Assembly: GCA_002269645.1 (NCBI GenBank) | Contig: NIVC01000293.1 | Coordinates: 62,001 to 126,000, forward strand | DNA length: 64,000 nt | Direction of reading: 5' to 3' | DNA from: Macrostomum lignano | Lineage: Eukaryota | Part shown: positions 1 to 64,000 of the stretch, piece by piece | How the letters are laid out: the number at the start of each line of letters is the position of its first letter | How positions within the stretch are numbered: position 1 is the stretch's first letter | Notes under the pieces: model-generated | What the model saw: only the letters and a program-made list of their open reading frames with translations | Told to the model about the DNA's origin: nothing | Databases searched by the model: none | Translations under genes and position numbers: made by a program

Positions 1-127
1 TCTCAACCGGCTTGTCCAAATGTGAGACATCGTTGTTTGCTGAGAACAACCAGTGGAAATTCAATTTACGTTCGAAAAATCAACTTGGTAGGCAATTAGC
101 AGAATGAGCATTTTTTGTCTTGCACAG

Positions 128-1990
<1,863 letters not shown>

Positions 1991-4900
1991 CTACGGAAAA
2001 CTAACAGCAATATAAATACTGATTCATACCGTGCTAGCGTTGATGACTACAGCTAAATATATTTACACAGATATAACGATTGTGTATTCCTAAAAGTTGT
2101 TATCTTTTATTCGTCTTTAATATATGCTTGCTTGTCAATAAAACATGCACAATAATATAATACAGCAATAAATTTTACTGAGAATCACTTTACTGCGACC
2201 CTTGTTTATAGAATGATTTTAATGTCAATAAAATCACATGCTCGATCTGTGGAGTTTGTTTAAATAAGATTTGATGTCTCCTGCTAGTTAGCTAAACCTG
2301 GTTTGACGAGGGAAGAGTTGATGTAATTCTTGATTTTTAGTTCGTCCCTTAAGCACTCCCAGATACATTCATTGTACAAAGCTGTATATGTAAAAGTAGG
2401 CTAATGTAGCATGTCACATTACTAAGTGTACAGAAGAAATTTTAAATTCTTTTTAAATTAAGAATGACCCCTTGTACATGTAACAGTATTCGAAAGCAAG
2501 CAAAACTACATTGACTTTTAAAACTGCCTTCGGAAATGTTAACGCAAAAAAGTTGCGTCATCACGCACGACGTACTTTCTGCTGTTAAATTTTGTTTTTG
2601 GCGTATTCTGTTCACTTTAAATTCATGGACATGATCGCCACACAAGCCCCCAGTCAGAACTCCCTGCCTAAAATATTTAAATATATTAAATATATTTATT
2701 TAAATGTATAGTCGTCAAAAATATTAAGTCGTCGCTATTTGCCGCTGTTTGCTGCCGAACCTCCTTCCACTCCGGCTGCAATCCACGCCAGCGTACATGC
2801 ATGCGACTCTCAGATGTTTTGAACTGTCTCGACGCCGCCGCTGACACCTGCTGGGAGCTTGCCTGACACCACCGCGATCCAGTCAGTCGACTCCAAACTC
2901 CGCGGTCGCACCCTGCTCAAGCCATATTCGCGTCTCCAGCGGGCTGCAGGGTTCGCTGCATGTTCTCACACTTGATGGACCCCACCGGCCGTAGGTATTA
3001 TTAGACAGCTGCACAGTGACGCCTCCTGTACGTCCTGCTGCGCCCTTCTTTGATACTTTACATTTTTATAGTTTGAAGCTTACATATGTAAAAAGTCAAC
3101 AACTAGCAACAATAAGGCCACACTTCCCACTGCAGGTGGCGGATTTAGGGGGATCGAGCTATACACAGTAGGCGCAGAGCTACATGTATAAGTGGGACGC
3201 GCCCCATGAGATTTGATCACATTTTATTTTTTATATGAAAAAACACATTATCAAGTAATATATACATGTACTACAAAATTTTCTGGATCCGCACCTGTTC
3301 GGCTGTTCACTGATTTAACCCCCCCCCACCCCACAAACCCAAGTCGAATTAAGCCTCATGAATGGTCAGACGGAAAATTGAGAAAAGCAGCATTGTTCTA
3401 AACCATATAAATATATCCAGCTACTATAAATTCAAAGTAAATGATTTTACTTATAAAAAAATTCTGAAAATCATGGTAAAACACTAAATATGTACATGTA
3501 CTAGGGAAAGCATTTATTATTAAATGCATTATTTTTTGAGCGGTAATTTACTTCACAATTGTAAAAAAGAATAATATTCAATTTATAATATCGGAAAATT
3601 TTGTTTCTTGTTTTTTTTAAGCAAACGTTGAAATACTTTACGTAAATATGCAAAATTTTTAATTCTTTCAAAATAACTTTGTTTTAAACTTAAAACTATT
3701 TAAAATGTCATTTTTCTACGACTTACTATCGGTCGTATGACACGACACGATACGAACGATTATATTAGCAGTAGCAGCGGTAAACAGTAAATAAACAGGG
3801 TAGTACCGTAGGCGTAGCTCAGATTTTGGAATTGGGTGTGACAAATATGGCTGTGGGACAAAAGCCTAAAACTGTAAAACATACATGCGCAACCTCCAAA
3901 ATTCGGTCGGCCGTGCGACTTAGTTTCAACAAAAAATGCGACGTAGTTTTTGGCCAAAAATGCCACTTAGCTACCTGTGAAAGAAACCCTAAAGCAAAAT
4001 TAACGCAATTTTGGGTAAACGACAGGAGTAAATTGACTGTCTTATAAGGGCTAAATCCCTCGTCATCTAATTAGTAATACTTCTATTTTTGGGATAGGCA
4101 TTTTTGCGACTTACCTTGGTTGGCCGCCAAATCAACGGCCAAGTCGACTCGGCCGACTGTTGCGCATGTATGGTAAAATAATGACATAAATTACACCTGC
4201 TGCTAAAATCATCAATCGACATAATTGCCTCAGGCCTAGGCCTACTTGTTAATTTTCAAAAATTCAGTTCACCTTCTTAATTGCTAAAAAATTGAAAAAA
4301 TACCTGAAATATGTGTGATGTAGTCTACATCCAGGAATCCTGGGTTCAGCAAAATCAATGGGCATCAGTGTTTCCCACATTGTATCTGGTTAGGCCTAGG
4401 CCCTAGTGATTGCCTAGACTCCAGAGCCAGAGCACCTTAAAGTTAATGAGCTAAATGACTGACTTTTTAAATATTTTTTATTAAAGTCAAGTATATATAA
4501 CTCTAGGTTTTTAGTACATTGATTGTCATTGGATAGTCAAGAAATACCCCATAATTGGCACAAGTATTTTCTATAGACATAAAGTATGCTATGTGACATT
4601 TTTTGCCTTAAATGCTATAAAAGAGAAGAATTTTTATCTACATTGTATGTCAATAGGCCTACATTTAAGAAGAGATAGATAGAAAGGAATCTAATACTAG
4701 ATAATATAGTTATATAGGGAAATGATTAGATGGATGTACCAAAAAGTTATAAATCATACACATAGTAATTATGGCACTAACAGTAGACCTAGTTTAGAAA
4801 ATGTGTAGTGGCATATAAAAAATTCTTGGTAGCCTTTGCTACCTATAATGCATGCTACATAGGTCTAGCATATGACTAGGCCTACTAAAGATATACTAAA

Positions 4901-5462
4901 ATGTTTCTAAATAGGGGCCTGTTATCTTTAAAGGTATGTATAAATTGAAGCTAAATTACATTTAATTACAATAATTAAAGTTAATTTAATTATTTTGCAA
5001 ATAAGCAATTTTTGCTATTTTAATTTCAGTTTATTAAAACTGCAAATAGCCTAAAAAGTTTTTGCAAAGCTAAGGACAACTAATAAGCCTTTTTAATTTC
5101 TAGACTTTTGTATTAGGAGACCAGAAACCCTTGATATATATAGTCATTATTAAGCCCTATTTGTTAAAGCTAAACAAAAATTGTGTATTTAATTTAATTT
5201 GGAATTAGAAACAAAAATTTGTTGTCATTTTAGATTTTTCTATGAATTCCATTTAAATCAATAAATTCTATAGACTTGAAATATGGTATTTAATTATATA
5301 TGTGTGTATATAGATTTCTGAAAGGTTAAATAAAGGAAGTTTTTGATACTTTCATGTTTAATATAATTACTTTTGCTGTGCTAATTAATGCCTTCTTGTT
5401 TTTTAAATGATTTTCTCCTTGCAGATAAAAAATTTCAAAATATGCTTATATAATAATTTCAG

Positions 5463-12093
<6,631 letters not shown>

Positions 12094-12354
12094 TTGTGTG
12101 TGTGAGAGAGCTGTGTGCCTGTCTTTCTGGACTCGGGTGATTTTCTCTTAGTTTGTGTGCATATGCTTTTTCTAATGACACCTGTGGACCTACAAGTAGA
12201 ATTATGCTGTTAGGGAAAGTAGGGAAAGTGTTCCCCTTTATTGGTCCTCTGGTATCAATTTTGTGTTGTGCGCGAATAATATTGTTGTTTTGGAATTGTT
12301 TGATTTCTTTGATTGGTTTCTTTTTACCTGTCTTTTATACTCTTCCCACTCTGC

Positions 12355-14990
12355 CTCCCCTCTCATTCTCTCTTCTCATACTCTCCTCTCACTCCCCTCT
12401 CACACTCTCCTCTCTCACACTCTCCTCTCTCATACTCTCCTCTCTCATACTCTCCTCTCTCACTCTCCTCTCTCATACTCTCCTCTCATACTCTCCTCTC
12501 TCACACTCTCCTCTCTCACACTCTCCTCTCTCACACTCTCCTCTCTCACACTCTCCTCTCTCAGACTCTCCTCTCTCATACTCTCCTCTCTCAGACTCTC
12601 CTCTCTCACACTCTCCCCTCTCTCACACTCTCCTCTCTCATACTCTCCTCTCTCAGACTCTCCTCTCTCACACTCCTCTCTCAGACTCTCCTCTCTCAGA
12701 CTCTCCTCTCTCTTATACTCTCCTCTCTCAGACTCTCCCCTCTCTCACACTCTCCTCTCTCAGACTCTCCTCTCTCACACTCCTCTCTCACACTCTCCTC
12801 TCTCACACTCTCCTCTCTCACACTCTCCTCTCTCACACTCTCCTCTCTCACACTCTCCTCTCTCACACTCTCCTCTCTCACACTCTCCTCTCTCATACTC
12901 TCCTCTCTCACACTCTCCTCTCTCATACTCTCCTCTCTCACACTCTCCTCTCTCATACTCTCCTCTCTCACACTCTCCTCTCTCACACTCTCCTCTCTCA
13001 CACTCTCCTCTCTCACACTCTCCTCTCTCATACTCTCCTCTCTCACACTCTCCTCTCTCACACTCTCCTCTCTCATACTCTCCTCTCTCTTATACTCTCC
13101 TCTGTCTTACTCTCCTCTCTCACACTCTCCTCTCTCACTCTCCTCTCTCACACTCTCCTCTGTCTTACTCTCCTCTCTCACACTCTCCCCTCTCTCACAC
13201 TCTCCTCTCTCACACTCTCCTCTCTCACACTATCCTCTCTCACACTCTCCTCTCTCATACTCTCCTCTCTCTTATACTCTCCTCTGTCTTACTCTCCTCT
13301 CTCACACTCTCCTCTCTCACACTCTCCTCTCTCACACTCTCCTCTCTCATACTCTCCTCTCTCTTATACTCTCCTCTGTCTTACTCTCCTCTCTCACACT
13401 CTCCTCTCTCACACTCTCCTCTCTCACACTCTCCTCTCTCACACTCTCCTCTCTCACTCTCCTCTCTCACACTCTCCTCTGTCTTACTCTCCTCTCTCAC
13501 ACTCTCCCCTCTCTCACACTCTCCTCTCTCACACTCTCCTCTCTCACACTATCCTCTCTCACACTCTCCTCTCTCATACTCTCCTCTCTCTCACACTCTC
13601 CTCTCTCACACTCTCCTCTCTCACACTCTCCTCTCTCACACTCTCCTCTCTCACACTCTCCTCTCTCATACTCTCCTCTCTCTTATACTCTCCTCTGTCT
13701 TACTCTCCTCTCTCACACTCTCCTCTCTCACACTCTCCTCTCTCACACTCTCCTCTCTCACACTCTCCTCTCTCACTCTCCTCTCTCACACTCTCCTCTG
13801 TCTTACTCTCCTCTCTCACACTCTCCCCTCTCTCACACTCTCCTCTCTCACACTCTCCTCTCTCACACTCTCCTCTCTCATACTCTCCTCTCTCTTATAC
13901 TCTCCTCTGTCTTACTCTCCTCTCTCACACTATCCTCTCTCACACTCTCCTCTCTCATACTCTCCTCTCTCTTATACTCTCCTCTGTCTTACTCTCCTCT
14001 CTCACACTCTCCTCTCTCACACTCTCCTCTCTCACACTCTCCTCTCTCATACTCTCCTCTCTCTTATACTCTCCTCTGTCTTACTCTCCTCTCTCACACT
14101 CTCCTCTCTCACACTCTCCTCTCTCACACTCTCCTCTCTCACACTCTCCTCTCTCACTCTCCTCTCTCACACTCTCCTCTGTCTTACTCTCCTCTCTCAC
14201 ACTCTCCCCTCTCTCACACTCTCCTCTCTCACACTCTCCTCTCTCACACTATCCTCTCTCATACTCTCCTCTCTCTCACACTCTCCTCTCTCACACTCTC
14301 CTCTCTCACACTCTCCTCTCTCACACTCTCCTCTCTCACACTCTCCTCTCTCATACTCTCCTCTCTCTTATACTCTCCTCTGTCTTACTCTCCTCTCTCA
14401 CACTCTCCTCTCTCACACTCTCCTCTCTCACACTCTCCTCTCTCACACTCTCCTCTCTCACTCTCCTCTCTCACACTCTCCTCTGTCTTACTCTCCTCTC
14501 TCACACTCTCCCCTCTCTCACACTCTCCTCTCTCACACTCTCCTCTCTCACACTATCCTCTCTCACACTCTCCTCTCTCATACTCTCCTCTCTCTTATAC
14601 TCTCCTCTGTCTTACTCTCCTCTCTCACACTCTCCTCTCTCACACTCTCCTCTCTCACACTCTCCTCTCTCATACTCTCCTCTCTCTTATACTCTCCTCT
14701 GTCTTACTCTCCTCTCTCACACTCTCCTCTCTCACACTCTCCTCTCTCACACTCTCCTCTCTCACACTCTCCTCTCTCATACTCTCCTCTCTCTTATACT
14801 CTCCTCTGTCTTACTCTCCTCTCTCACACTCCTCTCTCACACTCTCCTGTCTTACTCTCCTCTCTCACACTCTCCCCTCTCTCACACTCTCCTCTCTCAC
14901 ACTCTCCTCTCTCACACTCTCCTCTCTCACACTCTCCTCTCTCACACTCTCCTCTGTCTTACTCTCCTCTCTCACACTCTCCCCTATTTC
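12355..14990. repeat. 2.6-kb 15-bp pyrimidine satellite (CTCTCCTCTCTCACA and variants) with higher-order structure
   Basis: Continuous tandem array. Variant unit CTATCC recurs at 13230, 13549, 13930, 14249, 14553. Confidence 0.97.
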
Positions 14991-15629
14991 ACACTCTACT
15001 GTCTCACCCTCCCACTCCATTCCCCGTCTCCAATCGCTCTCCATCCAGTTTAAATATTTTCATGCATAGCATATCCGACTCCCTCTCGTGTCTCCCCTTT
15101 GTGAGAATATGTATGAGTTTAACCTGATTTATCGCACCCATCCACATCGCGGCTGTTAACTCCTGCCACTCATCCTAAGTGCCTGATTATATGCAACTCA
15201 AAAATGTATGCCATAAATCATAATTTAAGTACCAAGTCTAACTTAGTGGACTCAGTACTCAGATACTCGTAACATCTACCTGACTTGCTAGTCTTCTGGT
15301 GTTCAATTTTATTTGAATCTTGACTTGTTTGGTGTCGACTTTGTGCCATGCTATAAATTCTTAAGTGTAATTTAATTTGCTTCTAGGATAGACAGTCTGA
15401 TATAAATATTCACAATTGTTTTAATGCGTTTATTTGATGTTAGATTGCTAGTTGCAGGCCTGTCTGTTTTATCTGCTCTTTGAAATAAAAATGCTTACTG
15501 GATAGATGTACTTTTAATTGTCAGCAATTTGTCTTTTTTATCTGTTGCATTGCTTGAAAAATGAGGATAGCTTTACTAAATTGTCTAAACTATATAAATG
15601 TGACAAACTAGTCTAAGCCCTATTCTTCA

Positions 15630-16243
15630 GTGTCTGACCCCATTTCCCAGTGCCTGACATCATTCCCCAGTGCCTGAACCCATTCCCCAGTGTCTGACCC
15701 CATTCTCCAGTGTCTGACATCATTCCCCAGTGCCTGACCCCATTCCCCAGTGCCTGAACCCATTCCCCAGTGTCTGACCTTATTCCCCAGTGTCTGACCT
15801 TATTCCCCAGTGTCTGACATCATTCCCCAGTGCCTGACCCCATTCCCCAGTGTCTGACATCATTCCCCAGTGCCTGACCCCATTCCCCAGTGCCTGACCC
15901 CATTCCCCAGTGTCTGACCCCATTCCCCAGTGTCTGACCCCATTCCCCAGTGCCTGACCCATTCCCCAGTGTCTGACCTTATTCCCCAGTGTCTGACATC
16001 ATTCCCCAGTGCCTGACCCATTCCCCAGTGTCTGACCCCATTCCCCAGTGTCTGACATCATTCCCCAATCCCGTGCCTGACCCCATTCCCCAGTGTCTGA
16101 CATCATTCCCCAGTGCCTGACCCCATTCCCCAGTGTCTGACATCATTCCCCAGTGCCTGACCCCATTCCCCAGTGCCTGACCCCATTCCCCAGTGTCTGA
16201 CCCCATTCCCCAGTGTCTGACATCATTCTCCAGTGCCTGACCC
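15630..16243. repeat. 20-bp minisatellite (CCCCATTCCCCAGTGTCTGA)
   Basis: About 30 tandem units. Confidence 0.95.
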
Positions 16244-16358
16244 TTAATTAAGCTTAATTAACCCTTCGAAATTAGGATTTCGAAGAATCGTGCATCATCT
16301 CCCTAATCACGCCATCCCCGCAGCTCAGCAAGACTCCAATTATAACTTTCGCTGAGCA

Positions 16359-17390
16359 ATGGCAGACCTCGTTGACCTTGACGTTGATTCACTATTCGGG
16401 GATGTAGCAGCTGGCAACGATGGCGTCGATGACGAGCTGCTGGAAGAAGCCGGCGAAGACGACGTTGAAGGCCAGGAAGGCCCTGCCGCGGCCAATTCCA
16501 CCCAGGTCGGTGGCGCGGCAGACGAAGCCGAAGACGTGGAGATGCTGGAACGCCTGAACAAGCTGGCCAAGGAGGGCGCCGCCAAGCGGAAAGGCCCGAA
16601 ACAGCCGCAGCTCCGGCTTGACGCCAATCGCCTGCTAGGGGACCGCGGCCTGCCCTGCCTGCTCGAGGCCATGCAGAAAGCTCCGGTCACCGGTAAGCCC
16701 GGCCGCGAACTCGACGATCTTAATTCGATTATGCGCGTCTACGAGCTCTGGCTGCACCGACTGCATCCGCGATTCGCCTTCGACGACGCCGCTGAACGAC
16801 TCGAACGTCTTGGCCGCCAGATGCCGGTGAGGAATGCGTTGAAGCGAATGCGGGCGGGACTGCCGCCCAATGCTCAGACAGGCCTGTGCGGAGGAGAGGC
16901 TGAGGACGATGAAGAGGCTGATGATGAGGCTCGGATCGCTGCCGCGCCGCCGTCTAAGAAATCTGTCGATAATCGCTCTGGGGATGACAGCGAGTCGGCT
17001 GTGGCAGGCGTTGATGATGATCGAGCAGATTCCGCTTGCGATCAGCCGGCAGCTGCTGACAGCGACAGTGGAGAGTCCTTCGACTTGCAGCATCAGCAGC
17101 AGCAGCAGGAGCCTCAGTCGCCGAAAAAGACTGCAAAAGATGATTCCTCATCAAATGTTGAGGATGCAGATAGCGATGCGGAAGAGGAACTGGAAGCGGT
17201 TGATAAACCAACTTCGACTCAGAATCCGAGTCAGAGTCAGAGAGGTCGCCGAGCTCAACTAGTCGACTCGGATGATAATGAGGCCGAGGTTGACGAGGCT
17301 GAGAAATCGACCGGCTCGGACGGAGAAGTCCCGACGGATCAGGGTAAGAGTCGGCGGCGACCAGCTGTGATTGACTCCGACGAGGACTGA
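16359..17390 (+). CDS. TIPIN: TIMELESS-interacting protein (Swi3/Csm3 family), single exon, 343 aa
   Basis: Swi3-type core LRLDANRLLGDRGLP...LDDLNSIMRVYELWLHRLHPRFAFDDAAERLERLG...VRNALKRMR, acidic tails, AATAAA near 17618. Confidence 0.9.
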   Translation: MADLVDLDVDSLFGDVAAGNDGVDDELLEEAGEDDVEGQEGPAAANSTQVGGAADEAEDVEMLERLNKLAKEGAAKRKGPKQPQLRLDANRLLGDRGLPCLLEAMQKAPVTGKPGRELDDLNSIMRVYELWLHRLHPRFAFDDAAERLERLGRQMPVRNALKRMRAGLPPNAQTGLCGGEAEDDEEADDEARIAAAPPSKKSVDNRSGDDSESAVAGVDDDRADSACDQPAAADSDSGESFDLQHQQQQQEPQSPKKTAKDDSSSNVEDADSDAEEELEAVDKPTSTQNPSQSQRGRRAQLVDSDDNEAEVDEAEKSTGSDGEVPTDQGKSRRRPAVIDSDED

Positions 17391-18020
17391 TCGCGTGGTT
17401 GATAGAAAACTTAGTAGAATGGCCTTCTAATTCAATTTGCTCATGTATTGGCATACTACTGTAATGATCTGTATTAGTAGTGTGCGCGGCATTTAAGTAA
17501 ACTTTTTTAATCATGATGGTAGCATTTATTGAACTCTGGCTGCTTAGACTGGTCACGCTTCTACGATACTCTGTCTATCAACTATAGTGATGGTTGAGCT
17601 TCATAAGTTTTTAAGCAATAAAATACACCAGTTTATAGGCCTCTGATAGGCCAAAAATGAAGCTTTTTTTCTAAAAGTTACCATTTCTTCGTTCTTGTTT
17701 TGGAGTCAGTCATTTAGCAGCTCGATATTTTGTAGTATTTAACGAAAGCCAATTTCCTGATCTAATTTTAAAGCGTTTTAACAAAATTGTAGATTTGAAA
17801 AACACACTTCATTTAATAATGTGGTGTCTGTTTAGATTCAAAAACGAAACTTATAGTTTTATATACAGAAGTGCAAGTCTGTCGGGTGGTTAACTTGTTG
17901 CTGACAAAAAGATGGCAGCGGTGTCTTGGAATTTTTGTTATTGAAAAGAAAACAAAAGCAATAAATGATTCACGGATGCCGTCTCGGGTGGGGGAGTTCG
18001 GAAGGAAACAGAAAACAGAG

Positions 18021-21000
18021 TTAGCAGCGCCGGCAGCAGTAGCCGGCCGCTCTGTAGCAATTGGGCATCGCGCACCGATTCCTGCAGCAATTCGCCGGAG
18101 GACACGGCGGGCAGCAGTAGATGACGGTGGGCTGCGGCGGCAGCGACATCGACCTCGCAACCGGTTCCAGCCGGCTCGATCGCCGGCGTTTCCGTCGACG
18201 TTGTTGAGGTTTAGTCACAGCAGGGACCGGCGCTCGGGCGGCCACCGACTCTTTGGGTTTCGACGCTCTATTCGATAGGTGTGGCTTGGGCTGCTGCTGA
18301 GGCTCCTGCTCACGCACCTTCTCCAGCGCCATTACGCCTTCGCTATCGCGGCGCTTCTCCTCGGGCTTCGGCAGCTCGTCGCCTGTCATGGGAGCGACTT
18401 CGTTGTGGTCTGGCTCCTTGTGCGACCGTCGGAGCTGTTCTCCGAGGCTTTCCTGCTGCATCACGGGCGCCACGTCGTCATCTTCGTCCAAGTCTGAGAC
18501 GGGAGCGACAGGGGTGACCTGGCCAGTCTCTTTGTTCTCGCGTCGCTTTCTGCGCTCTTCGTTCTTTCGCTGGGCGCGACTTTTGCAGGCTTCGATGTCC
18601 TCCACTGACAGAGTGTCCTCTGGCTTAATCTGCACAGCGCCGCCCTCGGTGGCTGGTAGTCGGCTGACCGACTTTACCAGCGCCCTCTTTTCCTGCGCTG
18701 CAGCGGTTGGCTTCTCGTCTTTGAATTTTGAGGTAGCGGCTGCGCCTGGCTTGCTTGCCTCCTTTTTTGCGTGGTCCGACGCCGAGTCGGGCGCTTCCGC
18801 CTCGGCTTTTTTCTGCTTCATCTGGTCCTGATGCTGGAAGAATCTGCGAGCCAGCAGTTGCACTTTGCCGCCCGTCTCTGGTCGAAGCGCGTATGAGCCC
18901 TGAGGCGGCTGGGTACTTCGCGTGTCCGAATCTGTGTCCCGCGTATCGTCAAGAACGCCGCGATGCTCGGAGTCCTGCGTGTACGAGTCTGGCGCCGCCT
19001 TGTTGTGTTTGCTGCGCCAGCTGTGCCGCTGAGTAGGCGCTGCCGTTGTCGGCCCCTCGTCGCCTTCCTGCGGCTGCTGTAATCCGGTTTGCTCGCCAGC
19101 AATGCCCAACTTCATACTCTTGTTGAGACTTTTCTCCCTCAGTGCCGGCTGTACATCAGTATCTGTGTTGTCTCTCAAAACGTTTTTCGACTGTAAATTT
19201 TGTTGCTGAATCGCCGATGCTTCAGTTGCGTCCGTCGACTCGATGTCTTTGTCTGACGTCTCGGCATCGAGCTGACTTGCGTCAGAATCAGCGTGCGCTA
19301 ACAGTTTAGCTGGGTCAGCAGCCTTGTTCGAATCCTGAAATCTCGAATCAACATTCTCGTTTTCACCGGCTTTTGTCTCAGCTGCAGACTTGATTGACTT
19401 TTCCGATTGTCTGCGAGGTCGACTCGATGGATTCTCATCTGCGCCAGAGTTCAGTGTTCTCGGCGGTTCGTGAGCCTCGTCTTCATCGTCGCCAGAATGA
19501 TTGTCCGGATTTCTGGACAGATGGGATGCTATGGAAAGCTTAGACGGTCTTCGGCTTTGCTTTCGTCTAATTCGACGCCGCCTGTCCTCGTCCCAGTTTT
19601 CATCATCGTCCGAATCCAGAACCACCGGCTTTGGAGCCTCTGGCAGCTTGAACATCTTTGGCTCACTTTTTCGCCCCTCGTTTTCGTCAGTGTTGGTGTT
19701 CTCATCGCTCGGGCTTGGGTACTGCGCCTGTACAGGCCGCCCTGACCATTCTTCAGGCATCGAGTCCATACCATTGTCTGTTGAAGTCGGCCTTGCAGCT
19801 GCTCTGTTGCCAACGAATCGACTGCTTTCTGGCAGGTATTTGTTTCCTCGGTCTGCTTCAGACGGAGAACTGCTGCTTTTAATCGGCATCGGTCTGCTCT
19901 GGTCATAGTTATCCAATTCGCTGTCATTTCCAACTGAACGTCTTGGATTCGACCTTGGCAAACCCATGGGGTTTTCGGATTGCTTTTCGGAATGTCGCTT
20001 TGATCTGTTTTGGTCAGCATAGTCCATTTCGTCTTCGTTTCCAACTGAATGCCTTGGTTTGAATCGAGGCCTTCTCTCGAGAACTTCGACTTGCTTTCCA
20101 GTGTAAACTTGTGGCTTGCTTTCCTCATCATCATCCGCCAGTTCAACATCGTTTGTAAATGACCGCCTAGGATAGGACTTGGTGCCTTCAACTGACTTTT
20201 CTGACTGTCTCCTCTGTCTGCTCTGGTCAGCGTAGTCCATGTCATCCTCGTTGCCAAAGGAGCGTCTACCAGGAGCAGCTCTGTTGCTACCGGGTAAGTG
20301 TTTTTCCGAGTCCACTCCTGGATTTTTATTTTCGCCTTGGTTTATTACTGAGGACCGTCGGGAGCTAATGCGATTCTGCATCTCAGGATTCGTTTGCTCA
20401 AATCTGTCCTTATCTGACGGGGATGTCGAGGGCGGGCCCTCGCTTTTTCTTTGCTGAGCCAGCCGTTTCTGCCTTTTGATTTCCAACTGTTCTTCCTCGC
20501 CGCCGCTCTCTTCGCTGCTTGAGAAACTGACGTCCACCTCCATAGCGCTTCTCACGTTATAGCCTTTTGATGAGTCATCTGAGTCCCTCTGCGATTCTTC
20601 TAGCAGCCGACTGAGGCCCATGCCAATCGGGCGACCGCTGGAGGATGACATGATCAAAGCGGGCGAATGTCTCCGTCTGAAATCCATGCGCTCGCACGAT
20701 CTGGACCGGATCCTATGGCCATGTAGTGGACTTTTTGCGGCCGGCATTCTAGCGAGATTTTCGGCCGCTAATTTTAGTCGGCCGTGTTTTGCATGAAAAC
20801 TCAAATAGCTGCAATCTTTCTGATGTTGCAGTTGTCTGCTGCCATCGCCCGTGTCTCGCTGTTGCTGAGGTCTGTCATAATCCACGCGACTCCTTAGACG
20901 CCGTCCCGTTTCCTGCACCGGTGATTCGTCGGTCTCACCTGAGCCTCCTCGACTTTGTACGTTTTGAAGAGTTAGATTAACAGCTGCATTGTCCACTAGC

Positions 21001-22322
21001 TGCATCAGGGATGACTGGTTCCTGAAAGCGTCACCGATCTCACGTGCCTGCCAGTTGCTCCGTGCTCCTCTACAGCTCTTTTGTCTTTGCTGCTGCGATG
21101 AATTCTCCGATCGTGAAGATACGTCACTGTCAATTTCAGACTCAGACATTAGAGCCAATTGCCTTTTCGTTTTTTGCTCTCTCCTTACTAGTCTGTCTTC
21201 CTTGTCGCTCACTCGCAGTCGCTCATAGTCAGCTTGCTGCTTCAGTGACTCCAGTTTTTTAATTAGCAACAATTTATCCAACCGGTCTTTTCCCTTGGCA
21301 GATTTACTGCGCATTTCGTGGAGCATTTGGTCCAGCGTATCGGTTTCTAGAACAGACTTGCTAAAATTGCGGCTCTGTTGGTCAGACTTCTGCGCCTGAT
21401 GCACTCTGCTCTGCTTTTCTACCGGGCGCAGCTGCTGGCCAGTCTCTACCTGAAAACGCGCGGTGTCCAATTTAGGATTGCATTCTTCTTCATCCAGTTG
21501 CGAGTTCAAATTTAGTTCCAGAGCCAACTGCTGGATGGCATCTTGCCGTTGCTTCAGACGTTTTTCCAGCTCTGCATTTCGTTGTCGCTGAAGCTCCAAC
21601 TCTTGACGAGCCTGGGTTAGCTGCAGCTCAATGTCCTTCTCCACTTGAGCTTTCAACATCTGACTGCGGTCCTTCTCCTGCTGTTGAGATTGATACAACT
21701 GTTGAAGCTCCAACTCTTTGTCAGCAAGAAGTTTTTGTCGGAAATCGTAATTTTGTGGAGTCGATGCTTGCTCGCTTTGAACTCCTTCAACTACCAATTT
21801 GTTCCATGCTCCATCTTGCTTTTCTTGACTGCATAAATCATTGTGTTGTTTTGATAGGCATTTAAGCCTCTCCAACTCGTTTCCCATGGGGCTATACATG
21901 TAATTCTGAGGTTTGCTTGGTTTAAAATTCTGTAGAGGCACAGGCCGCAACGTTCGAGGCTCGCTTCTGACAATGTTAGACGATTCTTCCATAGATTGAT
22001 TTATAACTTTGGTGTCCGAATATTTACTATTTAAAACAGGTGCCACCAGAGTAGAGGCAGTCTTGCTTGGTGTGGCAGCACCACCTGACATTGGGACGTA
22101 ATTTCCTGGTCCACAGTTGATCATCTGGTCGTCCCGCCTGGCCACAAGTGGCCGAAGTTGTCTGTTTGGCCTGGCAGGAGCATAGCTGGTCTGATTTACG
22201 TACTGTCCCGGCAAACTGGCATCCGGGTTGACGACTGACTTGGCAGTGTGCATTTCCCTGCTGTGGAGCTGCAGGCCGAGCATCTCCTGAAGCTGCCGCT
22301 GCTTGTTGCTATCTGTCTCCAT
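18021..22322 (-). CDS. Large single-exon protein (~1430 aa): N-terminal coiled coil, long charged disordered region, Cys-rich C-terminal tail; function unknown
   Basis: 4.3-kb open frame in non-satellite sequence. First ATG at 22322; in-frame stop upstream at 22407-22409; an upstream exon cannot be excluded. Confidence 0.8.
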   Translation of the reverse strand: METDSNKQRQLQEMLGLQLHSREMHTAKSVVNPDASLPGQYVNQTSYAPARPNRQLRPLVARRDDQMINCGPGNYVPMSGGAATPSKTASTLVAPVLNSKYSDTKVINQSMEESSNIVRSEPRTLRPVPLQNFKPSKPQNYMYSPMGNELERLKCLSKQHNDLCSQEKQDGAWNKLVVEGVQSEQASTPQNYDFRQKLLADKELELQQLYQSQQQEKDRSQMLKAQVEKDIELQLTQARQELELQRQRNAELEKRLKQRQDAIQQLALELNLNSQLDEEECNPKLDTARFQVETGQQLRPVEKQSRVHQAQKSDQQSRNFSKSVLETDTLDQMLHEMRSKSAKGKDRLDKLLLIKKLESLKQQADYERLRVSDKEDRLVRREQKTKRQLALMSESEIDSDVSSRSENSSQQQRQKSCRGARSNWQAREIGDAFRNQSSLMQLVDNAAVNLTLQNVQSRGGSGETDESPVQETGRRLRSRVDYDRPQQQRDTGDGSRQLQHQKDCSYLSFHAKHGRLKLAAENLARMPAAKSPLHGHRIRSRSCERMDFRRRHSPALIMSSSSGRPIGMGLSRLLEESQRDSDDSSKGYNVRSAMEVDVSFSSSEESGGEEEQLEIKRQKRLAQQRKSEGPPSTSPSDKDRFEQTNPEMQNRISSRRSSVINQGENKNPGVDSEKHLPGSNRAAPGRRSFGNEDDMDYADQSRQRRQSEKSVEGTKSYPRRSFTNDVELADDDEESKPQVYTGKQVEVLERRPRFKPRHSVGNEDEMDYADQNRSKRHSEKQSENPMGLPRSNPRRSVGNDSELDNYDQSRPMPIKSSSSPSEADRGNKYLPESSRFVGNRAAARPTSTDNGMDSMPEEWSGRPVQAQYPSPSDENTNTDENEGRKSEPKMFKLPEAPKPVVLDSDDDENWDEDRRRRIRRKQSRRPSKLSIASHLSRNPDNHSGDDEDEAHEPPRTLNSGADENPSSRPRRQSEKSIKSAAETKAGENENVDSRFQDSNKAADPAKLLAHADSDASQLDAETSDKDIESTDATEASAIQQQNLQSKNVLRDNTDTDVQPALREKSLNKSMKLGIAGEQTGLQQPQEGDEGPTTAAPTQRHSWRSKHNKAAPDSYTQDSEHRGVLDDTRDTDSDTRSTQPPQGSYALRPETGGKVQLLARRFFQHQDQMKQKKAEAEAPDSASDHAKKEASKPGAAATSKFKDEKPTAAAQEKRALVKSVSRLPATEGGAVQIKPEDTLSVEDIEACKSRAQRKNEERRKRRENKETGQVTPVAPVSDLDEDDDVAPVMQQESLGEQLRRSHKEPDHNEVAPMTGDELPKPEEKRRDSEGVMALEKVREQEPQQQPKPHLSNRASKPKESVAARAPVPAVTKPQQRRRKRRRSSRLEPVARSMSLPPQPTVIYCCPPCPPANCCRNRCAMPNCYRAAGYCCRRC

Positions 22323-23190
22323 CTGTTTGACGAAAGCAGCTGATTTGACTTTCAATTCACTAACTGCTGCCTTTGATATTTCTGATGAGCTGCTTTCACT
22401 GCAGCACTAGCCGACCGGGAATTAAAGAAGCTGAGACTTCTTGGCGTGGGCTTTTTAACGGCGAACTCTATGGCAGAAACTAAAACAAAATTGTTGACAG
22501 ATATTTAAATCAATGGAGCCAAATTTAGCGTTGTTTTTTAGCTCGTAGTCGCACACGTTTATAAAAATATTCTGATAAAAAAACGATTCCATATTCAATT
22601 TTGTGGAGACAGTTCACGATATTGCAACAATTCTTTACTTTTAGTGACGGTTTTCAAAAGAAACAGAATATCTGAAGCATTCAATGTTAAGTGACTCTCG
22701 AATATATAATAAATAGGCCAAATTAAATCAACTCGTCCGTTGCAAATATATTTGTCAGAAAATTCATACAACACGATCGCAAAATAAATACATTTTTTGA
22801 ATTGTCGAGAAAGTGACGTGAGAAAAAAGTTTCCAAAATAAGATCAGTGTATAGAAGAATGGTAATAACAAGCTCAAATAAATAATTCAATGTGATAGTT
22901 AAACAAATTGAAGAAATGTGACGCTGTTCAAATCGGCCTTGCGTGACATCAATGTTAAGTCGTGCTGCCAGTCGATTGCTAAATTAAAAGTACATTTTAC
23001 TAAACAGACTAGTACATGATTGATTGAATAATAAGAAGCTCACGTGAAGACGTAATTCAAGTCATAATAAATAAACACAGGTGAATACGCAAGGTTGCTT
23101 GCTACACAGTAAATTACTAGATTGATTTTTTTGTAAAGTGTGTGACACAAAATAGCTGATCAATATTCAAAATCCAGTTAGTATATTTTC

Positions 23191-26100
23191 TCAAGCTTTT
23201 GGCGTCTTCCGTCCTCTGACGCCGGTCTGCACTCGTTTGCCCCTGTCCTCCCAGTCTAAATCGGCGTCCTCTTCAGCCGGCACTTTCAGAATTTTCTTCT
23301 GCTGCCTGATGCTTGCTGGCTGGGCATCTGAGTCTCCAGACAACTCGCCCACTGCCGCCACCACGTTTAGGGTCTGGGGATTGGGAACGGAAAATTTAAT
23401 ATGTATATGGATTTTGCACTTCCGAGGACCAAAAATAATGTTCTTGTAAGTGCAAACAACGGGCCGAATGGTTTCAGCCTTCCCACGCATGCTTTTGCAG
23501 AGTGGCAGAGTCTACCAGCAAATTACTAGAAACCTAGCAATTTTCTTCGCTCAGTATTACTAAGTAAGTGGTAGAGTCTACGACTTTGCCTAGAACCGCT
23601 TGATGAATCTACCAGTTTACCTAGAACCTCCTACAGAATCTACAAGTTTACCTAGAACCTTATGAAGAATCCACCAGTTTACTTTGAATCTCCTATAGAA
23701 TCCACCAGTTTACCTAGAACCTTATGAAGAATCCACCAGTTTACCTAGAACCTCCTACAGAATCTACCAGTTTACCTAAAACCTCCTACAGAATCTACAA
23801 GTTTAACTAGAACTTCATGAAGAATCCACAAGTTTACCTAGAACCTTATGAAGAATCCACCAGTTTACCTAGAACCTCATACAGAGTCTACCAGTTTACC
23901 TAGAACCTCCTACATAATCTACCAGTTTACCTAGAACCTCCTACAGAATCTACCACCAGTTTACCTAGAATCTCATACAAAAGCTTCCAGTGAATTCACA
24001 ACAAAATCATATAATTATACCCACAAATTCTAAACTCTAGCAGGCACTGGAACCACTCGAAAAAGCCCCTCTACCATGCATCAGCAATCCAGGTCATTCA
24101 GTGCACTGCCGTCTGCCTCTTAATTTGTGATTTTTAGTGCAATGAATTCTTAGCGCTCACCCAGTCAAAAAATGCAGCAGCGGCCGCACTCTTCAGAGCC
24201 ACTTCCCGGATGTCGAGGTTGGCGACAATCTCTTTGCTGCGAGCTGCAATAGCCGGATGTACATCAGTCGGATCCAATCGGTTAAAGTCGGCAACGCGAA
24301 GTGTCTTCACGATGGGCTGACAGCGTTTCCATTTCTGTTAAAAGAAAAAAATTCTGAACAGTCTGAAAAGATGCCCTAATGGAAGTGGTGTCTGGGTAAG
24401 AGATGGAAGTGGTGTCTGGGTAAGAGATGGAAGTGGTGTCTGGGTAAGAGATGGAAGTGGTGTCTGGGTAAGAGATGGAAGTGGTGTCTGGGTAAGAGAT
24501 GGAAGTGGTGTCTGGGTAAGAGATGGAAGTGGTTTCTGGGTAAGAGATGGAAGTGGTGTCTGGGTAAGAGATGGAAGTTGTGTCTGGGTAAGACATGGAA
24601 GTGGTGCCTGGGTAAGAGATGGAAGTGGTTTCTGGGTAAGAGATGGAAGTTGTGTCTGAGTAAGAGATGGAAGTGGTGTCTGGGTAAGAGATGGAAGTGG
24701 TTTCTGGGTAAGAGATGGAAGTTGTGTCTGAGTAAGAGATGGAAGTGGTGTCTGAGTAAGAGATGGAAGTGGTGTCTGAGTAAGAGATGGAAGTGGTTTC
24801 TGGGTAAGAGATGGAAGTTGTGTCTGAGTAAGAGATGGAAGTGGTGCCTGGGTAAGAGATGGAAGTGGTGCCTGGGTGCTACTTAAAGTAGCAATAAAGA
24901 ATCTAAAGCACCTAAAACAATTGACACCCTAATAGTCAAGTACGAGCATAGAACTTGAAGTCATGAACAACAGATCCATAAACCCTCAGTGAATTAATTC
25001 CTAAATAATTTCATTACAGAACTCACCCGAGTCCTCTTCTCGTAGAAGCCCATAATCAGCAGCACCGCCATCACCGTAGCGTGAATGTCCTGGTCAGGAT
25101 TGGCATAGCAGGTCAGCTCGAGTTTGGACTTCTCATCCAGATTCAACGGTTTGATGGTGATTTTTTCAATCCGGTCGAATCTTCTGTAGACGTCCAGAGC
25201 TCGGCGCATGTCGGCGCTGAGTTCCACTAGAATTTCTTCCGAGAAGAATTCGTCATCAATTTGTCTGAGCACCTCGGCGATCCTCTCCTTGTTACGGCTG
25301 GTCTTCGCTTGCTCGATACTGTTGTTCAGTTCTGGAATGTTTTGGTACAAGTGAGCTTAAATCTCTAAAATGAAGTTATGATTATACAAAAGCTTAAAAA
25401 ATCATTAATACCAAGCAAAATCACTAGGGAGTTTTTAAAGGAAATTTTGAAGGCCTACCTTTCTGTAAAAAAGTGTGTAATCAAATGCAGACAATATTAA
25501 GCTTTCCTGTTTACAACTGATTAAAATCTGTCTGTCTATACTGTCTGGCAAACTCTGGCCATATGCGGCTCGCGATGCCCCTCTATCCGGCCCTCGGGGT
25601 CCTTTGAAACTTAGCAATAGGCTAGTGGCTCTTTTCAGTTCTCTCTTCTCTCCCCACTTCTCTCCACTCCCTCCTCTTCCCCCTCTCTCCTCTCTCCCTT
25701 CTCTCCCCTCTCTCCTCTCTCCCTTCTTTTCCAGCTCTCTCCTCTCTCCTCTTTTCTCTCCCCTCTCTCCCTTCTTCTCTTCCCTCTTTCCTCTTTCCCA
25801 TCTTCTCTCACTCTCTCCTCTCCCCTCTCTCCTCTCTCTCTCCACTTTCCTGTCTCTCCCATTTCTCTCCTCTCTCCCCTGTTCTCTCCCCCTCTCTCCC
25901 CTCTTCCCTCTCTCTCCCCTCTTCCCTCTCTCTCCCCTCTTCCCTCTCTCCCCCCTCTGTCTCCACTCTCCCTTCTTCTCTCCCCTCTCTCTCCTCTCTC
26001 CCCTCTGCTCTCCTTCTCTCCTCTCTCCCCTCTAAACCTCTATTACCTATCCTCTTCACTCGCATCTGGTCTACAGCCATAAGCTGGATTCTTTTTCTAC

Positions 26101-29100
26101 CCCATGAGGTAAAAACGTTTGCCGATCCGTGGTTTATACTTTGTCAAAACATATTTCACAAGTAGTTTGAAAAGATAAAAGTTACTCACTATCCTTCAGC
26201 TGCAGCATTCTCAGAAATCGTTTAGCAAACATGTACAACTCGTCATCCTGAGACTGTCCACTATCGACCCATTCGTCCATGGCGGCTTTGATCAGCTTGG
26301 CTCGTTTCAAACGAAGCGCCTCGCATATCTGAATCCGACAGTGCCTCTTCACGGCCCCTTTGAATAATAGAGAAGGAGAGAGTTAACAGCTGCCTAAGGA
26401 ATAGAATAGAATAATATATTATTGCAGGAGGACTTTCTATTATAATCTATCTATCTTTCAAACACTTTTTAACCCTTTGAACCCTTTAGGTATTGACACT
26501 CCTGGGTGTTAAATTAAACGACAACCAGCGAACGGAATCGAACCAGGGGTGGTGAACGCACTGGCCCCGCACTCACGCCTCTCTTTGGCCTCCCTTCGTC
26601 GACGCTGCTTCTCTTCCGCTTTTGATGACGACGCCGTAGCTGTGGTGCCGCCTCCGCTGCTGCGACCGCGACCCGAAGTGGATGCCGCCCGCGAGGAGGC
26701 TGACGACGAGGATGAAGCGCGATGAGAGCCAGAATTGGACCGGGATCGGGACCTAGATCGGGACCTAGATCGGGACTTAGATCGTGACTTAGATCGGGAC
26801 TTAGATCGGGATTTTAGTCGCGATCTGGAGCGAGGCGGTGTTCGAGAGCGGGATCGAGAGCGGGATTGAGAGCGGGACCGTGAACGGCAACGTGACTCAG
26901 GACGATTGTCTCCTGTTGTTGTTTCTTCATTCTTCTGCTTTTCTTGTTGCGCCTCCTGCTGCTTCTGCTGCTGTCTGGGTGTCGACGATGGCGACTTTCT
27001 CGATTCTTGCAGCGAAGCTTTCGAACCTGGCTTTTCTGTTTTATCCTCATGCTTGGCAGCGTCTTCTTCTCTGTCTCTGCTAACAACCTCAGCAGTGGTG
27101 ACGGCGTACTTTAACAGGCAGCATTCGGTGCCATCCGCATAGCAGCACATGACAGAGTACTCATCGCCAGGTAAGTCAGTTGGCAACTGCCCAGATACAC
27201 ACCCGTCAGATCCGATGTCGAATGTCATAAGAGGCTCCGCGGCATTGTCGACTCCATCAGTTCTACGCAGCATCACGGATTTGACCGCTGAATCAGTGCC
27301 AACTACCAAGCCAAGCTTTGCCTCCGCACCGTGCGTCAGCAAGCCCTGCAGGCCATCGAACAGACGGAACGGCGGCCTCCAGCCATCGCCAACAGCGGGG
27401 AACGGCACGGCCAGCTGCTGTGAATCCATGGCACCGCGGCTGCGGATCAAATAGGTGAACAGCTGATGCTCTTCCGGACTATCCGGTCCCGAGCCGAACA
27501 CCCGGAGCACGTGACTTCCAGTGTCGCGGAAGCGCACCCGAAATTCCGTACCGGAGCCGTTTTGACCGGCCTGAGCCAGGGCAAAGTTTGGTACGGCTTC
27601 CAGTTGGCCATGCGAGTAGTGCAGCAACTCGCAGCGCAGTCGGGTTGTTTCCGGGTGACTCCAGGACAGGCTGAGTTCCGGCTGGTCTGTCTTGATGTAG
27701 GGCCGAAGGCTGCTGCTCTCGTTGCTACTGCCGTCAACCATCAGATCTGGCTGAGCTTTCAGCTGCTCAGCAGCCGCGATCATCTCCGCGTCAGTCGCTC
27801 CAAGCCGGCCTCCAAGAAGCTTGGAAGGCGGAACCGAGCATTCCACATCTCCGACTTTGACGACGTCCGTTGCTTCGACAAGAAAGTCGCCAACCAACTG
27901 GTAGGACGACTCCTCCGACTCGTCGCTGCATCGCTTAGCCATGATTGACAGGCCGAACTGGCCGCTCTCCGGGGCCACCACGTGGATCATGTCCAGCTCG
28001 CCTTCGCGCCACACCAGCGGCTCATTGTGAGCCAGTGGGTTCGGGTCCTCGCGATTGCGCAACTCGCAGCGGTAGTCCAGCTCGCTGTTGGCCTTCAACT
28101 GCAGGGTCTCCTCGCCGCCGCTGAGCCGGATGTCGGCGCCCTGGTGGCTGACGGCGGTCACGCCGATCTTCTCGGCCCGGGCGCCGAGGCCCCACTCGTC
28201 GGCGCGAGTCTCCGGAAGTGGCGCCACGTCCTCGCCGATGCGGTCGCAGTGCAGCACGTAGTGGACCAAGTCCACTCGGGGCGATGACGTCCCTTCCATT
28301 TCGTTGTCGTTGCTGTTGCTGCTGTTGATGCCCTGCAGCACCAGCAGGTACTTGCCTGTCCTAGGGGGGTACACCGCCACCTCCAGCTGTTTGCCTTGCC
28401 GTTTCAGCGCCGCAAATCTTGTCAGCTTCATCCTGCGACGTTGGAAATCGACCGTGTCGGAGTTGGTCGCCAGGCTGCCGGTGTGAATGTACAGCAGGGC
28501 CGCGTACTCGCGCAGGATGGGACCCGTCTCTTCGAACTGCAGCACGAGCTCGCCAGACTCGGGCACGAGGGCCACAGCCTTCAGGTGGCTGACAAGACGC
28601 AGGCCGAAGGACTCCATGAGATCGGGGAACATGTAGGGCAGCTGCTCAAACTGGCGTTGGCTCAGCGCTTCTGGGAGCAGCTGCCACTCGGGCCGCTCCG
28701 GATAGTGCTTGAAGATCATCTTCCACGGGTCGGTGAGGAAGTAAGTCTCGTTGCAGTTGTACACCATGGTGCCGCGGCTTGGCGTCGCTTTCTGAATCCG
28801 GCCGTCGTCGGAGATCCGGTTCCACTCGCCGCTGTTCTCGCCGGCCACGTGGCAGCAGCCCCAGTGGGCGTCGACCAGTCGCCATTCGCCGTCAATCAGC
28901 ACGGCGAACCAGAGGCCGCGGTCGCGAGCTTCGTCGATGCGTTCGCCGATCCGGTAGGAGGTGCCCTTCTTGTAGCCGCGGATGAGCTCGAACTCAACTC
29001 CTGCGTAGCTGCGGGTGGTTAAAAGGGTAATTGGAGAGACGTATTTGCATCAGGACGCGCGATCTGTCCTTATTGACTGTGCTCCACTGTAGAGCACACG

Positions 29101-29275
29101 GTTTTGACCTTCTTCAAGGACTGCAGTTCTGCTTCGGATCACTCGTGATTTAATTTCGGGGAAAACGCTTTCCGCTAAAGCAAAGTTCCATGGATTTGAA
29201 ATTATGCTATTAGAGATCAATTATATGGAAAGGTAAATAAGCTAGACAGACAGACACACAGACAGACAGATACTA

Positions 29276-29327
<52 letters not shown>

Positions 29328-29359
29328 TCTAAGACAGACAGACAAACAAACAGATACTA

Positions 29360-29404
<45 letters not shown>

Positions 29405-29405
29405 C

Positions 29406-29471
<66 letters not shown>

Positions 29472-31839
29472 TGACATACAGAAAAGCAGGCAGGCAGGAA
29501 GACACAAACAGGCAGACAGACAGACTGACATACAGAAAAGCAGGCAGGCAGGAAGACACAAACAGGCAGACAGACGGGTAGATATTTTTCAAATTGAAAT
29601 TGCAAAGCAACAGCTAAAGAATTGAGACTAATAATGTCATTTGTTTTGGCATTTTAGTTCGTCTCTTACGATGCTTTCAAAAGCAATAATTTTTTTGATT
29701 AAGAAAATTTAACTTAATTTCTTCGCAACAAATGCTTGCTGGGTTTCCGCGTTGATTGAACCAGTCCAGAGTATTTGGCAGATCAATTCGAAAAAAGGTT
29801 GACGAGTAGACCTGTTGCTGTGAAGGACAGAGAAGAGTAGAATTGGCTTCCTTGTATTTTAAGGCCGTGCAGTTTGGCGTTAATAGGAGAACTTTTTTCA
29901 GGAGAGAAAAATGGGAAGGAAATGCAACACAACAGTTCCCATTGCAAGATAGCCAGCACTTGCTCTCATCGAGAGGCGTGGGATTATAAAGGGTGATTGG
30001 GTCGATGAAGACTGACTCTATTTCTGAGTACATGCATGAACTGTACGGCTCATACGGGAAGAATTGGCAGCAGGTTTCTGAAATGCTTGCAATTCAGTCT
30101 TATTATACGAGGTCTGTCTAGGAAGTTTCGCTGACTGGGGAAGGGGGTTGCCAGACGCACCCTCAATTACCCCAGCTGGCACCCATTTTACAGCTGGGTG
30201 AACTGAAGCAATGCAGAATTAAATGTCTTGCTCAAAGGACAAAAATTGTTCCGATTACGTCGAGAATCGAACCCCCGACCTTTCAGCAGGCTACAATCAT
30301 TCGAGGACAAGGTCCGCGGCCTTGTGTGTTGCTACAGGTGGAGACTGTGCTGAGACGGCTGTCTTGAAGGCTGATGAGGATGTCGAAAGACAGCAGTTAG
30401 TTTCTATACTCGTGAGAATAAGAAATTATTAGAAAGCAAAAACGCTTTGAAATTGCACCAAAGTTGCTTTTACAGCTCAGTGATTAAAAGTGTCAGAACT
30501 TTCCGGAGAGCCTTTGTAAGCACAGTGAGTCTATTTTTAACACTATATAGCAGTTTGCTAATATTAAGAAGTAAGCTGGATTCTGTTGGCCAATGTTGAA
30601 AATTTTTAAAAGGAATTGTTATGCTTTTCTTTGAAGGCATACAGCCCACTCAGTCACAATGGTCGCTTTACTCATAGTCATCGGAGGGTCCGCTTCAGGC
30701 TTTGCTTCTTTCATAACTGTGCAATCTGGTTCGAAAACACGGCTCTTGACCTATTAAATACTTTTGAATTCAGACTGCCAGCCATCTTCATCCACAGACT
30801 CTCAGATTTCACTGTCACATATAGAGCGAAATGCTATTGTGCTTATAAATATATGCTAAGACACTTGTACGGTTTCTCAAATTCACTCACAGACTCTCAC
30901 TCCACTCACAGACTCTCACTCTACTCGCAGACTCTCACTCCACTCACAGACTCTCACTCCACTCACAGACTCTCACTCCACTCGCAGACTCTCACTCCAC
31001 TCACAGACTCTCACTCTACTCGCAGACTCTCACTCCACTCACAGACTCTCACTCCACTCGCAGACTCTCACTCCACTCACAGACTCTCACTCCACTCAGA
31101 ATTTCACTCGACTTAGACTCTTAATCCGCTCAGGACTCCAAATCATATAATGAACACTTCAGCACACTCCAAGACACTCAAATTCTACCAACTTTTCAGG
31201 CCCATATCGAAAAACTAACTATACCCTGTAGTAGGAAAGTAAAAATGTCATCTCAAACAAACTTTAAGTTTACGCAAGGACTTTTAAAGGCTACTAACTA
31301 CACCAACAACTATGAGAGGTCCCGAATTTAATGATTAATATTTTATGAACATCGATCCAGTTCCCCAGAGACCATCGAACTCACGCTATAAGCCGCTGAA
31401 ACAGAGCCGAGAACAGTTTCTCCTGTCGGCACCGAATCAAAATATCCAACGGCGAATCCCGTTTTCTTCTATCGGCCTCGCCGCCCTCACCATCCGTGAC
31501 CTTGATCGGATCGGCTCGGCCCACCCACTCGAAAGCGGCTCGAACTTTCTCCAGCTCGCTTCGACACTGGCATTCGCGCATCAGCCTGTCTGTGAAGCTC
31601 TGCCAATCGTCTTCAACAGTTGGTAACAAAGTTGACACAGTGTCGGCGATATGGGCGAAGCTGCTGGGCTGGAAGACGGCCTCCTTGCGCCGGTTACTGG
31701 GGTAAGGCAGCGGCGGCTGCTGGTCAGTCTGCTGCAGCTTGGAGGCAGGGTCAAGACCTTTGTCCAGCTGCAGCTGACGGAGCTCCTCAAGAGTGTAACC
31801 GCTGGAAGGGTCTTTGAATTCGTCGAGGTTGATCTCCAT
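23191..31839 (-). CDS. Hillarin/KY-like transglutaminase-fold protein; exons 31839-31385, 29008-26577, 26357-26190, 25355-25027, 24334-24161, 23373-23191
   Basis: Exons join in phase. Motifs SELEKVRAAFEW, LFQRLIAYAG, GEWRLVDAHWG, YFLTDP, HYPERPEWQLL, repeated beta-sandwich segments, C-terminal LELTCYANP..IHATVMAVLL and SAAAAAFFDW region. Confidence 0.82.
23600..23975. repeat. 31-bp minisatellite (GAATCTACCAGTTTACCTAGAACCTCCTACA), intronic
   Basis: About 12 degenerate tandem units. Confidence 0.9.
24375..24880. repeat. 24-bp minisatellite (GATGGAAGTGGTGTCTGGGTAAGA), intronic
   Basis: About 21 tandem units. Confidence 0.95.
25630..26035. repeat. CT-rich low-complexity tract, intronic
   Basis: About 400 bp of nearly pure pyrimidine on the + strand. 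Confidence 0.9.
29243..29577. repeat. (GACA)n compound microsatellite, intronic
   Basis: GACA runs plus two copies of a ~41-bp unit. Confidence 0.95.
30120..30295 (-). mobile_element. tRNA-derived SINE remnant with CORE-like central domain
   Basis: Minus-strand B-box-like GGTTCGATTC near 30262-30271. Plus-strand CCCATTTTACAGCTGGGTGAACTGAAGC...AAATGTCTTGCTCAAAGG resembles the reverse complement of the MIR/CORE domain. No A box seen. Confidence 0.55.
30885..31100. repeat. 19-bp minisatellite (ACTCACAGACTCTCACTCC), intronic
   Basis: About 11 tandem units. Confidence 0.92.
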
Positions 31840-34800
31840 AGTTTTAGCGCTCAGAATCAGGAGATACCCAGCATGGCAAAGTTGCAAATCCAGCTAGACT
31901 ATAGCTTTATATGTAGGCGGTTATTGTGACCACCGCAGTGCAGCCTTCCCCACTACACCTTCCCTCCCTCCCGATGAATCGCAGCCTATAGCTGCTACAG
32001 CTCAACCAGTCAGTCGGTAAAAAATTGCAGAGCGGCCATTAGCCAGCCCAGTGGAATTCTCGCTGGTTGTCAAGGAGACTCACGATGCAGACAGACGGCA
32101 GGTAGCGGCGGAGGAGGGGAGAGGTTGAGTTGGATGAGCGGACAGGGAGTGAATCGCGGGCGGGCTGCTCAAGCATGGGAAGGGGAAGGGCCTGGGATTC
32201 GCGAGCGTGTTAAGGAGGAGAGGTGGGGAGTCTAGGAAGAGTGAAGAGAAAGAGCTGCTGACGCGGAGCTGGGCCAAGGCCGGATAGAATGCATTAGCAG
32301 CTGCCACTGAAGACGGAAAAATGCTTGAAACAATGGAAGGAGTTTATAGCACGAACTGCAGGTATAAGACGTTGAGTTGCATGGGATAAAGTGCAATTCT
32401 GTAGTGAAGGCAGGCAGCCTTGGGTTGCTCAGACAGGAGTATTTAAAACTTTTTAGAAAACTGACTGAAGGTAAACAGCGCTTACCATGCCTAAAGCATA
32501 TGCCGTGTTTTAATCTATGGCCACCTATTATGTACATAATTATCCTTTGCTGACGGCTGTGATAAGCTCTTTTTATCGTGGCAGATCAAGACTCGCAGAT
32601 TGATGTCAAGCATGATAGATAATTCCGTTAAAGACAAAGGCAGCAGACAGGAGCCGACTGGAACGGGCAATTCAACAATAGGGGACATAAAAGGAAGATG
32701 TTTTTGAAAGGATGTAAAGCGTTGTCTAAAACTGTGTATCTGGTATTCTGCACGTTAAGAACCGAAGTTTAAGCCGTGAAATTTTGCGCCAGTTCTGTCT
32801 AAAATTGGCTTGCTAAGCCAGAGGAGCAAATAATAACTAATACGAGTAATAATTTGAACTGTTTTAAATGAATTTTGTACAAATTTACCAACTGATGTTA
32901 AACCCTTGATTGCGATACTACATGTAAGAAATTAATAGCCACTGCCTGGATTTGTGACAGGAATCTTCACGCGCCGATTGGAATGAGAAATAGCCTGACT
33001 CCAAAAATGAACGCAAAGAACTGCTTATATCCCAATACTTCTACTTCGAGTAGGATTAAACTGTTAAAGCTTGAGGACTTGGCTCGTATTATCAAAATAA
33101 TTTTAACAGCAAACAAATACATCTTAAATGCGAGTCATTTTGATGTTTGATATTTATGAAAAATGGATACTAATTTCACATGTATATTATAAAGCAAACG
33201 GCTTCAGCTTTTGAAGCAAAATACATGCATCCGATAATTACTGCGGTAATTTACTGCAAGAACCATGAAAGATTTTAAAAAGCATTACAAGTGCAATGCA
33301 GGTCAAGTACACATAAAAGTTTTGCTAAGCATCGACTGCTGTCACATTATACGTGTTAAACACATTATAACGCATTCTTCTCATGCTCGCCTATTGCCCG
33401 ATCCAACCCAGGATATCAATTAAGGTCTCTTGCCACCATGAATCATATGACGCCCACCGCACTCTTCCATCCACCACAGCCTCCTTGCTTTCGTTCAAAA
33501 TAACCTAAGCGAAACGCACCCAGTGAAATCCCATTCCTGTAATATATATTTCTCCAAGTCACGTGACATCCCATTTTGATTCCCATTCCATTAACCAATC
33601 AGAGCGAGGCAGATGCCGTCACTTGGCTGCGCAGGTCAAGGGGCAGTTCAATGTCGTTTTTGTTACAAATCATTCGAATTTTATAGAAACGAGCAATTGC
33701 GTGCCTATCAGTCAAGAACTGGTACTCGTACCCCTCCACCCCATTAGAATTCGTGATTTGCTCCCCACTATTTTATCTTGACCAAAAGTTCATTCTGATC
33801 TCCTCCATAGAAACTGTTAATCCGGCCCTCTTCAATTTAATGTTGCTGGTCGATTCCCCAGATCTCAAACTCTCACAAAGAAACCGAAGCCTGTACTGCC
33901 TCGATCCGCACCAGAGCCGAGTGACCCATCTAATTGCCAGCCGTGCCAAATTAAGGCATTTCATTATCTTACTACTTTTGTGAGATCTTTACTCAAGATT
34001 TTGACAATTCCTCTAGATCCTACGCACACTTCAGCTAGCCAGTCTGTGCCTGGGTCCTGGGATATATTCTTAACGGCAGCAAAATACATACAAACTCATT
34101 TGAAGAAGAAATTTTGTTTTAGCCACATCTCTATCGCAGCACCGGAATTCCAGCGGAGATCACTGAGGAAGGCTACGCGACTCCGCGCCCAAGACAATAG
34201 ATTTCCCCTATCGCAAAATCCCATATCCCTATCCCCCCGCTCCAGCATTTAGCTAGACTATCTGACGTTGTCATCGTGAAATCCGATATTAATACGCACT
34301 CAAGATGCTCAAAAGCAATTAGGCTAAAAAACAATTTTGTAAAGCAAGCAAAGATTGATTGTGAGAAATCAGACTTGGCGCTCGGGTCTGACTATCGATA
34401 TATTTTATAAGCCGACGATTGGGGTGGGGTTTGGGTTTTGTACACGCAAGGGCGCAGCCGCACGTTGCAAATAACCCCCCAAACACAACCACGTACAACA
34501 TAAAATATTTAGGTGCATAGAAAGCGCAAACTGTTTTATTGCTTCGATAGGCAGTATAGCACTTGGCCTCTCCAGTGCTTAAGGATTTGTAGTTTTTACG
34601 ATCGTATTGTGTGGTCTGGTTGGAATTGTAATAGAAGGCAACGCAAAGAACATTCACCAAGGTTGCTTGTTAACCTAAAAATTTATGCGTAAAACTTTTC
34701 TATAAAAAATATGCAAATCGTTTGAAACATAAAAAAAACGAGCAACCAAAAATATACTATAACAGGACAGGACCCACAACACAAGTAATAACAATGAAAA

Positions 34801-36386
34801 ATAGCATAAGTATAGATTGGTCCGCCAATCGGAGTTAGTGGCAGCCGATGACTGCCTGCCTTGGGTCCTTGTTTAGGAGTGGGTGCGAGGCAGGGGTTTG
34901 CTGTACGTGGGAGAGGTGGTTGGTGCGTTGTGCAGGAGACTTTTATACCCGTGTTTTATAGCTTTGCGTTGTCTAATCAACTCTCGCTGGCCCAATTTAG
35001 TTCTTTGTATTCCCACCGATAATTGGCAGGAGGTTGTTCACGTGCTGTCTGCAATCATCTGTATTCCTGTGTTTCTTCCTTCGACCAGTCCTATATTGCA
35101 AAACTGACTCAAAGTTAGTACGTGTATATGCAGTTGCATGTAACTAAACTGGATCAGGACGAAAATCCACGCGCATTCTGTGAAAAGTCAAACATTTTTA
35201 AGAGTTAAAAAAACTCAAAATATATCAAAGCCTAGTCAGAAAGTGATACCAGACTAACGCAAAAGCAGAAACCTCACGAACTTAAAAAGCTATTTAAAGG
35301 ATATTTGAGCAAGAAAAACATCGTTATAGCAGCAAAAAAGCCTTGCTAAAAGAATAAGCACATTGGATGATTGAAAATATGTTGAGCTACAACAGATAAA
35401 CTTCATATCAGAACTGCTACAACATTCTCCGCATTGCAACTCGAGATCAAGCTGTTTGAAGTCGAATTCTCTAAGACACCGACCCATGCTGCTGAAAACT
35501 TCAGCAGAGCCCACAGCAGAGCTACACACGGTAAAAAAATCCAAACCAATGCCAGTAACAAGCCGATCCGGGCAATCCATTAACTTCACAGTATCGCTGG
35601 TGCTTAAACTCATCCGGTGCACAGCTGATGGGGTGGCCAGAATCAAGCTGCGTCCTGAGACTGTCACACTACGAGCGTCCTTCACATGATCAGGCAGCTT
35701 CAAGCTCTGCTGCAGCTCAAGCGACTCCAGAGAGCGGCAGTTGACATAGCCGTCACTGAGAATGTACAGCTTCTCCATGTCATGCGTAAGACTCTGTTTG
35801 GCACCGAACTGCACATTCTGGACAGTTTGCAACTTTGCACCCGTCAGGTCAGTCATGATTATAGACATAGACAGATTTTCTTGATCTTTGCCAAGCAGAA
35901 ATATCCTCTTAGTATGGTTTACAAGTCTTCCGGAAATTAATTTGATTCCGTTGTTTGGTATTTGCAATTGGCAGATTACATCATTCAAGTCCATGCTATC
36001 GATACGAAACCACCAATCATTGATATTAAAGTCATTGGCAACAGAAAGAATACAAGAATGAGGAAGGGCATAAAAACCATCCTGCAGTGTAGTGGATATT
36101 GATTGTTTAGAGCAAAATAATCCATCCGTATTAGTGATTACATCAGTGAAAATCCAATCAGAATCCGCACAACACTGCGTTCTCTTAGCTACGCACACTG
36201 CAGATTTCCATCTGCTCTGCAGATCGTCATCAGATTCCTCAGCTTCAGCTGCACGAGTATTTACCGCCTGTTGAAGTCTCTCTATCTGTTGCACACCGCA
36301 GTCAACAATATTGGCCCACTGATTTGTGTTTGGAGCATCTACCATTGACATATTAAACTCCTTTCTCAATCGAAAACTGCTCAATG

Positions 36387-37444
36387 TGAAGTACAGGTGT
36401 CTTGCCTGTGGTTGTCTAGAGGCCTTCAATAGGAACGCTGCCCCGGTGAAGTACAGTTGCTTGAGCTCCTCTGGGAAGTCTCCGGGTTGATCTAGTAGCG
36501 TTGGTAGTGCTGCCACCAGCTTCGCAGAGTCGCAGCCTTCGGTGAGGTGCTGAGCTCGTAGAAGCAAATAACTAAGACGAGAGAAAGAGACTCGCACTTC
36601 GTGCAGATTTAGCAGTTCTCGCGCAGAGGTGCCCACCGTCAGCAGTCCCTGCCGGGCTGGTGCGGGGTGAGAGCGAAAGTGCTAGCTTCGGGCGATCTGA
36701 GCTGGCCTGCTAATTGATAGCAGGAACAATCAGAGGCAGTCACGCGCAAAGTCGGGAGTTTGGAGTTCACTTGAAGCGCAAACTTGGCACACAACTTAGA
36801 GTTCGCTAGAAACGAAACGGAAGGAACGCTAGGAAAGCTTGGAAAGCTAGGAACGCGAGGAACGCTTGTCTGAGCCAAGCCATGAGAGGGGCCGCATTTA
36901 TAGGGAGGATCGATTGCACCATAGCACGAAAGGCCCCCGCTGAGAGTCATAAGTGACTCTGTTGCTATTTTTAGCAACAAACAAGCGGGCCCTGCCTCAG
37001 AGGAGGCAAGGGGGGTCCGGGCGCACGTGATCTCCCCATAAACACGAGCCCAGCGTACAATGATGAAATCATTGCACTTTGGACTAAAGAAGGAAGAGGG
37101 CCTTGTCATGTGACTGACTCACATGACAAGGGGAAACGGCCCACAAGTGAAGGCACTCGTGACCGTGGGACCGGAAAACAGAAAGGCACTCCAAATTTGG
37201 AGATGCCTGACAGAGAACGAAACAGAGGCAGGCCAGACCAAGCTGTCTGGGCACTGCAAAAAGGGAAAACGAGACAAAAGGGGGCAAACGAGGACAAACA
37301 GACAGACAGACAAACGAGCAGAGGACAGGCCAGGGGACAGGCGGGAGGGACAGGCAACTGCCCAGCGGCAGACAGAAACCTGGGGAGAAGGCGAGGGCAA
37401 CAGCTGACTAGTGCGGCGCCTAACTAAACTAGCGACTCACTACA
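36387..37444 (-). mobile_element. Solo-LTR-like insertion, 1058 bp
   Basis: TG...CA termini (TGAAGT...ACTACA), 4-bp TSD AATG at 36383-36386 and 37445-37448, minus-strand TATAAA at 36897-36902 followed by short TC-rich repeats. No internal retroelement ORF. Confidence 0.75.
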
Positions 37445-38028
37445 AATGCGTTTCCTTCAGCATCTGCAGCACTGATTTCAGCCGACAGTTGCTCCACAGA
37501 GCTTAGAGATCTCAGACTCTGCTCCAAATCGGCGATCTTTGAGTCCAGTCTACCGATCACATTTTCTCTGCATTGTTTCACTCTCTCCATGATTGAATCG
37601 AACATCCCAGTGTAAAAAGTCGAGTCCGACGGACTCAGATTCGTCATAGTCCGCAGTGATAGGTTATGTACGACCATGTCTTATCTGATCGGACCCTGAT
37701 CGGACCCTGACTTGTAGACTTTGGAAAGACTGCTATTGGACTCTCTATTTATGGCTACTATCAGTAGTGTTGATTGCGAAGTTTGCTTGATTTAAATAGA
37801 GAATTAAAAATTGTTTTATTTCTTTTTAAGCATTGCAATGAGTTGTTTAACTTTTTTGTTTTTGAAGTTTATTTGTATATAATTATTACAATAGATTACA
37901 ATAAATTAATTAGCAATGATAAATGTACCTATAATGACAAATTATAATTCTTTATACTAAATGTTTCATTACCCAGCCATACCGTACATTTTTTCCAGTC
38001 AAACATTAAAATAGACAGTTATTAAATA

Positions 38029-40233
38029 TTAATCAGAATCTGAGTCAACGACTGTAGGCCGGCTGCCCCTTTTGCACTGCTTTTTGGCTGATAAATCATC
38101 GGCTGTGGCAGCCCGCTTCAATCCTCTGGTCGCTGTAGCAGCGGCAGCTTCAGCATTATTGGTGGCCCGTGCAGCTTTTGCTTGAAGTCGCTTCTGCCTC
38201 GCAACCTCTCTTTCCAATGCGTGCTTCAGGACGTCTTTGATAGCATTCTCAATGTTCTTGTCGCTATGCACAGGTTCCCCCGTTTTAGGGTCCCTTGGAA
38301 AGAGGTCCTGAACGGCATCTGAAAAAAATAATTATCAAGTTCATGTTGTAATGATCACGCTTGTAGATGTCTACTATCAGTAGCAACAACCGGAAATAAA
38401 AAAGAGAAATGAAACTTCAACATAATATGCCCGATTTACTGTAAATCAAAAAGTGTGATCCCCGACCCCGAGTGATTCTGGGTGTGGTGAACTGGAAGCA
38501 AACGAATAGCAATAAATTCCAACAAGCACTCACCAATAAACAACTTTCTGACTCTCTTGAATCCCAGCTGCTCATAGTCGATTATGCCGCACTCTGGAAA
38601 TTCCTCTTGGCAGCGCGGAATACAGCCTTTGCCGCTCCAATTGACCAGACACAGCATCCTCGGCGACAAACACTTGTCCATCATTCGACGGATCGTATCC
38701 GGCAGGGTGCTGCACCGGCAACCACGCAGGCCTGCGATCTGAGTTGTGACATAAAAAGTATCCGGTGAATTGTGAAAACTTTCAATTTTCAATTTTCAAA
38801 AACAAATCCTCAAAAAGTGTCACGCTCTACTTTAAGTAGAAATACATAATCACTTATTTCATTTCCACACTACACATTCGGTTATCTTTATCCACAAAGA
38901 TGACAAACTAAAAAATGAGCTGTCTTCTTTTTAAGTGATTGTGATTCTCTTCCTATCAGTGTTTCGGATATACTTACAAGGCTGGACTGAAGCTGCGTTG
39001 ATGAGAGAAAGTCAATATACTTCTCCCAGGAGTCGATGGGCTCAAAGTATTGGCGACTGCCGCGGGCTGGTCCTGATGTTCCGGAGCCGAGACGTGCGTC
39101 CGCGAGGGAAGAAGCGATGCCCTCCAGAATCGGCAGCACTTTTTGCTCCAGCTGCTTAATTCTTCGGACAGCGTCGCAGCTTCGGCGTGCGCTCAGCATG
39201 GCTAGTATGGCGACTCCGTTCAGCGATTCGGCCGTTGTTCCTTCTGCTGCGAGATACTGCCTGATGTTGTGCATCGCTGCTGGATTTAGTTGGTCGATCC
39301 CAGCGTCAGAATCTGGGTCATCGGCGACATACCGCCGAACTGTTGTCGGCGGCGTGGCTGGCACCGACATCGACGTCGCCGCGACGCTGTCCCGCCGAAC
39401 TGTTGTCGGTGGCGTGGCTGGCACCGACATCGACGTCGCCGCGACGCTGTCCCGCCGAACTGTTGTCGGTGGCGTGGCTGGCACCGACATCGACGTCGCC
39501 GCGACGCTGTCCCGCCGAACTGTTGTCGGCGGCGTGGCTGGCACCGACATCGACGTCGCCGCGACGCTGTCCCGCCGAACTGTTGTCGGCGGCGTGGCTG
39601 GCACCGACATCGACGGTGGCGTACGTGTGTTCAGCGGGTGCCGTTGAGAAGGCAGAAGGGCGTGATTGAAGGCAGGCAGCTCTGGTTGAGCAGCAAGAGC
39701 TGCAACGTCCCCTTCCTGGCTTTCCCTCATCCGGTTTTCGCTCTGCGCCTCATTCTCTTCGTCGGATGTTCTAATGTCCTTTGGTATGAGAGTGGGTGAA
39801 AGAAGCTGAGAAGTGCGAGTGAATGACGGTTAGAGAAAATTGATAATTAAATTTGAAATTGAATAAAAATATTTTCACTTACCCTCATGTTCGTGAATCG
39901 GTTCCGCCGGCCGACATTCACCCTGGGAATGGCGCACAGAATCCCTTCGAGACTCTTTCTTTTAATGCTGATCAAATCCCGAATAAATTTTATAGTCGGG
40001 TCTGTTTCCGTGTTCTCATCAAGTACAATTTGAACTATGCACGCGTCAAACCATTCATTGCCGAAGTCGGCCCTTACTCTAATTGGATTTTTATAAAAGC
40101 GATTTTCTGCGCCTAACTTCTCCCAGTCCTCCACAGTATACTCTTGGTACTCACCAAGAGCTACCTCACTGAACATGAGCTCAATGACCTGCTTGTCGGT
40201 CTCAAAATAAACAATGAATCGGACAGATTCCAT
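38029..40233 (-). CDS. Transposon accessory protein with C-terminal DUF4806/BEN-like region; exons 40233-39883, 39805-38978, 38738-38534, 38318-38029 (~557 aa)
   Basis: Exons join in phase. Motif TIRRMMDKCLS...LVNWSGKG...IDAVQDLFP...IENAIKDVLKHALER resembles DUF4806 proteins that accompany animal EnSpm-like transposases. Confidence 0.72.
39332..39616. repeat. Coding 60-bp tandem repeat (SMSVPATPPTTVRRDSVAAT) x~4.7
   Basis: Units start at 39332, 39392, 39452, 39512, 39572 and are nearly identical. Confidence 0.95.
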
Positions 40234-40544
40234 TGCTGTCTGTCAAATCTAGATGGGAATCGGAACTGGAAAAAAGACTGGATTGACTGTCTTCTATGCA
40301 GGTTGGCATGAGAATATAGCTATAGTTGCGGGAAAGGGATGCAGGAAAATCAAATTCCTCATCCAATCAGCGCAGCTATAGCTGTATTGACCAACCCTCA
40401 CCCATTACTCGACCTCCTCCCCATTCTTCCCTCCCCCTTCCCACTCGGGCCTTGATCCTAAATCAAGCTTCAAAAAATGAAAAATGAAAAATATTAAAAA
40501 TCATTCGAAATGAAAAAAAATTGAGTTGTATTTGCAAAACAAAT

Positions 40545-42785
40545 ATGCCGAAGGAAAAAAAAACCGAGGACGACACGAATCCAAGCAGACAGTTTCAAAA
40601 CTTCCTATCTGAAAGCCGGAAGTCTGCACTACCCATTGAAAATCTACATGCCGATGCAAATATTTTCCCAGCTTGCGCTGAAACCGACCCTGCAGATCGC
40701 GATTTCGAATTCGACTCAGGATTCCTCGCACAGTGCATGAATGCTTTGGTTCTTCCGAGCGAATACGAAGATGACGAAGCCAGAGTAGCTTCTGATGATG
40801 AAGATAGTGAAGACGAGGCAGCGAAGCCCAGCATGGACACTCTAGACGACGAGCTGCTCGTCCTTTTCTTGCTGCACAACCTGTCTCACAGGGCCATGCA
40901 GTTCCTCTTAAATGCACTTCACAGTCGTGGATTGCCTGTTTCCAAATCCCTTTACTTATTAACAACGAAGGATGGGAAAAAGAAAGTCCTTAAATACCCA
41001 ATGGGGACAGGCGACTTTGCATACTTAGGTATTGCCTCGAATATCGGCTACCTCCTGAGCAAAAATCTACTGAGATTGGGCCAAGCATCTACTCTTCCGA
41101 ACGGTTCTAAAGGGTTCGAAGTCGACATCAAAATTGGCATTGACGGGATGCCAGTTTACAGGGCATCGAACTATAGTGCCTGGCCCATCTTGGCGCTAAT
41201 CTCTGGATTCGACAGACCCGTCCCGATCGGGCTGTTTGCTGGAATAGGTGAGTGACGAAAAAACTAAGCGATATTTCCCACTTTAAATCCCACATCCGAT
41301 TTAAATCCCACGCCTACCAAATCCCACACTCATTATATTTTCACACTTATTAAAATTATGTAAATAAAATTCGAAATTTAAATTTTTATCCTATTTGAAT
41401 CTCAGGAAAGCCGCCTCTAGAAGACTACATAGCCGAATTTTGCAAGGAGGCTGCGGAACTGATGTCGGACTTCAAGATGATTGAAGGAGTGAACATCAAG
41501 ATCCGAAAACTAGACTTCATCTGCGATGCGCCAGCTCGCTCATTCATCTGCAAGACACTGGGGCACAATTCTCATGCCGGCTGTTTCTATTGTAGAAGTA
41601 TAGGAAAGACCGTCGACAGACGAGTTGTGTACCCGACAACAGCGGGAGAGTCGCGCACGGCTGAAGATTATCGCACAGGAAGGTAGGAAGATTACTTGCT
41701 AGTTAATAAAAAAGTAATCTCCCTGCGAGAATCGCCCATAATATCTTTAAGTGAATCGCCCATAATCTCCACATTTCTTCCGTCTATCTCCACATAATCC
41801 TCAACATTTCAGTGAGTCAAACCAGCGCGCTGGGCCCAGTCCCCTGATGCAACTGCCGGGATTGGAGTTTCCGCAGTGCATTCCACCGGACTATATGCAT
41901 CTGGTCTGCCTAGGAACAGTGCGGAAGCTGTTCCACTTTCTGTTTGCTACGGATGACGGCCGCCACTGCAAACTTCGGCCCAGCGACATAGCAGCACTAT
42001 CAGTCGAAGTACAAAAGGTCGCTCCGTTCACACCATCCGAATTCCAACGACGACCTCGTCGGATTGATCGGGAGTTGTCTCATTTTAAGGCGTCAGAGTT
42101 GAAAAACTTTGTTCTGTATTTCGGCCCGGTTATCTTTCGGCGATTTCTTCCCGTCCTCCTGTACAAAAATTTCCTGCTTCTACAATTTGCAATATATGTG
42201 TTCATGACGCCAGAGTTATTATCTCATCCCGAGATTTTTCGCTACGCCGCAGCTGCCCTAACCATGTTTGTCAGCGACGCCCATAAGCTGTACGGAAACA
42301 GTGTCATGAGTCACAACACTCACGTGCTGCTGCACCTTCCGGAATTTGTTCGTTCCTTTGGTAGCTTGAGCAATTTCTGCGCCTTCCCCTTTGAGAACTA
42401 TTTGTCGCACCTAAAAAAGCGACTACGAGTAACTCGCTTCACCACAGCACATTTGCTGGCACAAATGCTGAACGTGCGCGAAATGCTGACCACGAACCCA
42501 GCTTCATCTCTGCGCTACAGTCCAAAGCCGCCTAACAAGTGCTGCGTGATTGGAGACAACATAGTGCGTATTTCAGCAGTCCATGGCAATGGAGAAGTCA
42601 CAGGAGTGATTCTCCAATTTAATGGTGGCCTGTACGAGTACCCATACACATCGGAGCTCCTGCGCATAGGGTACTACTGTGACTCCCGTCAAACAATTAC
42701 CGGAATGCCAAAGAAGAAGTGCATAATGCTACCGCAACCAATAGGCTGCCTTGTTGTGCCACTGGTGTCAGAGGATTTGAATTGA
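40545..42785 (+). CDS. EnSpm/CACTA-like DDE transposase; exons 40545-41247, 41406-41682, 41813-42785
   Basis: Exons join in phase. Motifs IGIDGMP, WPIL, FICDAPARSF..GH...GCFYC, PDYMHLVCLG, FKASELKNFVLY, NTHVLLHL, FPFENYL. No stop or frameshift seen. Confidence 0.9.
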
Positions 42786-44914
42786 ACATCGAATATTATT
42801 CTCATATGCTCGTATTGACCATACTCTCAATTAGATTAGGTGCACATAAGCTTGCAGTTATAAACTCGTGAGCTGTAAAGGTCATAAAGTATTGAAATAA
42901 ACGCATTCGTAATTTAGGTGCACCTAACCTAATGCGAAAAGTCATTTGTAATAATATTTATAAGTAATCATACTTCTAGTTATTTTCACGACCAATTCCA
43001 TGCTATTCTACCTGGACTATTCTAACCTGGACTGCAAGCCTCAGAATTTCCTCATGTGGGCCTCACTGGGGTTTCGGTGCACAAGATGCGGGGCAGAGAC
43101 CAAGTTGGGGCAGGGAAGAGAGGGGAAGACAGGAAAGGCAGTGAACAATGTGCAGTGAATTTAATTCCAAGTTATTTTATTCAGGGCGACCCATTTCATT
43201 CCTTGCTCTTTTCATACTTTGAAGTATGCTCTTTATTGTTCTAGACAAGTGTACGGCTTGTCAAAAAGCAAATTCTCCTGTTTGTTAGTTTAAATTTCTA
43301 TTTTTCTTCTTGCAACAATGCAAATTGCAATCCAATGTTCCCGCCTCTCGTATCTGGGGCTCTCCGCGGCCAGCCGGTTCGCAATGGGCAGGTTGGGGGA
43401 CCTCCCGCCTTCACTATCTCACTGACGGGCAGTTTTTTTAACTGACGGGCAAACAATTACTCCAGGTTTCAATTTGCTGGGTTGTTTGCCCCAAGTTTCA
43501 ATCTCTGACTCTGAATTTTGGTTGCAAGTCCAGATTGCAAAGTATAGAAGTTTGGTCTTAGAAAAGGATTCCAAAGCACCAGGTGGGGCCGTGGGGGCGG
43601 CAGAGGCAAAGACCTGGCCCTGCAATTCCCAGCGCTCTGCTTTTCGGTTCAACCTAGGAGCAACTGCACCCAGTGCCCAGTGGTGCAGTAAACCAAATAA
43701 TTCTATATATCAATTCTAGATTAAGTTTGATATATAGAATTCTTTGAGTAAACCCAGCCCCAGTTCTGCGGCGCCTTTCGGCCTGGGCATATAATTCTAG
43801 ATATAGTTTGAAACGAGTATCTAGAATGCTATGGCCTGGGTCACAGGGGCAATAAATCACTTGTACGAGCACTGGGTTTCCACACAAGGCCTTCACAGCG
43901 CAGCCCTTATCTGCTCGCAGGCAGATAAGGGCTCATGGGGAGAGATATTTAAGAGCGGGGAACAACGGAGCCCTGGCTTTATGTAACAATTCTGTAACAA
44001 TTCTTACATGTAACAATGTAACAGTTATGTAACACTTTAGCTCGTATAAACAGAAAATCTTTTGCTCGTTTTGATCTAAATATTGCAGATGGTGTGGTGT
44101 GTTGCTCCATAGACTCATATAGTAGCATCCGGACTGTAAATTATTTTTTTCGTTTTTTTATTACATGGGAGCAACTTCTCCCCATTATGAAGCTAGCTTA
44201 AATTTTCGGGCCTCAAGGAGTCTATTTTTGCTCGTTCAGTCAGTCAGTCACTCACTCACCCAAGTCACTCTCTAACTCGCTCATCCAATCAGTTACTCAC
44301 TCACTCATTCTATATACGGTATTTACATGTAAGGCGACCTAGCGGGCTGGCCTAGCGGAACTCTTTGCCTCCATTTGGCTCCCCAATTTCCTCTTACCGG
44401 TAAAACCAAACTACGGGTTGATTGTCTAGGGGTTTTTGCATTGCATAGGGGTTTTTGTCTTTGTCCATGGACTCCTAGATATACTAGGTATTACTATATC
44501 TAGGAGTCCATGCTTTGTCTCGTCTCGAAGTATTTCTTGGTTTATTGTGTCTTATTTTTCCGTGGGCAGTGGGACCATTTTTCCACTATTTGCAAAAAAG
44601 CAAGTCCAGGCAGGCAGTGCGGGATGCGCAGTCTAGTTATATTTCTTGGTCTGTGCCCCTTGGGCATGCCCCTCTAAAGTATTGTGAACAAAGAAGGATC
44701 TGTGCTTCAAATAAAGATCAAGGCCAGCCAGGCTGTAAATTAAAAATGGCCATGTTTGAATTGTTCGAAGAACACCTGGATGAGGCAGGCGGAAGGGAAG
44801 CAGGATTGTTTATATCATTTTTATTGCTTGTTTATTCAGTATTTATGACAGTACATAACTTTATTGCCGGTGGTAAAGAACGAGAGTCGCAATTTAGTCG
44901 CAAGTTTGGGGAGA

Positions 44915-45690
44915 GATGAGGGTGAGACTGTGAGATAGATGAGGGTTAGACTGTGAGATAGATGAGGGTGAGACTGTGAGATAGATGAGGGTGAGACTGT
45001 GAGATAGATGAGGGTGAGACTGTGAGATAGATGAGGGTGAGACTGTGAGATAGATGAGGGTGAGACTGTGAGATAGATGAGGGTGAGACTGTGAGATAGA
45101 TGAGGGTGAGACTGTGAGATAGATGAGGGTGAGACTGTGAGATAGATGAGGGTGAGACTGTGAGATAGATGAGGGTGAGATTGTGAGATAGATGAGGGTG
45201 AGACTGTGAGATAGATGATGGTGAGACTGTGAGATAGATGAGGGTGAGACTGTGAGATAGATGAGGGTGAGACTGTGAGATAGATGAGGGTGAGACTGTG
45301 AGATAGATGAGGGTGAGACTGTGAGATAGATGAGGGTGAGACTGTGAGATAGATGAGGGTGAGACTGTGAGATAGATGAGGGTGAGACTGTGAGATAGAT
45401 GAGGGTGAGACTGTGAGATAGATGAGGGTGAGACTGTGAGATAGATGAGGGTGAGACTGTGAGATAGATGAGGGTGAGACTGTGAGATAGATGAGGGTGA
45501 GACTGTGAGATAGATGAGGGTGAGACTGTGAGATAGATGAGGGTGAGACTGTGAGATAGATGAGGGTGAGACTGTGAGATAGATGAGGGTGAGACTGTGA
45601 GATAGATGATGGTGAGACTGTGAGATAGATGATGGTGAGACTGTGAGATAGATGATGGTGAGACTGTGAGATAGACATGAAGGTGAGACT
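44915..45690. repeat. 23-bp minisatellite (GAGATAGATGAGGGTGAGACTGT) inside the transposon
   Basis: About 33 almost identical units. Confidence 0.97.
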
Positions 45691-46544
45691 GAGATATCGA
45701 TGCTGCGTGAACTGTCAGAATATCCTCTGCTGGAACTCATACTCAATCTCTCTACTCTTATACTCTAATAAGAGTAGTCTGGGCTCGTTAAAATAATTTT
45801 TCCTACTGGAACTGGTGTTACCTCAACGGTCTACTGACAGTAGCACATCAAGAATGCTTTAATTTTTATTCGCCGTTTTTAGTTTGAATTAAATCAGATG
45901 TCAAAGGACTTGTTACGGACTCACAAAATGAGTCAGGACAGAAAGGACTGAAATCGGACCCCCCAAAATTACGCTGAAAATAGAACAAAATATCCTCGAA
46001 AAACACCGAAAAAGACATTAACAGTCGGTTTAAAGTCTTAATTGACAAAAAAATTTTTTTTGGAAATCAGCTCATGGGGGACCAATCCGAGTCCGATCAG
46101 GGTCCGCCGGACTCAACCTTTTACACTGGGATGTCAGCTGCATCAGCCCTGTCACTTTCCAGATCAAACTGGGCCCCTCTGGTGTTTTTGATTAGCTGGG
46201 ACACTTTGGCCAATGACTCATCGGTTTCTATTTTGATGGCGCTCAATTGCAGCTGGAACTGTTTCTCATCTTTCTTCAAGTGCTCAGCACACAGAGGACC
46301 TTCCCAGTAGAGCCCATGACCGGAAGCTTGACTGTAGCAACTCCTCAGGCTGCACTGCTTGTCCTGCTCAGAGGTTTCATCGTTCGGTAGATCGCTATGT
46401 GTGCTGCTAGTTGCCATGGCATGCATTAAAGAAAAGTGCATATCATAAACTGTGCTATCATAGGTAGCTAACTTTCAGAGAAGCTTATCTACACATATCA
46501 ATTATAGTTAGGGATTGCCAAAACTTCAGTCTGTTCGATTCCTA

Positions 46545-47500
46545 TAAAAAAGAAAAAAGAGCTAGAAATCTTATTGTCAGAAGTTAAAGCTACCATCAAA
46601 GAACTGAAGCAGAAAGAGGCACCAGGAGAAGACAACAGCAAGACATAACTCATTGAAGATGGTGGGGAAATCACAGCGAATGTGCTGCACAAGCTTTGCA
46701 ACAAGAACCTGAAGACAAGAGTCGCTAAATTAGTTGGCAGAAAGTATTCCCATCACCACCATACCAAAAGACTAACAGTACATGTAAAACCATCAAGCTG
46801 TCAGTCACACGTCAAGTGATAATAAAAGTAATTTTGAAAAGGATCACACCCAAGATAGAAGTTCTAAGCGAGGGCCAAGCTGGGTTTAGAAGAAGATTCT
46901 TCTTCTCCTTGAGAATTCTAAGCAAGAAAGCAAGATGATAGCAGTCCGAGGAGGGACTCGGAGAATTAGTTGGTGAATGTGAAGGTTAATCGTGTACATT
47001 TGGAACACGTGTATGAGAAGCTTTACCTACCTTGTATCGGGAATAGAGAAGACAATGGAAAGTCAGACATGGAAATTTGGATACGAAATGAAAGAGCTAA
47101 AAGACCGCTGGCAAAACTGGACAACATTTGTATCGAGCAAGAAAACATTCACATGAAAAATAAAATTGATGCGATCGGTAGTAATGGCAAATCTTCTTCG
47201 AATGATGATGAAGACCTACAGAAAAATGCCGTGCCAAGCATTTTCGGGGAAAGGAGGTGGAAGGCTGTGTAGGTCTGATCAAGAGAAGGAATTTCCGCTT
47301 CTTCGGGCATGTTGCGAAAAGCGATGGAGTGGTTGATGGTGGTGTTAAGGGAAAGATGGGCAGAGGTAAGCCGCAAGGTGACTGGACAGGCAATCTGAAG
47401 GACTGGGGAGTGAACAGATGCTGCAGCTGAGCAAGATGGCCTTGGATCGAAGGAGGTGGAGAGTCGCTGTCAAGAAATGGGGTGCATCAACGACTATAAT
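46545..47500 (+). mobile_element. Degenerate, internally deleted RTE-clade LINE
   Basis: Broken-frame RT-related motifs in correct order: ILLSEVKATIKELKQKEAPGEDN, VLHKLCNK, QAGFRR, NGKSDMEIWIR, LIKRRNFRFFGHV, DRRRWR. Confidence 0.82.
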
Positions 47501-49208
47501 GATGAGAAAAATAAACATACAAAGGTAAAATTGAGCTGCCTAGTAGGTACCCAGAGTAGTTTATATAGAGCGAATATATAAACTACCGGTATTTTATGTT
47601 TACTAATCATTCAAATAACTAAGAACTAAGCAGTAAGGAACGTTTTAAAAGAGACAATTTTTTGTGACGTAATCCGCCAGTTTATGTTGAGTTTTAGAAG
47701 AACACACATGAAAAACTTTATCATTTTTTCGAGTCGTATAGTTGGTTATTAAGTACAGGAAGTAACAAAACCTAACAAAAAGATATGCTGCATACAATTA
47801 AAAGGCTAAATTTTTCGTGAGTAATTAATGAAATGTAGAATGCAAAGTCATAACAAAATTTAATTGAGCAAAAACAACTAAAATAAATGCGCTAAAGTTC
47901 CTGAAAAAATGGCTAGTTATAAGATGGAATTTTTAATAGCTTTAATCAGCGCTAGTTTTGAGTAGTATTACAAAACATCAAACTTCTACTCGTATATCCC
48001 TATGAAAGCTTTTGCACAACACAACAATTAGAAGGTTATTGTTTGCCTATAACAATTTCTATTCACTAAAACTATTCAATCCACTTTATGTGCACTTTCT
48101 GTAGAGTTGGGGGCCCGGGGATTAGAGTGTTTGCTTGCACAAACGTAGGTACGTGAGATTAGGGAAATATGAAGGTGATACTTAATATTAAAAATTAAAA
48201 GAAATGGTGGAGTGCAAAATCAGCAACCTTCAGACAAACACAGAGGTACTTACCATTTGCTTGTTAAAGAACCTAATAAAACTTTCCCCAATGATTCATC
48301 CCTAATTTGAGAACTTATAGATGGATAAAAATAAAAAGCTAGAAATTGCGTGGCTCAAAACTTTGTGTTTACTACTCCAAAGTAGCCATTAACTATTACA
48401 ATAAGTATTATAAAAAACATACCAAAGCTATATAATTTATTCATAATAAATTTAATTGAAAACGAGTATAAGCAAATAACTAGGTACATGTAATTCAAAA
48501 AATAATAACGTAAACATATTGAGCTGTTTTCGACAGTAGAAAAGTAGAAACAAGATGTAGCACTTCTCGATAAATACTTTCTAAAAATTTATAACGCCAA
48601 CACCACAATGCTACTATAAAAATACGTTTGTGCATTGGTAACACTAAGATGGCACCGGAAATTAGACTGGTTTATTGAAAAAATACTTACGAATGAAAAC
48701 TGCAAACAAAAAGTAGCTATTCGTTCTCATGAACTGTATCAGTCGGCTTTCATCATCGTTCGATCGAAACATTCATTGTTTTGTTTTTAATTATGCTCTA
48801 TTTCATTCGAAAAAACTCAAAAGGCAAACGCCTTATGCGACTAAAGAAAAGCAACAATGATACGCAATCCAAGATTTACACTGATGCCCACAGCCATAGA
48901 GGCACTGACAGCCCAGACCACGTACTGATCATTTAAAGTTTTTGAATCTTTAATTTTCAAAATTGTCAAAAGAAAGCCTCATAGGAGCCTGACTTTATTA
49001 GACAATGAACAACAAAAAAAACATTTTCTTAGAATGGTGGTACTTGAACTTTTAGAAACACTATAAGAGCTTCATCGTCTATAGAAAATCAGCCGCATAA
49101 ACTTTCTTAAAAAACAGACAACTCGATATGTTGAAAACACGTCCTGTTCGTTTGAAAAATTAAAGCTAACAGAAAAACGCATCAGCTTAAAAAGTCATAT
49201 GACGTTAC

Positions 49209-50117
49209 CTAGGAGATGCAGAGGCGCACTAAAACGCGATGGGTGCAGGACAAGCTGAGAAATAACAGCAAAGTGCTCGTCGACTCCCTGCTAAAACTGC
49301 AGCAACGAACCGACTCGAGGCGGTAATTTATACCACAGTTCTGGCAACGAGTGAAATAATTCGCACCTAACGACACCAACTCAATTACCTTAATCTCTCG
49401 TCCGTTGCCATCCAGAATTTTCACACTTCCATCACTATCGCACACAGCCAGAAATTCTGAGCAGAGTTCAGCTACACATCTAATATTCGAGCTACCGCTC
49501 TGATACAGCTTCGAGAATTGATGAGTTCTAAGACTCATCCGATATACTGCTGACGAGGTGGTGATGATCAAACTGCGGTTTCGATGCACGATGCTATGAG
49601 CCTCTTTAATATCATGCGATATTTTTATCTTCGTCTGCAGCTCGCATGTTTCCAAGGACATGAACTGGACACCACTATGTCCGAGAATGTACAGCTTATC
49701 CATGTCGTGAGTCATGCCGAGTACACTTCCAAGCTGCACATGCTGAATAGTGCGAAGCTGAGTTCCCGCCAGATCAGTCACTGTCAAAGACTGGCTGCCA
49801 TTGAGCAGGAAACACTGCTGCAGATGATTCACCAATTCGCCAGAAGCAACTTCATACTGAGTGTTCCATCGACTGAGAGAAACACCATCAGAGTTGAAAA
49901 CTAAAACACATCTAGGATACGGACCTGAATTGCAAAAGACGAATACACAAGCGCTTGGTAGGGCCTGAAACCCAGGCTGACACGTCTTAGAGAGCGACTG
50001 ACCAGAGTAAAAGTATCCATCAGTCTTGTAGCACAAACCGACGAAAGCAATTGATAATCTAACATCCATGTGGATGACGGATAGACTTGGTTGGCACGTC
50101 TTAAATCTCTCTACCAT
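49209..50117 (-). CDS. Family copy B: propeller-only paralogue, 302 aa
   Basis: Shares GFQALPS, LVNHLQQ, VTDLAGTQLR, THDMDKLYIL with copies C/E. ATG in GCCATGG context 13 nt after a CTAAT-polyT-AG acceptor. Confidence 0.78.
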   Translation of the reverse strand: MVERFKTCQPSLSVIHMDVRLSIAFVGLCYKTDGYFYSGQSLSKTCQPGFQALPSACVFVFCNSGPYPRCVLVFNSDGVSLSRWNTQYEVASGELVNHLQQCFLLNGSQSLTVTDLAGTQLRTIQHVQLGSVLGMTHDMDKLYILGHSGVQFMSLETCELQTKIKISHDIKEAHSIVHRNRSLIITTSSAVYRMSLRTHQFSKLYQSGSSNIRCVAELCSEFLAVCDSDGSVKILDGNGREIKVIELVSLGANYFTRCQNCGINYRLESVRCCSFSRESTSTLLLFLSLSCTHRVLVRLCIS

Positions 50118-50519
50118 GGCAATAGAAGAGCTTGAAAAAAATTAGACAAAATTTTTGTCGATTTTGTCAATTGTCTATTAGCGCGGATGCTAATTACGAG
50201 CTATAATAGATGGTACTATGATATCTGGGACCACTAAGTATACTAACGTCCGTTGACAAGTGTGGCAATTGTTCACATAGTTGAAAACTAATTCCTCATT
50301 GATTATTTCTTCGTGAAAAGTTATAACCACGCGCTTAATATTACAATCACCTTGCAAGAAAAATTATGGGGTTTTATTGTAGGTGTTGCAATTAGCAACG
50401 TAAAGACATGCTCCTAGTCTTTGTTAATTTTAAACGGCGTCAGTAGTGAGCTTTTTCGAAATGATACCTTACTAGATTAAAGTAAAAGTCTCTTAAAAAA
50501 CGGCACAACAGCGATTGGA

Positions 50520-52028
50520 TTAACCAATAGAAACGCGCCCAAGGAGTCGGTGTCCGCATGACATGTGCATAAGAAGAACGAAACAGCTTGTGGAATCTAA
50601 ATAGGCTCCGCAGCAGATGACAGAGTCACAGATGATATTATTGCATCTACTCCGTCCACACGCTTGACAATAGTTCACGTAGTTGAAACCATAGTCTGAA
50701 AGAGTGAAACTTCTCAACCGCTGCCCTGAGCTGCTCACAAAAACCACATTTCCATTAGTTTCGCAGACTGCAATAAATATAGAGCCAATAACAGCGATAC
50801 AAAAGTTCTGACTGTCTATCAGCTTCTTCACACCACCGGTGCCGATGTTTAATCGATGCACAGTTGATGGAGTAGCCAGAATTAAGCTGCGTCCTGAAGC
50901 TGTTACACTGCGAGCGTCCTTCACATGATCGGGCAGCGTCAAGCTCTGATGCAGCTCAAGCGACTCCAGAGAGAGGCAGTTCACGCAACCGTTGCTGAGA
51001 ATGTACAGCTTCTCCATGTCATGAGTGAGGCTTATTGGAGCTTGGCACTGCACATTCTGGACACTTCGCAACTGGGTGCCAGTCAGGTCAGTCACAATTA
51101 GGGACTGATTGGTTCCAAGAAGAAATATCTGCTGAAGATGATCAACAAGTGTGCCTGAAGCTAGCTGCACTCCGTTGTTACCAACGTTCCACTGACTGAT
51201 TATTTGCATGTCTGATCTACAGACCATGAAAAACCAATACTGCGAATTATTAGCCACACAAAAAGTGCTTCCGCTAGGGAGAGCTTGAAATCCGTTTTGG
51301 TTTGTCTTCGTGACTGCTTGAGCTGAAAAATAGTATCCAGCAGTATTGCTACAAACAGCAGCAAGAAGATAGAATACATTGCTGGCCAAATTAGGAGACA
51401 CCTTAACAGTGGGCACGGCAGACTCAAGTCTAGCTTTTAGTTTCTCACCGTCAGGATCCTCAGCCTCATCTGCGATAGTCTCAACAGCCTGTTGCAATCT
51501 CAGTACCTGGTGCACACTGTTGTCTACCGGATCGACAAACTCTTCTGATATCGGGGCATCCTCAAGCGAGATCTGGACCTCTTGATGCAGCCTGAATCCT
51601 TTAGTTGAAACACCTTTGGCTTCCTCCTCGCCGATATCGACCGAAAGTTTCTCTATGAAGCCGAGAGTTCTCAAGTTCTGCTCTACATTGTCTATTTTGG
51701 AGTCCAATCTGCTCATCACATTTTCTCTGCACTGCTGCAATCTCTGAAAGATTGCGTCAAACAGGTCAGCGGCCTCAGCTCTGTCGCTGGTCAGATCAAA
51801 CAGAGCTCCCCTGTTTGCTTTCAACAGTTCATCTGTCTTCGATAATACCTCAGTGTTCTCTGATTTAACATCGGCGTATTTCTTTGCGAAAATCTTCTTT
51901 TCTTTAGCGAGATGTCGCTTGCAGAGTTGCCCGCTCCAGTATATTCCAAGACCTGACGAAGGCTCTGTGCAATGTGTCATGGTGCACGTCTGTGCATCGG
52001 ATTCTGCATCGACGCTATCGGTTGTCAT
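50520..52028 (-). CDS. Family copy C: CCCH zinc motif + coiled coil + beta-propeller-like protein, 502 aa, intronless CDS
   Basis: Open ORF with C-x4-C-x15-C-x2-H, a heptad-like helical region, repeated short beta-strand blades and a C-terminal Cys cluster. Confidence 0.88.
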   Translation of the reverse strand: MTTDSVDAESDAQTCTMTHCTEPSSGLGIYWSGQLCKRHLAKEKKIFAKKYADVKSENTEVLSKTDELLKANRGALFDLTSDRAEAADLFDAIFQRLQQCRENVMSRLDSKIDNVEQNLRTLGFIEKLSVDIGEEEAKGVSTKGFRLHQEVQISLEDAPISEEFVDPVDNSVHQVLRLQQAVETIADEAEDPDGEKLKARLESAVPTVKVSPNLASNVFYLLAAVCSNTAGYYFSAQAVTKTNQNGFQALPSGSTFCVANNSQYWFFMVCRSDMQIISQWNVGNNGVQLASGTLVDHLQQIFLLGTNQSLIVTDLTGTQLRSVQNVQCQAPISLTHDMEKLYILSNGCVNCLSLESLELHQSLTLPDHVKDARSVTASGRSLILATPSTVHRLNIGTGGVKKLIDSQNFCIAVIGSIFIAVCETNGNVVFVSSSGQRLRSFTLSDYGFNYVNYCQACGRSRCNNIICDSVICCGAYLDSTSCFVLLMHMSCGHRLLGRVSIG

Positions 52029-53997
52029 AGCAGAAAAGAGAAAATATTAGCTACTGAGAATACGAGTAATACTAAAAATATATATATAAATACTAAATGC
52101 TAATCGCTGCTGAAGCTGTAATAGAAGTGATTGTTGATAAAAAACGAATTGTCTATATATGCAAGGGCTTGAGCTTGCTACCATACCATGCTGTACTGCA
52201 TCGGAACCTCTCATTGGTCAGTGCCTCGGTTGGTATTGAGGTTGCCTATATTTTTGAGTCTAAGAAAGCAAAAAAAATTAGTCATGATTTGATGGAAAGC
52301 ATTGATTCGGTGTTGAGACGCTTAAGCTCCTCGAGAAGGGCTCAGTATTTCACAAAAATTCAGCGAGAGTTTTAGTAAATCAGATGCTTATAAATTGAAA
52401 TTATCTAAAAATTTAGAAAGTCATTAGCCTGACAGTTTTCATATCGTATAATCATGCGAATAATCACAGAAAGTGAAAATGAGTTACCTAGTACCTACCT
52501 AAAATGAGCTTACATACAAACTATCCACCTATACTAAATCTTTAAGATCTTTATGTTTACTAATATTCAAATAACTAAAAAATGGAGATAAAAACGTTTG
52601 AAAAATAAGAAACTTATTTGTGACGCAATCCGCCGTTTATATTGTGGTTTAGAAAAACAAACTTAAAAACCTTCGAGACTGCGAAAGCATAGCAGCTATA
52701 AAAAACGAACTTTGATCGGCGCTAAATTTGAGCACTGGAAATGACAAATTTTGCAGATATTACGAGCTAACAGATTTTACTAACATAGAACTTCGAAATC
52801 CACAGCCAGAAGCCTGTTGCTTACCCATAAAAATTTCTGGCGCGCAAGGATTTTTTAGGATCTATATGTGCACTTTATGTAGAGTTGCGGGATTAAAGTG
52901 TTGCTTGCAAAAAATTAGGGAAGTGAGTTTTCGGTAATATAAAGTTATGCGATCTCAAATTTGGGCGTCGTTAAGGTTAGGCAATTTAACAAATCGAAAA
53001 TTTGTGGTGTGTGAAAGCAACAACCTTCAGACAAAAAGACAGTTACCTATCAACGGCACATTGTTCAAGAATCGAACGAAACTTTCCCCATGACTATCAC
53101 TAATTTGAGTACTTTAACAGATCGTTATTGAAAGAGATATATGAAATTGACAAAAATTACACGTCATATAGCCTCAGAATTCTGGGTTTAGTGCTCAAAT
53201 AGACAATAACTATTTCAATAATTTTTTACAGAAAAATAATAAAGGATTTTGAGACTTCTAGGTCAAAACTATATACTCGTATTTATGCATATCTATACGC
53301 CCGTATAATAGAAAAAAATTCTAAACAACAATTGGGTACGTAAAAATAATAGCATAAACATTAAATAGTTTCCGACAGTAGTAAAGTAGAAAAATCTGTA
53401 GCATGTCTTGATGAATACTTTCGGAAAATTTTAGGAATGCCAAAACCACATTGCCAGTATAAAAGTATGTTTTTACATTGGTAACACTTACATGGCAGCG
53501 GACATTAGGTTAGCTGATTTATCGTAAATTAGAGTGAGCAAACAAAAATACGATTGTAAAAATATTAAAAAACCTCAAACACCAATCGTCTACTTCTGTT
53601 CTAAATTGGACGGCTCAATTTAAAAAAGCATAAGAGCTATGCAGAAAGGTTGAAATGCTGAAATAAGATGGAATCTAAGGTTTATACTCATGCACACAGC
53701 CAGTAGCGTAGCCAAGGTCAAGAGGGACTTAGAGTCCTGACAGAAAAGCTGATAGGAACATGAATTTCTAATAGCCAATGAACAACGCAAGTTTTTATAA
53801 GGTATAGAAACACTTAAGTTGTGTGGACTATAGAAATTCCTATTAATCTTATTTGTCCCACCAATCAGCTATATCGGCTGTCTCAACACAAAGCCAAGAG
53901 ATCAAACTAGAAATGTATTGACACTCCCTATCATCGAATAAGTTTAAAACTCGGTAGCTCAGTTTAAAAAACTTTCACAATTTACAAAGTTTTAGTA

Positions 53998-54435
53998 CTA
54001 GTGGGCTGACTGACTTTTGACATCAACCGAAAGTTTCTCTACACAGCTGAGAGACCTCTGGATCTGCTCCATATCTGCAATATTCGAGTTTAATCTACCA
54101 AGCACTTTCTCCCTGCACTCATTCACTCTTGCAATGACAGCCTCAAACAGGTCAGCCGTCTCAGCCCGGTCAGTCGTCAGCTCGAATTGAGCAGCTTTAG
54201 CGCGGTTGGTGAGCTGCGAAGCACCAGCGAGTATCGAATCGGTTTCATTCTTAATGCTGGCGAACCGACTTTTAAACTGCTCTTTGTCACTCTCGAGATG
54301 CTCAGCGCAGAGAGGCCCGGCCCAATAGTGTCCGCGGCCCGAAGCCGGGCTCTGGCAGTGGCTGAGGCTGCACAGTCGGCTTGCTGGTCGATCCTGCTCG
54401 TCGCTTGTTGCGCTTGATTTACGTTTTGTTGCCAT
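53998..54435 (-). pseudogene. Family copy D: N-terminal half only (zinc motif + coiled coil), stop after SVDVKSQSAH
   Basis: CSLSHC...YWAGPLCAEH and TDRAETADLFEAVIARVNECREKVLGRL match the family, then homology ends abruptly. Confidence 0.72.
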
Positions 54436-54674
54436 CGTTAAAGCATATATGGGCCCAGTTTTCAAAAAAGCAGTCCATGATATTGTCGTGTCAATCAAAA
54501 AACAAACTTTCAACCAGATTTTCCAAAAAATTGTCGGTACTTGTCACTTCATAATTTTCCTACACATTCACAGTTCTTAACCAGAAAGCAAACATAAAAT
54601 AATTGAATTAATTTAAGCAAAACAAAGAACTGGTTCAGTCTGCTTAAAAAATGTAAGTAAACGCAGAGACATTA

Positions 54675-54920
54675 AATATACTTAGCAACATTGAAAAGTC
54701 GCCATTACAGAGGATTCCATCTGTGGTCGCCACTTTTGAGAGAGTGCAGGTAAAGTCTCTCAATCTTTGCGAGTGACGCAACTCAGCTACGCCACGCGGC
54801 AGACTTGAGTTGGGGAATGAAGTGGGGGAGCGGTGTGCGAGGGTTGGACGGATTGAAGCTACCCCGATCAGTTTTATAGTATCTTTTATTTCATTCATTC
54901 AAAATAGTCCAAGAGAAATT
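54675..54920 (+). repeat. Left arm of a diverged ~250-bp inverted repeat
   Basis: Reverse complement of 56897-57150 aligns, e.g. ATATACTTAGCAACAT(T/C)GAAAAGTCGCCAT and TCTGTGGTCGCCACTTTTGAGA. Confidence 0.85.
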
Positions 54921-55439
54921 GCTTACTGGTGCATAGAGTGATAACTTTTCAATGTTGCTGAGTATAATATGTATATTTTAAAAAGTGCCTGCTATAACAC
55001 AACAAAAGGCATACATGTAGTGTATGAGGATGATATAATACATACTTCGTATGAGGATACTTTAGAGGATCATATACCACACAGCTGACGAGCCAAGTAA
55101 ACTGAATTGTAAAATAAATTTACGATAAAACTGGGTACCAGTATAAGCTATCTTAGAAAAATATTCTAATTAAAGCTTACAAGCTAAAAGTAAACACTTA
55201 CATGCTTTAATTGGTAGATTAATTGGTAGATATTGGTAGAATCAATGTGCTATCTTTAATTTTAATATACAAATTTGACGGTAAGAAATTGTCTTTTAAA
55301 AAACATTTTTTTCTAATAAAAATGATGGAGCGTGGATTCATTACAGAGTAAAAGTATTGAAAGAAAAAGAGCCAAACAAAAGGAGACTAAGCCATTGAAG
55401 TGTTTTGAAATGGAAATTAGTATCAACACGAAATAAATC

Positions 55440-55560
55440 ATTGCACGATAACGAAGCACTGCCGCAGATGATAGATTGGCAGGTACTATTGTTTTTGAGC
55501 CCCATATATGCTAAACGTCCGTAGAGAAGTGTGACGATTGTCCACAGTGTTGCAACCTAT
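55440..55560 (-). pseudogene. Fragment of the family C-terminal Cys region
   Basis: Minus strand encodes NSTCQSIICGS, compared with NTTCQSIICSG in copy E. Confidence 0.55.
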
Positions 55561-56896
55561 TTGAAACAATGACAAAAATCCTTGTCATTTTATCACGCGC
55601 ATAATATTTCAATTCGACGCGTTCAATTAGCGATTTGCTTCACGTACACACGGTTAGTTTGCCAGGCTGTCACAGGCTCGATCGCTTGATCTACGACTGG
55701 TCGCTGGACTGGTCTGCAGTTACTTTTCTGTCTTTTTAAGAAGCATAGCTGAAATGCGTAATTCGACAGACTGCCACTGATTGTCACTCAATAGATTGGT
55801 CACCTTTTAACTGGAGTTGATTACAAGTGTAATAGCTGATAACAGTGCATTACCGAAATTAGGTGAAGATAAACCAGCTTTAAAGGAAGTCCGGTCAGTG
55901 CTGTCTCCTTTTGAGATGTTTGACAGAATACTGTGTATTTTGGCTAATTAAACTATAAAAAAGGTTTTGTCGAGAAAGCTGCACCAAAATGAATACAAGC
56001 TTAAAAGTAAACGATACCTGTAACAATAAAGACTGACTAGATTAAAAGCAGAAAATGTCAAAACTACCAACAAAAAATCTAATAACAATAATTAACTCAA
56101 ATTTTGCAAAAAACAAGGTGTACCACAAATCTATCATTACTACAAGTGCAGTTAACTACTCGAGATAATGCTGATACACTTTCTCGATAAATGAAAACCA
56201 AGGAAACACCACAAAGCTTATCTAAAACCAAGCTGAAAAAATTAATAGACGTTAAAAGAAGAAGCACAGCTAATCTTAGTTCTGCGAGCTAGATTCAGCT
56301 AAATTGACTGGCAATAATTGGCGCAACCAGGATTTAAACGTAAACGCAGATATAAAAATGGAACACAGAGCAACGCGCCGTACTAAACAGGTTATATTCG
56401 ATAGCTGGTCGGACCAGTTGACGATAAACGCTGAAATATTCCGTCTGGGTCCCTCACTTTCAGGTCTCTAACAGCAGAGTGACGCTGATGCAAAAAAAAA
56501 TCGGAATGGGATCGATGGTCAAAAACACAAAATTCTTCTGGTGAAGCCTAGCACGTAGCATCCCCAGCTTGGGATGTCCAGTATTCACCGTGTCTCACTA
56601 CGGCAGTACGCAGCTGGTAGGGCAGCTACAAATCTTGTGTCTTAAAAAATGGAGTATGGAACAAGCTGGATGACACGAGAGTTAAAAAGTACTACTTCGT
56701 ACAATCTATTGATTTATATGAGCAATCAATGATTACATTAGTAGCCCTGTTAGAAGAGTAGAGGCCCATGGGATTATCTGTGAACATATTTACTAACCAT
56801 CGTTACTGCCAAATAAGTAATCTAAAAAACACCATTGCGCTTTATCACCTAAAGAAAATGTACTGAGAAACATTGAAAAGTCGCCAATCTATGCGC

Positions 56897-57150
56897 CAAT
56901 GAGAGATTTCTCTTGGACTATTCTGAAATCTGAAATAAAAGACGCGAGAAACTGAGGGGTAGCTTTAATCAGTTCAACCCACATACACGGCTTCCCACAC
57001 TTCATTCCTCAACCAAAGTCAGCCGCGTGGCGTCGCTAAGTTGCGTCAGTCGCACAGATTGAGATACTTTTTACCTGAATTCTCAAAAGTGGCGACCACA
57101 GACGGAATCTTCTGTGATGGCGACTTTTCGATGTTGCTAAGTATATAATT
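56897..57150 (-). repeat. Right arm of a diverged ~250-bp inverted repeat
   Basis: Matches 54675-54920 in reverse complement. Confidence 0.85.
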
Positions 57151-57408
57151 GTCAAGAAAACAACTACTAATTTTAAAAAAACGGAAATGGACTACGTATA
57201 AGATATATAAAAATTTGGGCGCGGTTAAAAACTTACCAAAAAACATACATCATATTAAAACTGCATGCAAGCAAAATAGTATAGGTAGCAACTAAAAACA
57301 TTCTCCTCGTCTCCGATCAATTTTAAAAAAGGTCCTTAGTTAAATTATTCGAAATCATACCTTAATAGAGTAAAAGTATCAGAACAAAACGAGCAAACAG
57401 CTCCATGA

Positions 57409-58920
57409 TTAATCATAACCAAAAGAAACGCATCCAAGGAGTTGGTCTCCGCATGACATGTGCACAAGAAGAACAAAACAGCTTGTGGAATCTAAGTAGG
57501 CACCGCTGCAGATTATAGATTGGCAGGTGGTATTGTAATTGCCCTGTCGACAAGTTTGGCAATAGTTTACGTAGTTGAAACCCGAGTTTGTCAGACTGAA
57601 ACTTCTCAACCGCTGCCCTGAGCTGCTTACAAAAACAGCATTTCCATTAGTTTCGAACACTGCAATCAATCTAGAGTCAATGACAGCGACACAAAAGTTC
57701 TGACTGTCTATCAGCTTCTTCACACCACCGGTGCTGATGTTTAATCGGTGTACACCTGATGGAGTAGCCAGAATTAAGCTGCGTCCTGAAGCTGTTACAC
57801 TGCGAGCGTCCTTCACATGATCAGGCAGCGTCAAGCTCTGCTGCAGCTCAAGTGACTCCAGAGAGAGGCAGTTCACGCAACCGTAGCTAAGAATGTACAG
57901 CTTCTCCATGTCATGAGTGAGGCTTATTGCAGCTTCGCACTGCACATTCTGGACACTTCGCAACTGGGTGCCAGTCAGGTCAGTCACAAATAGGGACTGA
58001 TTGGTTCCAAGAAGAAATATCTGCTGAAGATGATCTACAAGAGTACCTGCAGCTAGCTGCATTGCGTCGTTATAAACGTTCCACTGACTGATAATTTGCA
58101 TGTCTGAATTACAGACCATGAAAAACCAATACTGACAATCATTAGCCACACAAAAAGTGCTTCCGCTAGGGAGAGCTTGAAATCCGTTTTGGTTTGTCTT
58201 CGTGACTGCTTGAGCTGAGAAATAGTATCCAGCAGTGTTGCAGCAAACACCAGCGAGAATATAGGAAAAGTAGTTGTCCAAATTAGGAGCCACATTAACA
58301 GTGGGCACGGCAGACTCAAGTCTAGCTTTTAGTTTCTCACCGTCAGGATCCTCAGCCTCATCTGCAAAAGTCTCAACAGCCTGTTGCAATCTCAGTACCT
58401 GGTGCACGCTGTTGTCTACCGGATCGACAAACTCTTCTGATATCGGGACATCCTCAAGCGAGATCTGGACCTCTTGATGCAGCCTGAATCCTTTAGTTGA
58501 AACACCTTTGGCTTCCTCCTCGCCGATATCGACCGAAAGTTTCTCTATGAAGCCGAGAGCTCTCAAGTTCTGCTCCACATTGTCTATTTTAGAGTCCAAT
58601 CTGCTCATCACGTTTTCTCTGCACTGCAGCAATCTCTGAAATATTGCGTCAAACAGATCAGCTGCCTCAGCTCTGTCGCTGGTCAGTTCAAACAGAGCTC
58701 CTCGGTTTGCTTTTAGGAGTTCGTTCGTCTTCGCTAATGGTTCAGTGTTCTTTGATTTTATATCGGCGTATCTCTCCTCGAAAATCTTTTCATCTTTACC
58801 GAGATGCCGCTCGCAGAGTTGCCCGCTCCAGAATTTGCCAAGACCTGACGACGGCTCCGTGCAATGCGTCATGGTGCACGTCCGTGCATCGGTATCTGCA
58901 TCGACGCTTTCAGTTTCCAT
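57409..58920 (-). CDS. Family copy E: CCCH zinc motif + coiled coil + beta-propeller-like protein, 503 aa, intronless CDS
   Basis: Open ORF and close paralogue of copy C. Canonical acceptor CTAATATTTTCTCTTTTCAG 2 nt before the ATG. Confidence 0.88.
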   Translation of the reverse strand: METESVDADTDARTCTMTHCTEPSSGLGKFWSGQLCERHLGKDEKIFEERYADIKSKNTEPLAKTNELLKANRGALFELTSDRAEAADLFDAIFQRLLQCRENVMSRLDSKIDNVEQNLRALGFIEKLSVDIGEEEAKGVSTKGFRLHQEVQISLEDVPISEEFVDPVDNSVHQVLRLQQAVETFADEAEDPDGEKLKARLESAVPTVNVAPNLDNYFSYILAGVCCNTAGYYFSAQAVTKTNQNGFQALPSGSTFCVANDCQYWFFMVCNSDMQIISQWNVYNDAMQLAAGTLVDHLQQIFLLGTNQSLFVTDLTGTQLRSVQNVQCEAAISLTHDMEKLYILSYGCVNCLSLESLELQQSLTLPDHVKDARSVTASGRSLILATPSGVHRLNISTGGVKKLIDSQNFCVAVIDSRLIAVFETNGNAVFVSSSGQRLRSFSLTNSGFNYVNYCQTCRQGNYNTTCQSIICSGAYLDSTSCFVLLVHMSCGDQLLGCVSFGYD

Positions 58921-60035
58921 AGCTGAAAAGAGAAAATATTAGCTAGTAAATATACGAGCAATACTAAATATGTATAAATAATGAATGCTAGGCGCCGCTG
59001 AATCTGTGTTATGGACCTGATTTTATGAAAAACTAGTCAACATATTTTTAATCCAAATGGCGATAGTAGAATACTGTTTATGCATAGACACATTCGAGAA
59101 ATTGTTGAAGCTTAGGCGTTTAAATATGATGCCCTAATTTTGAGTCATAAAAGTTATTAGTTAAAATGCATTGCAGCATTACTGAAAATCGAAGGTGAGT
59201 AGCTACTTTCGTGTTCTAATTTACCAACGGTTCCGTTATGTAGCTCGTAAAACAAAAACTTGTGTAAACTTATTCAAGCTGGTAAGCAATAGCAGACAGT
59301 GCTTCCAGTTTCTCACGCAGTCTCTCAATAAAAAAGGCTACTGTCCACTGGATCGACCCCAGTTATTTAAAACCAGTGCATCTCGAACCGATATCTCATG
59401 CTTCAACCTAGTTTGGAGACTGGAGGCTGCCAACAAGATTTCTTTGTGACTCCGTAACTCTAGTTTCAGCTAAAATATTTTCTAGAAAAACTGTCTGACC
59501 CTCATCAGCTCAGTATGAGATTTTAAAATCCAGATTTTGACATTTTTATTGAGAAACCCAGCCTAGGAGCGTATACGTCTTGAGAGTTTATTAGTAAAAA
59601 CAGCTCTAAAGTAGACAGGTGTTGACGAAATTAGCTATTTTTATTGTCTAAGCCAACAGTCAACTCTAAGCAAAACTCATAAAAGGCTTAGGCTTAGGGC
59701 AAAGGGCAAATAGAGCAAAACAGAGCAGCTAACAGTTATAAATTTTGCTAGCTGAGACGACACTATAGCGAGCAACTATTTGAAAGCCTTTCTGAAGTTG
59801 AAGCTGAGTCAAATTCAAAGGTTTCCATGCTTTTCGGCACCCCAGTTTATGGGTAATCTAAATTTTGAATTTGGGGGAATCCCAGGAAAAATACCCACTA
59901 ATCCGGGCTTGTGTACAAACCCTAATGCTGCAGTCAACGCAACCTACTGCTTAAGTGATTCCCGATTGTCTCTCCAAATCCCAGCTAGATCCTAAAACAG
60001 TCTAATCCAAAAACACGCGGGGGACAGCGGCTTAC

Positions 60036-60370
60036 GTGGCGTTTTTCAGCAGCGGAGAATAGTCGCTCGTATATTGGCAGATCACGATTGGGGGCGCTGA
60101 CGAACAGAGCAGGTGTACGCGATCGAAAAAGGGGCAGCTGAAGATCGCCAATTGAACACAGTTTAAGCCTAAACGGGAGGACAGGAAAGCAGTCCGGAGA
60201 GGGCCGAGAAAGTGGCCTGTAAGGGATCTCAATAAATAGAGCTGCCAGGCCGGGCGCATGGGGGAGGGGAGAAAGAACTTGGGAAAAGAAAACCGGGAGT
60301 TAAGTAGGCACAACAAAGGCCCAGCCAATCAATTAGAGCAAGATGACTTAACCCTGGGCATCCAATCACA
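60036..60370 (-). promoter_or_regulatory. Candidate promoter and non-coding first exon for copy E
   Basis: GC-rich island with CCAAT motifs near 60325 and 60362 and a minus-strand donor CAC|GTAAGC at 60035 that could pair with the acceptor at 58923. Confidence 0.35.
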
Positions 60371-62552
60371 CGCGAGACGGAAGTAACACCACCACAACTA
60401 GACTACATTAGCAGAAGGTATAAAAATGGGTGACTATTTGGGGGTGACTAAGCAGCCAGACGGCTACAAGGGTGGGTTGGGGCCGACAGTGCACTAAAAT
60501 CAAGCAAGGCTGGCTAGGTGGAGAACTACACGTGTAGCGCATTAACTACATAAAAATGAATGCTCTACAACACCTTAAAATAATTAACTATAGTATTATT
60601 CATTTTGATAAGCTGATGTGCTTGTTACCGACATTGCAGAGTCTTTCATTAAGAAATTCATCAGCTGTACCAAAAAGCTGTAGGAAACCTGCGTGTTAAG
60701 AAGGTTTAGTGGCCAAATGATGAAGTCTATAACCAATACTATGTACAATCAAAAGAACGATTACAAAAATATATTTTTTTCTCATTGCTCCGTTATTGAA
60801 TCACTAAATTTCTTAGAAAATCGAAACATAAAAAACAAGTTCTACTTTTTTAGTATTCAATAAAAGTAAAACAGAAACTTAAAAGGCTAAGTACATGTAT
60901 ATTAAAATATCAAAATTGCTAACGAATCAATCCAATCAAACTGTAAAAAATTGACAAGAAAAATAAACTAAGTACAAGAACATATAAAATTGCACACAAT
61001 GTTGCTAAAACATAAAAATTGATCAGAAGTTAAATTTTGCAATTGGTAAGGCACACAAATAGGTGCACAAAACTACTATTACTGAAATCACAGGTAAATA
61101 TTAATGGCTATTCTGGATATACACTTTCACCATAAAATCTAAGCAAAAGACCACAAGCTTGTGTAAAACCAAGCTGAGGGAGGTAAAATCAAAACAGACA
61201 TAAAATAGAAAGCTTAGCTAATCTTAGTTCTTATTTTAAATTCCAATAATTTTCACAAGGATGTCACCTTAAAGCTCTACAATGGGAAGCAAAGCTATGT
61301 CCCGCACCAAACCGACTGGAATGCATAACTGTTCGGAACAGTTGCCTAAAATCGCCCAGATCCCGTCGCGGTCTCTCCCTTGATGTCTTAGAGAATAAAG
61401 TGCATAAAATGGGGATATAACGTCAATTTAGGACATTAAAGAACCCAAACCGAAGCCTTAAAGCTACTGGAATCGGTAGCTGGTCCGACCAATTGATTAG
61501 AAACGCGAACATGTCAATCCGGTCTCCTCTTAGAAACATCAGGTCTGCTCAACAAATTGTACAAGTAGCAAATCACGAATTGCATCACTTTATTTTTACT
61601 TTCATTCCAGTACTTAGTTAGACCTCCCATATGTAAATATAAAAAACAGATGGAAATAGACGAAAACGGCCCATATGCTCTATGGCAATAGTTGGAGTAC
61701 ATAAAAAAACAATAAAAAGTGAGTTGACGGAAAAATGAGCATTGGAAATCAGCATTGAATTTTTTTTACTTTTATAGCGTTTACTGAAATAAATTCTAAT
61801 TCTTATTTAAAGCAATTCAAATTACTCAAATCACTGTTTTAAAATTCTATCACAGCATGTTCTATAACATTCGATAGCTTGGCCACAGCGGGAAATATGG
61901 TTTAGAATCAAAAGCACCACAATTAAGCGCCAACTAACTTATCAAGCAAATTTTCTTAGACAGAATACTGAAGGGGCCACAACAATACAAACTAATTCCA
62001 AGAAAAAGTAATAACTTAGATGTACAGCTCGTCAAAAATCAAACTGAACTGCAAACAAGCAAACTCTAAAGTGCAAATAAAACGGAAGATTTTTAACTTA
62101 TTTTATAAATTTTTTGCATAAACATAAATTTGACTAAGCAAACATAAACTTTAGTAGACTTGCAGATACAGAAATAACTTCATATTTTACTTTCAAGACC
62201 ATACTATCACTAAAAACCAGCCAAAGCAATACAGTGAGTGACATCTCCGGTGGATATTAGTGACTGCTTTTCAGAAAATACTCGTACAAAAAAATACGGA
62301 AAAACTGCTTTGAGTTTTGAGTTTTTAGTAAAATACACTGAACTTCAGATTATTTATGATCGATGGGCACGTCAAAAAAAGTCGAAGGTTGAAACCGCTT
62401 AACCACAGCTATGGATAATACTATATTAAAACAGCCAACAAACAAAAACTGTCTGTTCATATAAACTTAAATTATGCTCTTTCTTTCCGATAGATTTTAA
62501 ACATTGTCATTAATCTTGCTATGAGTAGCAGTATCTGAAACGAGGTAATAGC

Positions 62553-62770
62553 TCAATATTCACCAACAGAAACGCGCCCAAGGAGTCGGTAACAAAATGG
62601 CATCTGCACAATAACAACGAAACAGCTTCTGGAATTTAAATAGGCTCCGCAGCCGATAATATAGTAGGCGACAGTATTCGTACTACACTGTGCACCAGCT
62701 TGACTATTGTGATTCAATTTAAAACCAGAGTTTGACAGAGTGAAACTTTTTAACTGCTGCCCTGAGACAT
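62553..62770 (-). pseudogene. Family fragment: last ~70 codons only
   Basis: SGQQLKSFTLSNSGF...CGAYLNSRSCFVVIVQMPFCYRLLGRVSVG matches the C-termini of copies C/E; upstream sequence is unrelated. Confidence 0.75.
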
Positions 62771-63689
62771 TCTCGGCTGGTCTGCCCATGAGGTTTGCTT
62801 ATTATGTAAGCTTGATACGAAAAATCGGACATATTTGCAACAGAATGTTCATAGTCACTTGGTGTAACCTGTTGAAGGTGCCGACGGCGTCCGGGTGTTG
62901 ACGGAATGCTCAACAGACTAGCTGAGGATGTCCAGCAGTTGATTCTTGCCCGCTGTCGAGGCTTGATCAGTGAATCTAGAGAAATTCTAATCAGGCTGTC
63001 CATAGTCACCTGGTGTCATCTGTTGAAGGTCCAGAAGCTCCGCCTGGGTGAAGGCTAGTGACCAACAAAGACAGAGCTAATGCAGACACATGTGGTCGAC
63101 GTGCTGTTGAAATTTGGAGACTTGGCAAGGCTGCACTGAGGCGCAGTGCTGATTGGCGCACAGGGGTGTACCGAATACACTAGCGCTAATGGGAAAAATC
63201 CGACCTTCAGGTAGAATCGTCGAATATCTCGACGGTCCGGAGGGCTGGCGACTTGATTCTTGTTTGAGAATGTGCGCAACAAAAAGTTAGTCCGTGTTCT
63301 TGAATTTCGTGTGCCTGCGTTGCTTCGTTCGGCGCAGCAAAAAAATTGTCTTTGATTTCCCCCCCCCCTCTTGGTAGTTCTACTGTTAATTGGTCTTCAG
63401 TTCACTTTAGAATCAATCAATGCAATACAGTAGCCATTGGCGAAAGTCTGCTGGCGTAGTGACAACTTACATTATGTTAAAACGCATTTCCGATAAATAC
63501 ATTTAAATGGTTTAAATCCTGACCAATTTAAAAAATATACCGGGCTTGATGACCAACATATCAAAAAGAAGACGCCGTTTGAGAACAAATGACCGGAAAA
63601 GATCTTAAGATCTTAAAAATCTCAAAACATCTAAAAAATTGCAAGCAAAATTGTGGGGTTTTGTTGTACGCTCGTAGATGTTGCAGTTA

Positions 63690-63834
63690 GCTTCATCGAT
63701 AAAGCTACTTGTCTTCGATAAATTTTAAACTGTGTCGTTAGTTAGCTTTTTCGAAATGATACCTTACTAGAGTAAAGTAAAAGTCTGAACAAAACTGCAT
63801 AACAGCGACTGGATTAACCAATAGAAACGCGCCA
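63690..63834 (-). pseudogene. Family fragment: final codons (RVSIG-stop) plus 3' flank, truncated at ~63835
   Basis: Near-copy of 50395-50538; homology stops just before CAGTGGTGGG. Confidence 0.7.
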
Positions 63835-64000
63835 AACAGTGGTGGGACTGAGAGGCAACCATTTTTTCGCGCCATTAAAAAATATTCGCGCCGTCCGAAA
63901 TTTCCTGCCCAGTGCCCCGCACTACTAAATTTCCTTTTATGCAGCCTTGGGGTCCCTTGTTACGAGCGTATAGTTAATTAATGGTCTATTATAAATATTT

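What the first reader, a model, noticed from the sequence alone, without database searches (positions are those of the whole stretch)
35290..46417. One gene copy hit by two independent clean insertions, with an otherwise open 512-aa frame
Seen: excising 37606-46130 (AT TSD) and 36387-37444 (AATG TSD) gives 287+159+1093 = 1539 nt with no stop or frameshift. The two insertion sites are only ~160 bp apart in the coiled-coil-coding region. Inference: both events are recent and may be polymorphic, or the site is an insertion hotspot tolerated because of paralogue redundancy.
Basis: seen in the sequence. Interest (0 to 1): 0.7.

Follow-up and report, generated by a model that had tools for sequence, protein, structure and literature searches.

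The report
Gene copy broken by two transposons
One of three duplicated copies of a flatworm-only gene in the Macrostomum lignano genome has been interrupted by two separate mobile-element insertions, which is an ordinary step in the decay of spare gene copies after genome duplication.

Summary
Removing 37606-46130 and 36387-37444, plus one copy of each target-site duplication (AT, AATG), leaves a 1539-nt open frame of 512 aa on the minus strand.

The window is Macrostomum lignano assembly Mlig_3_7, contig NIVC01000293.1:62001-126000. Two other copies of this region in the same assembly (NIVC01000254.1, NIVC01000829.1) carry the gene uninterrupted, with exact empty sites for both insertions.

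- **Insertion 1 (8525 bp):** an apparently intact autonomous DNA transposon of the CACTA/Mirage/Chapaev (Tnp2) kind, with 12-bp perfect terminal inverted repeats, a 2-bp duplication and an open three-exon transposase.
- **Insertion 2 (1058 bp):** non-coding, TG...CA ends, 4-bp duplication. Probably a solo LTR, but unproven.
- **The gene:** belongs to a family found only in M. lignano, with a helical N-terminal half and a beta-propeller. It has no Pfam family.

Both insertions look young. They lie in a 566-bp tract that is 100% identical to one empty copy. Redundancy comes mainly from the species' three subgenomes, not only from the tandem paralogues. An insertion hotspot is not supported (P about 0.06). 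Polymorphism could not be tested.

Large indels between subgenome copies are already documented for this species, so the finding is real but ordinary.

The parts
46131..46417 (-). Piece 1 of gene A: CDS nt 1-287 (aa 1-95 plus 2 nt). Carries the N-terminal Cys/His motif and the start of the helical region. Alternative in-frame ATGs lie at 46426 and 46441.
37606..46130 (.). Insertion 1: 8525-bp autonomous DNA transposon of the CACTA/Mirage/Chapaev (Tnp2) kind. Absent from both sister copies.
37606..37617 (+). Left terminal inverted repeat CCCAGTGTAAAA. It is 12 bp perfect and continues imperfectly for about 35 bp. The AT duplication copy is at 37604-37605.
46119..46130 (-). Right terminal inverted repeat, the reverse complement of the left one. 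The AT duplication copy is at 46131-46132.
40545..42785 (+). Transposase gene of insertion 1, antisense to gene A. Three exons (40545-41247, 41406-41682, 41813-42785) joined by GT-AG introns, open, about 650 aa. It shows D...D...C(2)C...H(3)H...E motifs.
38888..40233 (-). Two ORFs of unknown function inside insertion 1 (38888-39730, with a 60-nt x 4.7 repeat at 39332-39615, and 39847-40233). Possibly a second element gene.
44914..45702 (.). Minisatellite of 23-nt period, 34 copies, inside insertion 1.
37445..37605 (-). Piece 2 of gene A: 161 nt between the two insertions, including one copy of each duplication. 100% identical to L001 and 98.8% to L002.
36387..37444 (.). Insertion 2: 1058-bp non-coding element with 5'-TG...CA-3' ends and no terminal inverted repeat or poly(A). 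The AATG duplication is at 36383-36386 and 37445-37448. Probable solo LTR.
35290..36386 (-). Piece 3 of gene A: CDS nt 443-1539 including the stop codon. Covers the end of the helical region and the whole beta-propeller.

Best explanation
Gene A is one of three subgenomic (homeologous) copies of an intronless, Macrostomum-restricted gene. The gene encodes a small Cys/His motif, a long helical region and a C-terminal beta-propeller. In this copy only, two unrelated mobile elements landed 159 nt apart in the helical-region coding sequence. The first is an 8.5-kb autonomous cut-and-paste transposon of the CACTA/Mirage/Chapaev (Tnp2 transposase) kind, which made a 2-bp AT duplication. The second is a 1.06-kb TG...CA element that made a 4-bp duplication, most likely a solo LTR left after LTR-LTR recombination of a retrotransposon. 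Either insertion truncates the protein, so this copy is an insertional pseudogene. It is tolerated because at least one sister copy (L002) is still open. Both insertions occurred after the three copies separated and are young. Shown: the insertions, duplications, empty sites, open joined frame and intact transposase. Inferred: the solo-LTR nature of insertion 2, the order and age of the events, and the loss of function. Sub-confidences: two real insertions into one of three copies about 0.9; insertion 1 of the CACTA/Mirage/Chapaev kind about 0.85; insertion 2 a solo LTR about 0.55.
For: - **Source:** the window equals NIVC01000293.1:62001-126000 of M. lignano Mlig_3_7.
- **Empty sites:** L001 (NIVC01000254.1) and L002 (NIVC01000829.1) are colinear with the window at 93-98% and carry both empty sites. 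HSPs overlap by exactly 2 nt and 4 nt at the sites, and the site sequences are shown.
- **Joined frame:** open, 512 aa, 97-98% identical in DNA to the annotated sister proteins P0005 and P0024.
- **Insertion 1:** perfect 12-bp inverted repeats that occur only at its two ends. A subterminal CTGATCGGAC motif sits in inverted orientation at both ends. The spliced transposase is open. It matches P0023 at BLASTP 9e-36 over the region where P0023 hits Pfam Transposase_21 at 8e-15. The C(2)C and H(3)H motifs and a 2-5 bp duplication are as described for this clade (PMC12730594).
- **Insertion 2:** TG...CA ends and a 4-bp duplication, with no inverted repeat, tail, tRNA or Rfam match. LTR retrotransposons make up 21% of this genome (PMC5730564).
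- **Youth:** 0 differences from L001 over 566 bp spanning both sites, against 33 in the remaining 1031 nt (Fisher 8e-7).
- **Redundancy:** about 85% of this genome exists in three paralogous copies that differ mainly by indels (PMC10733133). The L002 copy is open and has 15 non-synonymous: 10 synonymous private changes (P = 0.025 against neutral). The window copy has 13:4.
- **Not an assembler quirk:** an ML2-assembly gene model (P0026) runs through piece 3, insertion 2, insertion 1 and piece 1 in the same order.
Against: - No raw reads were available, so the junctions are not verified read by read. ML2 and Mlig_3_7 share the same PacBio data (PMC5730564).
- The transposase itself gets no direct Pfam hit. 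Membership is transitive, and the termini start CCCAGTG, not the usual CA...
- No second copy of insertion 2, and no full-length retrotransposon carrying it, could be found.
- The 566-bp identical tract could come from Pilon polishing with multi-mapping reads.
- Substitution counts are small, and the family evolves fast anyway (dN/dS 0.38 between paralogues C and E).
- The L001 sister copy is itself frameshifted, so the gene may be dispensable rather than merely buffered.
Confidence: 0.85

Rival explanations
1. This copy of A was already evolving without constraint (a silent or dispensable copy) before the elements arrived. The insertions would then be consequences of pseudogenisation, not its cause.
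For: Private changes of the window copy in the 3' 1031 nt are 13 non-synonymous: 4 synonymous, as expected under neutrality. Yet the insertion-bearing tract shows zero divergence, so most of those changes predate the insertions. The L001 copy is independently frameshifted, with 14:2 private changes. dN/dS between the window copy and L001 is 1.1.
Against: The joined frame has no stop or frameshift over 1539 nt. Counts are too small to separate 13:4 from the 15:10 of the open L002 copy. The family's baseline dN/dS is high (0.38). Mosaic recombination among the copies blurs the lineages.
Confidence: 0.35
2. The site is an insertion hotspot: local sequence or chromatin attracts mobile elements.
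For: Two unrelated elements lie 159 nt apart. Two of the three window-specific insertions in about 16.6 kb fall inside one 1.5-kb CDS (P about 0.02 to 0.06).
Against: The two elements use different integration chemistry and different target sequences (AT versus AATG). The clustering is only marginal. After a first knock-out, a second hit in the same gene is neutral, whereas hits in neighbouring live genes are purged. Neither sister copy has any insertion there.
Confidence: 0.07
3. Assembly artefact: transposon sequence was wrongly joined into the gene when a repeat-rich neopolyploid genome was assembled.
For: Mlig_3_7 has only 64% error-free bases by REAPR (PMC5730564). 93% of read pairs multi-map (PMC10733133).
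Against: Chimeric joins do not create complete elements with matched inverted repeats and perfect duplications of exactly the bases that are single in the empty sites. A different assembler (ML2) produced the same order.
Confidence: 0.03
4. The interrupted copy still makes protein because both elements are removed from the transcript as introns.
For: Canonical GT...AG pairs within 40 nt of the insert boundaries can restore an open frame in 80 of 1890 combinations. These include a consensus GTGAGT four nucleotides into insertion 2.
Against: That many in-frame combinations is about what chance gives. The transcript-based annotation calls this gene at the two uninterrupted loci only (Mlig017407 g1 and g2), and the 90% cluster has just those two members. 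An 8.5-kb intron would be atypical next to the 130-160-nt introns seen here.
Confidence: 0.03
5. The insertions are ancestral to all three copies and were later excised precisely from the other two.
For: None specific. Cut-and-paste elements can excise.
Against: It would need four independent footprint-free losses, including a 1-kb non-TIR element that has no excision mechanism. Transposons of this class usually leave footprints. Both sister sites are exact.
Confidence: 0.02

Closest known systems
CACTA(EnSpm)/Mirage/Chapaev (CMC) superfamily of cut-and-paste DNA transposons (Tnp2 transposase, Pfam PF02992)
   Same: Insertion 1 has terminal inverted repeats, a short (2-bp) target duplication, subterminal repeats and minisatellites, and a large size with extra ORFs. 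Its transposase shows DGMP...CDAPA...CxxC...HxxxH...FPFE blocks and is homologous to a PF02992-positive protein (PMC12730594).
   Different: There is no direct Pfam hit. The termini begin CCCAGTG rather than CAC/CA. Placement among the Mirage, CACTA or Chapaev lineages was not resolved, and no transposition has been shown.
Solo LTRs of Ty3/Mdg4-type retrotransposons of M. lignano (PMC12801592, PMC5730564)
   Same: Insertion 2 has TG...CA ends, a 4-bp duplication, about 1 kb length, no coding capacity and no inverted repeat or tail. It sits in a genome that is 21% LTR retrotransposon.
   Different: No parent element or second copy was found. No canonical heat-shock element. The class assignment rests on end structure alone.
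Divergence of the three subgenomes of neopolyploid M. lignano by indels (Zadesenets et al. 2023, PMC10733133)
   Same: Three paralogous contigs differ by 2-6% in substitutions and mainly by large insertions and deletions. One copy of a gene is disabled while another stays open.
   Different: This is a single resolved locus, with both elements, their duplications and their empty sites identified. It also shows a mosaic pattern that suggests exchange between copies.
Coiled-coil plus beta-propeller proteins such as COP1 or TRIM-NHL
   Same: The predicted architecture of the A/C/E family is a small N-terminal Cys/His motif, a long helical region and a C-terminal propeller. The best fold matches are COP1 and other WD40 propellers.
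   Different: No RING, B-box, WD40 or NHL Pfam match. TM-scores are only 0.3-0.5 on a medium-confidence model. Relatives were found only in M. lignano.

Membership tests
CMC (CACTA/Mirage/Chapaev) DNA transposon: insertion 1 | Terminal inverted repeats flanked by a 2-5 bp target-site duplication | tested here: met
   12-bp perfect repeats extending imperfectly to about 35 bp, and an AT duplication that is single in two empty sites.
CMC (CACTA/Mirage/Chapaev) DNA transposon: insertion 1 | [quoted passage not shown] | tested here: met
   The spliced 650-aa product reads IDGMP ... CDAPAR ... GCFYC ... HVLLHLPE ... FPFEN, aligned with the same blocks in P0023. The motifs were read from the sequence, not scored by a curated model.
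CMC (CACTA/Mirage/Chapaev) DNA transposon: insertion 1 | Significant match to Pfam Transposase_21 (PF02992) | tested here: inconclusive
   The direct scan gives no hit. The link is transitive: BLASTP 9e-36 to P0023, which scores 8e-15 on PF02992 over the aligned region.
CMC (CACTA/Mirage/Chapaev) DNA transposon: insertion 1 | Termini 5'-CA...TG-3' (true of most families) | tested here: not met
   The termini are CCCAGTG...CACTGGG. The source describes this feature as usual, not universal.
CMC (CACTA/Mirage/Chapaev) DNA transposon: insertion 1 | Multiple copies in the genome, or demonstrated mobility | tested here: inconclusive
   Related M. lignano proteins exist at 85-86% identity (P0010, P0021). 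A 98% one (P0006) may be the same locus in another assembly. The genome could not be searched by DNA.
Solo LTR: insertion 2 | 5'-TG...CA-3' ends and a 4-6 bp target-site duplication | tested here: met
   TGAAG...CTACA with AATG on both sides and a single copy in the empty sites.
Solo LTR: insertion 2 | The same sequence occurs as paired LTRs around gag/pol elsewhere in the genome | not testable with these tools
   No nucleotide search of the M. lignano genome was available. A protein search with its ORFs found nothing. No copy was found in the 120 kb held.
Solo LTR: insertion 2 | Lacks the features of other classes (inverted repeats, poly(A) or simple-repeat tail, tRNA-like head) | tested here: met
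   Only 5 of the first 6 end bases match in inverted orientation. No tail, no tRNA and no Rfam match.
Insertional pseudogene of a homeologous gene copy | Uninterrupted orthologous or paralogous copies with exact empty sites | tested here: met
   L001 and L002.
Insertional pseudogene of a homeologous gene copy | Loss of expression or of full-length product from the interrupted copy | not testable with these tools
   Indirect only: no annotated protein exists for this locus, while both sister loci are annotated.
TRIM-NHL / COP1-like proteins: the gene family | Recognisable RING or B-box and NHL or WD40 repeats | tested here: not met
   No Pfam family passes threshold for A, C, E or ten distant relatives. 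There is only a generic propeller fold resemblance.

The most novel reading that the evidence does not exclude
Insertion 1 may be a currently mobile, autonomous CACTA/Mirage-like transposon in the laboratory line DV1. Its transposase is intact, its ends and duplication are perfect, and it inserted after a tract that shows zero divergence. The same locus would then also record very recent sequence exchange between supposedly isolated subgenomes of M. lignano. In that case the insertions may be polymorphic among lines, and the element could serve as a native tool for insertional mutagenesis or transgenesis in this model flatworm.
Probability: 0.3. Interest if true: 0.4.

Novelty: new member of a known kind. 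Interest (0 to 1): 0.2.

Why it matters
The finding gives a cleanly resolved example of how redundant gene copies are lost in a young polyploid animal genome. Three copies of one gene sit in three different states: open, frameshifted and transposon-broken. It also points to an apparently intact native DNA transposon in a model flatworm where transposon-based transgenesis has been difficult. It does not reveal a new kind of biological system.

Tried and rejected
- **Repeat search of the whole window:** swamped by satellites and gave nothing for the finding.
- **Pfam scans:** no usable hit for the gene pieces, the paralogues or the ORFs of insertion 1.
- **Exact look-ups of chimeric junction ORFs:** 35290-36636 and 46121-46441 were searched to find filled alleles in other public assemblies. 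They are not on record.
- **Last homology search:** I used a concatenation of insertion 2 ORFs and the junction ORF to find other copies. It returned only the known sister protein.
- **LTR paper supplements:** searched for the ends of insertion 2, but no supplement text is held.
- **Possible fourth copy of the region:** I tried to reach it through P0004 and the 302-aa neighbour. The 344-kb contig ends 1.7 kb after the P0004 gene, and the neighbour is annotated on one contig only.
- **Literature search for the gene identifier:** nothing found.
- **PDB sequence searches with the extra ORFs of insertion 1:** only low-complexity chance hits.
- **Rfam and tRNA scans of 34500-47000:** empty.
not pursued, because at 45% amino-acid identity synonymous sites are saturated. 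I compared the three subgenomic copies instead.
- No evidence for it, since the gene is a hypothetical protein of a free-living flatworm. No restricted step arose.
Full report
**The observation.** On the minus strand the gene lies in three pieces: 46131-46417, 37445-37605 and 35290-36386. The 8525-bp insert (37606-46130) begins CCCAGTGTAAAA and ends with its reverse complement, and it is flanked by AT on each side. The 1058-bp insert (36387-37444) begins TG, ends CA, and is flanked by AATG on each side. Each piece translates without stops in one frame. Joining the flanks with one copy of each duplication gives 1539 nt, which is 512 codons plus a stop with no internal stop. In-frame ATGs also lie 3 and 8 codons upstream.

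**Where the window comes from.** A paralogue used as query found only Macrostomum lignano proteins. The window's TIPIN protein is encoded exactly on contig NIVC01000293.1 of assembly GCA_002269645.1 (Mlig_3_7). The 21,032 nt fetched around it are identical to the window, which places the window at 62001-126000 of that contig.

**Sister copies and empty sites.**
- One hit, P0005, is the uninterrupted join of the three pieces. Its cluster mate P0024 is a 512-aa version.
- Their loci, L001 (NIVC01000254.1) and L002 (NIVC01000829.1), are colinear with the window's minus strand at 93-98% identity over more than 20 kb.
- At the two sites the alignments overlap by exactly 2 nt and 4 nt.
- The sister sequences read ...GCTGACATGTTCG... 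and ...GAAACGCATTGAGCAG..., that is, the joined flanks with one AT and one CATT.
- Both inserts are therefore true insertions in the window's copy, each with a target-site duplication.
- According to PMC10733133, about 85% of the M. lignano genome is present in three paralogous copies ("subgenomes"). These differ by 2.2% in substitutions and mainly by indels. These three contigs fit that picture.

**Insertion 1.**
- Its inverted repeats are perfect for 12 bp and recognisable for about 35 bp. The 12-mer occurs nowhere else in the window.
- A subterminal motif, CTGATCGGAC, occurs twice near the left end and once, inverted, near the right end.
- On the plus strand, antisense to gene A, three ORF blocks match transposase-like proteins.
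- Joined by two canonical GT-AG introns (41248-41405 and 41683-41812), the blocks give an open product of about 650 aa.
- That product aligns at 9e-36 with P0023 over the region where P0023 matches Pfam Transposase_21 (Tnp2) at 8e-15.
- It shows the D, D, C(2)C, H(3)H and E blocks given for the CACTA/Mirage/Chapaev clade, which makes 2-5 bp duplications (PMC12730594).
- It has no direct Pfam hit, and its termini start CCC rather than CA.
- The element also carries minus-strand ORFs of unknown function, a 60-nt repeat and a 23-nt x 34 minisatellite.
- I read it as an autonomous, apparently intact member of that superfamily.

**Insertion 2.** It has no inverted repeat beyond TG.AGT, no tail and no ORF with relatives. 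It has no tRNA or Rfam match and no other copy in the 120 kb available. TG...CA ends with a 4-bp duplication are the signature of an LTR, and LTR retrotransposons make up 21% of this genome (PMC5730564). A solo LTR is the best reading, but the parent element was not found.

**The gene.**
- The window holds a tandem cluster on the minus strand: A; a C-terminal fragment (49209-50117); C (50520-52028); an N-terminal fragment (53998-54513); and E (57409-58920).
- A is about 45% identical to C and E.
- No Pfam family matches.
- A profile search of 1.84 billion representative proteins found 20 relatives. All 14 that I looked up are M. lignano proteins, often in triplets on three contigs.
- A medium-confidence model of paralogue C (pLDDT 62) has a long helical N-terminal half and a beta-propeller. 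It resembles COP1 and other WD40 propellers only generically.
- Aligned to paralogue C, the first site falls inside predicted helix 83-137. The second falls at the junction between that helix and helix 141-156.

**Timing and selection.**
- The three copies form a mosaic. Upstream of the gene the window matches L002. From 58 nt upstream of the ATG to CDS nt 508 it is identical to L001. Further on it matches L002 or neither copy.
- The identical tract of 566 bp contains both sites. The remaining 1031 nt of CDS has 33 substitutions and one indel against L001 (Fisher 8e-7).
- A conversion or crossover across the sites would have copied or erased the inserts. Both insertions are therefore younger than that exchange, with divergence since then at most about 0.5% (95% bound).
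- One caveat applies. The assembly was polished with multi-mapping short reads (PMC5730564), which could create such a tract.
- The L001 copy has a 1-nt deletion at CDS nt 1290, giving 474 aa.
- The L002 copy is open.
- Private changes, non-synonymous: synonymous, are 13:4 in the window copy, 14:2 in L001 and 15:10 in L002. Only L002 departs from neutrality (P = 0.025).
- Pairwise dN/dS is 0.5-1.1 among the A copies and 0.38 between C and E.
- The pattern fits one retained copy and two decaying ones. The numbers are too small to say whether relaxation preceded the insertions.

**Hotspot claim.** Against both sister copies the window has three private insertions in about 16.6 kb of shared sequence: the two discussed here and a 213-bp segment. 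A closest pair within 160 bp has P about 0.06, and two of the three inside the CDS has P about 0.02. Because a second hit in a dead gene is neutral, this is not evidence for targeting.

**Misassembly.** No reads could be examined. Complete elements with matched ends and exact duplications argue strongly against a chimeric join. A gene model from the earlier ML2 assembly (P0026) runs in order through the antisense of piece 3, insertion 2, insertion 1 with its transposase, and the antisense of piece 1. A second assembler therefore built the same structure, although from the same PacBio reads (PMC5730564).

**Verdict.** The finding is real and is now explained. It is an insertional pseudogene of one subgenomic copy of a lineage-specific gene in a transposon-rich neopolyploid. 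This kind of difference is already described genome-wide for the species. Two side points are mildly interesting: the apparently intact native transposon, and the hint of recent exchange between subgenomes.

Noticed in passing
window 45910-46476 joined with 37445-37605 and 36165-36386 (CDS nt -58 to +508): This tract is 100% identical to the L001 sister copy, while L002 differs from both at 14 sites in it and the rest of the CDS differs from L001 by 3.2%. The cause is either recent gene conversion between subgenomes or a short-read polishing artefact.
   Followed up: partly
L001 10001-11425 and L002 10001-11539: The sister copies are not equivalent. L001 has a 1-nt deletion at CDS nt 1290 that replaces the last 80 or so residues (annotated as 474 aa).
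   Followed up: yes
window 49209-50117 and 53998-54513 (minus strand): C-terminal (302 aa) and N-terminal (171 aa) fragments of the same gene family lie between the intact paralogues. The tandem cluster therefore also contains partial copies. L002 has 2.8 kb extra at window 50118-50120 that includes a copy of the N-terminal fragment.
   Followed up: partly
window 11836-46387 (plus strand): UniProt A0A1I8HDR6 (P0026, 2465 aa, 'Swi3 domain-containing protein') is a chimeric ML2 gene model. It strings together TIPIN, antisense ORFs of several genes, both insertions and the transposase. It also causes TIPIN and the transposase to share one 90% protein cluster.
   Followed up: yes
window 34533-34745; 32510-32514; 46477-46554: Further structural differences between the three copies: a 213-bp window-only segment downstream of gene A; a 1.3-kb segment present only in L001 and L002; and a segment of about 240 bp present only in L001, 125 nt upstream of the A start. 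None shows clean duplications or inverted repeats on inspection.
   Followed up: partly
window 12303-15127 and 8459-8833: A large satellite with a 15-nt period (about 2.8 kb) produces spurious 900-aa ORFs. A shorter related array lies 3.8 kb upstream.
   Followed up: no
window 1321-1563 and 29244-29511: Long (CTGT)n-type microsatellites lie in opposite orientation about 27.7 kb apart. They are reported by the tool as an inverted repeat pair but are simple sequence, not element ends.
   Followed up: no
L004 (NIVC01001178.1, positions 1-13210): A neighbouring family member (P0004 cluster, Mlig017959 g1-g4) is annotated on four contigs, not three. The 344-kb contig ends 1.7 kb after it, so a possible fourth representation of the region could not be examined.
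   Followed up: partly

What the first reader, a model, noticed from the sequence alone, without database searches (positions are those of the whole stretch)
35290..63834. Tandem birth-and-death cluster of an unrecognised zinc-finger/coiled-coil/beta-propeller family
Seen: at least five substantial paralogues (A 46417-35290, B 50117-49209, C 52028-50520, D 54435-53998, E 58920-57409) plus several C-terminal fragments, all on the minus strand, with intronless CDSs in a genome whose other multi-exon genes are intron-rich. Established: RING-less B-box/coiled-coil/propeller (TRIM-NHL-like) genes expand in invertebrates and are often linked to recognition or defence. Inference: a lineage-specific, rapidly turning-over recognition family. 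I cannot assign it to a named family by eye.
Basis: partly seen in the sequence, partly recalled or inferred. Interest (0 to 1): 0.75.

Follow-up and report, generated by a model that had tools for sequence, protein, structure and literature searches.

The report
Flatworm NHL-propeller gene cluster in flux
This is a real tandem cluster of single-exon genes in the flatworm Macrostomum lignano. They encode a flatworm-restricted offshoot of TRIM-NHL proteins (small zinc-type motif, long helical stalk, six-bladed propeller), and the cluster is visibly gaining and losing copies; it is an interesting lineage-specific family, not a new kind of system.

Summary
The region carries one paralogous family, all on the minus strand. 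Only C (50520-52028) and E (57409-58920) are complete single-exon genes, 85% identical. A is split into three pieces by two transposable-element insertions that two other M. lignano versions of the locus lack. D and B are the 5' and 3' relics of one further gene type, which survives intact (505 aa) in another version.

The window is about 95-96% identical to M. lignano contigs. Whole-database searches found family members almost only in M. lignano (one unnamed JGI hit).

AlphaFold2 gives a confident 24-strand model for the C-terminal 307 residues (pLDDT 86.7). I read it as six four-stranded blades, and all top 50 Foldseek matches are propellers. The window clade has no direct Pfam or PDB sequence match. 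It is homologous (hhalign 99.8%) to distant M. lignano paralogues whose last blades match the NHL repeats of Thin, TRIM71, TRIM2/3 and Brat (E 1e-18 to 1e-7).

There is no RING and no B-box. Instead, an unassigned C-x4-C-x15-C-x2-H motif is invariant across 16 paralogues.

The array grows by duplicating a ~6.9-kb unit and decays by deletion, stop codons and TE insertion. A recognition or defence role remains untested: dN/dS is 0.4-0.6 and highest in propeller loops.

The parts
57409..58920 (-). Gene E: intact single-exon ORF, 503 aa, C/E subtype
   Evidence: ORF list; 85% aa identity to C; 89% to the positional counterpart E1 in contig 254
53998..54435 (-). D: 145-codon ORF holding only the N-terminal zinc motif and part of the helical region; a partial duplicate of the first ~140 codons of the DB-type gene
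   Evidence: tblastn: DB_829 aa 1-140 at 90%; 93.6% nt identity to L004 13758-14208; a D copy follows each C/E-type gene in the reference arrays
50520..52028 (-). Gene C: intact single-exon ORF, 502 aa, C/E subtype; the protein modelled here
   Evidence: 99.4% aa identity to an unannotated intact ORF in contig 254 (L001 4187-5692); AF2 models
49209..50120 (-). B: 5'-truncated relic (propeller only, 302-aa ORF) of the DB-type gene; its 5' half was lost in a 2.8-kb deletion relative to contig 829
   Evidence: DB_829 aa 203-505 at 96%; window 50118/50120 joins L004 11588 to 14396; the same truncation is annotated as a 302-aa gene in contig 254
46130..46417 (-). Gene A, piece 1 (codons 1-96); the reading frame hits a stop just inside the transposon
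   Evidence: P0005 aa 1-96 at 99%; ORF ends ...DRADAADIPV*; junction shown
37606..46130 (+). 8,525-bp DNA transposon inserted in gene A: 31-bp imperfect terminal inverted repeats (CCCAGTGTAAAA...), 2-bp target-site duplication AT, transposase-like ORF pieces on the + strand (40521-41255, 41462-41686, 41847-42785), internal minisatellites (39332-39615, 44914-45702)
   Evidence: Junctions and inverted repeats; absent from L001 and L004; tandem repeats; only weak Pfam hits (DUF4218 E 0.2, DUF1258 E 0.011), so the superfamily assignment (CMC/EnSpm-like) is tentative
37445..37605 (-). Gene A, piece 2 (about codons 96-149)
   Evidence: 100% nt identity to L001 10286-10446
36387..37444 (.). 1,058-bp insert in gene A with TG...CA ends and a 4-bp target-site duplication (CATT on the gene strand); looks like a solo LTR
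   Evidence: absent from L001 and L004; no other copy in the sequence held here
35290..36386 (-). Gene A, piece 3 (about codons 149-512, propeller and C-terminus, open to the stop codon)
   Evidence: A_829 aa 148-511 at 94.5%
62562..62765 (-). Relic of the last 69 codons of a family member
   Evidence: tblastn C aa 434-502, 49%, E 8e-13; conserved at L002 15663-15866
63639..63836 (-). 3' end and flank of a degraded C/E-type copy whose body lies beyond the window end
   Evidence: 80% nt identity to 50352-50542; collinear with the frameshifted copy at L002 13308-14641
52029..58920 (-). One ~6.9-kb tandem duplication unit: a C/E-type gene, a spacer and D
   Evidence: E start to C start is 6,892 bp; contig 254 has one more such unit (L002 19539-31053); contig 829 shows D-E'-D-C'-DB

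Best explanation
The region is a tandem, same-orientation array of single-exon genes from a superfamily found so far almost only in Macrostomum lignano.

Protein plan (about 500 aa): an N-terminal four-ligand zinc-type motif (C-x4-C-x15-C-x2-H), about 160 residues of long alpha-helices, and a six-bladed beta-propeller. The propeller is a strongly diverged NHL-repeat domain. In the window's clade it carries a Cys-rich insert in blade 6.

Origin (inferred): the family most plausibly descends from a TRIM-NHL-type ancestor that lost its RING and B-box.

How the array evolves: unequal crossing-over duplicates a ~6.9-kb unit made of one C/E-type gene plus the first ~140 codons of the neighbouring DB-type gene. 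This leaves a truncated D after each new copy. The array decays through deletion (B), in-frame stops and frameshifts (copies in the reference contigs) and transposon insertion (A in this window). The differences between this window and the two reference contigs fit the three diverged subgenome copies reported for this neopolyploid.

Likely mode of action (inferred, not shown): a non-catalytic intracellular binding protein. The helical region would pair two chains, as in TRIM proteins. Each propeller would bind a target, either RNA or protein, through its top-surface loops. Without a RING it cannot itself be a ubiquitin ligase.
For: Identity and lineage:
- 95-96% DNA identity to M. lignano contigs.
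- Only M. lignano proteins among the hits checked by name, plus one unnamed JGI protein.

Architecture:
- AF2 model of residues 196-502 has pLDDT 86.7 and pTM 0.87, with 24 strands, which I read as 6 blades of 4.
- All top 50 Foldseek PDB hits are propellers, probability 1.00.
- The window clade aligns to distant paralogues with hhalign probability 99.8%, E 6e-29, over 422 columns, reaching into their first NHL-like repeat.
- Those paralogues match the NHL repeats of Thin (1e-18), TRIM71 (1e-17), TRIM2 (8e-11) and Brat (1e-7).
- C5, C10, C26 and H29 of the N-terminal motif are invariant in 16 paralogues.
- Long helices are predicted at residues 37-189.

Array dynamics:
- Gene order and copy number differ among three versions of the locus.
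- An intact 505-aa DB gene in contig 829 corresponds to D plus B here.
- The TE insertions in A have target-site duplications and empty sites in both other versions.
- Three subgenomes with many large indels are published for M. lignano (PMC10733133).

Single-exon genes: gene span equals CDS length for six annotated members, including a distant tandem pair.

Constraint: dN/dS is 0.38-0.62 between copies. By domain the medians are 0.34 in the helical part, 0.59 in the propeller and 0.71 in the propeller loops.
Against: - The window clade itself has no direct sequence match to NHL. Its profile gives 0 PDB hits at E<=10, and Pfam gives nothing above threshold.
- Foldseek ranks 7- and 8-bladed WD40 and BamB propellers first, with TM only 0.45-0.57. 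No NHL structure is in the 50 matches listed.
- The NHL assignment therefore rests on transitive homology and on my blade count from the strand list.
- The N-terminal motif is modelled at pLDDT below 50, and zinc binding is only inferred from the invariant Cys/His pattern.
- A crude heptad test did not support a canonical coiled coil.
- There is no expression, ligand or dimerisation evidence.
- About 6 kb between D2 and C in contig 254 was not fetched or did not align, so copy counts there are minimum values.
Confidence: 0.8

Rival explanations
1. One reading: an intracellular recognition or defence family, like a restriction factor, under diversifying selection. The propeller surface would track fast-evolving targets such as viruses or transposons.
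For: - Lineage-specific expansion with rapid copy turnover.
- dN/dS rises from the helical region (0.34) to the propeller (0.59) and its loops (0.71). Two E-type comparisons exceed 1 in the loops, at 3.2 and 1.4.
- The family derives from a TRIM-like lineage. TRIM families are known for antiviral expansions (general knowledge).
Against: - Whole-gene dN/dS is below 1 in every pair.
- The loop values above 1 rest on few substitutions and on non-independent pairs. No site-model test was possible.
- The fraction of variable sites is the same in the helical and propeller parts, 0.24 each.
- No expression or induction data were found.
- Relaxed constraint in redundant copies of a neopolyploid explains the same numbers.
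Confidence: 0.2
2. A germline or stem-cell post-transcriptional regulator family. It would work like the RING-less TRIM-NHL protein Brat, or like LIN-41/TRIM71, with the propeller binding specific mRNAs and repressing them.
For: - The closest solved relatives of the superfamily's NHL repeats are RNA-binding TRIM-NHL proteins (TRIM71, Brat) and Thin.
- The propeller domain is mildly basic (pI 8.15) while the N-terminal half is acidic (pI 4.7).
- Reproduction-related genes evolve fast in Macrostomum (PMC7336406, abstract shown).
Against: - No conservation of known RNA-contact residues was tested.
- Many NHL domains bind proteins instead.
- No expression data.
- Strong divergence from canonical NHL.
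Confidence: 0.2
3. The copies are cargo or products of a mobile element, or retrocopies, and not a host gene array. That would explain why they are single-exon and multi-copy.
For: - All members checked are single-exon.
- C and E share alignable DNA only over the CDS plus about 90 bp 5' and about 130 bp 3'.
- The founder of the superfamily could have been a retrocopy (speculation).
Against: - The copies lie in tandem in one orientation with conserved order in three locus versions.
- The duplication unit includes a partial neighbouring gene (D), which is the signature of unequal crossing-over or segmental duplication and not of transposition.
- Inverted-repeat and duplication junctions were seen only for the two inserts in A. 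The flanks of C and E were not scanned for inverted repeats, target-site duplications or poly(A) tails.
Confidence: 0.05
4. Assembly artefact: the extra copies are collapsed or misjoined haplotigs of a single gene.
For: M. lignano assemblies are hard to build because of three similar subgenomes (PMC10733133).
Against: - Four subtypes in the array are only 39-46% identical.
- C and E are 85% identical, with different flanks, 6.9 kb apart.
- The same order is seen in two independent contigs.
Confidence: 0.02

Closest known systems
TRIM-NHL proteins (Brat, Thin/TRIM32, LIN-41/TRIM71, TRIM2/3)
   Same: - A helical region followed by a C-terminal six-bladed propeller.
- The superfamily's distant members match TRIM-NHL NHL repeats better than other NHL proteins: Thin 1e-18, TRIM71 1e-17, TRIM2 8e-11 and Brat 1e-7, against NHLRC2 2.5e-4.
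- Brat shows that a RING-less member can work purely as a binder (general knowledge).
   Different: - No RING and no B-box.
- Instead, a single four-ligand C-x4-C-x15-C-x2-H motif with no Pfam or PDB match.
- No filamin domain.
- The window clade's propeller is too diverged for any direct NHL hit and has a Cys-rich insert in blade 6.
- Single-exon genes in tandem arrays, found almost only in M. lignano.
Lineage-specific tandem arrays that evolve by birth and death (for example fish finTRIMs and invertebrate TRIM-like expansions)
   Same: Same-orientation tandem paralogues, truncated and disrupted copies, copy-number differences between locus versions, and moderately raised dN/dS concentrated in the putative binding domain.
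   Different: - A different binding domain (NHL-derived propeller, not B30.2/SPRY).
- No E3 ligase module.
- No evidence yet of immune function or of site-specific positive selection.
- The comparison with those families is from general knowledge and was not tested here.
Generic WD40 and BamB-type beta-propellers
   Same: These are the top Foldseek matches, at probability 1.00. There is a weak Pfam WD40 hit in B, E 0.054.
   Different: - Those propellers have 7-8 blades, against six here.
- TM-scores are only 0.45-0.57.
- No WD40 sequence signature above threshold.
- The sequence-profile link goes to NHL instead.

Membership tests
TRIM-NHL (tripartite motif with NHL repeats) | N-terminal RING finger (eight zinc ligands, C3HC4 pattern) | tested here: not met
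   Only about 14-25 residues precede the four-ligand motif. No RING-type Pfam hit in 16 family proteins scanned. The alignment shows just C, C, C, H conserved.
TRIM-NHL (tripartite motif with NHL repeats) | One or two B-box zinc fingers (seven to eight ligands) | tested here: not met
   No zf-B_box hit in Pfam scans at E<=1 or E<=0.1. The N-terminal motif profile finds no B-box chain in the PDB at E<=10. The spacing C-x4-C-x15-C-x2-H does not fit B-box consensus patterns, which I quote from memory.
TRIM-NHL (tripartite motif with NHL repeats) | Coiled-coil dimerisation region between the zinc modules and the C-terminal domain | tested here: inconclusive
   AF2 predicts long helices at 37-138, 141-156 and 167-189, but at pLDDT 40-60. 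The crude heptad score peaked at 0.50 against a null 95th percentile of 0.60. Only weak sub-threshold Pfam hits to coiled-coil families.
TRIM-NHL (tripartite motif with NHL repeats) | C-terminal six-bladed NHL-repeat beta-propeller | tested here: inconclusive
   Fold: 24 strands, read as six blades, pLDDT 86.7. Direct sequence test of the window clade: 0 PDB hits and no Pfam NHL. Indirect: hhalign 99.8% to paralogues whose last two blades match NHL at 1e-18 to 1e-7. Pfam NHL is sub-threshold in P0009 (E 0.0066) and P0014.
WD40-repeat proteins | Seven (typically) WD40 repeats detectable by Pfam PF00400 | tested here: not met
   Only one sub-threshold hit, in B (E 0.054, 14.5 bits against a cut-off of 27). 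The model has six blades.
Tandem gene array evolving by birth and death | Several paralogues adjacent in the same orientation, of differing ages | tested here: met
   Five loci plus two relics on the minus strand. Four subtypes are 39-46% identical, and recent C/E copies are 84-99% identical.
Tandem gene array evolving by birth and death | Pseudogenes and truncated copies alongside intact genes | tested here: met
   A is disrupted by two TEs. B lacks its 5' half and D is a 5' partial duplicate. There are relics at 62562-62765 and 63639-63836. The reference contigs carry frameshifted or stop-containing copies.
Tandem gene array evolving by birth and death | Copy-number and content differences between closely related versions of the locus | tested here: met
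   Contig 254 has one more [C/E + D] unit. Contig 829 keeps intact DB and A genes. The window has unique TE insertions.

The most novel reading that the evidence does not exclude
The superfamily is a previously undescribed class of RING-less, B-box-less NHL sensors built on a new zinc-binding module. Macrostomum would have expanded it as an intracellular system that recognises fast-evolving targets (viruses, transposons or a partner's reproductive molecules). The propeller loops would diversify under positive selection, and the tandem arrays would supply new specificities.
Probability: 0.15. Interest if true: 0.6.

Novelty: new variant of a known kind. Interest (0 to 1): 0.35.

Why it matters
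It gives an unnamed set of M. lignano 'hypothetical proteins' a structural and evolutionary identity: NHL-derived propeller proteins with a new N-terminal Cys/His motif.

It also gives a base-level example of how a tandem array turns over between the subgenomes of a recent polyploid: the duplication unit, a partial-gene by-product, a deletion, and dated TE insertions with empty sites.

M. lignano supports transgenesis (PMC5730564) and, from general knowledge, RNAi, so the function can be tested directly. If the propeller loops prove to be under diversifying selection, the family would be a candidate flatworm-specific recognition system.

Tried and rejected
- Pfam scans of 16 family proteins found nothing above threshold.
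- phmmer of C and the window-clade profile against PDB sequences gave no meaningful hit.
- The profile of the N-terminal motif against the PDB gave only chance matches to transporters. A B-box is rejected.
- The first full-length AF2 model was weak (pLDDT 61.5). It was replaced by a domain model built on a deeper alignment.
- Foldseek could not tell NHL from WD40 or BamB.
- A crude heptad-periodicity test for a coiled coil was not significant.
- I tested whether D and B are exons of one live gene with C nested in an intron. Rejected: D ends in a stop, codons ~140-202 of the DB type are missing from the window, and contig 829 shows the undeleted state.
- I tested whether the inserts in A could be introns. 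Rejected: both have target-site duplications, the large one has terminal inverted repeats, both have empty sites in two other versions, no usable acceptor AG sits at the 3' junction of the large insert (checked by eye), and the frame stops just after the junction.
- Pfam typing of the transposon ORFs gave only weak hits.
- Literature: no paper combines M. lignano with NHL, and no paper names these gene IDs. Supplements of four M. lignano papers hold none of the six gene IDs. A search on TRIM-NHL expansions in invertebrates returned nothing relevant.
Full report
**What is in the sequence.** Six-frame ORF listing and tblastn with family proteins place homologous segments on the minus strand throughout 35290-63836.
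- Two are complete: C (50520-52028, 502 aa) and E (57409-58920, 503 aa). They are 85% identical in protein and 88.6% in DNA. The alignable DNA covers only the CDS plus about 90 bp upstream and about 130 bp downstream.
- D (53998-54435) holds only the first ~140 codons.
- B (49209-50120) holds only the last ~300 codons.
- A is in three pieces: 46130-46417, 37445-37605 and 35290-36386.
- A relic of the last 69 codons lies at 62562-62765.
- The 3' tail of a further degraded copy lies at 63639-63836, next to the window end.

So the loci are real, but only two of the five 'substantial paralogues' are intact genes.

**Where the window comes from.** The best protein hits are 'hypothetical protein BOX15_Mlig...' of Macrostomum lignano. 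I fetched the encoding contigs of assembly GCA_002269645.1. The window is collinear with NIVC01000254.1 (loci L001 and L002) and with NIVC01000829.1 (L004), at 94-96% identity in the long collinear blocks and with many large indels. M. lignano is a recent polyploid whose assembly holds three diverged subgenome copies (S, L1, L2). These are highly similar at small scale and differ mostly by indels (PMC10733133; PMC5704211, abstract). The window behaves like a third version of this locus. I cannot say which subgenome, allele or assembly it is.

**Comparison of the three versions.** In transcription order:
- Contig 254: F (512 aa), a frameshifted copy, a C-terminal relic, E1, D, E2, D, about 6 kb that I did not examine, C, B, A.
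- Contig 829 (the part fetched): D, E' (two in-frame stops), D, C', an intact 505-aa gene I call DB, and an intact 512-aa A.
- Window: tail of the degraded copy, the relic, E, D, C, B, A.

Three conclusions follow.
1. DB codons 1-140 match window D at 90%, and codons 203-505 match window B at 96%. D and B are therefore relics of one gene subtype. In the window, the DNA matching L004 11588 and L004 14396 is directly adjacent (50118/50120). A 2.8-kb deletion therefore removed the 5' half of DB and left B.
2. A truncated D follows each C/E-type gene. This is what tandem duplication produces when the ~6.9-kb unit has one breakpoint inside DB. The E-to-C start distance is 6,892 bp. Contig 254 carries one more such unit than the window.
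3. A is a contiguous single ORF in both reference contigs. The contig 254 copy has a C-terminal frameshift (P0005) and the contig 829 copy is intact. In the window, A carries two insertions.

**The two insertions in A.**
- The first (37606-46130, 8,525 bp) has 31-bp imperfect terminal inverted repeats beginning CCCAGTGTAAAA and a 2-bp AT target-site duplication. It has transposase-like ORF fragments on the plus strand and two internal minisatellites. Pfam support for a CMC/EnSpm-type transposase is weak (DUF4218 E 0.2, DUF1258 E 0.011), so I call it a DNA transposon of uncertain superfamily.
- The second (36387-37444, 1,058 bp) starts TG, ends CA, and is flanked by a 4-bp duplication, like a solo LTR.
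- The reading frame of piece 1 stops four codons into the transposon. By eye, no usable acceptor AG sits at the far junction. A is therefore disrupted in this version, not spliced.

**What the proteins are.** Neither the window's proteins nor ten distant paralogues reach any Pfam threshold.
- A full HMMER scan of 1.84 billion representative proteins with the clade profile found 20 hits. All 15 of the 22 proteins that I checked by name are M. lignano proteins. Most full-length ones are about 470-580 aa with the same layout.
- Two further profile searches of the 5.8-billion set again returned M. lignano proteins, plus one unnamed JGI protein.
- Four positions of the N-terminal motif, C-x4-C-x15-C-x2-H, are invariant across 16 paralogues that are otherwise 22-43% identical over this motif stretch. 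That points to a metal site. The motif matches nothing in the PDB or Pfam, and it has too few ligands for a RING or a B-box.
- AF2 predicts long helices for residues 37-189 at low confidence. A crude heptad test was not significant. 'Coiled coil' is therefore plausible but unproven.

**The propeller.** A domain model of residues 196-502, built on a 21-sequence alignment, reached pLDDT 86.7 and pTM 0.87.
- It has 24 strands, which I read as six four-stranded blades closed by N- and C-terminal strands. A less confident Cys-rich insert (pLDDT 55-63) sits in blade 6.
- All top 50 Foldseek PDB matches are beta-propellers at probability 1.00. They are 7- and 8-bladed WD40 and BamB types, with TM only about 0.45-0.57.

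**The link to NHL.** This link is indirect but strong.
- The window-clade profile alone hits nothing in the PDB.
- It aligns to a profile of eleven distant M. lignano paralogues with hhalign probability 99.8% (E 6e-29) over 422 columns. The alignment runs from the zinc motif into their first NHL-like repeat.
- That paralogue profile matches the NHL repeats of Thin (1.2e-18), TRIM71 (1.2e-17), TRIM2 (8e-11), TRIM3 and Brat (1e-7), ahead of non-TRIM NHL proteins.
- I therefore read the family as a highly diverged, RING-less and B-box-less offshoot of TRIM-NHL-type proteins. It fails membership of TRIM-NHL proper on two defining features.

**Gene structure.** The gene span equals the CDS length for the six annotated members I looked up (512, 474, 302, 145, 510 and 509 aa). 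A distant pair, P0009 and P0010, is also tandem and co-oriented. Neighbouring unrelated genes span far more DNA than their products need. 'Intronless' holds for the family, apart from the broken A.

**Selection.**
- Nei-Gojobori dN/dS is 0.38 for C against E, 0.47-0.62 among E-type copies, and 0.51 for B between versions.
- By domain, the medians are 0.32 (zinc motif), 0.34 (helical), 0.59 (propeller), 0.47 (propeller strands) and 0.71 (propeller loops).
- Two E-type comparisons exceed 1 in the loops.
- This fits either relaxed constraint on redundant copies or diversifying selection on the binding face. The counts are small and the pairs are not independent, so it is a lead only.
- The propeller is mildly basic (pI 8.15) and the N-terminal half is acidic (pI 4.7).
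- The N-terminus shows no obvious signal peptide (by eye), so an intracellular role is likely.

**Mechanism and verdict.**
- Shown: the homology, the fold class, the array structure and its turnover events.
- Inferred: zinc binding, dimerisation through the helices, ligand binding by the propeller loops, and the lack of ligase activity because no RING is present.
I found no expression data to choose between them.
- Overall this is a new variant of a known kind. It is of moderate interest as a lineage-specific family with an unassigned zinc-type motif, and as a clean example of array turnover in a neopolyploid.

Noticed in passing
window 12153-15127: About 3 kb of CT-rich low-complexity minisatellite with extreme strand skew (GC skew down to -0.8). 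It reads as long pseudo-ORFs in three frames.
   Followed up: no
window 1152-1686: A GACA/GTCT-type short tandem repeat that gives mirror-image pseudo-ORFs on both strands.
   Followed up: no
window 10167-10832 (+), 16359-17390 (+), 18021-22355 (-), 26509-28902 (-): Neighbouring ordinary genes: a Cation_efflux (ZnT-like) exon (E 2e-22), a Swi3/TIPIN replication-fork protection protein (E 3e-21), a 1,444-aa ORF with no Pfam match, and a protein with a KY-like Ig domain (E 9e-25) and an RS-rich tail. L001 blocks extend collinearly to about window 27097, so only the KY-like gene was shown to lie in a region shared with contig 254.
   Followed up: partly
window 39332-39615 and 44914-45702: A 60-bp x 4.7 repeat and a 23-bp x 34 minisatellite, both inside the 8.5-kb transposon in gene A. 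They account for several long spurious ORFs in the ORF list.
   Followed up: partly
L002 10001-21053 (contig NIVC01000254.1): The reference gene models P0001 and P0002 join a 32-codon N-terminal relic to the next intact gene across a ~9.4-kb 'intron'. This gives a duplicated N-terminus and is probably a mis-annotation.
   Followed up: partly
L001 4187-5692 (contig NIVC01000254.1): An intact 502-aa ORF, 99.4% identical to window gene C, has no gene call in the look-up for GCA_002269645.1. It is also absent from the protein databases searched.
   Followed up: partly
window 47593-48657 vs 52550-53500: The non-coding DNA upstream of C resembles the spacer between B and A (65-79% identity). This may be a trace of an older duplication that included flanks.
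   Followed up: no
L003 10001-18477 (contig NIVC01003278.1): Distant superfamily members P0009 and P0010 form another co-oriented single-exon tandem group, with a 254-aa partial copy between them and a further fragment downstream. The array habit is therefore general for the superfamily.
   Followed up: partly
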